DNA from: Octopus vulgaris
Lineage: Eukaryota
NCBI GenBank assembly: GCA_951406725.2
Contig: OX597823.1
Coordinates: 94,612,001-94,676,000, forward strand
DNA: 64,000 nucleotides
Direction of reading: 5' to 3'
The notes under the pieces were generated by a model, which was not told where the DNA came from, made no database searches, and was given only the letters and a program-made list of their open reading frames with translations. The position numbers and the translations under genes were made by a program. This document shows positions 1-64,000 of the stretch, piece after piece. Within the stretch, counting starts at the first letter, position 1. Every line of letters starts with the position of its first letter.

Positions 1-349
1 TTGTAAGAGCAGCATTGGAACAGTGAAAGGAACAGCAATAACAATAACAACAAATGTAGTTGAATCAGTCAAAATGAGGGAGTAAACTCATCGCCCGGTC
101 ATTGTTGGTTTGACAGTCGTCATTCTGTGATTCCTATCAACAGAAAGAAAATAAAACCACAGAACATATTGACATGATTAGAAGGAGGCCTTGACATGGC
201 TGGCCTCCTGTCACAAATGGAGCCAGTAGGTCTTGACTGGGGATGGTAAGTGCCCGACAGAATAATCCTCTTCTCATATGAGGGAGGTAAACCCTAATCT
301 GGGATGCAATATGTTTCCTGACTCCATCGTTGCCAGAGCGGCTATCTGG

Positions 350-480
350 CCTCCGTGCTGGTGGCATATAAAAAACACCATTCGAGCGTGATCGTTACCA
401 GCATTGCCTTACTGGCACCCACACTGGTGGCATGTGTAAAAGATTCAAGTGAAGTCGTTGCCAGTGCAGCCTGACCTGCC
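350..480 (+). repeat. Internal tandem units (GTGGCAYRTAAAAAGCACC...) of the (GAT)n-tailed SINE family
   Basis: The same ~60-70 bp unit recurs at 5830-6100 (-), 12610-13140, 58260-58360 (-) and 62570-62830. Confidence 0.7.
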
Positions 481-498
481 CCGTCCAAACTTTATTAA

Positions 499-689
499 CT
501 CTTTAACATTTAAACTGACCAAATCCTGCCCAAATATCCTGGCCTCTCACATCTACCCTACAATCTCATTCTAAAAAAAAACGAATTACATCATTGAAAT
601 CTTGAAGCTACAAATTTATGCATTTTTAATTCAAAACAATGTGATTAAATAAACATTACATTTGACACAGAAATTTGAGTGCTAAAGGG
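499..689. mobile_element. piggyBac-like MITE
   Basis: TTAA at 495-498 and 690-693; ends CTCTTTA...TAAAGGG. A related copy at ~58676-59075 is interrupted by a CR1 tail. Confidence 0.65.
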
Positions 690-980
690 TTAAACCTAAA
701 TTTCCGAAAGTCATGAAGGACATCTGGTGTTGAATGTGATGACTGCAAAGAAGGACAATTAGGATGAGGATTTTTCACTAAATAATAACAAAACTCAGGC
801 TACAAGTCTGGCAAGCAAAGACAAAAAGGACCATCAACCCCCACTTCAGGTGTAAAAGGGAACAAAATATGCCTCTCATGTATCATGTCTGCTAATTAAG
901 TTAGAGGAAGCCCAAGAAATATTTTCGTCTCTGGATACGGAAAACTCTTACTGCACTCATAATAGTAAGTGAAAAGATAT

Positions 981-1139
981 GTCTTTAGACTTTATCACAT
1001 AGTTTAGTCTTTAGACATTATCCCATGATTTAATCTTTAGACTTTATCCCATGATTTAGTCTTTAGACTAAATCAGCACGGAAAACGGACGTTAAACGAT
1101 GATGATGATGATGATGATGATGACTTTATCACATGGTTT
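981..1139 (+). repeat. 26-bp minisatellite (GTCTTTAGACTTTATCMCATGRTTTA, ~4 units) interrupted by a SINE 3' tail
   Basis: Units start at 981, 1007, 1033 and 1059. The last unit is split by CAGCACGGAAAACGGACGTTAAAC(GAT)n and resumes at 1122. Confidence 0.8.
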
Positions 1140-1195
1140 TGAAATAGTCCATACAGGTGATAATTCATGTTATCAACTATTTCACAAGAACCCTG

Positions 1196-1411
1196 CTCGC
1201 CTAGTTCATGTGTGCTTTAAATGGTCTTAATTAGATCAACTATATTTTACTGAGAGCAAAACTTTCCTAGTTTACCTCTGGCTTAAATGGTCTTAATTAG
1301 ATCAACTATACTCACCTGGTTTACCTGAAGCTTAAATGGTCTTAATTGAATCAACTATACAAGAAAGCAAAATTGACCTGGTTTATCTGAAGTTTACATG
1401 ATCTTAATTAG
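1196..1411 (+). repeat. Degenerate tandem repeat, 4 units with core CTTAAATGGTCTTAATTAGATCAACTATA
   Basis: Core visible at ~1217, ~1282, ~1331 and (degenerate) ~1393, with variable spacing. Confidence 0.75.
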
Positions 1412-2639
1412 CTTTGAATAGTTTCTGATATTTATGACACTTGAAAAAAAAATTGAATTCCATCTCATTACAGGCTTAACGAGGAGAGGAATGGTTTGAT
1501 GTTGTTGTTGAAGAAGATTGAGAGGCCATCATCTATTGAACGTAAGGAAATACAAATATGCTAACTTTCTGGTTCAAATAGCAATCAGTTACATCTCCCT
1601 GGGGTGGTACCAGGTAGAAATAGGAGATTCTTATGAAAGGAACTAATCAAATAATTGATAGGAAAACACAAAGTGGTTGTGGGGTAGGAAGCTCGCTTCT
1701 CAACCACATGGTTCTGGGTTCAGTCCCACTGCATGGAACCTTCAGAAAGTGACTTCTACTATAATCTCAAGCCAGTCAAAGCCTTCAGAGTGCATTTGGT
1801 AGTCGGAAACTGAAAGAAGCCCTTCATATATATCATCACCATCTTCATTGTTTTTTAATGCCTGTTTTCCATGCTGGCAGGAGCTGTTTTGGCATAGTTC
1901 CTATGGCTGGATGCCCTTCTTACTGCCAACAACTTTACAACGTGTACTGGGAACTAAAACACACCAACGCCAATTGTCAAGCATTGGTGAAGGACAAACA
2001 GACACAGGCACATATACAACAGGCTTCTTTCAGTTTCCATTTACCAAATCCACTCATAAGTCTTTGGCTGGCCTGATGCTATTGTAGAGACACTTGCCCA
2101 AGATACCATACAGTGAAACTGAACCCAGAACCATGTGGTTAGGAACCAAAATTCTTACCACACAGCCACACTTGAGCCTACTCATAAAACATTCTGATAG
2201 AATTGGATTTTGTAGAACAGATGTTACGGCAAGAGATTATTCAAATGAAGCGTCACTCTTCTGAAAATGCTATCTATAAATCATTAGTCATAGATGATTG
2301 ACATTCCTTCTGTTATTATGAGACACCCAGATTTATGGCATATCTGCCACACTTCTTGCTGGTTCAGATTTCTTCACATTTTTCTCTTTGTTTTTAGCTT
2401 TTTGTTCTTTATCCCCTCCCCCCCCCCCACCTTGTCTTCGAGTTTATCCTCTTCTCTGATTCTTTAACTTTCTTAGTTCTTTGTGCTAACACAGCAGAAT
2501 CTCTGCTGCAAACACTTTCTTCTTCTTCTTATTATTATTATTATCGTCATCATCATCATTATCACTACTACTACTACTACTACTGTCACCAGTATCAGAG
2601 GGTTTACAAGGGCCATGAGCGCTCTGCCATCTTCTAGGG

Positions 2640-2881
2640 TAGTGTTTCTTAACTGGGGTCTTCGTAAGATTTTGTTTGTTGCAATTTATGTGCAATAAAT
2701 TACTTATGCTTCTGTAATACAAAAAATACTTTAACAATTTTTTTTTTTAATACAATTCCTAAAAATAATTATAAGAATATAATGGGATTTTTGAAGCATT
2801 GACTGGCTGTTAGGGTCCAGTAAAGTAGGGATTAAAGGGGTCTAAAGGTAGAAAGGAAAAAAAAACGGTTGAGAATTACTG
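2640..2881. mobile_element. hAT (Charlie-like) MITE
   Basis: TIRs TAGTGTTTCTTAAC / GTTGAGAATTACTG; 8-bp flanks TTCTAGGG / CTCTAGTG fit the NTCTAGAN Charlie target. A second copy at ~16292-17040 is split by the hammerhead element. Confidence 0.7.
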
Positions 2882-3717
2882 CTCTAGTGGCAAACATCAT
2901 CATCATTGTTCAACATCCGCCTTTCATGCTGCTATAGTTGGGACAATTTGATGAGCCGGTGAGGCAGAAAGCCTGCACCAGACTTCTGTGACTGTTTTGG
3001 CAGCATTTTTACAGCTGGATGCCCTTTCTAACACCAACCATTTTACAGTGTGGACTGGGTGCTTTTAAGTGGCACCTGCACTGACAGGGTCACCAAGTAC
3101 CATGCAAAACAAAAGAAAAAAATGAATAAAAATATTAATAACCAGGCTTGACATAATCAGCTAAAATCCTTACAGGCAGTGCTCCAGTATGGACGCAATC
3201 AAGTTATTGAAACCAGTAAAAGACTATAATAGATGTCAAAGATTGTGTCATTAGCCATGTCCATTCGGTCGTCCGAATAATATATTGATCTCGATCATAG
3301 ATTAAATATGTTGACAGTGATAAAGAAATAGTTTAAAATATATTTATTGATTTATTTTGTTAGAGATAATGCACTGAGAGCTGCTGTGATGGTCGTTATG
3401 TTTGCCGTATTGATTAATATCCCATCATATAACAGTGATGTATAAACAGTTATGTACATACAATATAGATATGCACACACGGTTATACAAAGTTACTTAA
3501 CATGTACAAACATTACCAACTGCAACACATGTTACACATGTAGAAAGAAAAAATTCCACTGTACAAATACGACACCTAGAAATAATTGCTTATAAATGAT
3601 TATATTTACTAAGATTTCATCATTACCATCATTGTCATCATCATTATCATCATCACCACCATCATCATCATCGTTTAACATTCCTGTTCCAGCCTGGCAT
3701 AGGTTGGACAGTTTCTT

Positions 3718-3947
3718 ATTTCTTTACTATCCACAAGGGGCTACACACAGAGGGGACAAACAAGGACAGACAAACGGATTAAGTCAATTACATCAACCCC
3801 AGTGCGTAACTGGTACTTATTTAATCAACCCTGAAAGGATGAAAGGCAAAGTCGACCTCGCTGGAATTTGAACTCAGAACGTAGTGGTAGACAAAATACC
3901 GCTAAGCATTTCGCCTGGTGTGCTAACGTTTCTGCCAGCTCACCACC
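3718..3947 (-). mobile_element. tRNA-derived SINE family A (GGCGGCGAGCTGGCAGAA head, ...GTAGTAAAGAAATA tail)
   Basis: Head with B-box-like GAGTTCAAATTCC. Near-identical copies at 14716-14947, 15569-15803, 18843-19074, 22834-23066, 31013-31248, 35530-35733, 36690-36910, 40809-40990 and 48525-48765. Confidence 0.85.
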
Positions 3948-5082
3948 ATGGGTTGGACAGTTTAACAAGAATGTGATGAAGTTGAAGGACCATATCATGT
4001 CCTGCTGTCTGTTTTGGCATGGTTTCCATATCTGGATGTCCTTCCCGATGCCGACCACTTCACAGTGGGTACTGGGGGATTTTTTTGTGCCACCTGCACT
4101 AGTGAGGTCACCATGTAGCTCTTAAGTCAACAGACCTAGGGAGGGAGAGAAGATACTGCATTCGTATGTTAAATGGGAAGGGGTTGGCGCACAGCAGGTT
4201 CTTGCAGAGGGGTTACATGGCCTCTCATATTTGAGAGAATGGGAGTGAATTGATACTGTCCCCAAGGAGATAGACAGAGGTGATGAGGATCCCAGGTGGA
4301 AGCTCAGAGAGTAGGAGCAGTAGTGGATGGGGGAAGTTGGCAGGAGGGGGAGATAGGCAACATCTATAAGGATTTTGGAAGGGTTCAGGAGAAGGGATAT
4401 GCATGGGTTTGGGAGACTACAGGGATGCCAGCAGTAGAGTAGTAATGGGGATACCATTGACAGTGGGGAGGAGGAGCAGTGGAGAAGAGAGATGTTTGGG
4501 TAGGCTGTTGGAGTGGAGTATAGAGTTAAACAGGTGTAGTGCATGAGGGGAGATAATTTGATGGTCCAAGGAGGGGATGGATGGCCACTGAAATGTGGGT
4601 GTGGAGAACAATATTAATGGTTAACCAAGAGGAGGGCGTACTTTTTATACTGGCAGTGCCTCAATGATGAAACATATAAAAGAATAAAGTGAAATGGTTC
4701 TGGTTAGCAAGAGCGAAAAGTTGTATCAGGATTGTGGTGGAGGTAGCTGCAATGAATGATACAATGTAGGGGGAAAGCTAATAAAGGGGCAATTGATTGA
4801 GACACACATGCACACACACATACAAAATATATATTTTATATAAATGTTTACATTCATACACTCATATATGTGTGTGTGTGTGTGTGTATAATGCTTTCAA
4901 ATTTTGGCACAAGGCCAGCACTTTTGAGGGGAGTTGATTTCAACCCCAGTGCTCAACTTATTTTATCGACCCCCTGAAAAGGATGAAAGGCAAAATCGAC
5001 CTTGGTGGAATTTGAACTCAGAATGTAAAGTGTTGCATGAAATGTCACTAAGCATTCTCTCCAATGCGCTAACAATTCTACC

Positions 5083-5118
<36 letters not shown>

Positions 5119-6417
5119 TACTTCTAATAAATACAACATAAGGCCATAATTTGTTTGGTGGCAAAGAAGTTATGTAGTTGCTTTAATTAAATTAACAGTA
5201 ATTAGTTTAGTGTTGTTATTATTATTATAAACGGAATTGTTTGCATGCTGGACAAGATGCTTGGTGGTATTTTGTCCGTCTCTCTATTCAGAGTTCAAAT
5301 TCCACCGAAGTCAACTTTGCCTTTCATCCTTTCGGGGTCAATAAATTAAGTACCAGTGAAATACTGGGGTCAATGTAATCGACTAGTCCCCTCCCCCAAA
5401 ATTTCTGGCCTCATGCCTATAGTAGAAAGCATTATTATTATTATCATTATAAACAGAATTGTTAGCACTCTGGACGAAATGCTTGACAATATTTTGCCTG
5501 TTGCTACATTCTAAGTTCAAATTCCACTGAGGTCAACTTTGCCTTTCATCCTTTCAGAGTTTACAAATTAAGTACCTGTGGAACACTGGAGTTGATGTAA
5601 GCAACTAGTCCCCACCCCAAAAATTATAGGCCTTGTGCCTTTAGTAAAAAGGATTATTATTATTATTATTATTATTCAATGTCGTTTAACGTCTGCTTTC
5701 CATGCTGGCATGGGTTGGACGGTTTGACTGAGAACTGGCGAGCCAGAAGTCTGCAACAATCTCCAATCTGATCTGGCAAAGTTTCTATATCTGGATGTCC
5801 TTCCAAATGCCAACCAGTCCGAGAGTGTAGTGGGTGCTTTTATGTGCTACCAGCACGAGGGCCAGTCAGGCAGTTCTGGCAACGACCACGCTCAAAAGGT
5901 GTTTTTTACATGCTACCTGCACAGGAGCCAGTCCGGCGGCACTGGAAGTGACCACACTCAAATGTTATTTTTCATGTGCCTGTAAGTTCGACGCTGGCAA
6001 TGATTATGTTCAAATGGTGCTTTTTACAAGCCACTGGCACGGGAGCCAATCCGTGGCTCTGGCAACAATCATGCTTGGATGTGCTTTTAATGTTCCACTG
6101 GCATGAATGCCAATCAGGGAGTACTGTCATAGGCCACATCAGCAATTTTGATTTCACTTGTCTCAATAGGTCTTCGCAAGCCAAGTTTATTGTCCAATGA
6201 ATGAGGGATACTCATAAGTGGGCTGGTTACACCCCACATCTTTGAGATTTCCCTAAGTTCCACTTAATGGAGTTCAAGCCAGCCCCTAACAAAATAATGA
6301 GACACTTCCCTGGGTTTGTAAGTCTATGATAGTTGAACTGTTGTGTGCATTCATGTCTGTGTGTGAACCTGTCTCTTCAGTACTTGTGTGTGTGTGTGTG
6401 CATCATTATTTTTTGCG

Positions 6418-6735
6418 TGTGAAGTAAGCATGTCTAAGTGGTTTGAGCATTCACCTCGCAATCATAAGATCACGAGTTTGACTCCCAGTGATAAGCTGTA
6501 CCCTTGAGCAAGCCACTCCATTTCATATTACTCCAGCCCATTCAGCTGGCGAAAATGAGTTGTACCAGTAATTCAAAGGGGGCCGGCCTTATCACATTCT
6601 TTGTCACACTGAATCACCCTGGGAACTATATTAAGTGTATGCATGTCTGTGGAGCCCTCAGCCACTTGCATGTTAATTTCACAAGCAAGCAAGTTCTGCT
6701 GATTGGACCAGCTGGAACCCTCACTGATGTCAAGG
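6418..6735 (+). mobile_element. Older tRNA-derived SINE with CCTTGAGCAAG...CAGCTG...AAATGAGT central domain
   Basis: Degenerate A box (TGTCTAAGTGG) and B box (GAGTTTGACTCC) followed by a central motif typical of ancient SINE superfamilies. Confidence 0.55.
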
Positions 6736-6804
6736 GGCAGTCTTTATTATTTAATTTTTTTTTTTTTTACATAGCTTTGGCCGTTTCCAGCTTCGTCTGG
6801 TCTC

Positions 6805-7057
6805 CATGCCGGTGGCACGTAAAAAGCACCATCCGATCATGGCCCTTTGCCAGCCTCATCTGGCACCTGTGCCGGTGACACATAAAAAGCACCCACTACA
6901 CTCACAGAGTGGTTGGCGTTAGGAAGGGCATCCAGCTGTAGAAACACTGCCAGATCAGACTGGGCCTGGTGCAGCCTTTTGGCTTCCCAGACCCCAGTTG
7001 AACTGTCCAACCCATGCTAGCATGGAAAACGGACGTTAAACAATGATGATGATGATG
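6805..7057 (+). mobile_element. (GAT)n-tailed SINE/RTE-type repeat (GTGGTTGGCGTTAGGAAGGGCATCCAGCTGTAGAAAC...CATGCTAGCATGGAAAACGGACGTTAAAC)
   Basis: Many copies, e.g. 5680-5830 (-), 7845-8060 (-), 12700-12825, 20190-20370, 20935-21130 (-), 24860-25060 (-), 62810-62990. Confidence 0.75.
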
Positions 7058-9800
7058 TATTTTTGTAGATGCACCCAACCAAGTATGTACCTATATCCGT
7101 TCGACCCTTTAACGTCCTGATTATTCAGTCAAATGTCATGCTTATTCACATTGTTTTGAATTAATCATGCATTACCACGTCACGTGGTTGCTTCTTGCTC
7201 GAGTCAAGCTAATCAGTGGTGATACACTTCAGACGTCTGAGTTGCCGTTGTTGAAGAGGATGGCTTTATTATCACAGTTGTTGTGTACATGTGAAATGTC
7301 ATGCTGGCTGCATGAATAATGAATGAAGCAATCTCACAAATATTTGATTTTGATATTTATTGCCAGAAATTGTATATTGCGTTGGCTAGTTACAATAAAT
7401 AATATTGGTTTCAAATTTTGGCACAAGGCCAGCAATTTCAGTGGAGGGTTGAGTCAATTACATCAACCCCCAGTGCTCGACTGGTACTTATTTTATCAGC
7501 CCCTTGGCAGAATTTGGACTCAGCATTTCTTCCAGCACTTTACTTTCTATCAAGCATTCAGTCCAATTCGCTAATGGTTCCACCAGCTTGCCACCCTTAT
7601 GAAGGAGATATAATATTGGTTTCAAATTTTTGCACAAGGCCAGCAATTTCAGAAGTGGGTCAACAGGTCCTTATTTTATCAACCCTGGCACTCAGACACA
7701 CCCCATGATGTTTCACAGAAAACTTTCTCCATTCACAGAACTGTTTTTCTCTCCTCCTGCTCATTGCACATTTAAGGCGGCAAGCTGGCAAAATAGTTAT
7801 TGTGCTGGGCAAAATGCTTAGCAGCATCTTGTCTGTCCTTACCATCATCATCATCATCATCGTTTAACGTCCGCTTTCCATGCTAGCATGGGTTGGACGA
7901 ATGACTGAGGGCTGGCGATCCAGATGGCTGCACCAGGCTTCAATCTTGATCTGGCAGAGTTTCTACAGCTGGATGCCCTTCCTAACACCAACCACTCCAA
8001 GAGTGTAGTGGGTGCTTTTACGTGCCACCGGCACGGGACCAGTCAGGCGGTACTGGCAATGACCTCGCTCAAATATTTTACACATGCCACCGAGTTCAAA
8101 TTCCGCCAAGGTGGTCTGTTGTGTCACTTTGTCAGCTGTCTGAGCAATGAGTTAAGTACCAAATGGATTTCTGTAAGGTGACAGAAGGTAAATTCTGGAA
8201 CATTAAAGAAAGCCATGTCAAGCCACAGCTTCACATTCGTTGGTCGATTTATGGATCAATCACATGAAAAGTGGTGGCTCATTTGTGGAGCATAACCGTG
8301 TATCTAGCAGTTAGGGTTCAAATCCCTGTTACAATTTCATAGCTTCAAGATTTCGATGATGTGATTATTTCAATTTTAGAATGGCATTGCAGGATAGGTG
8401 TGAGAGGCAAGATCTGGTCAGTTTTAACATAAAGCAGATAGACTATTTTGTTTGGACATGGTCAGTTTAAATGCTAAAGAATTAAAGAATGTATTCATGT
8501 ATGTGTATGTCTGTGCCTCATTGTTTTAATTGTAACAGGAAAATTTGCCTTAAAAAATTTTCATTTTGAATGACTTCATCAAAAATAAAGACTTGTATAT
8601 TTTATGCTTTTATTATACCTTTTATCATGGTTTTTTTTTTCATTTTTAAAAAGGCTTTATTATTGTCCTCCTATTGGTGAATTTTCTGGACACATGTTTT
8701 GTCATCACATGATAGTCCTAAACCAGCATCCCCATCATCGTACAAGCAGAGCCCCTTATTTCCATTTTTCCATGAAAACATGTCCAGCCTTGGGGAAAGA
8801 TTACCTCACTTGGAAGCAGGTGACAGTTGGCAACAGGAAAGGCATCCATCTGTAGAAAATCTGCCTTAATAAATACCATCTGTCCAATGCAAGCATAAAA
8901 AAGTGGACATTATTATTATTATTATTATTATTATTATGGCGGCATATTCTCTGTTTGAGGATTTGTGAAGTAACTTGTGTATTTGCTGTCTAAGAGATGC
9001 GTGATTTCTTCTCTTGACAAAAGGTCACCCAATTGAATAAAATCTATCTCACAGGGCTTAGGGCAAATACTTTTTCTGTGTATTTTTATGTTTGTGTTGT
9101 AGCTGGAGTTTTATTCAGCTAACATTGTGTTTAAGAAAAAAAAAGCAATAATGATGATGATGATTGTGAAGCTAAAATGAAAATTCTTTTGAAATGTCTG
9201 AATTTGATATGATTTTGAAACTAGAGCTGTACTGTTATCGCAAGAATGAAAGAGATTAGCTTAGGCAGAAAGCAAGCTGGATCACGTCTCCCTTACATAA
9301 TATGATCAAAGGATTAAGTTTCTAATTCCAATTGTGATGGCCGCACGTAGCAGGACTTCACTTCCTGTGAGAAAATCCAATCCAATATGCCACTTTTTTT
9401 TATATTTTTGTCTTCGTAAAATGTCACTAGATTACCATATCTGGCTTTTGTCAATGAAATTATTCCGTGTTACTTTTTAGATGTCACAAAACAAGACACT
9501 GCTTCTGTCTTTCATTTGTCATAAACAAACATTGAGCTGTAAAAGTAAGCCTTTACTTCTAATATTCTGATATTCTTATCAGAATGGTGAGCAAGCAGAA
9601 TTGTTGGTATATTGAAGAAAATGCCTGGCACCAGTTTGTCCTTTTTTGTGTATTCTAAGTTCTAATATTATCCAGGTTAACTTTGCTTTTCATCCATTCA
9701 GGGTTGATAAAATAAGTACCAGTTAAATACTGGGGTTGATGTAATCAACTTACCCCCTCTCACAAACTTACTGGCCTTGTGCCAAAATTTGAAATCTTTA

Positions 9801-10130
9801 TTACCTCCACCTTAACAAAGGCAGAGGTATCGTTTTCAGTCGTGTTTGTTTGTTTGTTTGTCTGTGGACAAGATATCTCAAGAACCACCGAATGGATTCA
9901 GATGAAGCTTTCAGAGATGTTTGGCCTCGTGACTGGCACAAACTGGTTAGATTTTGGGATCAATCTGGTACCAGACAAGGATTCTGGATTATCTTTCCAG
10001 ATGTTTTACTTAATTTTTGAGAGCGGTCAGGTTCATTTTCAGATATCCTCATTTTAATAAATCATCTCCGGCTAATCGTTAAGAGGATGTTGGTGTTGCC
10101 TTGGCGGAGGTTTGCGCTCTCTGAGTACTC
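9801..10130 (+). mobile_element. Helentron-associated non-autonomous element (HINE/DINE-1-like)
   Basis: 5' TTACCTCCACC...GGCAGAGGTA palindrome, (GTTT)n/GTCT microsatellite, 3' subterminal CCTTGGCGGAGGT followed by a GCGCTCTCTGAGTAC stem-loop. Confidence 0.7.
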
Positions 10131-10164
<34 letters not shown>

Positions 10165-11038
10165 TCTATTATTAATTGTTATTATTTATGACTGTGAGCT
10201 GGTAGAATCGTTAGCATGCTGGGCAAAATGCTTGACACCAGTTCATCCATCTTTACATTCTGAGTTCAAATTCTGCCTAGTTTACTTTGCCTTTCATCCT
10301 TCCAGGGTCAATAAAATAAGTACCAGTTACACACTGAGGCCAATGCAATTGATTTAACCCCCTTCCCCCAAAATTGCTGGCATTGTACCAAAATCTGAAA
10401 TCAATATGATTCACGTCACCGATAACATTCCTCAAGATTTAAAAAAATCATGGCACTGTATTGATACAATTGATTATTTAAATTGATTGGTTTTTATTAT
10501 TCCGTTTGAATTCATACCTCTTCGTTAATATCATAAAAACAAAAACTAAAAAAATCTGCTATAAACCTAAACCATTTTTATTCTTCCTTCAAATCAATCA
10601 TTTTCTCACAATTTTAAAAAGTCGAACATTATGTGAAAAAATGGATTAGCATTGGTAAGAAGATATTCCATGGAAGTTCAGTCTTTTATTTATATTTATA
10701 ACCGTTTTTTAGCATAGTCGTAAATCTAAATAAATTCAGCTCACACAAACATACGCAAATGCGCACACGTTTATGTCTAAATTTCACTTTAATTATCAGA
10801 TACACACATGAACATCTACGTGTCGTTTCTCCTCAGGAACAATGAAGCGTTCCTATCTTCCATCTTTTTTCCTTTCTATAATTCAGCTACACATACACAC
10901 ACATTCAAACATATGCACACACACACATATATATAAGCTGCATACTTGCATATGCTCAAACAGATTTCAAGATGCAGGTGAGAGGCATGAAAAGCATACC
11001 TTTGTTTCAATCAATTTTGAAATTAATAATAATAATAT

Positions 11039-11237
11039 AATGAAATTATTGCATACAGTGCTCAGGTGCACCACAACTTGTCAAAAGTGCATATAAAGCA
11101 TATGCAGTAATGTACAAATGTCTGGAAAGTGAACAGTGTGTGAGTCAGATACATGCTTGTGTGTGTATGGAGGGGAGAAAATCAGGTGTAGTGTTGGCGA
11201 ATCTCAGGAAGCATGGAAGTTTTGAAGGAGGCAGTGC
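11039..11237 (-). mobile_element. CR1/L2-clade LINE 3' UTR fragment
   Basis: Reverse complement of the 3' end of the 41745-42225 element; (TTA)n tail. Confidence 0.75.
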
Positions 11238-11758
11238 AATGAAGAATTTAGTAAAATATCAACCTCAAAAGGATGAAAGGCATAGATGACTTCATCAGAA
11301 TTTGAATTCAGAATGGACAAAATGCTGCCAAGCATTTTTCCCAGCATGCTAACTGTTCTGCCAGCTTGCTGCCTTAAATAACTTACTCATTATTAATCTG
11401 GTGTTTGGAACATAAATTAACTTAAAATTTTGATGAACGGTTTTAATTTAGATTACACTAAAACAGGAATTTTGTTTTGTAGAACCAGGGGCAGTCTTAG
11501 GCAGATTGGTATCACAACCTTGGATGATGTAGTCTGGTATTTACTGTGATTAAACAAAAAAACTGACTTAGTAGTCATGGCTGGAGTGCCTTTGAACATA
11601 TGTCTGCCAAAGACTTTTGTTATTATACTGTATGTGTGTTTGTGTCTTCTTACCTAAACATTGACTTCAAAACAATGTTGATGAAAAATTACTATATATA
11701 TATGCATAATAGTGATATAGTTGAGAAGAAGAGCAAAACGTAGGCGGCATACCATAGT

Positions 11759-12200
11759 TTGAGGTTTGTATTGAAGTTGGACCTTCATAAAGACCTGAAG
11801 ACTCGTCTCTTAATTGCTGCAGTGGAGTCAGTGTTGTTGTATGGGTCTGCGACATGGACACTGATCATGAAGCTCACTCAGATGCTGGATGGATGCTACA
11901 CAAGAATGCTGAAGATGGCTCTGAACATTAATCAATATAAACTGAGAAGGAAGAACTCAGAGCTGTACGAGATCCTCCCAAAATTTAGCTCAGAAACAAC
12001 ACAGAGGAGACTGAGGTTAGCTGGACATGCTGACCATCATTCAGAGTTGACACTGCGCTCAGGGCTTCTGTTGGAGTCTTTACACAGACACCACTAGAAG
12101 AGGGAGACTGAGGATGACATATGTTGATGCTGTAAGGACAAACACAAAACATGGCGGCAGTGATGAGGGACAGAGACCACTGGAGAGGACATGTCCATGG
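11759..12200 (+). pseudogene. RTE-clade LINE ORF C-terminal fragment
   Basis: Translation KTRLLIAAVESVLLYGSATWTL...LDGCYTRMLKMALNI...QRRLRLAGH matches the post-RT region of RTE elements; frameshifted at the 3' end. Confidence 0.85.
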
Positions 12201-12221
12201 ATCTCAGGAATTTTACCCACC

Positions 12222-12251
<30 letters not shown>

Positions 12252-12259
<8 letters not shown>

Positions 12260-12543
12260 ACCGACCAGACCATCAGATGTTTTACACATCGCTGGTCACA
12301 ATGCGTTCGCATTGTTTTAACCTTCGAATGACGCCACCCTGCTGGCTAAGCGAGCAGGCTAACAGAAGAATGAGAGAAAGAGTGGTGAAAGAGTACAGCA
12401 GGGATCACCACCCCCTGCCGGAGCATCGTGGAACTTTTAGGTGTTTTCGCTCAATAAACATTCACAACGCACGGTCTGGGGAATCGAAACCGCGATCCTA
12501 CGACCGCGAGTCCGATGCCCTAACCACTAGGCCATTGCGCTTC

Positions 12544-12545
<2 letters not shown>
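12252..12545 (-). mobile_element. tRNA-derived SINE family C (GGCGCAATGGCCTAGTGGTTAGGGC head)
   Basis: A box TGGCCTAGTGG and B box GGTTTCGATTCC; related copy on + at 43624-43950. Confidence 0.75.
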
Positions 12546-12610
<65 letters not shown>

Positions 12611-13143
12611 CTCGCTCCTGTGCAGGTGGCACATAAAAAGCACCATTTGAGTGTGACTGTTGCCAGTACCGTCTGACTGGCCCTCATGCTGGTAGCACGT
12701 AAAAGCACCTACTACACACTTGGAGTGGTTGGCATTAGGATGCAGCCTCCTGGCTTCCCAGACCCCAGTCGAACCGTGCTAGCATGCTAGCATGGAAAAC
12801 GAACGTTAAACGATGATGATGATGAAACAAACCAAAATCGCTGATGTGGCTGATGACAGTACGGCTTGATTGGCTCTCGTGCCAGTGGAATGTTAAAAGC
12901 ACATTCAAGTGTTATTGTTGCCAGGGCCACAGATTGGCTCCCGTGTCGGTGACGTGTGTAAAGTACCATTCGAGCATGATCGTTGCCAGCATGTGCTGGT
13001 GGCATGTGGAAAACAACATTCGAGCATGGTCATTGCCAGTGCCACTGGACTGACTCCTGTGCAGGTGGCATGTAAAAACACCTTTCAAGCGTGAGCGTGG
13101 TCATTGCCAGAACCACCTGACTGGCCATCGTGCCGGTGGCATA

Positions 13144-14297
13144 TCTCTCTCTATATAAACGGCAGTTTGTCTGTCTGTATGTCTGTCAGGTTGTACCCTC
13201 ACCCTGACCACGGCTTTCAACCAATTCTGATGGAACTTGACACACACATAGCCCAATGTCATAATTCAAAACTAATGCAGCGAAAATTTTGAAAAGTTCC
13301 CCCAGTTCTGAAAAAATCGATAAATTCGACATGGGGTCGAGAATCTAAGCTTTTTATATGCAACACATTTTCTGTTGTAGTTTTCGCAACTTGCAATCGA
13401 TTTTCACCAAACTCATGGTGAAGCTTAATGTTACCCTAAGAAACTTAATTCTGACGTTAGTTTTCCATGCAATACCTTACCATCAGAAAAAAATCGATAA
13501 AATCATGCATTTTGGGAAATCGCGTTCAAATTCAAGATGACATATTTTCGACAATATCTTTCACAAATTGGCAGGAATTTTTTTTTAAATTCACAGCGAG
13601 CATCATGTCTGCTCCAAGGAGCTATATGGCCCTTTTTATTCCAATAGGATACTTTATTACTGGAAAAAATCGGTTAATTAAATCATATGTGGCACACATA
13701 GCAAACCGATTTGTGTATTAAACACAAACCACAGACTGTCTAGGGGACGCAACTCGACCTTTTTAACTCTCGGAACACGTGGGGTAAGTATCCCAAAATG
13801 TATAAAAATGTACAAAAACGGCAAAAAAGCGGGCAGCAATGTGAGTGACAACAACAAAAAAGTCAAAAGTGACCAAACTGAACAAACGAATGGAAAAGGT
13901 TTTTTGGTGCACACGACAAAAGCGGTTTATAATAAACCAAGAGTTTGCAAGTAGCGTCCGATGACCCTTAGGGTACGTCAAAAATTTAAGGTAAAACGTT
14001 TGGGGTGGTAGTTATAAAGAAAGTTTAAACAAAAAAGTATTCGAATAACTTGCGGCTGCAGCAGCTATTAGCAGAAGTTGTGGTGTCGGGGGTAAAGTCT
14101 CGAATGTAATTTCTTCCTGGTAGGAATTGGTTGGGTTGAATTATCGATAGCTGTTTGATAGTTATTTGGGAATGAAGAGAAGACATTGCAACCTACACAT
14201 GCGCCTTCATTCCCTAGAGAGAAAGGACTAGATTGGGATTAGTCGTTGCCTACTAGGGGCTCTTACATACCCAGGCAACGCCGGGCTATGCTGCTAG
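13144..14297 (+). mobile_element. Non-autonomous Helitron
   Basis: A|TC 5' end (TCTCTCTCTATATAAACGG), 3' hairpin CCCAGGCAACGCCGGG then CTAG|T; 5' region shared with 48865-49247. Confidence 0.8.
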
Positions 14298-15296
14298 TAA
14301 AACATACAACTCAAAGAGATATCCGAAGAAGGAATTTTTATTCCGAGATGATTAAATTACAACAGTTCTTATAGTCCATTGTTTATATTATAGTGCAGTG
14401 TTGTGCCATTCAAAATATTTTATTCTTTACAACTCAAAAATTTAAAACAAAGGCAACATTGAAAAGCATTTTGAATTCAGAAGAATTTTTTGAAAAATCG
14501 TAAATCTGCAAGATTTTTAGACATAAATCTAACAAAAAAAAAATGATTGAAAAAATCCCAAAATGCAAAGATGTCCTTTGATCTTAACTCTTATGGATTA
14601 ATTCTTCATCACTACACCTGGTTACCTCTTTGTCCAGATTTTAGACATCAGTGGCATCAGTTTCACTAGTTCCAAAAGTGTTTGTGTGTGTGTGCTTATA
14701 TATATGTATATAATAAAGCGGCGAGCTGGCAGACACGTTAGCACGCCGGGCGAAATGCGTAGCTGTATTTCATCTGCCGTTACGTTCTGAGTTCAAATTC
14801 TGCTGAGGTCGACTTTGCCTTTCATCCTTTCGGGGTCGATAAATTAAGTACCAGTTACACACTGGGGTCGATGTAAACGACTTAATTCGTTTGTCTGTCC
14901 TTGTTTGTCTCCTCTGTGTTTAGCCCCTTGTGGGTAGTAAAGAAATATATATGTATGTATATATGTGTAAATAAATATATATATATATATACACATATAT
15001 AAATATATAAGTGTAAATAAATATATATGTATATATATATATATATATGTATGTAAATAAATACACAATGAGTTCATTATCATATATGTATATATGTGTG
15101 TAATGTATATGAATTTGGTTTTTGTTAGGTTTTATTTCCCAGTTGCTTCTAAAACTATTAATTTCAGATTTCATCTTCTATTTTGCAGGTAACTCTTTTA
15201 TTGAGCAAAAACAAAAACCAACAAGCACAATAAACCACATTTAATACTCAAAGAAAGGATCCCCCCACACCCCCTTCCCCACAGTCTGCTGTTAAG

Positions 15297-15525
15297 ATGA
15301 GTTCACGGAGATTCAGAATGTCACACAGCAGCAAGGTTGACCTTTTCTTGGCTGACACTTTAGCTACCGTTTCTTTCACCGGAGGTCTCATAATATTCTT
15401 GATCTCAATAAGTACATCATCCTGGGTTGTTTTGGACGGAGGAGCTTACATTGGTGTCTGGAACCTATGTTTGGTTGTCAAAGGAAGCGATGAAATGGAT
15501 TGTTCATCTTACCATAATAATCCAG
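15297..15525 (+). CDS. PMP22/EMP/MP20/claudin-superfamily protein, coding exon 1
   Basis: MSSRRF...TM1...W-VVLDGGAYI-GVW-NL-C-LVVKGSDEMD-C claudin ECL1 signature. Donor G|GTGAGT at 15525/15526 (phase 1); candidate acceptors upstream end at 15188 and 15284. Confidence 0.9.
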
Positions 15526-16424
15526 GTGAGTTCTTCATACTTTCAACATCTTGACCTCCACAGTTTTAAAGGCGGCGAGCTGGCAGAAACGTTAGCACGC
15601 CGGGTGAAATGCGTAGCTGTATTTCGTCTGCCGTTACGTTCTGGGTTCAAATTCCGCCGAGGTCGACTTTGCCTTTCACCCTTTCATGGTCGATAAATTA
15701 AGTACCAGTTTCACACTGGGGTCAATGTAATCGACTTAATCCCTTTGTCTGTCCTTGTTTGTCCTCTCTGTATTTAGCCCCTTTTGGTGGGTAGTAAAGA
15801 AATATATCTTTTCAGTCAATGCAAAGATCATGCAGTCTTGGGTTCAGTTCCACTGTGTATCACCACGGGCAAGCCAGCCAAATCTTTGTGAGTGGATTTG
15901 GTAGATGGAAACTGTAAGAAACCTCTGTGTGTTTTGTGTGTGCGTGTGTTTCTTTCTTTCTTTTGACATTGTATAATATTTGTAAATGATTGTCGCTGTC
16001 ATATGAGCAGTTGTCATTCATTCCCAATCTTCTGTGAAAGCATGTCTGGCCCTTGGGGAAATATTATTTGGAGACAGGTAAGGATTAGCAACAGGAAGAG
16101 CATCCAACTGAAAAATAATCTGCTTCTTTAAACTCCAAACCAAGCAAACATTGAAAAGTAGACATGAAAACAGTGGTAATGATAATGGTGGTGGCGGCGG
16201 CGGCGTAAATCCTTTGATGTAACAGCAATTAAAATTTACTTGGAGCAATTTAGAGGGAGTAAAAACACAGTCAGATATTTCACTGTGTAGGTCAGTGGCC
16301 CTCAACCAGGGTCCATATAAGATTTTGTTCTTCAAGTTTATGTTCAATAAATTTGTTTTATTTCTACAGTTCACAAAATATTTAAAGAACTTTTCTTTAT
16401 ACAATTCTTAATAATATTTAATTA

Positions 16425-16920
16425 CAGTTCTATATTCAAGAGATGAGGAATTATTTACATTTGACGGATATTTGTCCTCATCTTGTTTGTTGTTAACACA
16501 ACGTTTCAGCTGATATACCCTCCAGCCTTCATCAGGTGTCTTAGGGAAATTTTGAACCTGCATTCTCATTCCTAAGGTATTTTTTCCGAGTTCAATTCCA
16601 GACAGTGACCTGAATAATTATAATAATAATAGTAATTTTACCTGTAAATTTGCGTGTGTAATCTGGGAATGCATACAATGAGCTTCTCTGCCCTAGGTGT
16701 ACGGAAAACACTCAGCGAGAAACGGAAAAAAATTTGAAGAAAGAAGGAAAAATAATAATAATAATAACAATAATAATAACATCAAAGAAGACCTTAGGAA
16801 TGAGAACCCAGGTTCGAAATTTCCCCAAGACACTTGATGAAGGCTGGAGGGTATATCAGCCAAAATGTTAACAACAAACAAGATGAGGACAAATATCCGT
16901 CAAATGTAAATAATGTAAGC
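16425..16920. mobile_element. Penelope-style hammerhead element, locus A (inverted tail + truncated tRNA head + tail)
   Basis: Inverted tail 16425-16585, head remnant GAGTTCAATTCCAGACAGTGACC, (AAT)n, forward tail 16778-16916. 9-bp TSD ATTTAATTA at 16416-16424 and 16921-16929; sits inside a hAT MITE. Confidence 0.8.
16496..16539 (-). ncRNA. Minimal type I hammerhead ribozyme motif (intact core)
   Basis: ACAC-CUGAUGA-A-GGCUG(GAGGGUAUAU)CAGCU-GAAA-CG-UU-GUGU: stem I ACAC/GUGU, stem II, palindromic ACGU stem III, GUU cleavage triplet. Confidence 0.75.
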
Positions 16921-19431
16921 ATTTAATTATAAAAATGTAATTGGATTTTTTAAACATCAACAGGTTATGAGGGTCCACCTGAGTAAAATAGGAATCAAAG
17001 CAGTCCTTTGGGGGAAAATGCATGTGACTAGGGACCACGTGTGAGCTTGTATTCCCCACTGAAAGTCTGAACATGAAGTCTACACTTCAACAACAAATGA
17101 GAGCTGTGTCCCCTGAAATTGCTGGCCTTGTGCCAAAATTTCAAATCAATATTTGTGATATTGATGATTGAACACCCACATGATCTTAACCTGTTCATGC
17201 TGATCATTTAAACTAACCCTAATTTATAAAGGTATAAAACAAATACTTGACACAAATAGTGGTTTGTGTATGATCTGTGTCAAAGGATGAAACATGTTCT
17301 TATCGTGTATGCAGTCTGCATTAAATGGATTTCAATGAAATTTTTTTGGTCAAAATAATAGTATCTGTGGATTTTCAGGCAATTTCATTTGTGAGAAAAA
17401 TTTCGGCATGAATGGGTTAATCAACAGACAGTTGTTTATTTTCCAATGTTTCTGGCATTAAAATCTCATTTTCTCTTGACAGTTTTTCAAATAAATCCAT
17501 TCGCTCCTCATTCTAGATAAGCCTCATGGTTTTAACTACAAGGCTTACTTTTATAGCAAATTTATTTAAACTTCTAACATACAACTCAATGTATCTATTT
17601 ATTTGAAACACACTGGCCTAGACCTCACCATCGTTGTTTTAATGTCGACTTTTCCATGGGCTGGATGGTGTTCAATGAGACAAATTTTTCAATGGTTGGG
17701 TGCCCTTTTCTTGTTGCCAACCTTTACCTGTTTCCAAACAAGGGAACAGTTCATCATTTCCAGATGTTTTTCTAGAAGATTGGTGATGAATGACCAATCA
17801 CATGATGTCAAGACAAGGAGACACAAATATACATACATTCATGTGTATCATTATCATTATTATTTAACCCCTGTTTGCCATGCTGACATGGATCAGATGG
17901 TTTGACAAGAGCTGGCAAGCCAGAGGACTGCACTAGGCTCCAACTGTCTGTTTCAGCATCGTCTCTACAGCTGGATGCCCTTCCCTTATGTGTGTATACA
18001 TATTTTTCTTCTTAATTGTTTGTCATTTGATTGCGGCCATGATGGAGCACCACCCTAAAGGGTGTTAATTGAAGGAATGGACCTCAGAACTTTTTCTTTG
18101 TAAGTCTAGTTCTCATTCTATCAGTCTCTTTTGCCGAACCACCAAGTTATGGGGACATAAACCAACATCAGTTGTCAAGTGATGGTGGGGGGCAAATACT
18201 CTGAGTTCAAATTCTACCAAGATCAATTTTGCTTTTCATCCTTTCAAGGTCAATAAAATGACTACCAGTTGCATACTGGGGATCGATTCATTCAACTCCC
18301 CCCTCCCCACTAAATTTGCTGGTCTTCTGCTAAAACAAAAATTTGGGCAGCTATTTTGGGGGCTGAAGTATTTCCTGATTGTAAAGGGCAAAATCCGTCT
18401 TTGGGTTGCAGGAATGTTTAGTTATCTTTTCTTTGTTTCAGTCATCAGACTGCGGCCAAGCTGGGGCACTGCCTTGAGGAATTTTTAGTTGAATGAATCA
18501 ACCCTGGTACATTTTTTTTTAAACCTGGTACTTATTCCATTGGCCCCTTTTGCTGAACTGCTAAGCTACAGGGACGCAGACACACCAACACCAGTTGTCA
18601 AGCAGTGGTGGGGAGACAGAGGCACACACACACACAAAGGCTTCTTTCAATTTCTGTAACTCAACTGAAGATAGAAAGCTCCAAATGACCCGTCCTTGTT
18701 TTCTCTTGTCTTTCTTTGTATTGTCTAAAAGTCTGGATGTTTTGTTGTCACTTGTTACGTTTTTGTTCCATTTTTTGTTTTGTTTTAGATATATATATAT
18801 ATATATATATACACGCACACACACACATAAACACATATATATATTTCTTTACTACCCACAAGGGGCTAAACATAGAGGGGACAAACAAGGACAGACAAAG
18901 GGATTAAGTCGATTACACCGACTCCCGTGTGTAACTGGTACTTAATTTATCCACCCCGAAAAGATGAAAGGCAAAGTTGACCTTGGCGGAATTTGAACTC
19001 AAAACGTAGCGTCAGACAAAAAGCCGCTAAGCATTTCACCTGGCGTGCTAACGTTTCTGCCAGCTCACTGCCTTAATTCAATATCTTTCAACTAAAACCA
19101 CTCACAAGGCTTTGGCCGGCCCAAAGCTATAGTAGCAGACATTTGCCCAAGGTGCCGTGCAATGGGACTGAACCTGGAACCATGGAGTTGGGAAGCAGGC
19201 TTCTTACCACACAGCCACTCCTACACCTAGAGTTTTTTTTTTCTTTTGCTATGCTGTGTGATTTCCAGGGCAGATTACAGGGTAGCTGACAAGGTGTGAC
19301 ATTTGCAGCAAGTGTTAACATTTTATTTGCCTATTCTCCATGGCTGAGCAGTATAAAATGCATTGAAAGCTCATAATTAATGTTCCAGACATGTTGTTTC
19401 AGAAATCCTTGATATGGCAATGATAATGTGT

Positions 19432-19498
19432 TCACAGTAATGAGCAGATCAATAAGATATTTATCACAGTGATGAGCAGATCAATAAGATATTTATCA
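19432..19498 (+). repeat. 32-bp tandem duplication
   Basis: TCACAGTRATGAGCAGATCAATAAGATATTTA x2. Confidence 0.85.
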
Positions 19499-20374
19499 CT
19501 GTAGCAAATAATCACCATCAATGAAATTCACAATTTAATCATAGAATAGAATCACTTTTTTCTGTGCTTTAATAGCTTCTAAATTGATATTTATAATTAT
19601 TGAACTGTCAGCATCAACGGTTGAATAATTTCTGAAGGTCATAACTTGTCTGGATCCTTAATTAAATAATAATAATAATAATAATATTAACATTAGCATG
19701 CCAGGTGAAATGCTTAGTGGTATTTCGTCTGCCGCTACGTTCTGAGTTCAAATTCCGCCGAGGTCGACTTTGCCTTTCATCCTTTCAGGATCAATTAAAT
19801 AAGTACCAGTTACGCACTGGGGTCGATATAATTGACTTAATCCATTTGTCTGTCCTTGTTTGTCCTCTCTGTGTTTAGCCCCTTGTGGGTAGTAAAGAAA
19901 TAGGTATTTCGCCTGTCTTTACGTTCTGAGTTCAAATTCCGCCAAGGTCGACTTTGCCTTTTATCCTTTCGGGGTCGATAAATTAAGTACCAGTTACGCA
20001 CTGGGGTCGATATAATCAACTTAATCCCTTTGTCTGTTCTTGTTTGGCCCCTTGTGGGCAATAAAGAAATAATAATAATAATAATAATAATAATATTGAT
20101 TCTTTTGACAGTTATTTTTTTTTATGTATATATATATATATAAACTGTCCTTTGAAAGAGGGCAGTTTATATATACATATATTGTGCCGGTGCCAATTGA
20201 AAAGCACCCAGTACACTTTGTAAAGTGGTTGGCATTAGGATGAGCTTCCAGCTGTAGAAACTTTGCCAAAACAGACACTGGAACCCAGTGCAGCTCTCTG
20301 CCAACCTCTGTCAAATCATCCAACTCATGCCAACAAGAAAAACAGACCTGAAATGAAGTTGAGGATGATTCATA

Positions 20375-20578
20375 TACTCTCTTTTCCTTGTTTCAGTCAT
20401 TTGACTGTGGCTATGCTGGAGCACCGCCTTTAGTCAAGCAAATTGACCCAAGACTTATCCTTTGTAAGCCTAGTACTTATTCTATCAGTCTCTTTTGCCG
20501 AACCACTAAGCTACAGGAGACATAAACACACCAGCATCGGTTGTCAAGTGTTATTGGGGGGACAAACATAGACACACA

Positions 20579-20671
<93 letters not shown>

Positions 20672-20825
20672 GACGGGCTTCTTTCAGTTTCCATCTACCA
20701 AATCTACTCACAAGGCTTTGGTTGGCCTGAGGCTATAGTAGAAGACACTTGCCCATGGTGCCACGCAGTGGGACTGAACCCGGAACCATGTGATTGGTAA
20801 GCAAGCTACTTACCATACAGCCACA
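20375..20825 (-). mobile_element. tRNA-derived SINE family B (GGCGCAGGAGTGGCTGTGTGGTAAG head, internal (TA)n/(TG)n, GAGTAAAA tail)
   Basis: Full or partial copies at 1668-1822, 2020-2180, 19083-19225, 24206-24610, 27400-27695, 28273-28620, 38312-38696, 42368-42745 and 55800-55950. Confidence 0.85.
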
Positions 20826-22433
20826 GGCCTGTGGAACTTGAACTAGCATGGAACCAAATCTGTTTTAAATAATATATGTATCCCCTACTAAATGTGTTGA
20901 GTGCCCTTTTCTTGCTTTTGTTCACTCACTCATATCATCATCATCGTTTAACATCTGCTTTCCTTGCTGGCATGGGTTGGAAAGTTTGACTGAAAACTGG
21001 CAGGCCTGGAGGCTGCACCAAGCTCGATCTGATTTGACAAGGTTTCTACAGCTGGGTGCCCTTCCTAATGCCAACCACTCCGAAAGTGTAGTGGGTGCTT
21101 TTTACATGCCAGCACCATGGGTGCCAGTCAGGCAACACACACACACATCTATCTATATATGTTTGTGTGTGTGTGTTAGAGATTACAGACAGCTGGTAGG
21201 AATTGAGTCAAATATAACTGAATTACTGGAACTCACCTTAGCAATGTCAATAGGAATAAAAGTCTGAGTTCAGCAGAATGTGGAATCATCATCATCATCA
21301 TCATCACAATGTCCACTTCTCTATGCTTCCACGAGTCAGATAGAATTTGTTGAGGAAGAATTTTTGTGGACCAGATGCCCTTCACGTTGTTGCCAGCCCT
21401 CACATATTTCCAAGCAAGGCCAGACATATTTTCCATGAAAGACTGGAAAAGAACAAGACTGCTTGTATGACACTGTTGCTCATTTGTGACCCATCACATG
21501 ATGTCAAGACAAGGGTAGACCCAGACACACATGCACACATACAGCAGGCTTCTTTCAGTTTCTATCGATCAAAATTCATTCACAAGGCATTGGTCTGCCT
21601 GAGGTTATAGTAGAAGACACCTGCCCAAGATGCTTCAGAGTGGGATTGAACCCTGGACCATGTAGTTGGGAAACAAACTTGTTAACCTCCACAGCCTGCA
21701 TCCCTGCCACTTCTGTATCTGTTGAACTCATAATTCTTAGAAATGAAAGGAAATACCAATTTCACACATTGACAAAACATTACAGATTTTTATTAAGGGT
21801 GGAATGTGGGGTATTGTCAGGGGCATCAACCATCTCCCAGCCACCCCGTTCCCAACACATAACTGGTTCTTTATTAGCAGTCCAGGATTGTGAGTGACGT
21901 ACAGAGTAAAGCCTTCAACCATTCTCAATGTGAGTGTAAGTGAGATGAAGAACGCACCATTCAATTGTTCCACAGGTGTTTGAAGTGTGAAAGAGGTGAA
22001 GAAATTTCGGTGGGGGAAAAAAAAAAAATGGTGTAAGAACTGGAATTGGTGAGAAGCTTTTAAGAAGTGTGAAATTCCAAATTCCCTTGATAGGAAATGC
22101 ATTGTTTAAAAACAGCAAAACCAGCACTAGTAACGATAAGATTTGTGATGTTCATAACGATGACGATGAGAAATTTTCAGCTTTGAAGATGATTAAAGTT
22201 TACGTTTCCTCACAACTGATGCTATTTTTTTCTCAAACTTATTGTTTTTGCTTAGAATCAACTTCATTGAAAACCTTTTCTCTTAAAATGGATTCTTCTA
22301 TTGTTAAACTGCTTTCCCTTCCTTTTGTGATATTTTATCACCATATTCATTGTTTGGTGTGAGATTTCCATGGAAATTATTGTTTCTTTCTGATTTACCG
22401 ATACCTTCATCTCATCTGGTGCAGGTTTCCTTT

Positions 22434-22498
<65 letters not shown>

Positions 22499-23474
22499 TC
22501 TCTGCCACAGTCTCAGCTGTTTTGCTTTTCTCCTGCAAATTCAACCAGTTAATCCCAGGAATAAAAAGATTTTCCCAAATATCCAACTTACAGGTTTTAT
22601 CTCTTCTTTTATCTTTTACTCATTTCTGCCTTTCGACTGTGGCCATGCTGGGGCACTGCCTTGAATGAGTCCAGTTAAAGGAATTGACCCTGCTACTTCT
22701 GCTTTGTTTTTAAGCCTGACACTTATTCTATTGGTCTCTTTTGTCAAACTGCTAAGTTACAGAGACATAAAATACCACCACCACTTGTCAAGTGGTGGTG
22801 GCCAACAAACACACACAAAGACACAAAGATGATAAGGTGGCGAGCTGGCAGAAACGTTAGCACACAGGGCGAAATGCTTAGCAGTATTTCGTTTGCCATT
22901 ACGTTCTGAGTTCAAATTCCGCCGAGGTCAACTTTGCCTTTCATTCTTTCGGGACTGATTAAATAAGTACCAGTTATGCACTGGGAGTAGATGTAATCGA
23001 CTTAATCCATTTGTCTGTCCTTGTTTGTCCCCTCTATGTTTAGTCCCTTGTGGGCCATAAAGAAATGAATATTTGTGGTAGACAGACATAATGTCAAGTA
23101 AAATGACCGAACTTGACTTTTATTTTTCTAAATATTATTTTTGAAAACCAACGTTTAATCGAGAACAACTGAAATCGAAACGACTTAAGCCGAGGTATGC
23201 CAGTATTGTTTTTTACTTTTGTGTCAGCAATGCTAACAATAATTTGCTGTGCTGGCTCTGAATTCTGTAGAAAATCTATAAACTTAAAGTCTTCTATTTT
23301 GCTGTGCAATTTTTTTCCTATTTTTATCTAAATTCTGTTAGGACAACAGCAGATACCAAGAATAGCAGCAGCCATTAGAAAAGAAAGACATTGACTAAAA
23401 ATATTTCAATGGAAAACCTTGACATTAATATTTTCTTCCTTTTTCTTCCATTTTTTTTTTTCTCTCTTTTCCAG

Positions 23475-23621
23475 ATTTTGCTCGAGCTTCCCAAGGTTTC
23501 TTTGTGGTGGCTCTCGTCTGTCAGCTGGCCTGTCTGATAACCCTCATCTGCTACACAGCCATTTCTCATGCTAACAAAATCATCACAGTCATTTGTCTCT
23601 GCCTCATTGCATTCTCTGCTG
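23475..23621 (+). CDS. PMP22/EMP/claudin-superfamily protein, coding exon 2
   Basis: Polypyrimidine tract + CCAG| acceptor; 147 nt, phase 1 to phase 1; encodes DFARASQGFFVVALVCQLACLITLICYTAISHANKIITVICLCLIAFSA (TM2 and start of TM3); donor G|GTAAGT. Absent from the ORF track. Confidence 0.9.
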
Positions 23622-24345
23622 GTAAGTACCATCCTCTCAGTGACGGCTCTGCTGTTTATGGTGATTGGGTTGTGTAACACAATGCCTAATGTTTGCTCAA
23701 TGGGGTTAAGCTTTTGACATAAGTGTGACCTCACACTCACCAAAGGGAGTTCGTTTAAGGTAATTTTTTTTACCTTTTATCTTTAACTTGTTTCAATCAT
23801 TGGGCTCTGGCCATGCTGGGGCTCTGCCTTGAGGGGTGGATTTTGTCAAGCAAATCCACGGAGAAGTAAACAAATCAACATTCGTTGTCAGGAAAAGGTG
23901 GAGACCAAACTCAGTCACATGCATGGATGGATGGATGGACAAACGGACAGACAAATAGACAAACGGATAGATGGATAGACAAATGGACAGACGGATGGAC
24001 ATGATGTGATGTGACGTGGCAGGTTTCTTTCATTTTCTCTCTACCTAATCCACTCAGAAGTTTTTCCGTTTTACTGTTGTGTCCCACCTATAAGCCCTGG
24101 GCCCACAAATGCATTGGGAGTGAATTTGGAAGATGGAAACTGTGCAGAAACCTGTTTCGTGGGTGTGTGTCTCCCTCTCTTTATGCATTTGCACTCCTAC
24201 CGTTTGACGACTAGTGCTTCCCAACCACATGGTTTGGGGTTCAGTCCCACTGTGTGGCACCTTGGGTAAGTGTCTTCTACTATGGCCTCAAGCCAACCAT
24301 AAGCCTTGTCAGTGGATTTGGTAGAGGGTAACTGAAAGAAGGCTG

Positions 24346-24380
<35 letters not shown>

Positions 24381-25424
24381 TGTGTGTGTGTGTCTTTGTT
24401 TCTGTGTTTGTCCCCCACCATTGCTTGATAACCATTGTTAGTTTGTTTGTGTCCCAATAACTTAGCAGTTCAGTAAAAGAAACTGATGAAATAAGTACCA
24501 TGCTTTTAAAAAACAATGAGCACTAGAGTCAATTCATTTGATTAAAATTCCTCAAGGTGGTGCCCCAGCATGGCCACAGCCCAACAACTGAAGCAAGGGA
24601 AAGATAAAAGATAAGTATTATTGTTCATTTCCAATTTTGTTTTAAAACATGACCATCCCTGGGGAAATATTCCATTGCTTGGGAGCAGGTGAGGGTTGGT
24701 CTCAGGAAGAGCGTCCAGCTGTGGAACAAATAAGTCAACAAATTCCCATCTGACCCATGCAAGCATGGAGAAGGGGACATGAAAACAATAATGATGAAAA
24801 GAGAGCTTATTGGCAGTTGCTCAGCCTGCTAGAAATAACAGTCAGGGAAGGACACATCATCCTCATCATCATCATTTAACATCCATTTTCCATGCTGACA
24901 TGGGTTGGACTGTTCATCTGGGGTCTGGGAAGCCAGGAGGCTGCATCAGGCTCCAATCTGATCTGGGTGTGTTTCTACAGCTGGATGCCCTTCCTAACGC
25001 CAACCACTCTGTGAGTGTAATGGGTGCTTTTATACGTACCACTGGCACAGGGGCCAGAGGGGGCTAGCATCAACCCAGATACCCCATCCGCTCCCCCCAA
25101 CAAAAACGGGATGGTCATGGTTATATTGTATTTAGTCTGCCTCATTAAGTTTGACTGGAGCTAAGTAACATTCTCATCATTATCATCATCATAAAAGATG
25201 AGCCTACCTCTATGTGGTCATTCTGCATGGTAGAAATAGCAGCTGAGTTTTTCTTAAATCCTCTACCATCTTACAAAGTAGGGATACAAGAGATAATGAA
25301 GTCATCATGGATAATGTATGAGAGAAATATCGGGATAAAGATGACAGGAACAACTTTAATCATAAGTCTTTAATCATAAGTCTTCTTGACCAATCAGAGC
25401 TGACCTGGGAACTTAGCTACAACT

Positions 25425-26140
25425 AATAATAATAATAATAATAATCTTTCTACTATAGGCACAAGGCCTGAAATTTGGTGGTAGGGGTCTAGTCAATTAC
25501 ATTGACCCAGTGCATAACTGGTACTTGGTTTATCGACTATGAAAGGATGAAAGACAAAGTTGACCTCAGCGAAATTTGAACTCAGAATGTGGAGACAGAC
25601 GAAATGCCGGTCAGCATTTCACATGTCATGCTAACCATTCTGCCAGCTGGCCACCTTAATAATAATAATAATAATTTCTACTCTAGGCACAAGGCTGGAA
25701 ATTTTTGGGGAGGGGGCCAGTCAATTAGATCGACCCCAGTACAGAACTGGTACTTAATTTATTGACCCCGAAAGGATGAAAGGCAAAGTTGACCTCGGCA
25801 GAATTTGAACTCAGGAAGTGATGGTAGACGAAATACCGCTAAGCATTTCACCCAGTGTGCTAATGTTTCTGCCAGCTCACCACCTTAATAATAGTAATAA
25901 CAACAACAATAATAATGATGATGATTTCAAATTTTAGCACAAGGCCAGCAATTATGAGAGGTGGGGTAAGTTGATTACATCAACCTCAATATTCAACTGG
26001 TCCTTATTTTATTAACCCCAAAAGTACGAAAGGCAAAGTCGACCTTGGTGGAATTTGAACTCAGAAATGTAAAGACAGACAAAATGCCACTTAGCATTTT
26101 GACCAGCATGCTAACAATTCTGCCAGCTCACCTCCTTAAT
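25425..26140 (-). repeat. Head-to-tail array of three family-A-type SINEs separated by (AAT)n
   Basis: Copies at ~25445-25657, 25675-25886 and 25925-26136; similar arrays at 5230-5660, 29900-30650 and 32770-33225. Confidence 0.8.
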
Positions 26141-26164
26141 AATAATAATTATTATTCTTAATAT

Positions 26165-26466
26165 TATCATTGCCTTTGCACAGCTTCTAACACTTGAGAT
26201 ATACTACAGTGTCAGCTGTTCACTACCAATGAACTAAGGTAACACCCCTTATTTTTTGAGCACCATCCAGAGTATTCGAACGGTTCCAAGCAGTGCTGTT
26301 TTCTGCAAGTGCTCCACCTTTATTGCAGCCCCTATTTGTTCCACGTACCTCTCAAGATTTTTGCTCACTGTTCCCAGGACTCCCACAATTATTGGTATTA
26401 CTACCACCTTTTTCATCGACCATAACTGCTTAACTTCTCAAGCTAACCTGTCATATCTATCAACTC

Positions 26467-26467
<1 letters not shown>
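26165..26467 (-). pseudogene. R4/Dong-clade (RLE) non-LTR retrotransposon 3' end
   Basis: Minus translation RVDRYDRLA*EVKQLWSMKKVVVIPIIVGVLGTVSKNLERYVEQIGAAIKVEHLQKTALLGTVRIL resembles the R4/Dong C-terminus; flanked by TAA repeats. Confidence 0.8.
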
Positions 26468-26504
<37 letters not shown>

Positions 26505-27859
26505 CTATACTATACTAGCAACAACAGTCAAAAGAGGCATCTTCTGCCTGGTTGGTCAGCTTGAGAGAAATAGTTGACTGATCTCCCTCAAATCACGTTT
26601 GTTTCCCACTGTCTTTAGAAAATAAAAGAAACAACACATCGTTTGATGTAGTCTTTGGTGGACTGTCTCAGAAATAAAATAATGATGGGACTGATAATGT
26701 GTCTGCTCAATCAGAACTAAACAACAACTGCTACTGCTACTGCTACCACCACTACGGTCATCATTAGTGCATGTTAATTTCCCCCACCCCACCCCATCAT
26801 TGCCATGACTGCTGCGCTTTCTTCCAGCTCAGTAAAATCGCAGTAAATTTTCCTATAAAAACTCTTGTGAAGATGAAGATCTTTATCTGTTGATATTGGA
26901 GTTTTGATGTCTTTCATGTCAAGCAGGAGTTTAATCAGGGGCATTATTACATCACCAGTAATTAAAGACTAAAACTGGTTGTTATTGCCCTGCCAGAGGA
27001 GAAGAGAGAGAGAGACAGAGAGAGAGTGTGTGTGTTTGGTGGTGGTGGCTGTTTTAAAGTAAATGGTGATTGGGATGATGAGATACGTGTTCTGGGGTGG
27101 GGGTGAAACTATTAATAATAATGGTGGTGGTGGTGGTCTTTGCAGTGATTGGAGTACTTGTGGTTGCCATGGTGACTGAGAATGAAGCAGTAGTTTTGAC
27201 TGTGGTAGCTGTTAGTAGTTGAAAGTGATTGACTTGGTGACTGACATCTCTGTACACTATTGTCAATTGTGTCTTCGATGGTGGTGGCGGCGCCGGTGGT
27301 GGTGGTGACAACTCTAGTGTTATTAAGAGCTTTAATTACTTTCTTCCAGTGGAGAAGGGTTTCAATGTGACCCCCAAATAACCAGCATCACACAGACTTT
27401 TATCTTTTATTTGTTTAAAACATTTGACTGTGGCCATGCTGGAGCACCATCTTGGAAAATTTTTAATCAAATAAATCAACCCCAGTATTTTATATACACA
27501 CACACACACACATGTGCACACACACACACACACACATGACAGGCTTCTTTCAGTTTCCATCTACCAATTCCACTTACAAGGATTTGGTTGAGCAAGGTCT
27601 ATAGTAGAAAACACTTGCCCAAGGTGCCATGCAGTGGGACTGAACCTAGAACTATGTGCTTGGGAAGCAAGTTTCTTACTACACAACCACACTTGCACAT
27701 TTAAATTAATGAAATATATACATAAATTATAAAAATAGGTAATATAAATTAAATAATAAATACATAAATATACAAAATGATGTGACTAATTGAAGAAATA
27801 TAATGGTCTGGATTGATAAACGTTAGACAAATATTCTGGACAAACAAATATGCAATGAT

Positions 27860-28250
27860 AAAATTATTAACCATCTTACAAACAATAACTCTGAGCACCT
27901 TTCAAACTCCACCCGTCTAACACCCGTGGACATATTTACAAAGTCAGAAAACAGCACAGCTCCCATGACTTTAGGAAACATGTTTTCATGCTAAGAGTTT
28001 CTGAAGCATGGACCAAACTGCCGGCATCAGTTGTTAGTTGTCGGAGCACTGCATCCTTCAAAACTTCCATGCTTCCTGAGATTCGCCAACACTACACCTG
28101 ATTTTCTCCCCTCCATACACACGCAAGCATGTGTCTGACTCATACACTGTTCACTTTCCAGACATTTGTACATTACTGCATATACTCTCTACGCACTTTC
28201 TGACAAGTTGTGGTGCACCTAAGCACTGTATACAATAATTTCATTATTAT
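27860..28250 (+). mobile_element. CR1/L2-clade LINE 3' fragment
   Basis: Near-identical to 41835-42225; (TTA)n tail. Confidence 0.8.
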
Positions 28251-28496
28251 AATGCTGGCCCCTTCTTTTTAACCTCTTTACTCTTTTACTTGTTTCAGTC
28301 ATTTGACTGTGGCCATGCTGGAGCACCGCCTTTTAGTCGAGCGAATCAACCCCAGGACTTATTCTTTGTAAGCCTAGTACCTATTCTATCGAGCTCTTTT
28401 GCTGAACCGCTAAGTTACGGGGGCGTAAACGCACCAGCATCGGTTGTCAAGCGATATTGAGGGGACAAACACAGACACACAAACATACACACACAC

Positions 28497-28544
<48 letters not shown>

Positions 28545-28637
28545 GATGGGCTTCTTTCAGTTTCTTTCTACTAAATCCACTCACAAGGCTTTGGTCGGCC
28601 AGAGGCTATAGTAGAAGACATGATAGTTTATAATGAA

Positions 28638-29100
28638 CCCTCCTCTCTCTCCCCTCCTGTTCTCTCTTTCTCTTCTGTCTCTCCTCTCTCCCCCCCTCTG
28701 TCCCCACTCTCCTCTCTCTTTCTCCTCTCTCCCTCCCTCTGTCCCCACTCTCCTCTCTCTTTCTCTGTTCTTTCTTTCTCTCTCTCTGTTCTCTCACCCC
28801 TCTCTCTGTTCTCTTCTCTCTTTCCTCTTCTCTTTCTCTACTCTTTCCTCTCTCTCTCTCCCCCTCCTACCGTTCTCTTTCTCTTTTCTCTCTCCCTCCC
28901 TCTGTTCTCTCTTTCCTCTTTCTCTACTCTCTCTTTCTCTTTTCTCTCTCCCCCTCTCTCTGTTCTCTTCCTCTTCTCTCTTTCCTCTTCTCTTTCTCTA
29001 CTCTCTCCTCTCTCTCCCTCCCTCTCTCCAAAATTCTACCTAATATCTTCATTTTCCCATTTTTTCTCTCTCTTTCTCTCATTCTTTTCTTTCTCTCCCA
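28638..29100 (+). repeat. ~460-bp almost pure C/T tract directly upstream of the exon 3 acceptor
   Basis: CT-rich degenerate repeat; it generates the spurious S/L/P/F-rich ORFs at 28620 and 28633. Confidence 0.9.
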
Positions 29101-29103
29101 AAG

Positions 29104-29360
29104 GTTGCTTAACACTCATGGGAACAATTGTGATGGCAGTGAAAGGAAAAGATTACCTTTACGCCATGAAAACTCATAATTACCGAACAATAAACAATTT
29201 TCCATCTTTGACAAACGTTGACCTCACCGGACAATTAACGGTCGGCTGGTCCTTGGCCCTGGCCATAGTCTCTGGGTGCTTCACCCTGATAGGCTTTGGA
29301 ATTTGGTTCACGGAGTATCAAGTCTTAAAAACTGCTGAAGAAAACAACAACACAAGATGA
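29104..29360 (+). CDS. PMP22/EMP/claudin-superfamily protein, coding exon 3 (terminal)
   Basis: AAG| acceptor, phase 1; GCLTLMGTIVMAV...TVGWSLALAIVSGCFTLIGFGIWF...EENNNTR*. Total CDS 633 nt = 210 aa. Confidence 0.9.
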
Positions 29361-30110
29361 GGATGGATAAAACAAAAAAAGAAGAAAACTGGATGAAAAA
29401 TAAAAACAATTGAACAAAAAAAATATTGAAAAAAAAAAGAAAACAAATGTTTGTTTTGAGAATCTCAGAACAAGAATTGATGATGTGTATGGAACTTTTG
29501 GCGTCAAAAGATATATTTTTATTTATTTTGTTTTTCTTGTCTTTATTTAATTTAAAATTTTTTTTCTTTTTAGTTTTATTTATTTATTTTTTAAATACTT
29601 TACTTTGAAGAAGAAGAAAAAATTTTTTGAAGAAAAGAAAAAAAATTTTTAAATGTTTTTTTTTAAATTTTATTTATATAATTTATAAATCTAATTTGTA
29701 AACACTAATTTGTAATCTACAAGATCTTCTCAATCAATCTCGCTAGAGACTTCAGGCCATTCATTCAAATCACCCAGACAGTCACAACAACAACAACAAC
29801 ACAAACATTACTCTGTAAAAAATATATAATTAATAAGATGCAGTCACCTGAGAAATAATTGTTCTGTGGCACAGGTTTCATCAGCTGATGAATAATATTT
29901 ATTTCAAATTTTTGCCACAAGGGTAGCTTAGGGGAGGTGGGGAGGAATCGATTGCATCGACCCCCAGTGTGTAACTGGTACTTATTTTATTGATCCCAAA
30001 AGGATGAAAGGCAAAGTCGACCTTAGTGGAGTTTGAACTCAGAACATAGTGACAGACGAAATACCACTAAGCATTTTGTCCAGTGTGCTAATAACTCTGC
30101 CAGCTCACCA

Positions 30111-30141
<31 letters not shown>

Positions 30142-31920
30142 CTTTTCTACTCTAGGCACAAGGCCCAAAATTTTGAGGGAGGGCACCAGTCGATTAGATT
30201 GACTGCAGTATGCAACTGGTACTTAATTTATTGACCTTGAAAGGATGAAAGGCAAAGTCGACCTTGGTGGAGTTTGAACTCAGAATGTAAAGACAGATGA
30301 AATACCTATCTCTTTACTACCCACAAGGGGCTAAACACAGAGGGGACAAACAGGGGCAGACAAACGGATTAAGTCAATTACATCGACCCCAGTACGTAAC
30401 TGGTACTTAATTTATCGACCCCGAAAGGATGAAAGGCAAAGTCGACCTCAGCGGAATTTGAACTCAGAACGTAACGGCAGACGAAATACTGCTAAGCATT
30501 TCACCCAGCATGCTAATCACTCTGCCAGCTTGCCACCTCAATAATAATAATAATAATAATGATGATGATGATTTCTATTATAGGCACAATGCCTGAAATT
30601 TGGCGGGAGGGGAATAGTCGATTATACTGACGTCGGTACTCAAATGGTACTTCTTTTAAGAACAAAAAGAGTCAGAATACTTCTAAGAAATAATTCATTC
30701 TAATTTTGACACAAGGCCAGCAATTCTGAGGGACGGGGGACGCTGAGAAGGTGGGCAAATCAATTGCATCAACCCACGTGCTCAACTGGTACTTTTTTTT
30801 ATCTACCCTGAAGGAGTGAAAAAAAATAATGTTTCAAATTCTGCCAGCTCACTGTTTTGATAATAATAATGGTTTCTAATTTTTGACACAAGGCCAGTAA
30901 TTTTGAGAAAAGTGTAGTTGATTACATCAACCCGAATGCTCAACAGGTGCATATCTTTATTGACCCCAGAATGGATGAAAAGCAAAGATGACTTTGATGG
31001 TATTTGAACTCAAAAGGCGGCGAGCTGGCAGAATCGTTAGCACACCGGGCGAAATGCTTTGCAGTATTTCGTCCACCGCTGCGTTCTGAGTTCAAATTCC
31101 ACCGAGGTCGACTCTGCCTTTCATCCTTTTGTGGTCGATAAATTAAGTACCAGTTATGCACTGGGGTCGATGTAATCGACTTAACCCGTTTGTCTGTCCT
31201 TGTTTGTCCCCTCTGTGTTTAGCCCTATGTGGGTAGTAAAGAAATAGCTATTTGAACTCAGAAGGTAAAACTAAAAGAAATACCTCGAAGCATTTTGTCC
31301 AAAACGCTTCTGATTCATCATCATCATCATCATCATTTAATGTCTACCTTCCATGCTAGCATGGGATGGTTTCACAAGAGCCAGCCAGGCTTCTGTGACT
31401 GTTTTGATTGGATTTTTACAGCTGGATGTCCTTCCTAACACCAACCATTCAGCAGAGTGGACTTGGTGCTTTTTACATGGCAGAGGCACAGATTCTGCCT
31501 TAATAATAATCCTTTCTGCCATAAACACAAGGCATGAAATTTCGTGGTGAGGGGCCAGTCGATTACATCAACCCCAGCCCTCAGCTGGTATTCATTTCAT
31601 CAGCTCTGAAAGGATTAAGGGCAAAGTTGACCCCCAGTGAAATTTGAGCTGAAAGAAGGAGCTGAAAGAAATGCTTAGTAGCATTTCATTCAGCTTCAGG
31701 TTCTACCAGCTCTCACCACTTTATGAATTATAATAGCTTCAAATTTTGGCACAAGGCCAGCAATTTGGGGTGGTGGGAATAAGTTGATTATATTGGTTTA
31801 TTGATTATATTAGTTTATCAACCCTGAAAGGATGAAAGGCAAAGTTGACCTTGCTGGAATTTGAACTCAGAACACGCAGATTGACAGAATAATAATGATC
31901 CTGCCAGCTTGCTGCCTCAA

Positions 31921-32392
31921 CACTTTTGATATCCACCTGGCTGAAACCACCTCTGGCTCTGAGTACAAATGTTCTGTTTTCATAAGTTTTGAATTAAAAT
32001 CGTCCTCTAAACCTTAGTCACAATTTATGTTATTAACACCAGCTGAATGACAACTAAGTTATTTTACTAAATTCTTTATTATATTTAAAGTAATTGAAAG
32101 AAATACAGAGCATCTCAATAGAAATATAGTCACAAAAGGGTTAAAATATATAAAAGAGAAACAATTCTTAACCCTTTCAATACCAACCCGGCTGAAACCA
32201 CCTCTGGCTCTGAGTACAAATGTTTTGTTTTCATAAGTTTTGAATTAAAATCTTCCACCAAACGTTAGTCACAATTTATGTTCCTAACACTAGCTTAATG
32301 ACAACTAAGTTATTTTACTAATTTCTTTGTTATATTTAAAATTAATTGAAAGAAACACAGAGCATCTCAACAAAAATACGGTAATGAAAGGG
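31921..32392. mobile_element. Two adjacent piggyBac-like MITE copies (31921-32140 and 32172-32392)
   Basis: Second copy TTAA|CCCTTTC...GAAAGGG|TTAA; bodies nearly identical. Diverged relatives at ~62040-62196, 11380-11520 and 63490-64000. Confidence 0.75.
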
Positions 32393-32422
32393 TTAATAAT
32401 AATAATAACAATAATAATAATG

Positions 32423-32738
32423 TTTCTTTATTGGCCACAAGGGCCAAACACAAAACAAAGAACGACAATGGAAAACTAGAGACATGAGGTTTAACACTAA
32501 AATCAAGTAAACAATAAAATGACAATTAACAATACAATTAACCAATATAATTCCCCCAAAAGCAGGGGGTGTTCATCACAGGGACAACCGAGGAACCCCA
32601 CACATTCTGGTTATTCCGACCACCAGATGCACCTTTCTATTTCTCAACTCCTCTGGTTTACAAATGCAAGTTCAGAGTAGACCCATTCGCATGGGTCATC
32701 CTCACTACATTAACCCACCTGTCTACAAATTTACTAGG
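32423..32738 (-). pseudogene. LINE 3' end, probably L1/Tx1 clade
   Basis: Minus frame PSKFVDRWVNVVRMTHANGSTLNLHL* (F..RW motif of L1/Tx1 ORF2 ends), then a UTR ending CCCTTGTGGCCAATAAAGAAA. Confidence 0.5.
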
Positions 32739-33655
32739 GTAGGGGGGGAGAACTTCCCAATAATAATAATAATCCTTTCTACTAAAAGCAAAAGACCTGA
32801 AATTTGGTGGGAGGGAACTAGTTGATTACATCAACCCCCAACACTTAACTAGTATAAGTTGTACTGACCCCAAAAGGATGAAAGGCAAAGACGACCTCTG
32901 CAGAATTTGAACTCAGAGAGTAAAGACAGACAAAATGCTGCTGTGCATTTTGCCTGATGCGGTAACGATTCTGCCAGCTCACTGCCTTAATAATAATAAT
33001 AATAATAATAAACCTTTCTATTGGAAGCTCAAGGCCTCAAATTTGGTGGAAGGGATTAAGTCGATTACAACGATCCCAGTGTGTAACTGGTACCTATTTA
33101 ACTAACCCCGAAAGGGTGAAAGGCAAAAGTGACCTCAGCAGAATTTGAACTCAGAACATAAGGATGGACGAAATACCACTAAGCATTTTGCCCAGCATGC
33201 TAACAATTCTACCAGCTTGCCACCTTTTTAGTAATATTAATAATAATAATAATCTGGTGTACAAAATGTGTTTAGTGATGGAATTAGTATGTGGTTGATG
33301 GTAAGGGTGGCTGTGCAGTTAAGCAGTTTGTTTTGCAACAAGGTGGTTCTAAGTGTGATCGCAATGCACAACACCTTGGACCGGTGTCTTTTACCAAAGC
33401 CTCGACTGACCAATGCTTTATGAATGGAATTTTACAGGTAAGGAACCATGCAGAAGCCCATTTTATATGCATACATTTGCACATGCATGTGTGTGTATGT
33501 ATGTATATATATATATTACGGAGATGTACTTGCATAGCAAATGACCTGATCTGAGATTGTGTGCTGAAACGAAAACAATTGCAGCGTGGAAGGTGTTTAT
33601 AAGCCATTTAAGAAACACACAAAACCGTTAGATTCATTTCAACATTTAAATTTAA

Positions 33656-33706
33656 TTTGTTAAAATATTTTCGTCACTTTGAGACCGATATCTGTTCACT
33701 GACAAA
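33656..33706 (-). ncRNA. Degenerate hammerhead-like motif with G3-C8 core variant
   Basis: UUUGUCA-GUGAACA-[weak stem II]-GAAA-AUAU-UU-UAACAAA; stem I has one mismatch and stem II is eroded. Confidence 0.35.
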
Positions 33707-33772
33707 ACTTTGTGCTGCATCTCATAATAATGAAAGGGTTAATAATAATAATAATAATTGTTATATATATAT

Positions 33773-33803
<31 letters not shown>

Positions 33804-33807
33804 CATA

Positions 33808-34265
33808 CTAGCAGCTAATCCCAGTTTCACCCCGTTGGTTTGGATGATGCGTCTGTAAAACCTGCTCTGTGTAAGCATTCGACTTGTTTGGGCATGTTTA
33901 CATTAAAAAAACAATTTTAGAATGACGTTTTTTCTGTCAAAACGCTAAAAATAACTGACCAACAAAAATAAACAACCAAGATTCAACCAAATCAAAAAAT
34001 AAACCCAAATACTAAGGGAACAAAGATGAACCATCCCACTTCCATTGCGCAGACACACACATTCACATAACCCCCATTTTACATAAACACGCACATATAT
34101 TCACACAGAGTTGAAATGCTGTTTGATTTATTTTTTAGCATACAGTTTTCATCATCCCACTACCAAGTATGACATCACCCCTTCCTTTCTCATTCATAAA
34201 CACAAGAGAATTATTATAGTAGATTATCTCGGTAACCATGGGAGCTATGAAAAATACAAAGCCCA
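33808..34265 (-). mobile_element. Non-autonomous Helitron-like element
   Basis: CTAG 3' end with adjacent short hairpin and TCTACTATAATAA 5'-type motif; highly similar second copy at 60120-60600. Confidence 0.7.
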
Positions 34266-35018
34266 TCATCACCACTGGATCATTCTATACATCTGTGTAA
34301 TTCTTTGTGCAATTCCACCCAGCCGTTAGAGCGTGAATCCCAAGACAAGAAAGAACCGGCCATATCAGATTTATATGTATTCATAATATGTATGAATATA
34401 TCTTCATATATATAAAAGTGAAGTTGTGTGTCTGTCTCCTACGATTTAGATTCCTAACTACTCCCACATTTTGCGGTGCAGTTTAACCAAAACCGGGTAT
34501 CTTATAGTCGTGATTCATATCGAGCCCTTCTGGGTATTAGCGCGCGTCTACGATTTTAAAAAAAATTTACCATCATTTTTTCCATTTTAATGCATTTTTT
34601 TCGCTATTATATAAGGGAAGTAACTCTCTAAAAATGTCTACTAGATATGTTTACAAGGCATTAGTTGTCCTGAGGCTGTAGCCGAAGACACTTGCCCAAG
34701 GTGTCATGCAGTGGGACTGAACCTGGAACAATGTGCTTGGGAAGCGAGCTTCTTAACTGCACAGCCATGCCAGCACCTAATTTATATATACGTGTGTGTA
34801 AGCATTGTATGGTCAAATGGTTAAAAAGTTCACTTCACAACCACAAGGTGCCCAGGTTCAATCCCTCTGCACAGCATTTTGGCCAAATGTCATTTTCTAT
34901 AGCTTGAGATCAACCTATACTTTCTGAATTAAATTGGGTCAGTGGAAACTGTAAGGAAGCCCATCAAGTGGCTTGTGCTTGAAATTCAATAACATCAGTT
35001 ATAGGGCAGTTTTAAGTA

Positions 35019-35241
35019 CTGCAAGGGCCAAAAGTCATGCACCAAAACATTTGATATTTTATTTATGTTACCTTCTGATTATTATTTTTATTATTATTAT
35101 TATTAATTTTGCTCCTCATGTACAAATGTGTGAGCATTCATTATTATTTTATTTTATTTTATTCAATTCTAGAAAAATTGAAACATGTCTGACAATTCTG
35201 CTGTGTATTGAACTTATGTGCACAACTTTTGGCCCACCCTG
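35019..35241. mobile_element. Tc1/mariner-like MITE
   Basis: TA flanks; imperfect TIRs CTGCAAGGGCCAAAAGTCATGCAC / GTGCACAACTTTTGGCCCACCCTG. Confidence 0.55.
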
Positions 35242-37207
35242 TATTATTTTACAGCATTCTGCCCTTCATCATCATCATCAACTTCTTTATTCTATTTTTG
35301 TTTTTATTTTATTTTATGTGTTTATGTCTGTTTTATTTTTATTCTGTTTATTTATTTGGTTTCATTGAGTTCTTTGAAATTCACTTTTGAAGCCAAAACA
35401 CTTCAAACGGAAACACCATTAACAATATTCCCTTCAGTCTGTTTTTTTTTTTTTCATTTGTTTTCTTTTGTTCTCTTTCACTTTTTGTTTCATTCAATGG
35501 ACTGTGACCATCTATAGCCAATACTGTGATCGCTGGGCGAAATACCTGGCAGTATTTCATCTGCTGTTACGTTCTGAGTTCAAATTCCGCCAAGGTCAAC
35601 TTTGCCTTTCATCCTTTCGGGGGTCAATTAAATAAGTACCAGTTACACACTGGTATCGATATAATCGACTTAATCCGTTTGTCTGACCTTGTTTGTCCCC
35701 TCTATGTTTAGCCCTCTATGGGCAATAAAGAAATAAATACTGTGATCACCACTATACTTGGTGAGTTTGGGAGTTGCCATTTATCCTACAAGAGTTTTTT
35801 GTTTCTTTAGTTGCAAGTTACTTGGTGACCCGGTCAGTTTAGGTGCCACTTAAAAGCACCCAGTCCACACTGTAACAAGGTTGACATTTGGAAGGGCATC
35901 CAGCTGTAAAAACCTTGCCAAAACTGACCTCGCCTGTGCTTGTGCCACGTACAAAGCACTAGGTCCACTCTGCTGAGTGGTTGGTGTTAGGAAGGGCACC
36001 CAGCTGTAGAAATCCTGCCAAAACAGTCACAGACGTCTGGTGCAAGCTTTGGCCTGATCGGCTCCTGTCAAACCATCTCACCCAGGCCAGCACAGAAGGT
36101 GGACATTAAACAATGAGGATGATATATATACATTATATATATATATATATACACAAATATTAAAATTTCTAAGTCTCTCTAAAGGAGACTACGGCAGCGG
36201 TACTGGAAATTAACAGTTATCGCCAAGCTAATATGGCAGTTCATAAATATAAGACTTAAGCTGCTGTTGATTAGCTCCAAGAGGACATCGCCTCTAGCTA
36301 GCTATGTGACACATAAACCTGTGTTCATTCTAACCTTCGAACAGGGGAGGTCAGCCGCTTCCTCTTGCTGGTCAGGTATCTGCAGACATGTGCCAGTTTA
36401 TTATCATCATCTACTTCCTCCCTCCTCCTTACAGGGGTAACCATAGCAATTGCTTTGTGAACTATAATCTCACTTGTACAACACAACACTCGGCAGTCAT
36501 CATCATAATCGGTTAATGTCTGCTTTCCATGCTGGCATGGGTGGGACAGTTTGACAGGAGCTGGCCAGGTGGAAGCCTGCACTTGACTTTTGTGTCTAGT
36601 TTGGCAGGGTTTTTACAGCTGGATGCCCTTCCTAACAACAACTACCCACCCAGTAAAGTGGACTGAGTACTTTTTATGTGGTACCAGATGGAAGAAACAT
36701 TAGCAGGCCAGACAGAATGCCTAGCGGTATTTTGTCTGCCGCTACATTCTGAGTTCAAATTCCGCTGAGGTCAACTTTGCCTTTCAACCTTTCAGGGTTG
36801 ATTAAATAAGTACCAGTTACACACTGGAGTCGATATAATCGACTTAATCCGTTTGTCTGTTGTTGTTTGTCCCCTTTGTGTTTAGTCCCTTGTGGGTAGT
36901 AATGAAATAGATACAAGCACAGGTGAGGTCAGTTTTGGCAAGGTTTTTACAGCTGGATGCCAACCACTATACAGTGTGGGCCAGATGCATTTTAAGTGAT
37001 GCCTGTACTGACCAAGTAACCTGCAAGACAAAAATCTTTTAAAAGGGGAAGGGGTATTGGAGGATGTGATCTTGTGTCAGATGATTAGAGGCTATAGTAA
37101 AACAGAGAGACAGAAACAGGCTGTAGAAGACACTCACTTAAGGTATCAAGCAGTGGGACTGAACCCAGAACTATGTGGTCGGAAAGCAAGCTTCCCACCA
37201 CTGCATC

Positions 37208-37242
<35 letters not shown>

Positions 37243-37551
37243 TCAATCATAAAAACACACGCACACATGTGTGTATACATATACAAATCTACGTACGCAT
37301 ATACATATATATACACATACATACATACACATAAATTTATATCCACATGCACGTCCATACATGTATATATACATGTATGTGCATGTGTTCGCGCACTTGT
37401 ACATATGCCATGTTTTTATTTGCTAGAGGAGGTACAAGGTTACCTGGCCAGAGAGAGAGAGACTGGTGATGAAGAAAGAAACAGGGGTGCTCCATAAAGG
37501 GGACATGTGATTCCCCAACCTGAGGGAAGTGCAGGAGAAGAAAAGAGAGTA

Positions 37552-37970
37552 CAGTTCTATATTTAAGAGATGAGGAATTATGTACATTATTTACATTTGA
37601 CGGATATTTGTCCTCACCTTGTTTGTTGTTAACGCAACGTTTTGGCTGATATACCCCCCAGCCTTTATCAGGTGTCTTGGGGAAATTGATGATGATGATG
37701 ATGATGATGATGCTGCTGCTGCTGCTCACGGGCATATGGCATAGTGGTTAAGAGTGCGGGCTACTAACCCCAAGATTCCAAGTTCGATTCCAGGCAGTGA
37801 CCTGAATAATAATAATAATAATAATAATAACATCGAAAAATACTTTAGGAATGAGAACCCAGGTTTGAAATTTCCCCAAATCACCTGATGAAGGCTGGAA
37901 GGTATATCAACCGAAATGTTGTGTTAACAACAAACAAGATGAGGACAAATATCCGTCAAATGTAAATAAT
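37552..37970 (+). mobile_element. Penelope-style hammerhead element, locus B (inverted tail + tRNA head + (AAT)n + tail)
   Basis: Inverted tail 37552-37687; head 37730-37803 with A box TGGCATAGTGG and B box GTTCGATTCC; forward tail 37829-37970. Confidence 0.8.
37882..37923 (+). ncRNA. Minimal type I hammerhead motif (core intact, stems slightly eroded)
   Basis: CAC-CUGAUGA-A-GGCUG(...)CAACC-GAAA-UG-UU-GUG. Confidence 0.6.
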
Positions 37971-39620
37971 ATAAGAAACGAGAGAGTGGGAGACAGCAGG
38001 ATTGAGATGGTGGCAACAAAGTGCTGGACATACAAGGGATGGGACAGAAAAAGAGAAGCACGAGTTCAAATCCCACTGCAAGTCTAAGAACAAACATCTT
38101 GTCTTTAGACAAGATGTTTAACTCGATCTACAGCCTGAGGTTTTATGCATAATAAAGACTCTATTTTTTACTTACTGGAAAAAAGATTTCTGTTTTGTTT
38201 TCGTTGGTATTTAATTCATTACGTTTGAGTCCAGTTTGCCATAACTTCTTATGTTTCCCAGATTACAAAGGTCTAATTTGTCTCACACACATACACAAGC
38301 AGACTTACATATACTCTTTTACTTGTTTCAGTCATTTGACTGCGGCCATGTTGGAGCACCGCCTTTAATCGAGCAACTCGACCCCGGGACTTATTCTTTT
38401 GTAAGCCCAGTACTTATTCTATCGGTCTCTTTTGCCGAACCGCTAGGTAACGGGGACATAAACACACCAGCATCGGTTGTCAAGCAATGCTAGGGGGACA
38501 AGCACAGACACACGCATATATATACATATATACGACGGGCTTCTTTCAGTTTCCATCTACCAAATTCACTCACAATGCTTTGGTCGCCCCGAGGCTATAG
38601 TAGAAGACACTTGCTCAAGGTGCCACGCAGTGGGACTGAACCCGGGACCACGTGTTTGGTAAACAAGCTACTTACCACACAGCCACTCCTGCGCCTATGT
38701 ATATATTGGTGGAAGGGCTATACAGATTTTGTATCCTTTTCAGGGGATTCATAAGGAAAATAGATTATATGAACTATCTTCATCATCATCAGTTCACATC
38801 CACATTTTTCTGATTGAAATACACCGAAAAATGGCGACACAGCAGTCAAAAAATCGTGAAAAAATAGGGATTTTCATAGAAAAAAAAGCACCTTTTTATG
38901 TAAATAATTTTTGGTGTTAACATGGTCCGATTTGAATTTTTTTCTTCTACGGAAGGAAGAGCAAGCCTTCTTCTATCATACTCTCAATTTTGGTCAACTT
39001 GCGCCGCAGGGTCTCGGAGGAGATAGCGTTAATTGAAGGCTACCAAACCTGCCATACACAGACAACTTCGGTTTTATATATAGAAAGAGATGTTATGAAA
39101 ACAGTGTAGAACAGTTATCTCCCTTACATCTGGTGTCAGCAATGGCAGTTGATGATTTATGTATCTCTTCCAAATCGATTAAAGGAAGAAAGTAATGTCT
39201 GATCGGGACATTTCGAACTCACAACACATTTCAACGGACCATCTTGCAAATCTTCTTTTTCTTTTTCGGTAGTCTTTATTTTTTATCACGTGCTTTCACT
39301 GCACTACTGAACGCAGTCCTGTATACCTTGGGTATCTGCTGTGGTTTATTGTGATTCTCACTGTATTGATAGTGTTTTAGGATGTGTGCGGTGCCTAGTA
39401 GTGAATTTTTTTGTATGCTATACATACTTGTTAGTCCTGGTGTTTTTATTATGTATTTTGTCTGAATGTCTTTTTATTTATTTATCATACCCAAAGCGCC
39501 TACTTATAATAGGATTTGTTTCTGTTCTTAGGCTCCATATTCGAGTTAACTCTTTTTGCAAATCTTTGTATTTTGAAAGTAGTTACCTCTATTTCCAAAT
39601 CTTTTATTAATATTATTATT

Positions 39621-40176
39621 GAGTGAGAGAGCAGTGCATGCAATCAAAGTGACACTGGGGTAAAATATACGAAGCCCAGTATACCCATCATGACTACCCG
39701 TCTGATAAGGGTACACTAAGCACATGCATCACAACCATATGTGCGCGACATGGTGATCTCATATCAAGATAAACAGCACATGACCTTGCAGGTGGGGCCC
39801 AGTTAGAATTTTCTTCTGGTCGAGTAACCCATCTCGCTCAAAAGGTCCCTGAATAAGGGTTGTTTAAAGATGTTGAACGAAACACCCATGTTTCCAGAGG
39901 TGAATTATTAAAACCCCAAAGAATCCCTCTCAACACATGGCTATGATGCTCCCCCACTACTTCTGCTCGTGATCAGAGATGCATATATCGTCAGCCACTA
40001 AGGGACATGGTCAACTGGTTAAGGTCAAACAACTGACAAGTAAATCTGTGGTATTGAGCAGAATATTTGCTGTAGCCCATCTTTTATACCAAGACAAAAC
40101 AATGTACATGATAACACTTCCGGTCAGTTAAGATCTGAAGCCACGAGACCCACCACCTGGTACTGCATCAGGACAT
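39621..40176. mobile_element. ~555-bp non-coding interspersed element embedded in (TTA)n
   Basis: A second copy with the same ends at 56593-57135 is also flanked on both sides by (TTA)n. Confidence 0.8.
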
Positions 40177-40225
40177 TTATTATTATTATTATTATTATTA
40201 TTGTTATTGTTGTTGTTGTTGTTGT

Positions 40226-40290
<65 letters not shown>

Positions 40291-40317
40291 TTACTACTAC
40301 TACCATTATTATTATTA
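40177..40317. repeat. Compound trinucleotide microsatellite (TTA)n(TTG)n(TAC)n
   Basis: Read directly from the sequence. Confidence 0.95.
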
Positions 40318-41744
40318 GCGATAGAAACAGTTCAAAATAGCATCTTGTAGAAATTCACAACACTAAGGCATTCCGCTGCTGCTGGTATACTCGTGTGCTT
40401 ATCAAACACTAAACGTCTTCATTTTCCATCCACATCTCCCGTAGCCATGGAAGCAATGCCCAGAAGATATCCAGTAGCAAAGATCCATGATCCCAGCCAC
40501 CATTCTTGCAAAGATGTGATGTATCAAGAAGCTGGAACATTCGTACTTATTGTTATTCAGGACCAATGCTGCTTTTTCTGTCTCTAACAATCTTTTAACC
40601 AGGCCGCCACCAATTTGCGACACTAGCGATTTGTTAAAAAAACGATAGATTAAGTACTAGGCTTACAAAGAATAAGTCCTGGGGTCGATTTGCTCGACAA
40701 AAGGCGGTGCTTCAGCATGGCCGCAGTCAAATGACTGAAACGAGTAAAAGAGTAAAAAGAGAGTGAGAAGTCATTTAAAGCCCACACGCACACTGACATA
40801 ATATAAGATATTTCTTTATTGCCCACAAGGGGCTAAACATAGAGGGGACAAACAAGGACAGTCGATTACATCTACCCCAGTGAGTAACTGGTACTTAATT
40901 TATCGACCCCGAAAGGATGAAAGGCAAAGTCGACCTCGGCGGAATTTGAACTCACAACGTAGCGGCAAACGAAATACGGCTACACTTCGCCCAGAGCCAT
41001 GCGATAGACGGATTTTCTTAACCACAGTAAATATTAACTGTCAGAGGACATAACTCTTACATAATTGGATGAAGAGTTATCTCCCTTGCTTAACGATTTC
41101 CCAAGTATTTTAAATTAAAAAATATTAATTTTTGAGATTAACCACAATCGTTAAAATTTCTTTCTGACCCAACAACGAAGACTTCTTCTACTTCAGTGTT
41201 AAATATTATATCCTGCATTGAGGTATCTCAGTCTCGGACATATATGGCGTAAAAGAACCTAAATTATTAACATCCTTAGCAATAAGAAATTCTTACGAAG
41301 TTATTTCCAATAAATGTTTATTGTTTTATACTGTACTTTGTGGCATAACAGACGCAAAATCATATTAGACGCATCCAATTTCAGCAATGCGTATTCAGGA
41401 AAAAGAGTTAGTGTATGGGAGGCCAAACGTTGTACATAGAAAAGTGCATTTTGTACGGTATTTGATCCATTCAACACTTTTAGATTTAGACAAAAATATT
41501 AAGGTTTCCCATTTTGTCTACGCGGTGCTACTTTGGCTTTTGATCTACAAAGGAAATTACTTTAGGTTACCTTTGAGTTTACCCTTCAATTTCAAAAAAT
41601 CCGTAAAATGTTGGCTAAAGGTTTTTACAATGTGATCGGCGACGAGACGAAGGCAGATGCATTTTTACAGGAAACCAACACTAAATTCCCGTCATTTCTT
41701 AATAAAAAGAAAGGTGCCACTTTTGTGTATGGTCTAAAATTTAA

Positions 41745-42215
41745 AAGGAGATTGCCATATTCTGAATGCCTTACTTCCCTGGGCATGGATACACTGAAAC
41801 TCCGACGTCTGGCAGCTGACTTGGCAGACACCCATAAAATTATTAACCATCTTACAACAATAACTCTGAGCACTTTTTCAAACTCCATCTGTCTAACACC
41901 CGTGGACATATTTACAAAGTCAGAAAACAGCACAGCTCCCATGACTTTCGGGAACATTTTTTCACACTAAAAGTTGCTGAAGCATCGAACAAACTGCCGG
42001 CACCAGTTGTTAGTTGTCGGAGCACTGCATCCTTCAAAACTTCCATGCTTCCTGACATTCGCCAATACTACACCTGATTTTCTCCCCTCCATACACACGC
42101 AAGCATGTATCTGACTCATACACTGTTCGCTTTCCAGACATTTGTACATTACTGCATATGCTTTATATGCACTTTTGACAAGTTATGATGCACCTGAGCA
42201 CTGTATACAATAATT

Positions 42216-42225
<10 letters not shown>
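41745..42225 (+). pseudogene. CR1/L2-clade LINE 3' end with ORF2 remnant
   Basis: LPYSECLTSLGMDTLKLRRLAADLADTHKIINH fits the Y..RL..L...L..RR...DL...KI motif; followed by a 3' UTR and (TTA)n tail. Confidence 0.85.
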
Positions 42226-42253
<28 letters not shown>

Positions 42254-43431
42254 ATACGGTTTTCTTATAATTAAAATAGCATGAAAATGAAAAGTAACCT
42301 TAAGTATCTCTCTTGTAGATTACACGCCAAGATAGCTCCGTCTTGAAACGAACTTGGACTAACATATAGGCGCATGCGTGGCTGTGTGGTGAGAAGTTTG
42401 CTTCCCAACCACATGGTTCTGGGTTCAGTCCCACTGTGTGGAACTCTGAGCAAGTGTCTTCTACTATAGGGACGGGGTGACCAAAGCCTTGTGAGTGGAT
42501 TTGGTACATGGAAACTGAAAGAAGCCTGTCATATGTGTGTGTGTGTCTGTGCGTGCGTGCGTGCGTTTGTTTGTGTGTCTGTGTTTGAACCCTACCATCG
42601 CTTGATAACTGATGTTGGTGTGTTTACGTCTCCATAACTTAGTGGTTCGGCAGAACAGACCGATAGAATAAGAACTAGGCTTACAAAGAATAAGCCCTGG
42701 GGTCAATTTGTTCGACTAGAGGCGGTGCTCCACCATGGCCACAGTGTGTGTGTGTTTTTTTATACAAGAAATTGGAAAATTATTGGTATTATTTATTTAT
42801 TCACCATTACACGTGTTTCGTTTGCTAATAGGAATTATGAAGTTTATCACTTTAGACATGTAAGAAAAATAAGAAAGTTTTCGAACAGAGAATTTAAATA
42901 ATGCAGTATTATTCAATTTCTCACTTTGAGGAATTTCTAATAGGAAATCTCTGACATGCTTATCTAATATGTAAAACTTGTCCTCCTTATTTCTAAGACA
43001 GGATGATGTGAAATAGAAGACTTGGCTGCTGTTTCTAGCAATTCAAATGATGACGTTGAGGTTTCCTTGCTTTTGTGTAAATCTGTGTAAATTCACTGTA
43101 GTACCTGCCCCTTAAGGGGGAGTTAACTACGTACAAATGGCCGCAGTCCGAGTGAAGTAAGTCATTTAATAAGTTCGACCACGCACAACTGACTAAGAAC
43201 AGGGGGTCAAGAACAAATTCTGAAGGGTGGGCAGTCAATATTCTCGACTCCAGCACTGGACTGGTACTGAATGTTATCGACCCCCGAAGGGTTGAAAGAT
43301 GGAGTTGATATCCACGGGATTTGAACTCACAACGTAAAGAGAAGAAATGAATACCGAAAAGGCATTTTTCTCGACGCATTTAACGTGTATGTGTGCGTAA
43401 ATGTATGTAAGCGTGTGTATGTGTGTATATA

Positions 43432-43493
<62 letters not shown>

Positions 43494-44121
43494 TGTGTGT
43501 ATATGAACATGCGCACTTGTGATGTGTGCAACAAGAACTGAATTTTCTATCTTATATTCTTTGATTTTACTTTTAACTTGATAAGTATAAGTTCTTAGAA
43601 TAATCTTAGCAGCAGCAGCAGTGGGGGCGCAATGGACCAGTGGTTAGGGCAGCGGACTCGCGGTCGGAGGATCGCGGTTTCGATTCCCAGACCGGGCGTT
43701 GCGTGTGTTTATTGAGCGAAAACACCTAAAGCTCTACGAGGCTTCGGCAGAGGGGGGGGGGACAACCTCTGTTGTACTCTTTTGCCCCAACTTTCTCTCA
43801 CTCTTTCTTCCTGATTGTTGTCCCCAACTTACCTACGCATCTGCTGAGCCTGGATGCGCATTCATCCATCTGTCGATGCTCTCGGTGTCGGGGGTTGACC
43901 TGCTTTCTCTTCTGCGGGTCTTACGAATAGCAAAGGACCATGTTTCTGACTTCTCCCACTACAGAGGCGCGATCTTGCGAGCTCTGGGACGAAGATCGCT
44001 TAGCTCTACAAACAAACAAACAAACGAGCACCACCAGCAGCAGCAGCAGTAGCAGTAGTAGTAGTAGTAGTTGTTGTTGGTCTTTAGATCACTTCTGTTT
44101 GAACAAGTGACCAATGCCCAA

Positions 44122-44377
44122 GGGTATATGGCGTAGTAGTTAAGAGCGCGGGCTACTAACTCCAAGATTCCAAGTTCGATTCCAGGCAGTGACCTGAATA
44201 ATAATAATAGCAATAATAATAATAATAACAACAATAACATCGAAAAATTCCTTAGGAATGAGAACCCAGGTTTGAAATTTCCTCAAGACACCCGATGAAG
44301 TCTGGAGGTTATATCAGCCAAAACATTGTGTTAACAACAAACAAGATGAGGACAAATATCTATCAAATGTAAATAAT
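44122..44377 (+). mobile_element. tRNA-headed hammerhead element, locus C (core mutated)
   Basis: Same head/(AAT)n/tail order as locus B; core reads CCGATGA...AAAA, so it is presumed inactive. Confidence 0.8.
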
Positions 44378-44819
44378 AAACAGATCAGTTATCTAAAGCA
44401 TTCCAAACGTGACCATCCTATATTTTTAACAGTTTCTCAAGCAACATATTTTTGTTAAAACAAAATAGGATGTGATCTGAGGGAGCTTTGGCTGCTATTT
44501 CTTGCTGGTAGAAAAACCAGGTAGAGACTTTTTCTTAGTGACTCTGTGTGTGTGTGTGTGTGTTTGGTATGCATGTATGTATGGTATTGATATATATGTT
44601 TTGTATGTACGCGCGCGCGTGTGTGATTCCTTTTAACAAAAAAGAAAGAAAAAATAATAAAGTTTGGAAATTCCTCTGCTGGCTGAATAGAATATTTTAA
44701 GATTATTTAAGTTGATAAAAACTTCGATTTATCATACCAGATAAAAGTTTTAATACCAAATGTACAGTCTGCACCCGTCCAAACCTTGATATGAGCAAAT
44801 AAACAAACTAGTAAAATAT

Positions 44820-45217
44820 TCTTTTCTACTTTAGGCACAAGGCCTGAAATTTTGAGGGAGGGACCCAGTCGATTAGATCGACCCCAGTGCGTAACTGGTA
44901 CTTAACTTATCGTCTCCGAAAGAATGAAAGGCAAAGTCGACCTGGACGGAATTTGAACTCGGAACGTAACGGCAGACGAAATACCTATTTCTTTACTACC
45001 CACAAGGGATTAAACACAGAGAGGACAAACAAGGACAGACAAAAGGATTAAGTCGATTACATCGACCCCAGTGAGTAACTGGTACTTATTTAATCGACCC
45101 CGAAAGGATGAAAGGCAAAATCGACCTCGGCGGAATTTGAACTCAGAACGTAGCGGCAGACGAAATACCGCTAAGCATTTCACCCGGCGTGCTAACGTTT
45201 CTGCCAGCTCACCGCTT
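44820..45217 (-). mobile_element. Dimeric family-A SINE inserted as one unit
   Basis: 14-bp TSD AACTAGTAAAATAT at 44806-44819 and 45218-45231; internal junction AAGAAATAG|GTATTTCG. Confidence 0.85.
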
Positions 45218-45358
45218 AACTAGTAAAATATCTACCTGAAAACACCATCATCATCTGTTTAAACTCATGGTTACATCAATCGCCCTCTAAAATGGGGGAG
45301 GATTCTCTACCGCACCCTGTTCTATTAAATCGAAATCTCGCCTAAGTACAAAGGCATA

Positions 45359-45880
45359 CCGTAAATCCTCGAGGATAATCCGCATTTTTTCCCCAAAATT
45401 TAAAGGTCAAAATCCCTAGTGCGTACTATATACGAGGTTAAAAAGGAAAATTATTTTCTAAGCAATGTCCGAGTCTCTATTTGCTGCCCGGCAATGTTTA
45501 TTCAGGCGCATTTTGTGATGTCGGGTGCGAAAATACCTTAAGCTAAGCCTGAAAGCAATGAAGTCATAAAAGAATCATCCATAACTTGCAGTAAGCAACA
45601 TTTATTAAAACAAAAGTATTCAGAACTCAGAATAACATGTAAGAAAAATAATTTGCAAGCATATTTACATTCTCATATAACAGTTAAGAACATCACCATT
45701 ATTGTATTACGCACACGCGGAAGTGTTTGTTCGAGTAGGTGCTGCTGGCTTAATTATGCACGACTCAAGTTAGAGAAGGAGTGAGTATTATTCACAAGGT
45801 TTAGGTTTTTCAGAGGTACAGCCCCTTAAAAATCCCCTGTGTATTATACTCAAGGGTGGACTATACTCGAGGATTTATGG
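45359..45880. mobile_element. pogo/Tc1-mariner-like MITE
   Basis: TA flanks; TIRs CCGTAAATCCTCGAGGATAATCC / GGACTATACTCGAGGATTTATGG. Confidence 0.75.
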
Positions 45881-46074
45881 TATCTACATAATGATGCTCC
45901 ACCTCTCGCTTCGTTTTCTCATAACTTTCCAAAAAGTTTATATTTTTTACTGAAACTTCGCTCAGATACGTTTTTGAATGTGTAGTTTATATTTATGTCG
46001 ACAAAATTTAGAAAAATCATTTTTGGGGAGTATTTCGGACCGTTCTTTCCCCTCCATCTCCTGCCCTTTGTCCT

Positions 46075-46420
46075 CTGGGTAAGAGGTAGGTGCCTCATCT
46101 GGGATGTCACCGTCTGCAACTCCTTTGCTCCCTTTCACACCCTGGATGCTGCAGTAAATGGGAAGATCATTGCTTCCGTAGTCGAATGGAATGAAATCCT
46201 TAAGTATCGTGACTTGACAGGTAACTATCTCTTCCAGCTTGCGGTATTTAAGACATTTGGAGAAGATGGTCCGCTAACAACGAAGTTCTTGTTATCGTTG
46301 GCGCCTCGTCCTACCAAGGTGTTAGGTGATGTCCGCGAGGGTGCTTCACTGTTCCAGCACCAAAACCTTGCCATCACTCGTAGTTATACCGCAAGCGTGT
46401 TGGCTTTCTTCAGCTGGTTC
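46075..46420 (+). pseudogene. CRE-like non-LTR retrotransposon restriction-like endonuclease remnant
   Basis: WVRGRCLIWDVTVCNSFAP...KYRDL...YLFQLAVFKTFG...LFQHQNLAITRSYTASVL resembles the W..G..L.WD.T / KY..L / QRLS.A.QRGNA.SVL C-terminus of CRE-clade elements. Confidence 0.7.
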
Positions 46421-46558
46421 CGTTCAGCTTTCTGACGTGCATCCCATTGGTGTGTTTTTTTTCTTTCTTTCCTTTTTTCCTCTCCCTTTTTCTTTCTTTT
46501 TCTTTCTTCCTCTCTTACTTCCAGTTTCGGAATTGGACTTTTAATGTAGTTCTGTATT

Positions 46559-46939
46559 GGGATCTTTTCAGTTTGAACGGCAGTTTTTAACATAATTTCT
46601 AGTCAACTAAAAAATTTTAAACTTCGTATACTGGTAGAATGTGTTTATAAAACATCATTTTCTCTTGGCTTTCTTGAGAAAATTCTGTAGTTTGTAACAT
46701 ATTTCGTCTTTAATTTCTTGCATTTCGGCAATTTTAACCAATCAAATACGTCCATTGAGGTAAAAAACATTCTGTGCCGTATGAATATGTCCCTCCTTTA
46801 AGAAACAGATTTGGTTTATTTATATTTGTGAAGAAAAAAAAGATACCCTTCCCCCACCCCTAACCCTAACCCTAAATCTAAAATTTTTTAGTTACCTAGA
46901 AATTATGTTAAAAACTGCCGTTCAAACCGAAAAGATCCC
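46559..46939. mobile_element. MITE with ~55-bp TIRs and internal (CCCTAA)n
   Basis: GGGATCTTTTCAGTTTGAACGGCAG... / ...CTGCCGTTCAAACCGAAAAGATCCC; telomeric repeat at ~46858-46875; left-half copy at 49866-50069. Confidence 0.8.
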
Positions 46940-47349
46940 TATATTTATCTTTTTCTTGTTTCTTGTTTCTGTCATTAGACTGCGGCCATGCTGGTGCATC
47001 GTCTTCAAGAACCTTTAGCCGGACGAAGCGCCATCGCCGGGAAACGAACTCACAACCTTACGATCGAGGGGCCGAATACTCTGACATGTTAAGTTAATCT
47101 CAAAATAAAACGTAAATAAAAAAAATAACAGTAATAGTATCCCATTTTGGTACAAGGCCAGCGATTTTAGGGGAGAGGGGTCTGGTCGATTACATTGACC
47201 CCAGTGTTCAACTGGTACTTATTTTATCGATACCGGAAGGGATGGAAGGCAAAGTCGCCCTCAGCGGAAGAACAGACGATGTAAATGATGGCTGGTTGGC
47301 TGGCTGGCTGGCTGGCTGAATTCTGAAATTACACTTTACAAGAAAGAAA

Positions 47350-47373
47350 GTCACAGAGAGAGGGGGAGGGAGA

Positions 47374-47408
<35 letters not shown>

Positions 47409-47810
47409 TAGAAGCGAGAGGGGAAGGAGAGTGTGTGCGTGTGTGTGAGAGAGAGAAAGAGAGGGGGAGGGAGAGCGTGTGTGTGTGTGTGAGAGAGAGA
47501 GAGAGTAGAAGCGAGAGGGGAAGGAGAGTGTGTGTGTGAGCGAGAGAGAGAGAAAGAGAGAGAGGAGGGAGACTGCGTGTGTGTGTGTGTGTGAGAGAGA
47601 GAAAGAGTAGAAACGAGATACAGAGTGTTAACATAAGAGGTGCAAGATGAGCGCACGTACGAGGCTTGGTGGCACCCAATGGGTAAAAGGAAACTACAGA
47701 GAGAGAGAGAGAGAGGGAGAAAGAAAGAAGAGAGAAAAAGGGAAAGAAAGAGAAAAGGAAAGAAGAAAAATTCATAGCCAGTGGAAAGAGAATGTGTGTG
47801 TGTGAGTGTG
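47350..47810. repeat. Purine-rich (GA)n/(GT)n compound minisatellite
   Basis: Repeating units GAGAGTAGAAGCGAGAGGGGAAGGAGAGTGTGTG. Confidence 0.85.
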
Positions 47811-48864
47811 TTTGAAATTCATGGTGAGAGAACATTTTTCAACTTTTTGTAAATGTTAATTTTTACATTTTGCATATTGTTTTATTTAACGGTAAGAAAT
47901 ATATTTTTTTTTGTTTTGAAAAGTTAGTATTCCATCATTTTGTATAAGCTCCAAAAAACATTTGATAACAGTTAAATTATGATTATTGAATGTATGGCCA
48001 TATTTCCTGATATTACCCATAACTGCAAAAGTATACTTCTAAATCTTGTTGTCTTGGGAGGGTCGTTACGCCAACAATAATGATACACGCACTGGTTCAT
48101 TATCACTTCTTTATTGTTAGTCAATTGCTTAGATATTTAGCTTACTTACTAATCGATTGTGTTAAGCAATCAATCGGTTGTTTGTTAGTCAACCAGTGTG
48201 TGTGTGTGTGTGTTTATTAGTATTGGTGCAATGGCCTTCCCAAGACATAAGACTTGTTTCAACACACTAATTCACATTAAGAACCTTGCAAACAAAATAC
48301 ATAGACCAAGTATACTTCTAAAATTCAGCAACATATACGTTTTGAACGAGAATGTAAGAAAACGTAGCCAATGACCACCACTCTACAGGCCCTGTCCTCG
48401 GTGAATACACAGACCATTGAGTACATTCATTGAGTCATAAAAATAAAAGACAAACGGAGCCAGAACAAATAAATGATAAAGAAAAGGTTATAAAATGTAA
48501 GAAACATGTTCATAGGATGTTTGTAAGGCGGCGAGCTGGCAGAAACGTTAGCACGCCGGGCGAAATGCTTAGCGGTATTTCGTCTGCCGTTACGTTCTGA
48601 TTTCAAATTCCGCCGAGGTCAACTTTGTCTTTCATCCTTTCGGGGCCGATTAAATAAGTACCAGTTACGCACTGGGGTCGATATAATCGACTTAATCCCT
48701 TTGTCTGTCCTTGTTTGTCCCCTCTGTGTTTAGCCCCTTGTGGGTAGTAAAGAAATAGGTATTCCTACCTAGTCAAGATTTTAGCTGGTATTTCTAGCTA
48801 TTCAAGCAACCACATGGAAGACAGGTCTCAGGTCAGTATTCATCCAGAAGATTATAATAAAAGA

Positions 48865-49247
48865 CTAGCAGTATCGCCCGGCGTTGCTCAGGTTTGTAAG
48901 GGAAATAACTATAAAGCATTTTTAGAGAGTTATAGCCAAAAAATAGCCAAAAAATGGAAAAAAATGATGGTAAATTTTTTTGAGAGTTAAAAAAGGTGGA
49001 GTTGCGTCCCCTAGACGGTCTGTGGTTTGGGTTTCTGATTCTCGACCCCATGTCGAATTTATCGATTTTTTTCAGAACTGGAGGAACTTTTCAAAATTTT
49101 CGCTGCGTTAGTTTTGAATTATGACATTGGGCTATGTGTGTGTCAAGTTTCATCAGAATCGGTTGAAAGCCGTGGTCAGGGTGAGGGTACGAGAAAACAG
49201 ACACACAGAAACACGCACAGACAAACTGCCGTTTATATAGAGAGAGA
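48865..49247 (-). mobile_element. Short non-autonomous Helitron
   Basis: On the minus strand: A|TC start, hairpin GAGCAACGCCGGGCG, CTAG|T end; same 5' family as 13144-14297. Confidence 0.8.
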
Positions 49248-50172
49248 TGGTCAAATGATGATTAATTCGTCGCTGTTTATTTATACACTGTATATATCTA
49301 GACCCAGATTATCGTGTGTATCCTTCGTTCTTTTTATGAAAGTCACCAAACACTGACTTAAAAGATTTCTGAACTGTTGTTTCTAGCAGTTCAACCCATG
49401 TATGAAGTGAGGAATCGGCATAACTACAGAATGGTGCCCCTCCTGACTTTGTTTCTTTCTAATTTTCTGAAATATGCACATTTTTCAATGAAATGTTGAA
49501 GAGATAGATTTTGAAGAGGGAAGATTATAATTATAGGAATAAAAACTAGAAAAAATGTAGATTGATATCTTAAAGGTCGTTCTTTCACTCCTCTGTCCCG
49601 ACTTTCTTGCCAATTCCTGTAACTTTAGGGTTTTTTTTTTATTATTTCTTCCTCACGAATTATGTTTCAAACATCAACGTTACGTAATCTAAACTCTCAG
49701 AAACGTATTTGAGTGAAATGGTATTAAAAAATAGGCGTTTTAAAGTCATGAGAAAACAAATCGGAGGGAGAGAATGATCTGAAACTCCTTCAAAGAAGAT
49801 TTTTTTAATGTTATCAACATAATAGTATTCTACACCCAAAAAACGTATTTCTGCAAAATATTTTTGGGATCTTTTCGCTTTGACCGACAGATTTTTAAAA
49901 TAATTTCCACGTAACTAAACACTTTTAAACTTCGTATGCTGGTAGAATGTGTTTATAAAACATCTTTTTCTCTTGGCTTTCTTGAGAAAATTCTGTAGTT
50001 TGTAAGCTATTTGTTCTTTAATTTCTTGCATTTCGGCAATTTCAACCAATCAATGACGTCTATTGAGGTGAATTCTATTTAAACGTGTACATTAAAGAAA
50101 GTTATGAGGAAACAAAGTCGGAAGGAGAGAGAGAATGATCTGGAACTCCTAAAAAAAAACTTTATTTTTCAT

Positions 50173-50447
50173 ATTTCGGTTTTGGATTTGGTTTGCAAGA
50201 TTCTTTATATGAATTCGTGTGTTGAAGCATATTCTGTTGTGTCTGGGGAGAGTCATTTTCTTTTTGTGCCTTATTATGTAACACACTCACCGGTAAAATT
50301 TCCACTTTTTTTAAACTATTGAAAAGGTTGCAAGACGCAACGAAAATTTTAGGACAATAGAAATAAGAAAAGAGTGGAAATTTTACCGGTGAGTGTGTTA
50401 AATAATAAGGCACAAAAAGAAAATGACTCTCCCCAGACACAACAGAA
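50173..50447. mobile_element. Penelope-style fold-back insertion with hammerhead variant
   Basis: 12-bp TSD TTTATTTTTCAT (50161-50172 and 50448-50459); ~78-bp inverted arms at 50231-50309 and 50370-50447. Confidence 0.75.
50316..50352 (+). ncRNA. Minimal hammerhead motif, U3-A8 core variant
   Basis: CUA-UUGAAAA-G-GUUGC(AAGAC)GCAAC-GAAA-AU-UU-UAG: perfect stem II, palindromic AAUU stem III, stem I CUA/UAG truncated at the inversion junction. Confidence 0.55.
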
Positions 50448-50487
50448 TTTATTTTTCATCTTATCAATATAATCATAATCTACACAT

Positions 50488-51116
50488 ACGAAAGTGAATT
50501 TCTGTAAAATTTCCTTAAAAATTAAGTATTATTCAGACTATCACAAAGAAAGAAATCATAAGACAGTTTGGGGGTCCTAATGTATATATATCGAGAGAGG
50601 TGGGGCCCTAATGTGTAGTTATAGTTCAGGTTCTTGCGTAGTTGGTTCGATCTGACACGAGACGAAGTTGAAAAAGAAGTGATGAGTTACGAAAGTGAAT
50701 TTCTGTAAAATTTCCTGGCGATCCTTCGGTATACGTACCGTAAGTACCGGAAGTGGCTTTGTTTACATTTCTGAAGATAACAGAAACCCTTTTCTCCCAC
50801 CCCTAACCCTAACCCCCCCTCCCCATATATACAAAAAAAACACTTTCTTGAAATTTATCCGGTACTTCCGGTACGTATACCGAAGTTACGCCTCCCTTAA
50901 AAATAAGTATTATTCAGACTATCACAAAGAAAGAAATCATAGGACAGTATGGGGGCCCTAATGTGTATATATATCGAGAGAGAGAGGTGGGGGCCCTAAT
51001 ATGTATATATATCAAGAGAGAGAGGTGGGGGCCCTAATGTGTAGATATAGGTCAGGTTCCGGCGTCATTGGTTCGACCTGACACGAGACGAAGTTGAAAA
51101 AGAAGCGATGAGTTAC
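50488..51116 (+). repeat. Tandem duplication of the SNX3/12 upstream region (50488-50691 vs 50689-51116)
   Basis: Shared AAGTATTATTCAGACTATCACAAAG...GACACGAGACGAAGTTGAAAAAGAAG; internal GGGGCCCTAATGT sub-repeat x2 vs x3. Confidence 0.85.
50717..50892. mobile_element. 176-bp MITE with ~35-bp TIRs and internal CCCTAACCCTAACCC
   Basis: GGCGATCCTTCGGTATACGTACCGTAAGTACCGGA / TCCGGTACTTCCGGTACGTATACCGAAGTTACGCC; absent from the paralogous upstream duplicate (empty site at ~50515). Confidence 0.85.
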
Positions 51117-51148
51117 GGGCCTTGAGTTGTCATAAAGTGATTACGTCA
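51057..51148 (+). promoter_or_regulatory. Putative SNX3/12 proximal promoter motifs
   Basis: TTCCGG (ETS-like, 51057), GCGTCA (half CRE), ATTGG (inverted CCAAT, 51067) and TTACGTCA (CRE/ATF-like, 51141) in a CpG-rich stretch before the ATG. Confidence 0.45.
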
Positions 51149-51174
51149 GAAGCCGTCGGGGCCCAACAGTCAGG

Positions 51175-51327
51175 ATGAATACGGCCACTGCTCGCATTCA
51201 ACCCAAAAAACAAACTTTAGAAGATGCCTATTCACCTCCGGCCAATTTTCTAGAAATAGACGTCTGCAATCCACAAACACATGGACTAGGCAAAAAGCGA
51301 TACACCGATTACGAAGTCCGAATGAGG
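51175..51327 (+). CDS. SNX3: Sorting nexin 3/12 (PX domain), coding exon 1
   Basis: MNTATARIQPKKQTLEDAYSPPANFLEIDVCNPQTHGLGKKRYTDYEVRMR matches the SNX3/SNX12 N-terminus (DAYGPPSNFLEIDV.NPQT...YE.R.R). Donor AGG|GTGAGT, phase 0. The next exon (TNLP.F...RRRYSDF) was not found in the window. Confidence 0.93.
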
Positions 51328-51816
51328 GTGAGTATTAGTTTAATTAACTACGAAACGACACCACTTTGCGATATTAATTGCTATTTGAATGATTAATGGT
51401 TACGGATGATATATATAAACATGATGTTGAATAATGGCAATAATGTTGTAATTGGCACGAACCATAGACAACAGGAACAAGATCTTATACATTTAGTTTA
51501 TCTACGTTTTTGCTTCCCCGTCTCGATTCTTTTCTGCGTTCAAATCCCGCCCCAAGTTTTCACTTTTATTGTCATCCTTTCACCGTCAACACAAGCAGAG
51601 CCATACATATTAAAGGAATCGGGAACGTGGTGGGGTCAATTGAGTTTAACATATCTACAAATCGTTCTTTCCTCTCTTGATTACTAACGTAGCAAAACAA
51701 AAAAAAAATGGAAAAGAAGAAAAATAGGGTGGATTTGAGCTTCAGTAAAAGAGTTGACAATCCTTGTTGAAGCACGAATCTTATCTTAGCTTTACTCCGT
51801 TTTAGACTAACTATTG

Positions 51817-51870
<54 letters not shown>

Positions 51871-52290
51871 ATGTGTGTGTTGTACAGACATCAAAATTGT
51901 TTAGGAATCCATGTTAGGGTGTGTGTTCTGGTTAAAAACCAGGATTACATATTCTGCAATTGGATTTACCAGCATTCTAAATAGTTGATGTTCTTGTTCT
52001 ATAAAACCTGTTGTTTGTTGTAACAACTCTGCTAAAGGTTACTATAATGAAAGAAAATAATAATAATATTTATGTAAGTAATTAGATATATGTGTAGAGA
52101 AAGAATAATCATTCCGTTAATTACGGATTTAGTGAATTATATTTTTAATCGAATATTTTTAATTTGTTGTCATTTTAAAAACAAATCTCATTCATCTTTA
52201 TCGACTTCGGATTGACTGACAATGGCTGCAGAGCTAACGGAACCGGGTTTAACTAGACATATATCATTATTCGCATACATACATATACAT

Positions 52291-52379
<89 letters not shown>

Positions 52380-53979
52380 TGACGAGTTTTTTGATATTTT
52401 CCCCGTAACTGTGACGTTCTTTTATGCCTTTCAGTCCGAAATCTGTAGCCTTGCTGGGGCACCACCAATGTTATTACCTTTTCAGTGACCATTCTTATCC
52501 GATTGGCCTTTCGGTGAAGATTTTCATCGCATTTCGGGGAAATATGCACGCGTAGATAGATAGAGGTGTGTGTAGCTATGAGTGTATGTAGTTATAGATA
52601 TACAGCTATATTTAGCCTCTACCGAAGAACACGATGACCATCGTCTGTAGAACTATGGCACCGTAGTTCGGCATTAACACTCAAATTACCCCCACCTGTA
52701 TGTATTACGCAAACGCACATATATGTATAACACTCCACATTTGTATCTTTGTTAGGGGGCGGTTCTGTTTGGTGTTTGTCGGGTCAACACAGTTTTCTTG
52801 TCTCGATATGTACGACATGCGCACGAGTTGTAATAACGTGGCTACACAAAATATATTTTACATATAAGACATTTATCGGCGAAAGTAAAGAGTATGTAAA
52901 CCCAGTGTTTAGGGTTTTGGTTAAGCCGAAAACGGGTGGCGTACGTAGTCGTTAACTCTGTCCGTTTATTTATATCAGTTTCCGTGTTGAAGTCCACAAC
53001 CTATATCCTACATTAATAAGTTCCTTACTACGTGAAATAACACTGGATACGTAAATTAAGAAATCTGAGGTTTCAGGTGTTCATAGCTTTGTTTTTCAAC
53101 CCTGCCCCCTGTGAAGTGATTCTAAATGAGAATCGAAACCGTAATCAAAGGACTGCATTGTCAAATGTGTCCTTCCAATCCCGAGTCTGTGGGCGTATAA
53201 TTTACAAGATACTTGTCTGCTATCAGTTTGATGGCCTGCGTAGAGATTCCCTTGTCGGTTTGTATGACGCCTGTGTTGTTGTTTAACTCCACATCAACCG
53301 TGATCGAGTAAATTTATGCTCAAAAGGCGCCTCATATGTGACCACTCCGTTTGTTTTGCTTTTCCTCTGTACCAGAGACTACATTTCTTAATGTGTCCTA
53401 TTACTTTTGAGACTGCTTCGACTGCTGTCTTTGGTAGGCCTAACGACTACCTTGAAGGTCCCTTCCTTGATTTACATGGAATTATTCTGCAGTTATTTGT
53501 ATAAACATTATAATAACTGTGGAAATTAACGCCTGAATTTTTAAAAAAAAACACATATCCTAAATTGCTGTCCACACCCTTCACAGACGGGGAAACTTAA
53601 TCTCCACAAAGTTAGGAGGCGACATTTAACTCTTAATATTTGGTTTAAATATCTATGAATGAAATAAAGAATATGTGGGGCTACACTCCAGAACTGCACA
53701 CCATTATTTTAGGTAATGTCTTTCTCTCGTCCCTCTTTGATTGCATTTCCTATTTATTTTTCTGTGAAAATAATTCGGCCCTCCAGTTTCTTGGGGGAGG
53801 GGGGAGAAAAAAAAACTATTACTTGTCAGTAGAAATCTGTTTTTTTTTTTCCTTCTTTTGCTTTGACCTAATTTAAGAAACTGATCTGACATGGGAGGGT
53901 GTTTCATATATAATTGTATGTATGTGTATACACACACACACACACTTCGTTTTCGCCATAGTGTCTAAAACCATGTTCG

Positions 53980-53992
53980 ATCTATCTATCTA

Positions 53993-54046
<54 letters not shown>

Positions 54047-54230
54047 TATCTATCCATCTATCTATCCATTCGTCTATCTATCCATCTATCTATCCATTCG
54101 TCTATCCATTCGTCTATCTATCCATTCGTCTATCTATCCATCTATCTATCCATTCCTCTATCTATCTATCTATCTATCTATATATATATATATATATATA
54201 TATCCATCCATCTATCCATCCCTCTATCCA
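53980..54230. repeat. (TA)n / (CTAT,CCAT)n compound microsatellite
   Basis: Read directly; other long (TA)n tracts at 22440-22491, 51818-51867, 52300-52377 and 56322-56378. Confidence 0.9.
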
Positions 54231-55959
54231 CATCCATAGTCTGAAGAAGGCCAACTTCGAAGTCACTGTCGCTCCTATTCTTGTAAATGTATTATGCGCG
54301 CGCACGTACATGGTGGTAAAATGCTTATTGGAACCGATGGGGATAACTGCTGGAGACAGAATAAATAAGATAAATGCGATTCGTTGTTTGTACGAAAAGT
54401 TTATGAATGACCGCGTTATTGAGAGGAAATGCTTCGTGCGAAGAGGTGGAGCCCGTGTGTAAGTTGTACAATGTGGCTGATCCACCCCCGAAAAATCGGC
54501 AGAGATTTGAGGTGTGTGTGTGTGTGGACTCATAATAAACCTGTGTGCGTATGGGATATGCGTATATATTACACACACGCGCGCACATGTATATGGTATT
54601 GTTGTCTACATGTTTATACACGCAAAATCCAGCGTGTGTTTGTGCATAGATTTCAGTGTATGTGTATACACACACACACACACTATGTTTATGAGGAGAA
54701 AGGACATCGATATTAAACAGTGTTCGATACATTACATGTCGTGGCGATTGATTTAATTTAAATGTTCTTAATTATAATATTTATCTTGACAACTAGAAAT
54801 CAGCTCTTAGTTTATATAATATGTACGTGTGTGTGTGTGTAATTGCGCGCGCGGACACACAACCACAAACACTCGGTGTTCTGTGAAACTATTTAAAGAA
54901 GCACTTAAAAATTTACGCATGTCTGTATGATGTGATTAGGGTGTATAATGGTGATTTTTGAAAACTGATATATCTTTATATGTGGTTGGCGTGGATGAAT
55001 ATCTTGTCTCAATTACTATCTTAAACTTTGTGTTCCGGTTTGCAACGTTTAATTATCTCTTGATAAGCTTTGCTCGTTCTCATTAAAACTTGTTTGACGA
55101 AATATTTCGGTAGATGTTGGTTAATATTCCTTTCATTTTGCATAACTTCTTGGAAAACTATATCTCACTTTCCCTTTCTTCTGTGGTTTTTTTTTTTCTC
55201 TTTAAGAACTCCGCCCGAATTTTGGCGAATTTTGAACGGGGACGGGAGTCATCAGTTTTCGTTTTCCTAATTCTGCCTTCCCAGATGAACGAAATAAAAT
55301 TTCAAAATATTTTAAAATACCGTCGGATCAGGTGGTTGCTGTTGGTTACATCCATATATGTGACCTGATTAAGCAGATTTAAGATCAGCGACGTTCCAGT
55401 CGTGACCAACTACTCTCTCTTTCCCTTCTCCCAGGCATAATATCTCTAGGATTACATTACCTACGATATTTTTTTTTTTATTAAGGTAGCTGGGTACTTC
55501 TTTTTCCTCTGGTTTCGTCAGTGGATGGGCAGTGATCATCCCCCTCTTACCCCCCCCTTTTTTTTTGCAACCCCCTAAGATTGGTCATGGAAGGGGCTAT
55601 AGTCAGAAGAAATAATGACTCGTGGTTTCTCTTTAAGTCGGAATTACAGAGTTGATTCCACTGAAGGCCAGATGATGGTTGTGCTCGGCTACTACCGTCC
55701 GCCCGTCCCCCTCCAATCTAGTTTCCCCTTTACCCAATTACCTCAGTATTCAACATGTGCCTCATAAACAGATTTGTGGTCACGTGCCAAGATCAAACAT
55801 GGGTGTGGTTGTGTATAGAAAAGCTTGATACCCAACCATGAGGTCTCGAGTACGGCTTGAACCTTGAGCAAGGGTCTTCAAACTTGGCCTCAGGCCAAAG
55901 GTCAACCAAAGCCTTGTGAGTGGATTTGGCAAACAGGAATTGAAAGAAGCACATCATGA

Positions 55960-56015
<56 letters not shown>

Positions 56016-56317
56016 ACATCACATGATGGCTCTCAACAAGCATCACCATCGTACAAGTGATGTCATTTATTTCTGAGGAAATATTACTTTGCTTGGGAAC
56101 AGGTGAGGGTTGGTGGCAGGAAATCTGCCTCAACAAATTCTGTCTGACCCGTGCGCACATCTTGTGCTGGGGAATGATTTAAGTATACATAGTCGAGCGC
56201 TTTTGATTTTGTTGTTGTTGTTTAACCTGACTACAGATCTGATACAGCTGACCTGTGATAAACGCCATTTCACTTGTGATCATTCCCTCTCTGTGTGTGT
56301 GTATATATATTTATATA

Positions 56318-56381
<64 letters not shown>

Positions 56382-56592
56382 TATGGTTAAGCAGTCTGCA
56401 TCCCAACCACACCATTTTGAACTCAGTTCTTTTGCATGGCCTCTTGGACAAACCCCAAGCTGACAAAAGCCTTGCAAATGGATTTAATAAGGGAAACTAA
56501 AAAGAGCTCTTTGTGTACATATGTATATGTGTGTCCCCACAAAATTTCAGGCCCTGCACCTATAGTAGAAAGGATTATTATTATTATTAATT

Positions 56593-57135
56593 GAGTGAGA
56601 GAGCAGTGCATGCCATCAAAATGACACTGGGTTAAAATATACGAAGTCCAGTATACCCGTCTGATAAGGGTACACTAGGCACATGCAACAATATGATATG
56701 TGCGCAACATGGCGATCTTATATCAAGATAAACAACTCATGATCTTGCAGGTGGGGCCCAGTTAGAATTTCCTTCAGATTGAGTATCCAATTCCGCTCAA
56801 AAGATCCCTGAATAGTGGTTGCTTGAGGATGTTGAACAAAACACCCATGTTTCCAAGGGCGAACTATCCAAACCCCAAAGAATCCCTCTCAACACATGTC
56901 TATGATGCTCCCCCACTACTTCTGCTTGTGATCAGAGATGCACATATTGTCAGCCACCAAGGGACATACTCAACTGGTTACGATCAAACAACTGACAAGC
57001 AAATCTGTGGTATTGAGCAGAATATTTGCTGTAGCCCATCTTTTATACCAAGACAAAACAATGAACATGATAACACTTCCGATCAGTTAAGATGAGAAGC
57101 CATGAGAGTCACTGCCTGGTACTACATCAGAGCAT
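56593..57135. mobile_element. Second copy of the TTA-embedded ~555-bp element
   Basis: Colinear with 39621-40176 and has the same termini. Confidence 0.8.
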
Positions 57136-59416
57136 TTATTATTATTACTATTATCATCATCATCATCGTCATTATTGTTATTATTATTATTATTTGTGTC
57201 TGCTACTAACAGAAACTAGCAATAAGATTACGTAAGTCTTGAGTTTATGAAGATAATTAGAAGTTTTTGAGATGGTTTGCTACATAATGTTGAAAATGTT
57301 AGCTTAGATAACACAAGCTAGGCTTTTACTTCCCTCTCCTTCTCTCTGCCCCCCCCCCTCCAGTCACTGATTATATATTTTATTAGGACAAAGGGCAGAA
57401 ATGATACGATTTATTGATGTTTTGACTGTTTTTCATGTTCATCTTGACCTTTTGTCTACATTTTCTCTTTAATTATGCTTTAAAAACTTTGTGTAAATTA
57501 TTTAAAACTTTGTTTTACAATATCCACTGTACACTTTCGTTGGGAAGTGGATTTTTTTTTTATACTTTCAATATTTTGTGGAAGCACAGGGTGGCACCCT
57601 AACAGAACTGTTAGCGTTGGAGGAAATGCCTTTTCAGTATTTCTTCTGGCATTTTACATTCTGGGATCACATCCTGCTGTGATCAACTTTGCCTTTTGTT
57701 CCTGCAGGGGTTGATGGCATCAACTAACCCATCAAATTCACTAGTGCTGCCCTAAATTAGAAGCAGTATTTTGTCAAAGCATGGACAATGGATTGGCTAG
57801 GTTGTCACTTGACCAATTGATGTACCAATGGTTTACGTCTTGCAGCTGGCAGTGAAATGTGATTGTGGCTAATATTCAAAACTAAAAAACGTCCCAGTCG
57901 ACACCATTTTAACATGCACTTTTTCATGCTAGCCTGGGTCAGGTGGGGTTCATTTTGAGGCAGGTTTTCTATGACTAGATGCCCTTCTTGTCACCAACTC
58001 TCACTTGTCTCCAAGCAATGGAATATTCCCCCATTGCCAGACATATTTTCCCACAGAAACATGAAACAAATGACATTGCTTTTATGATAGTGATATTCAG
58101 TTATAACCATCACACAATGTCACTTCAAGAGGATGGACACGGACACACACACACATCATCATCATCTGTTTGACAGGTGCTGGCAAGCCAGAGGGCTGCA
58201 CTGGGCTCTAAGCATGGTTTCTACAGCTGGATGCCTTTCCTAATACCAACCACTCTGAGAGTGTAGTGGGTGCTTTTCACATGGCACTGGCATCGACCAC
58301 GTTCGGATGGTGCTTTTTACATGGCACCAGCATGGAGTGCCACTCAGGGGGCACTGGCATCGGAGCCTCTCGGGGCACTGTATACCCAAAAATATTTCTG
58401 TTTCCTCTGAAAGTGTATTTCTAATCAAATTTATGAGCCATCTTTCTGTGTTGTGGTCCTACTTTAAGACAAGTGCTTTGTTGACTTGCAGTGCTGGGTT
58501 TAACTCTTCCAAATGCCTCTCAAGAGACTCGCCTTCAATACTTCCCTTGTCCGACCAAATTTCACCAACTCAAACTCTGTGTTTGACCAGAATTCCTCAG
58601 TTGTCTTTCTCCACTTTGGATTTTAAATCTGGTCCTGACTCCCAAGCTGTGTACCAGTAGCCCATTCTACATTAACCCTTAAACATTTAAACTGGCCACA
58701 TCCTGCCAGATATTCTCCCTGCTTTATGTTCAGACTGACCAGATCCAGCCTCTCACACCTACCCTACAATGTCATACTAAAAATAAACAATCACATCATT
58801 GAAATCTCAGAGCTATGAGATAATCTTCCATGCTTTCTGAGATTCGCCAACACTACACCTGATTTTCTCCCCTCCATACACACACAAGCATGTATCTGAC
58901 TCATACATTGTTCGCTTTCCAGACATTTGTACATTACTGCATACACTTTATATGCACTTTCTGACAAGTTGTGGTGCACCTGAGCACTGTATACAATAAT
59001 TTCCTTATTATTATTAATCCATGATTAGTTCAAAACCATGTGAACAAATAAATAAGGAATCTGAATTCTAAAGGGTTAAACTCATCACATACAACTATCC
59101 ACCACCAAGTAGACATCTTCCTAGGCCATGCATGATAGCCTCCACTTCCAATGTGTTGATATTTCCATATATCTGGGATTTATGTTTTTTTATGTTCCAT
59201 TAGTAGACAGGTCCTTCCATTTCATACCTTATGTGTATAGTAACATTACCAGACTTTTGTTGAGTATAATGTCTGCTTTATTTAACCTTTTTTGTTACTC
59301 TGTTCCCAATAAGTTACATTGGCACACAGACAGGCTGTGTGCTTAAGGGGTTTATTCTTCAACCACATGTCTTCAGGTTTGGTCACACCGAGTGGTGCCT
59401 TAGACAAATGTCTTCT

Positions 59417-59802
59417 GTTAGAAAATTACTATTTTAAAATCTCACAGCAAGAGATATTCAGCAACAGTACTTTGGGGTAAAGATTATTTGCCAACATAAC
59501 ATGGCAGTCCTGGTTTAGGACGAATGTTGCTTTAATTTAGCCCCGGGAGACACCATTTTCAGCTGACTATACGACACGATCTGTGTCCTTATATTTTCAA
59601 ACAAGGGAATCTAGCACCCCCACTCATGATACACAGATATTGTTTTGAGCTGGGTAGGGGTGCTAGATTCCCTTGTTCGAAAATATAAGGACACAGATTG
59701 TGTCGTATAGCCATCTGGAGACGATGTCTCCTGGGGCTAAATTACAGCAACATTCATCCTAAACCAGGACTTCCATGTTATGTTGGCAAACAATCATTAC
59801 TC
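59417..59802. mobile_element. Fold-back (inverted-arm) insertion inside a family-B SINE
   Basis: Arms at ~59471-59620 and 59657-59806; 12-bp direct repeat CAAATGTCTTCT at 59405-59416 and 59803-59814; diverged single-arm relative at ~36165-36355. Confidence 0.75.
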
Positions 59803-60650
59803 CAAATGTCTTCTACTATAGCATACCATATTGAGTTTTAACACAAGTCATGGGCTCTATAAGCTGCAGGGGCTGAGGAGAGTAATTTTGAATAACACCC
59901 AAAACAAGGTCCAAACACCCATCAACTTGCATTTGTTAGGAATCACCATCTCTAATGCTGATGATTTGATGAAAAGCTCTTAGTCTACAATGTAAGACAA
60001 AGTTGGTTTGCTTCTCCCTTGTTTTTGATGTTGTTGTCTGTTAATTGATATCAGCCAGGATAAATGAAGAGACTCAAGTTGAGATTGGCTCAACTTTATT
60101 GCAGTATTATATATACATACTAGCGGATAAACCCAGTTTCACCCAGTCAGTTTGGATGATGTGGCTGTAATACCTGCTCTGTGTAAGCATTCAACTTGTT
60201 TGGGCACGCTTACGTTAAAAAACAATTTTAGAATGACGTTTTTTTCTGTCAAAACTAAAAATAACTGACCAACAAAAACAAACCAACCAAGATTCAAACA
60301 AATCAAAAGATAAACCCAAATACTAAGCGAACAAAGATGAACCATCCCACTTCCATTGCACACACACACATTCACATACCCCCCCCCCCTTTACATACAC
60401 ACACATATAGTCACAAAGTTGAAAAGATGTTTGATTTATTTTTTAGCATACAGTTTTCATCATTCCTCTACCAAGTATGACATCACTCCTTCCTTCCTTA
60501 TTCATTTATCACCCCTTCCGTTCTCATTCATAAACACAAAAGTATTATTATAGTAGATTATCTCAGTAACCATGGGAACTATAAAAAAAATACAAAGCCC
60601 AGCAACACCACCAGATGTTAAACAGGGCAGGGCCTGTTGAGGAAAAGAAA

Positions 60651-60945
60651 TTATGTTTGCAGTGTACCTATATGCTGTGATCCTGAATTGGGCAGGGGAC
60701 GTATGGCCCGTGGTCCCAGCTTTGGATGACCCTTGAAACTAATGTTCAGGTCGTTTGGGCAAAGTTGGCAGTATATTCTCCACATTGTACAAATGATGTA
60801 CCGCTCGCAGCGGCGCTGGAGAGAGTAGAGTTTCAAGGCTTTAAGGCAGTCCCAATATGTAACAATTGGGCTGTGTTTCTTAGACTCTGAGTTTTTAGGG
60901 TTTCCCTCATTCCACCCTCTGGAACACTGTTCCAGTACTGTTCAT
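60651..60945 (-). pseudogene. CR1/L2-group LINE ORF2 C-terminal remnant
   Basis: Minus translation YWDCLKALKLYSLQRRCERYIICTMWRIYCQLCPNDL fits YW.RL..L.LYSL.RRRERY.II..WKI...PN. Confidence 0.75.
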
Positions 60946-63900
60946 TCTGTTCTTGCAGAGTAATGAAAACTTATACGTCCATAGTGGTCCCATTCGACCA
61001 CCTTCCCATATTGTCCCACGAAGATAACACCTAACCAGAAATCAAACACTGTCACTGATGTTCTTGACAGTTACCTGACATTTTACATTTTGAGTTCAAA
61101 TCTCGCCAAGGTCAACTTTGCCTTTCATCCTTTCAAGGTCAATAAAGTGCCAGTCATGTACTGGGGGAGGGTTGAACGTATCAAATTACCCCTTTTCCCT
61201 TTACCTAAATAACAAATCATTATTCACTTTCGCCAAGGTAGACTTTGCCTTTCGTCATTCCAGGGTCAATGAAATAAGTACCAGTTAAATACTGGGGTTG
61301 ATATAATCGAATTCCCCCCCTCCCTTCCTCCGAAATTGCTGACCTTGTACCTAAATCAGAAACCATTAATTAGTTTGTTTGTTATGAATAGTCAAGTCAT
61401 CAATTACGACAGATATGAATGAAAGTGAGGTGTGTGTGTTTGTCCGGATTAAATTATAAACACTGCTTCTGTAGGTTAATCATTTTGTGTGTGTGGTTGG
61501 TTTAATTCTGTTGCCCTTCCCTACAAACCGTAGCTGCTATACAATTGCTCATAAAGTCTGTGTGTGTGGTTTTCTTTGAGCAATATTTTCACTTTTGTGA
61601 CTGGAATCTTTTGCTAATTGAAACAGTTTCCACTTAAAAGCAGGTGTTAATCTTGCCATTAAAAGTGGCTTTAGTAGTTTAGTGTGGGAGGCGGAGTAAA
61701 ACACTGGACCTCAGGTAGGATTTAACTTAAATTATTTCATTCCTCATGCTGCTACATGTTTAAAAAATATCAGTTATGGGTATTGGGGTGGGAGATATTA
61801 AGCACTGGAGTCCCACTGCTCTTCTCCTAAAATTAACAAAAAAAAAGTGTAGCGATTGTAAACTTTGTGAAAAAGAAACACTATGGGTGTTGTTATATTT
61901 GAACTCCTAATCATGATGTTTAGCCCCCAAGTCAGCACCAATTCTACATGTCTATGGCCAAAGACAATCTATTTGCGACCCTCCTGTCTTTTTTGTATAC
62001 CTGAGACTTTATTGTCAGTGCCATTCATTTTCTTTTTAAATCCTTTTGCTACCAACCTGCCCGTGACCACCCCTGCTTTTATGATACAAACTTTCAGCTT
62101 TAAAGTGCTTAATAGTGACAAAATTATTTTACAAAATTCTTTATTATTTTCAAATAACAAATCAACTGAAACAAATATCAGTAACACAAGGGTTAACACT
62201 GTAGGGTAGAATTTGAGGGAGATTTTGCTGTTATTTCTAGCAGGTTGTGTACACAAAAGGCTTCTTTACACGTAATGAGCAATTGAGTAATTGTTCCTGT
62301 TTTGGTGTATGCACATTAGATGTGTGTGTAGTAGACCTCATCCATTGCCTGGGCCTTGAGTACCTGTAACAGAGTCCATTCCGTTACAAGCATTGGAATC
62401 AGGTCTCCATTACATGGGAACATTGTTCTCTTCCCTCCAGCCAGTTTCAAGGATCCTGAAAAAGGGCCTTAGATATTTCTGTTTCTCTTTCGACTGACCC
62501 ATTAAATAAAAAAAAAAATGATTTGCATAATCAAAATCAAATCACAATCAAATGGAAATTGTAGTTGTAGCTGATACCAGTGCCACCTGACTGTCTCCCC
62601 TGCTGGTAGCACGCAATAAGCACCATTTATGCATGGGTCATTGCCAGTTCCGCCTGACTGGCTCCCTGTGCTGGTGGCATGTAAAAAGCACCATCTGAAC
62701 ATCAGCCCCCACACCCCATCAGGCTCCTGTGCCGGTGGCATGCAAAAAGCACCATCTGAACATGGCCAATGCCAGTGCTCCCTGACTGACTCCTGTGCTG
62801 GTGGCACGCAAAAAGCACCCACTACACTCTCAGAGTGGTCAGTATTTGGAAGGGCATCCACCCATAGAAACTTTGACAGATCAGATTGGAGCCTGGTGCA
62901 GCCTCCTGGCTTGCTAGTCCTCAGTCAAACCAGCCAACCCATGACAGCATGGAAAGTGGACGTTAAATGATGATGATGATGATGATGAATTTACAGCCCC
63001 AGACTTAAGAGCAAAAACCATGACCTTCTGAGTTTTTACTTTTGGAAAGAGAACACTTTTAGGGGTGTGTTTTTTTAGTGTGTTTCTTTTTTTCTACAGC
63101 AGTAATTTGAAAAATATTTGGCTGCTATTTTGAGCAAGTTGGGCAACCATATAGAGCAGGGGAGGAGGAAACTTGGACTCAAGGGTGAAATTTTGCTCAA
63201 AGCTCTCTTCAAAACTACTGACCAAGTCTCTAAAAAGCCCTTTGAAAATGTTTAAAACTTCAGACCAAATAATTTTGCTCCTGTCTTACTATATACACTG
63301 ATTTTGTTTCTGTTAATTTATTGGTTTCAAATTTTGACACAAGGCCAGCAATTTTAGGGGAAGTGTAAATCACTTACATCGACCCCCCCAGTACACAGCT
63401 GGTATTTATTTTATCGACTCCAAAAGGATTAAAGGTAAAGTCAATGATTCTGCCAGCTGGCTACTTTTTTGTTTCAATTAATTTATTAAAATGATTTTAT
63501 CGTTACCAAGCTGGTGTATTGGAATATAAATCAACTTGAAATTTTGATAGAAGGTTTTAATTTCGATCATTTAAAAGCACAAAGTTTGTGTCATAAAACC
63601 CTGGTCAGTCTCTGGTGGGTTGGCATCAAAAAGATTAATAATGTTTAACCCTTATAAATCTTCCCTAGTGCAAATATACCCCTACTGGTCCTTATATACT
63701 TATGACTCACTCCTAATACGAAAATGGTTCAACACCCTTCAGTGGTTAAATGGTTTACTCTTTCAAGTTCTAACTGATGAAAGACCTCAATGAAATTAAC
63801 CTTTTTTTCATGTATTTCTGTCGGACTGCACTACTTGGATTTCAATTAATTTTTAAAATAATGAAGAAATTAGCAAAATAATTTTTGTCATTATTCAACT

Positions 63901-64000
63901 GGTGATTGGAACACAAATTGACATGGAACTTTAATGGAAGGCTTTTAATTTAGACCACTTTAAAACAGTGAATTTGTGCAATAAAACCAGGGCTGGTCTC

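What the first reader, a model, noticed from the sequence alone, without database searches (positions are those of the whole stretch)
16496..50352. Three unrelated repeats show hammerhead cores with covarying 3-8 base pair (C3-G8, U3-A8, G3-C8)
Seen: cores CUGAUGA (16496-16539 minus, 37882-37923), UUGAAAA (50316-50352) and GUGAACA (33656-33706 minus). Each is followed by a stem II, GAAA, a self-complementary mini stem III (ACGU, AAUU, AAUAUU), U at position 17, and a closing stem I; the first two families also have one extra base after A9. Established: positions 3 and 8 form a tertiary Watson-Crick pair and compensatory swaps can retain activity. Inference: covariation in otherwise unrelated sequences suggests selection on ribozyme structure, and standard CUGANGA motif searches would miss these families. 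The G3-C8 case rests on one eroded copy.
Basis: partly seen in the sequence, partly recalled or inferred. Interest (0 to 1): 0.8.

Follow-up and report, generated by a model that had tools for sequence, protein, structure and literature searches.

The report
Penelope-type minimal hammerheads, G3-C8 variant
The motifs are real minimal hammerhead-ribozyme shapes carried by jumping-gene leftovers of a known kind, but one very abundant repeat family has a catalytic-core base pair (G3-C8) that I found in the papers I could search only as a lab-made mutant.

Summary
Observation confirmed. All four sites are minimal type I hammerheads of the kind published for Penelope-like elements (PLEs). They sit in repeats with PLE hallmarks: inverted partner copies, an optional 3' tail and, for B, a target duplication.

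Family A (C3-G8) and the U3-A8 swap (B) are known; Schistosoma Sm4 has the same UUGAAAA core.

In four sequencing runs it is a very high-copy family. Its majority letters repair stem II (2/5 to 5/5 pairs) and stem I (6/7 to 7/7), and no other letter reaches 8% at G3, C8 or the core.

Two corrections. C also has one extra base after A9. B and C are not unrelated: they align outside the ribozyme (0 of 1000 shuffles as good), and their four differences in 26 ribozyme positions form two compensated pairs (3-8; 10.3-11.3).

Natural G3-C8 was not found in my searches, but Lünse 2017 was unavailable. Cleavage and expression are untested, B rests on one copy, and genomic copies decay neutrally.

Verdict: new variant of a known kind.

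The parts
16495..16540 (-). Family A minimal hammerhead, C3-G8 (C3 16535, U17 16500), extra A after A9, stem III ACGU; best-kept A copy
16420..16449 (-). Family A optional 3' tail (about 30-36 nt), shared with the 37550 copy and absent from the three plus-strand copies
16754..16919 (+). Family A copy inverted against the 16496 copy; core broken (U3.G8, A12, 5-nt deletion)
37550..37687 (-). Family A 5'-truncated inverted copy with tail; core broken (C3.A8, A12)
37729..37805 (+). tRNA-like head of family A (A box 37737, B box 37781); tRNA origin inferred, not called by ARAGORN or Rfam
37881..37925 (+). Family A hammerhead, C3-G8 (C3 37885, U17 37920); stem III AUGU, one stem II mismatch
44121..44377 (+). 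Family A copy with tRNA-like head, (AAT)n linker and broken hammerhead (C4, A12)
50316..50352 (+). Family B hammerhead, U3-A8 (U3 50319, A8 50324, U17 50349), extra G, 5-bp stem II, stem III AAUU, 3-bp stem I
50173..50447 (.). Whole B insertion: 81-nt arms 98% complementary (50231-50311 / 50368-50448), tail 50173-50230 on the left arm only, 12-bp direct repeats at 50161-50172 / 50448-50459
33656..33706 (-). Family C hammerhead, G3-C8 (G3 33699, C8 33694, U17 33663); eroded copy of a family whose majority has extra G, 5-bp stem II, AAUAUU stem III, 7-bp stem I
33515..33720 (-). Whole C element; family 3' ends at about 33515 and 33573, i.e. an optional tail of about 58 nt homologous to the B tail
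48044..48307 (.). Element D, a relative of B/C with inverted arms, tail and 15-bp direct repeats; no hammerhead found in its spacer

Best explanation
The sites are minimal type I hammerheads of short non-coding repeats derived from the pseudo-LTR ends of Penelope-like retroelements and spread by a PLE protein. Two lineages are present: A (canonical C3-G8, some copies fused to a tRNA-like Pol III head) and B/C/D. Within the second, the tertiary 3-8 pair has switched between U-A (B) and G-C (C). Shown: the motifs, the PLE-type insertion anatomy, the family state of C and the B/C homology. Inferred: in source-element transcripts two motifs pair through the palindromic stem III (ACGU, AAUU, AAUAUU) and cleave slowly after U17, probably helped by the PLE protein, and selection on that active fold fixed the compensated 3-8 pair. 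Genomic copies, including these, are mostly dead relics decaying neutrally. My odds for the identity part (PLE-type minimal hammerhead) are about 0.9. The confidence below includes the selected-for-cleavage part.
For: Motif matches the published metazoan PLE consensus CUGANGAH G..C GAAAN-palindrome-NUH (PMC4209133 supplement): extra base after A9, G10.1-C11.1, palindromic 15.2-16.2. Opposite-strand pairs a few hundred bases apart, as in PMC4209133. Tail on one member of each inverted pair, as in PMC8557442 and PMC11167929. B and C short ends fall in the same register, 98 and 90 nt after the predicted cut. C majority repairs all four broken pairs and keeps the core. B versus C majority: 22 of 26 non-loop ribozyme positions identical against 71 of 112 outside; the 4 differences form two full Watson-Crick pairs (rough post hoc chance 2e-4). 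Engineered C3G/G8C partly restores cleavage in a PLE hammerhead, which cleaved only with protein (PMC11167929).
Against: No cleavage or expression data. No PLE ORF is linked to any family: a motif scan of six frames gave 1 unconvincing hit, and family motifs did not match the Naiad/Chlamys/Hydra sequences in one supplement. B rests on one copy; its family was not sampled. The 3-8 switch is one event, and given that both bases changed a Watson-Crick result has 1 chance in 3. Stem III of B and C is all A-U and B's stem I is 3 bp, so activity would be weak. Published min-HHRs cleave poorly, and catalysis was not needed for PLE insertion in vitro. B/C tails (about 58 nt) are longer than the published 30-40 bp. 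The reads were filtered at 80% likeness to an eroded copy, and depth over the core's 5' half is about a fifth of the peak or less, so divergent subfamilies may be missed. Relative D shows no hammerhead.
Confidence: 0.6

Rival explanations
1. PLE-derived hammerhead fold kept only as a protein-recognition or folding element, or as a passenger. It does not cleave usefully, and G3-C8 is a chance or weakly selected outcome in one successful master element.
For: HHR catalytic mutants did not affect PAc insertion in vitro, and no reads ended at the cut site. Naiads thrive without canonical HHRs. One 3-8 event with 1-in-3 chance of pairing. D appears to lack the motif.
Against: All other core positions are identical between B and C despite 36% divergence outside. 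The 3-8 pair is a tertiary pair of the active site (PMC8495972), so a binding-only role explains its compensation less well.
Confidence: 0.29
2. The repeats are SINE-, MITE- or retrozyme-like elements moved by something other than a PLE, which captured or inherited hammerhead motifs.
For: Family A has a tRNA-like head with A/B boxes. B looks like an inverted-repeat element with a 12-bp target duplication. No PLE ORF was seen.
Against: Asymmetric tail plus inverted truncated partner is described as typical of or unique to PLEs. C occurs here as a single non-inverted unit with two alternative 3' ends, which a MITE would not. Copies are dispersed, not tandem as in non-LTR retrozymes.
Confidence: 0.08
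3. The non-canonical cores B and C are chance matches to a loose pattern in AT-rich DNA.
For: The relaxed descriptor gives 0.35 WC hits per shuffled window. Among 12 collection hits to a B/C-type pattern that I judged chance, 6 were WC at 3-8 by my reading (several look like related sequences), so 3-8 pairing alone is weak evidence.
Against: Strict descriptor 0 WC hits in 40 shuffles; family repair of C; B/C homology with compensated changes.
Confidence: 0.02
4. Individual copies were domesticated to cut the host transcript, for example the intron of the claudin-like gene.
For: The 16496/16800 pair lies between two claudin-like exon candidates (for the first, below Pfam's cut-off; the second by inspection).
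Against: The intact copy is antisense to that gene and the sense copy has a broken core. The other sites lie outside it.
Confidence: 0.01

Closest known systems
Minimal hammerheads (min-HHR) of metazoan Penelope-like elements, Cervera & de la Peña 2014, PMC4209133 (read: main text parts 1-2 of 4; supplement file 2 parts 1-2 of 3; file 1 not searchable)
   Same: Type I, extra base after A9, G10.1-C11.1, palindromic mini stem III, H17, dispersed single motifs and opposite-strand pairs. U3-A8 variant with about 1,300 hits in S. mansoni; row Sm4 has the heptamer UUGAAAA of family B and lies in a full Cercyon PLE. AAUU stem III in Crassostrea.
   Different: 0 of the 56 rows of Fig. S3 has G at position 3. 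The extra base is G in B and C (consensus H; G in 1 of 56 rows). No cephalopod row. Family A has a tRNA-like head.
Natural U3-A8 core covariation, Perreault et al. 2011, PMC3088659 (passages)
   Same: C3-G8 covaries to U3-A8 in several natural hammerheads.
   Different: The passages seen name only U3-A8, not G3-C8.
PAc (Poseidon, Anolis) hammerhead and tail, Frangieh et al. 2024, PMC11167929 (parts 1-2 of 4)
   Same: Optional tail between two RT start sites 111-118 nt into the ORF with the cut at +26, i.e. about 85-92 nt after the cut (my subtraction), against 90 nt in C and 98 nt in B. C3G/G8C partly active; cleavage protein-assisted.
   Different: G3-C8 there is an engineered mutant. PAc is autonomous; the repeats here are non-coding, with a tail of about 58 nt in B/C.
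PLE-associated dimeric hammerhead variants, Lünse, Weinberg & Breaker 2017 (not held; seen only as cited in PMC6765202)
   Same: Short stem III, dimer cleavage, PLE association.
   Different: Unknown whether G3-C8 examples are included. This is the main gap in the novelty claim.
Non-LTR retrozymes / Schistosoma Sm-alpha SINE-like repeats (bioRxiv 10.64898/2026.07.22.740005 part 1 of 5; PMC6765202 passages)
   Same: Non-autonomous, hammerhead-bearing, PLE-related; promoter followed by a hammerhead in Sm-alpha.
   Different: Those are tandem and/or carry canonical HHRs; these are dispersed minimal motifs with a PLE tail.
Octopus tRNA-derived SINEs of Ohshima & Okada 1994 (title seen in a reference list; content not seen)
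   Same: Family A may be one of them (recalled lead only).
   Different: Not tested; the organism of the window was not established by any search.

Membership tests
Hammerhead ribozyme (type I, minimal) | Core N3-UGA-N-N8-A ... GAAA ... UH with Watson-Crick 3-8 pair | tested here: met
   4 of 4 zero-mismatch hits; C core invariant at the 8% level in 4 of 4 runs
Hammerhead ribozyme (type I, minimal) | Strict canonical C3 and G8 | tested here: not met
   Met by A only; B is U3-A8 (published variant), C is G3-C8
Hammerhead ribozyme (type I, minimal) | Stems I and II, G10.1-C11.1 | tested here: met
   B 3 bp + 5 bp; C majority 7 bp + 5 bp; A 4-5 bp + 5-6 bp (the 16496 copy has G.U at 10.1-11.1)
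Hammerhead ribozyme (type I, minimal) | Self-cleavage after H17 | not testable with these tools
   Only assembled contigs were available; needs an assay
Rfam hammerhead families | Match to a curated covariance model | tested here: not met
   No hammerhead family among 69 matches at E<=5
PLE min-HHR | One extra base between A9 and 10.1; palindromic minimal stem III | tested here: met
   A: extra A, ACGU; B: extra G, AAUU; C majority: extra G, AAUAUU
Penelope-like element derivative | Inverted 5'-truncated partner copy | tested here: met
   A twice, B, D; opposite-strand joints among C contigs; the window C copy itself is single
Penelope-like element derivative | Optional 30-40 bp tail at one end | tested here: met
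   A about 30-36 nt in 2 of 5 copies; B/C about 58 nt, longer than published
Penelope-like element derivative | Linkage or homology to an RT + GIY-YIG ORF flanked by pLTRs | tested here: inconclusive
   None in the window by a crude motif scan; no genome held; family motifs not matched in PMC8557442 supplement
tRNA-derived SINE (family A) | tRNA-related head with A and B boxes | tested here: inconclusive
   Boxes present in 2 of 2 heads examined, with 0-1 mismatch; ARAGORN and Rfam tRNA negative
Non-LTR retrozyme | Head-to-tail tandem units each with an HHR | tested here: not met
   Copies in the window are dispersed or inverted

The most novel reading that the evidence does not exclude
Family C is an undescribed natural hammerhead with a G3-C8 active-site pair, amplified to very high copy number. 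It is separated from its U3-A8 sister by a compensated double transversion that could only pass through a mismatch. That would be natural evidence that the catalytic fold, not just the stems, of PLE hammerheads is under selection. It would also mean that CUGANGA-based surveys undercount PLE ribozymes, perhaps including PLE clades now said to lack them. As a side case, family A would be a tRNA-headed SINE moved by a Penelope-like element rather than a LINE.
Probability: 0.3. Interest if true: 0.62.

Novelty: new variant of a known kind. Interest (0 to 1): 0.44.

Why it matters
Whether PLE hammerheads matter to the element or merely ride along is open: they cleave weakly, and catalysis was dispensable for insertion in vitro. 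A sister pair of natural families differing by a compensated swap at the active-site 3-8 pair is a ready-made test. With thousands of copies, subfamily trees can show whether the switch passed quickly through a mismatch. It also shows that descriptors should allow any Watson-Crick pair at 3-8. The general phenomenon (min-HHR in PLE repeats, U3-A8) has been in print since 2011-2014, which caps the interest.

Tried and rejected
No whole genome is held, so no genome-wide consensus and no R-scape test.

Run search: no RNA holder listed, which is no evidence on expression.

Exact-pattern scans for relatives found nothing: viral contigs, metagenome (67), genomes (68); blastn of B against plasmids (69). 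A B/C-type core pattern gave 5 metagenome and 7 genome hits. All 12 were dropped as chance because, on inspection, none combines a palindromic stem III with H17 and a closing stem I.

Rfam gave only microsatellite-driven miRNA-type matches below gathering score, including MIR2599 on the B palindrome, which I rejected. Homology of A to B or C was tested and not found (171 and 809 of 1000 shuffles as good). The 5' leaders of B and C do not align (863 of 1000). The B-right-arm versus C comparison alone was weaker (2 of 1000 shuffles, 26 of 1000 window segments). A local alignment of B with C was only marginal (3 of 300 shuffles). Unconstrained co-folding of two C copies did not give the stem-III dimer as the minimum-energy form, so the dimer is inferred from literature only.

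The idea that B/C derive from octopus Naiads was probed only by short-motif searches in the PMC8557442 supplement, with no supporting match; line wraps and cut runs make this weak. The 59471-59806 palindrome has no hammerhead or target duplication by my scans.

Literature searches for natural G3-C8 found only engineered uses. Hammerhead + octopus (25 of 51 listed) found nothing on this. Searches for PLE-moved SINEs were read as listings only, apart from passages of PMC13282606 and PMC10886601. Most subscription papers are outside the library.
Full report
Setting. The window is AT-rich (GC 0.35-0.44 per 2-kb bin), microsatellite-rich animal-type DNA full of interspersed repeats. It has claudin-like exon candidates at about 15.2-15.6 kb (Pfam PF00822, E=0.0025, below cut-off) and about 29.2-29.4 kb (by inspection). 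From recall the repeat content looks cephalopod; no call established the organism. No genome is held.

Observation. The four sites are as described. A strict descriptor finds A16496 and B, against 0 Watson-Crick and 3 mismatched hits in 40 shuffled windows. Copy C needs a relaxed descriptor that gives 0.35 Watson-Crick hits per shuffled window, so on its own it was not significant. No Rfam hammerhead model matched at E<=5.

Family A (C3-G8). There are five copies. Two form head-to-head inverted pairs (16496-/16800+ and 37600-/37882+). In both pairs only the minus copy carries a 3' extension of about 30-36 nt. Two copies have a head with Pol III A and B boxes followed by (AAT)n; ARAGORN and Rfam do not call it a tRNA. 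Three of five copies have lost G12, consistent with CpG decay, and two have uncompensated 3-8 changes (U3.G8, C3.A8). The copies therefore decay neutrally. The intact 16496 copy is antisense to the presumed host intron.

Family B (U3-A8). One copy. The ribozyme lies in the 56-nt spacer between 81-nt arms that are 98% complementary. The insertion is bounded by a 12-bp direct repeat, and the left arm runs on for 58 nt beyond the right arm's end. The near-identical arms suggest a young insertion, so U3-A8 is probably the source state (inference). The family was not sampled.

Family C (G3-C8). Laying contigs of four runs, labelled organisms A, B, C and D from four studies, on 33510-33745 at 80% likeness placed 13,290, 10,287, 5,607 and 8,747 contigs. 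It is a very high-copy repeat spanning about 33515-33720; the tool warns that summed depth is not a copy number. Within the ribozyme the majority differs from the window copy at five places, at 84-99% of depth in every run. These changes turn stem II from 2/5 to 5/5 and stem I from 6/7 to 7/7 Watson-Crick pairs, with G10.1-C11.1 and one extra G after A9. Five random changes achieve both stems in 611 of 1,000,000 trials. No other letter reaches 8% at G3, C8 or any core position. An 18-31% variant at 33660 turns U-A into U.G, and minor variants at 33688/33689 fit CpG decay. Caveats: contigs only, an 80% filter against an eroded copy, and depth over 33686-33709 about a fifth of the peak or less. 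Loose ends mark two 3' ends, about 33515 (all four runs) and 33573 (listed for two runs; the table was cut). Opposite-strand joints are also present.

B and C are sisters. Outside the ribozyme, B's left arm plus tail aligns with C at 71 of 112 columns (score 66.5; 0 of 1000 dinucleotide shuffles, best 45.5; 2 of 1000 random window segments, probably self-overlaps, not checked). Tail against tail also gives 0 of 1000, with the short ends in the same register. A is not detectably related to either (171 and 809 of 1000). Across 26 non-loop ribozyme positions, B and the C majority differ at four: 3, 8, 10.3 and 11.3. These form two complete Watson-Crick swaps (rough post hoc chance 2e-4). Stem I has different sequences in the two and pairs in both. 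A third relative, D (48044-48307), has inverted arms, the tail and a 15-bp direct repeat, but no hammerhead by my scan. So 'three unrelated repeats' is wrong. There are two lineages, and the U-A/G-C switch is covariation between homologues. It is a single event: given that both bases changed, pairing has 1 chance in 3.

What it is. Cervera and de la Peña (PMC4209133; main text parts 1-2 of 4 and supplement file 2 parts 1-2 of 3 read) describe this architecture in PLE pseudo-LTRs: extra base after A9, G10.1-C11.1, palindromic mini stem III, dispersed single motifs, and pairs on opposite strands 100-700 bp apart. They also report a U3-A8 variant with about 1,300 hits in S. mansoni. Their row Sm4 has B's heptamer in a full PLE, and a similar S. 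japonicum row has C3-G8. Perreault et al. (PMC3088659, passages) had reported natural U3-A8. Inverted truncated partners and an optional 30-40 bp tail are PLE hallmarks (PMC8557442, passages). The tail reflects two RT start sites about 85-92 nt after the hammerhead cut in PAc (PMC11167929, parts 1-2 of 4; my subtraction), against 90 and 98 nt for the short ends of C and B and 53 nt for A. I found no PLE ORF to close the link.

How it likely works. Shown: structure, family state, insertion anatomy. From literature: such motifs are inactive as monomers and cleave weakly as dimers; PAc's cleaves only with protein and is dispensable for insertion in vitro; C3G/G8C partly rescues. Inferred: source transcripts dimerise through the palindrome and cleave after U17, and selection on the active fold in source elements fixed G3-C8. 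The main rival is a non-catalytic or passenger fold with a lucky pair.

Novelty. In Fig. S3 of PMC4209133, 0 of 56 rows has G3. Four searches for G3-C8 wording returned only engineered uses (PMC3884650, PMC11167929, PMC8495972; passages or parts seen). Passages of two other papers (PMC6155905; PMC10085705) did not mention it. The octopus repeat annotation PMC13282606 has no mention of hammerheads or ribozymes in its main text (supplement not read). Lünse et al. 2017, the largest survey of these variants by my recall, is not held, most subscription papers are outside the library, and supplement file 1 of PMC4209133 could not be searched. 'Unreported' is therefore about an even bet. Earlier findings of this scan describe the same general kind in other genomes; I did not check them, and none of the listed lines mentions the 3-8 swap.

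Verdict. A real feature of a known kind, with one probably new natural core variant in a very abundant family and a clean sister-family comparison. New variant of a known kind; interest 0.44.

Noticed in passing
window 37729-37973 and 44121-44377: Family A joins a tRNA-like Pol III head and (AAT)n to a PLE-type hammerhead end, with a PLE-type tail in other copies: possibly a SINE moved by a Penelope-like element. May be one of the octopus SINEs of Ohshima & Okada 1994 (recall, untested).
   Followed up: partly
window 48029-48322: Element D: relative of B/C with inverted arms, tail and a 15-bp direct repeat; spacer has no recognisable hammerhead.
   Followed up: partly
window 59471-59806: 336-bp palindrome (86% self-complementary) with no hammerhead or target duplication found; unexplained, MITE-like or another inverted insertion.
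   Followed up: partly
window 15234-15554 and about 29180-29360, + strand: Exon candidates of a claudin/PMP22-like gene (first: PF00822 E=0.0025, below cut-off; second by inspection).
   Followed up: partly
window 11744-12097, 41566-41970, 45986-46435(-): Stop-free stretches that look like decayed non-LTR retrotransposon ORF ends (by recall); Pfam gave no support for the two that were scanned.
   Followed up: partly
window 16584-16636: Part of the family A head lies on the plus strand directly abutting the minus-strand body of the 16496 copy, i.e. an internal inversion.
   Followed up: no
window 12529-12570: Weak blastn match (E 3e-5) to element D; not examined.
   Followed up: no
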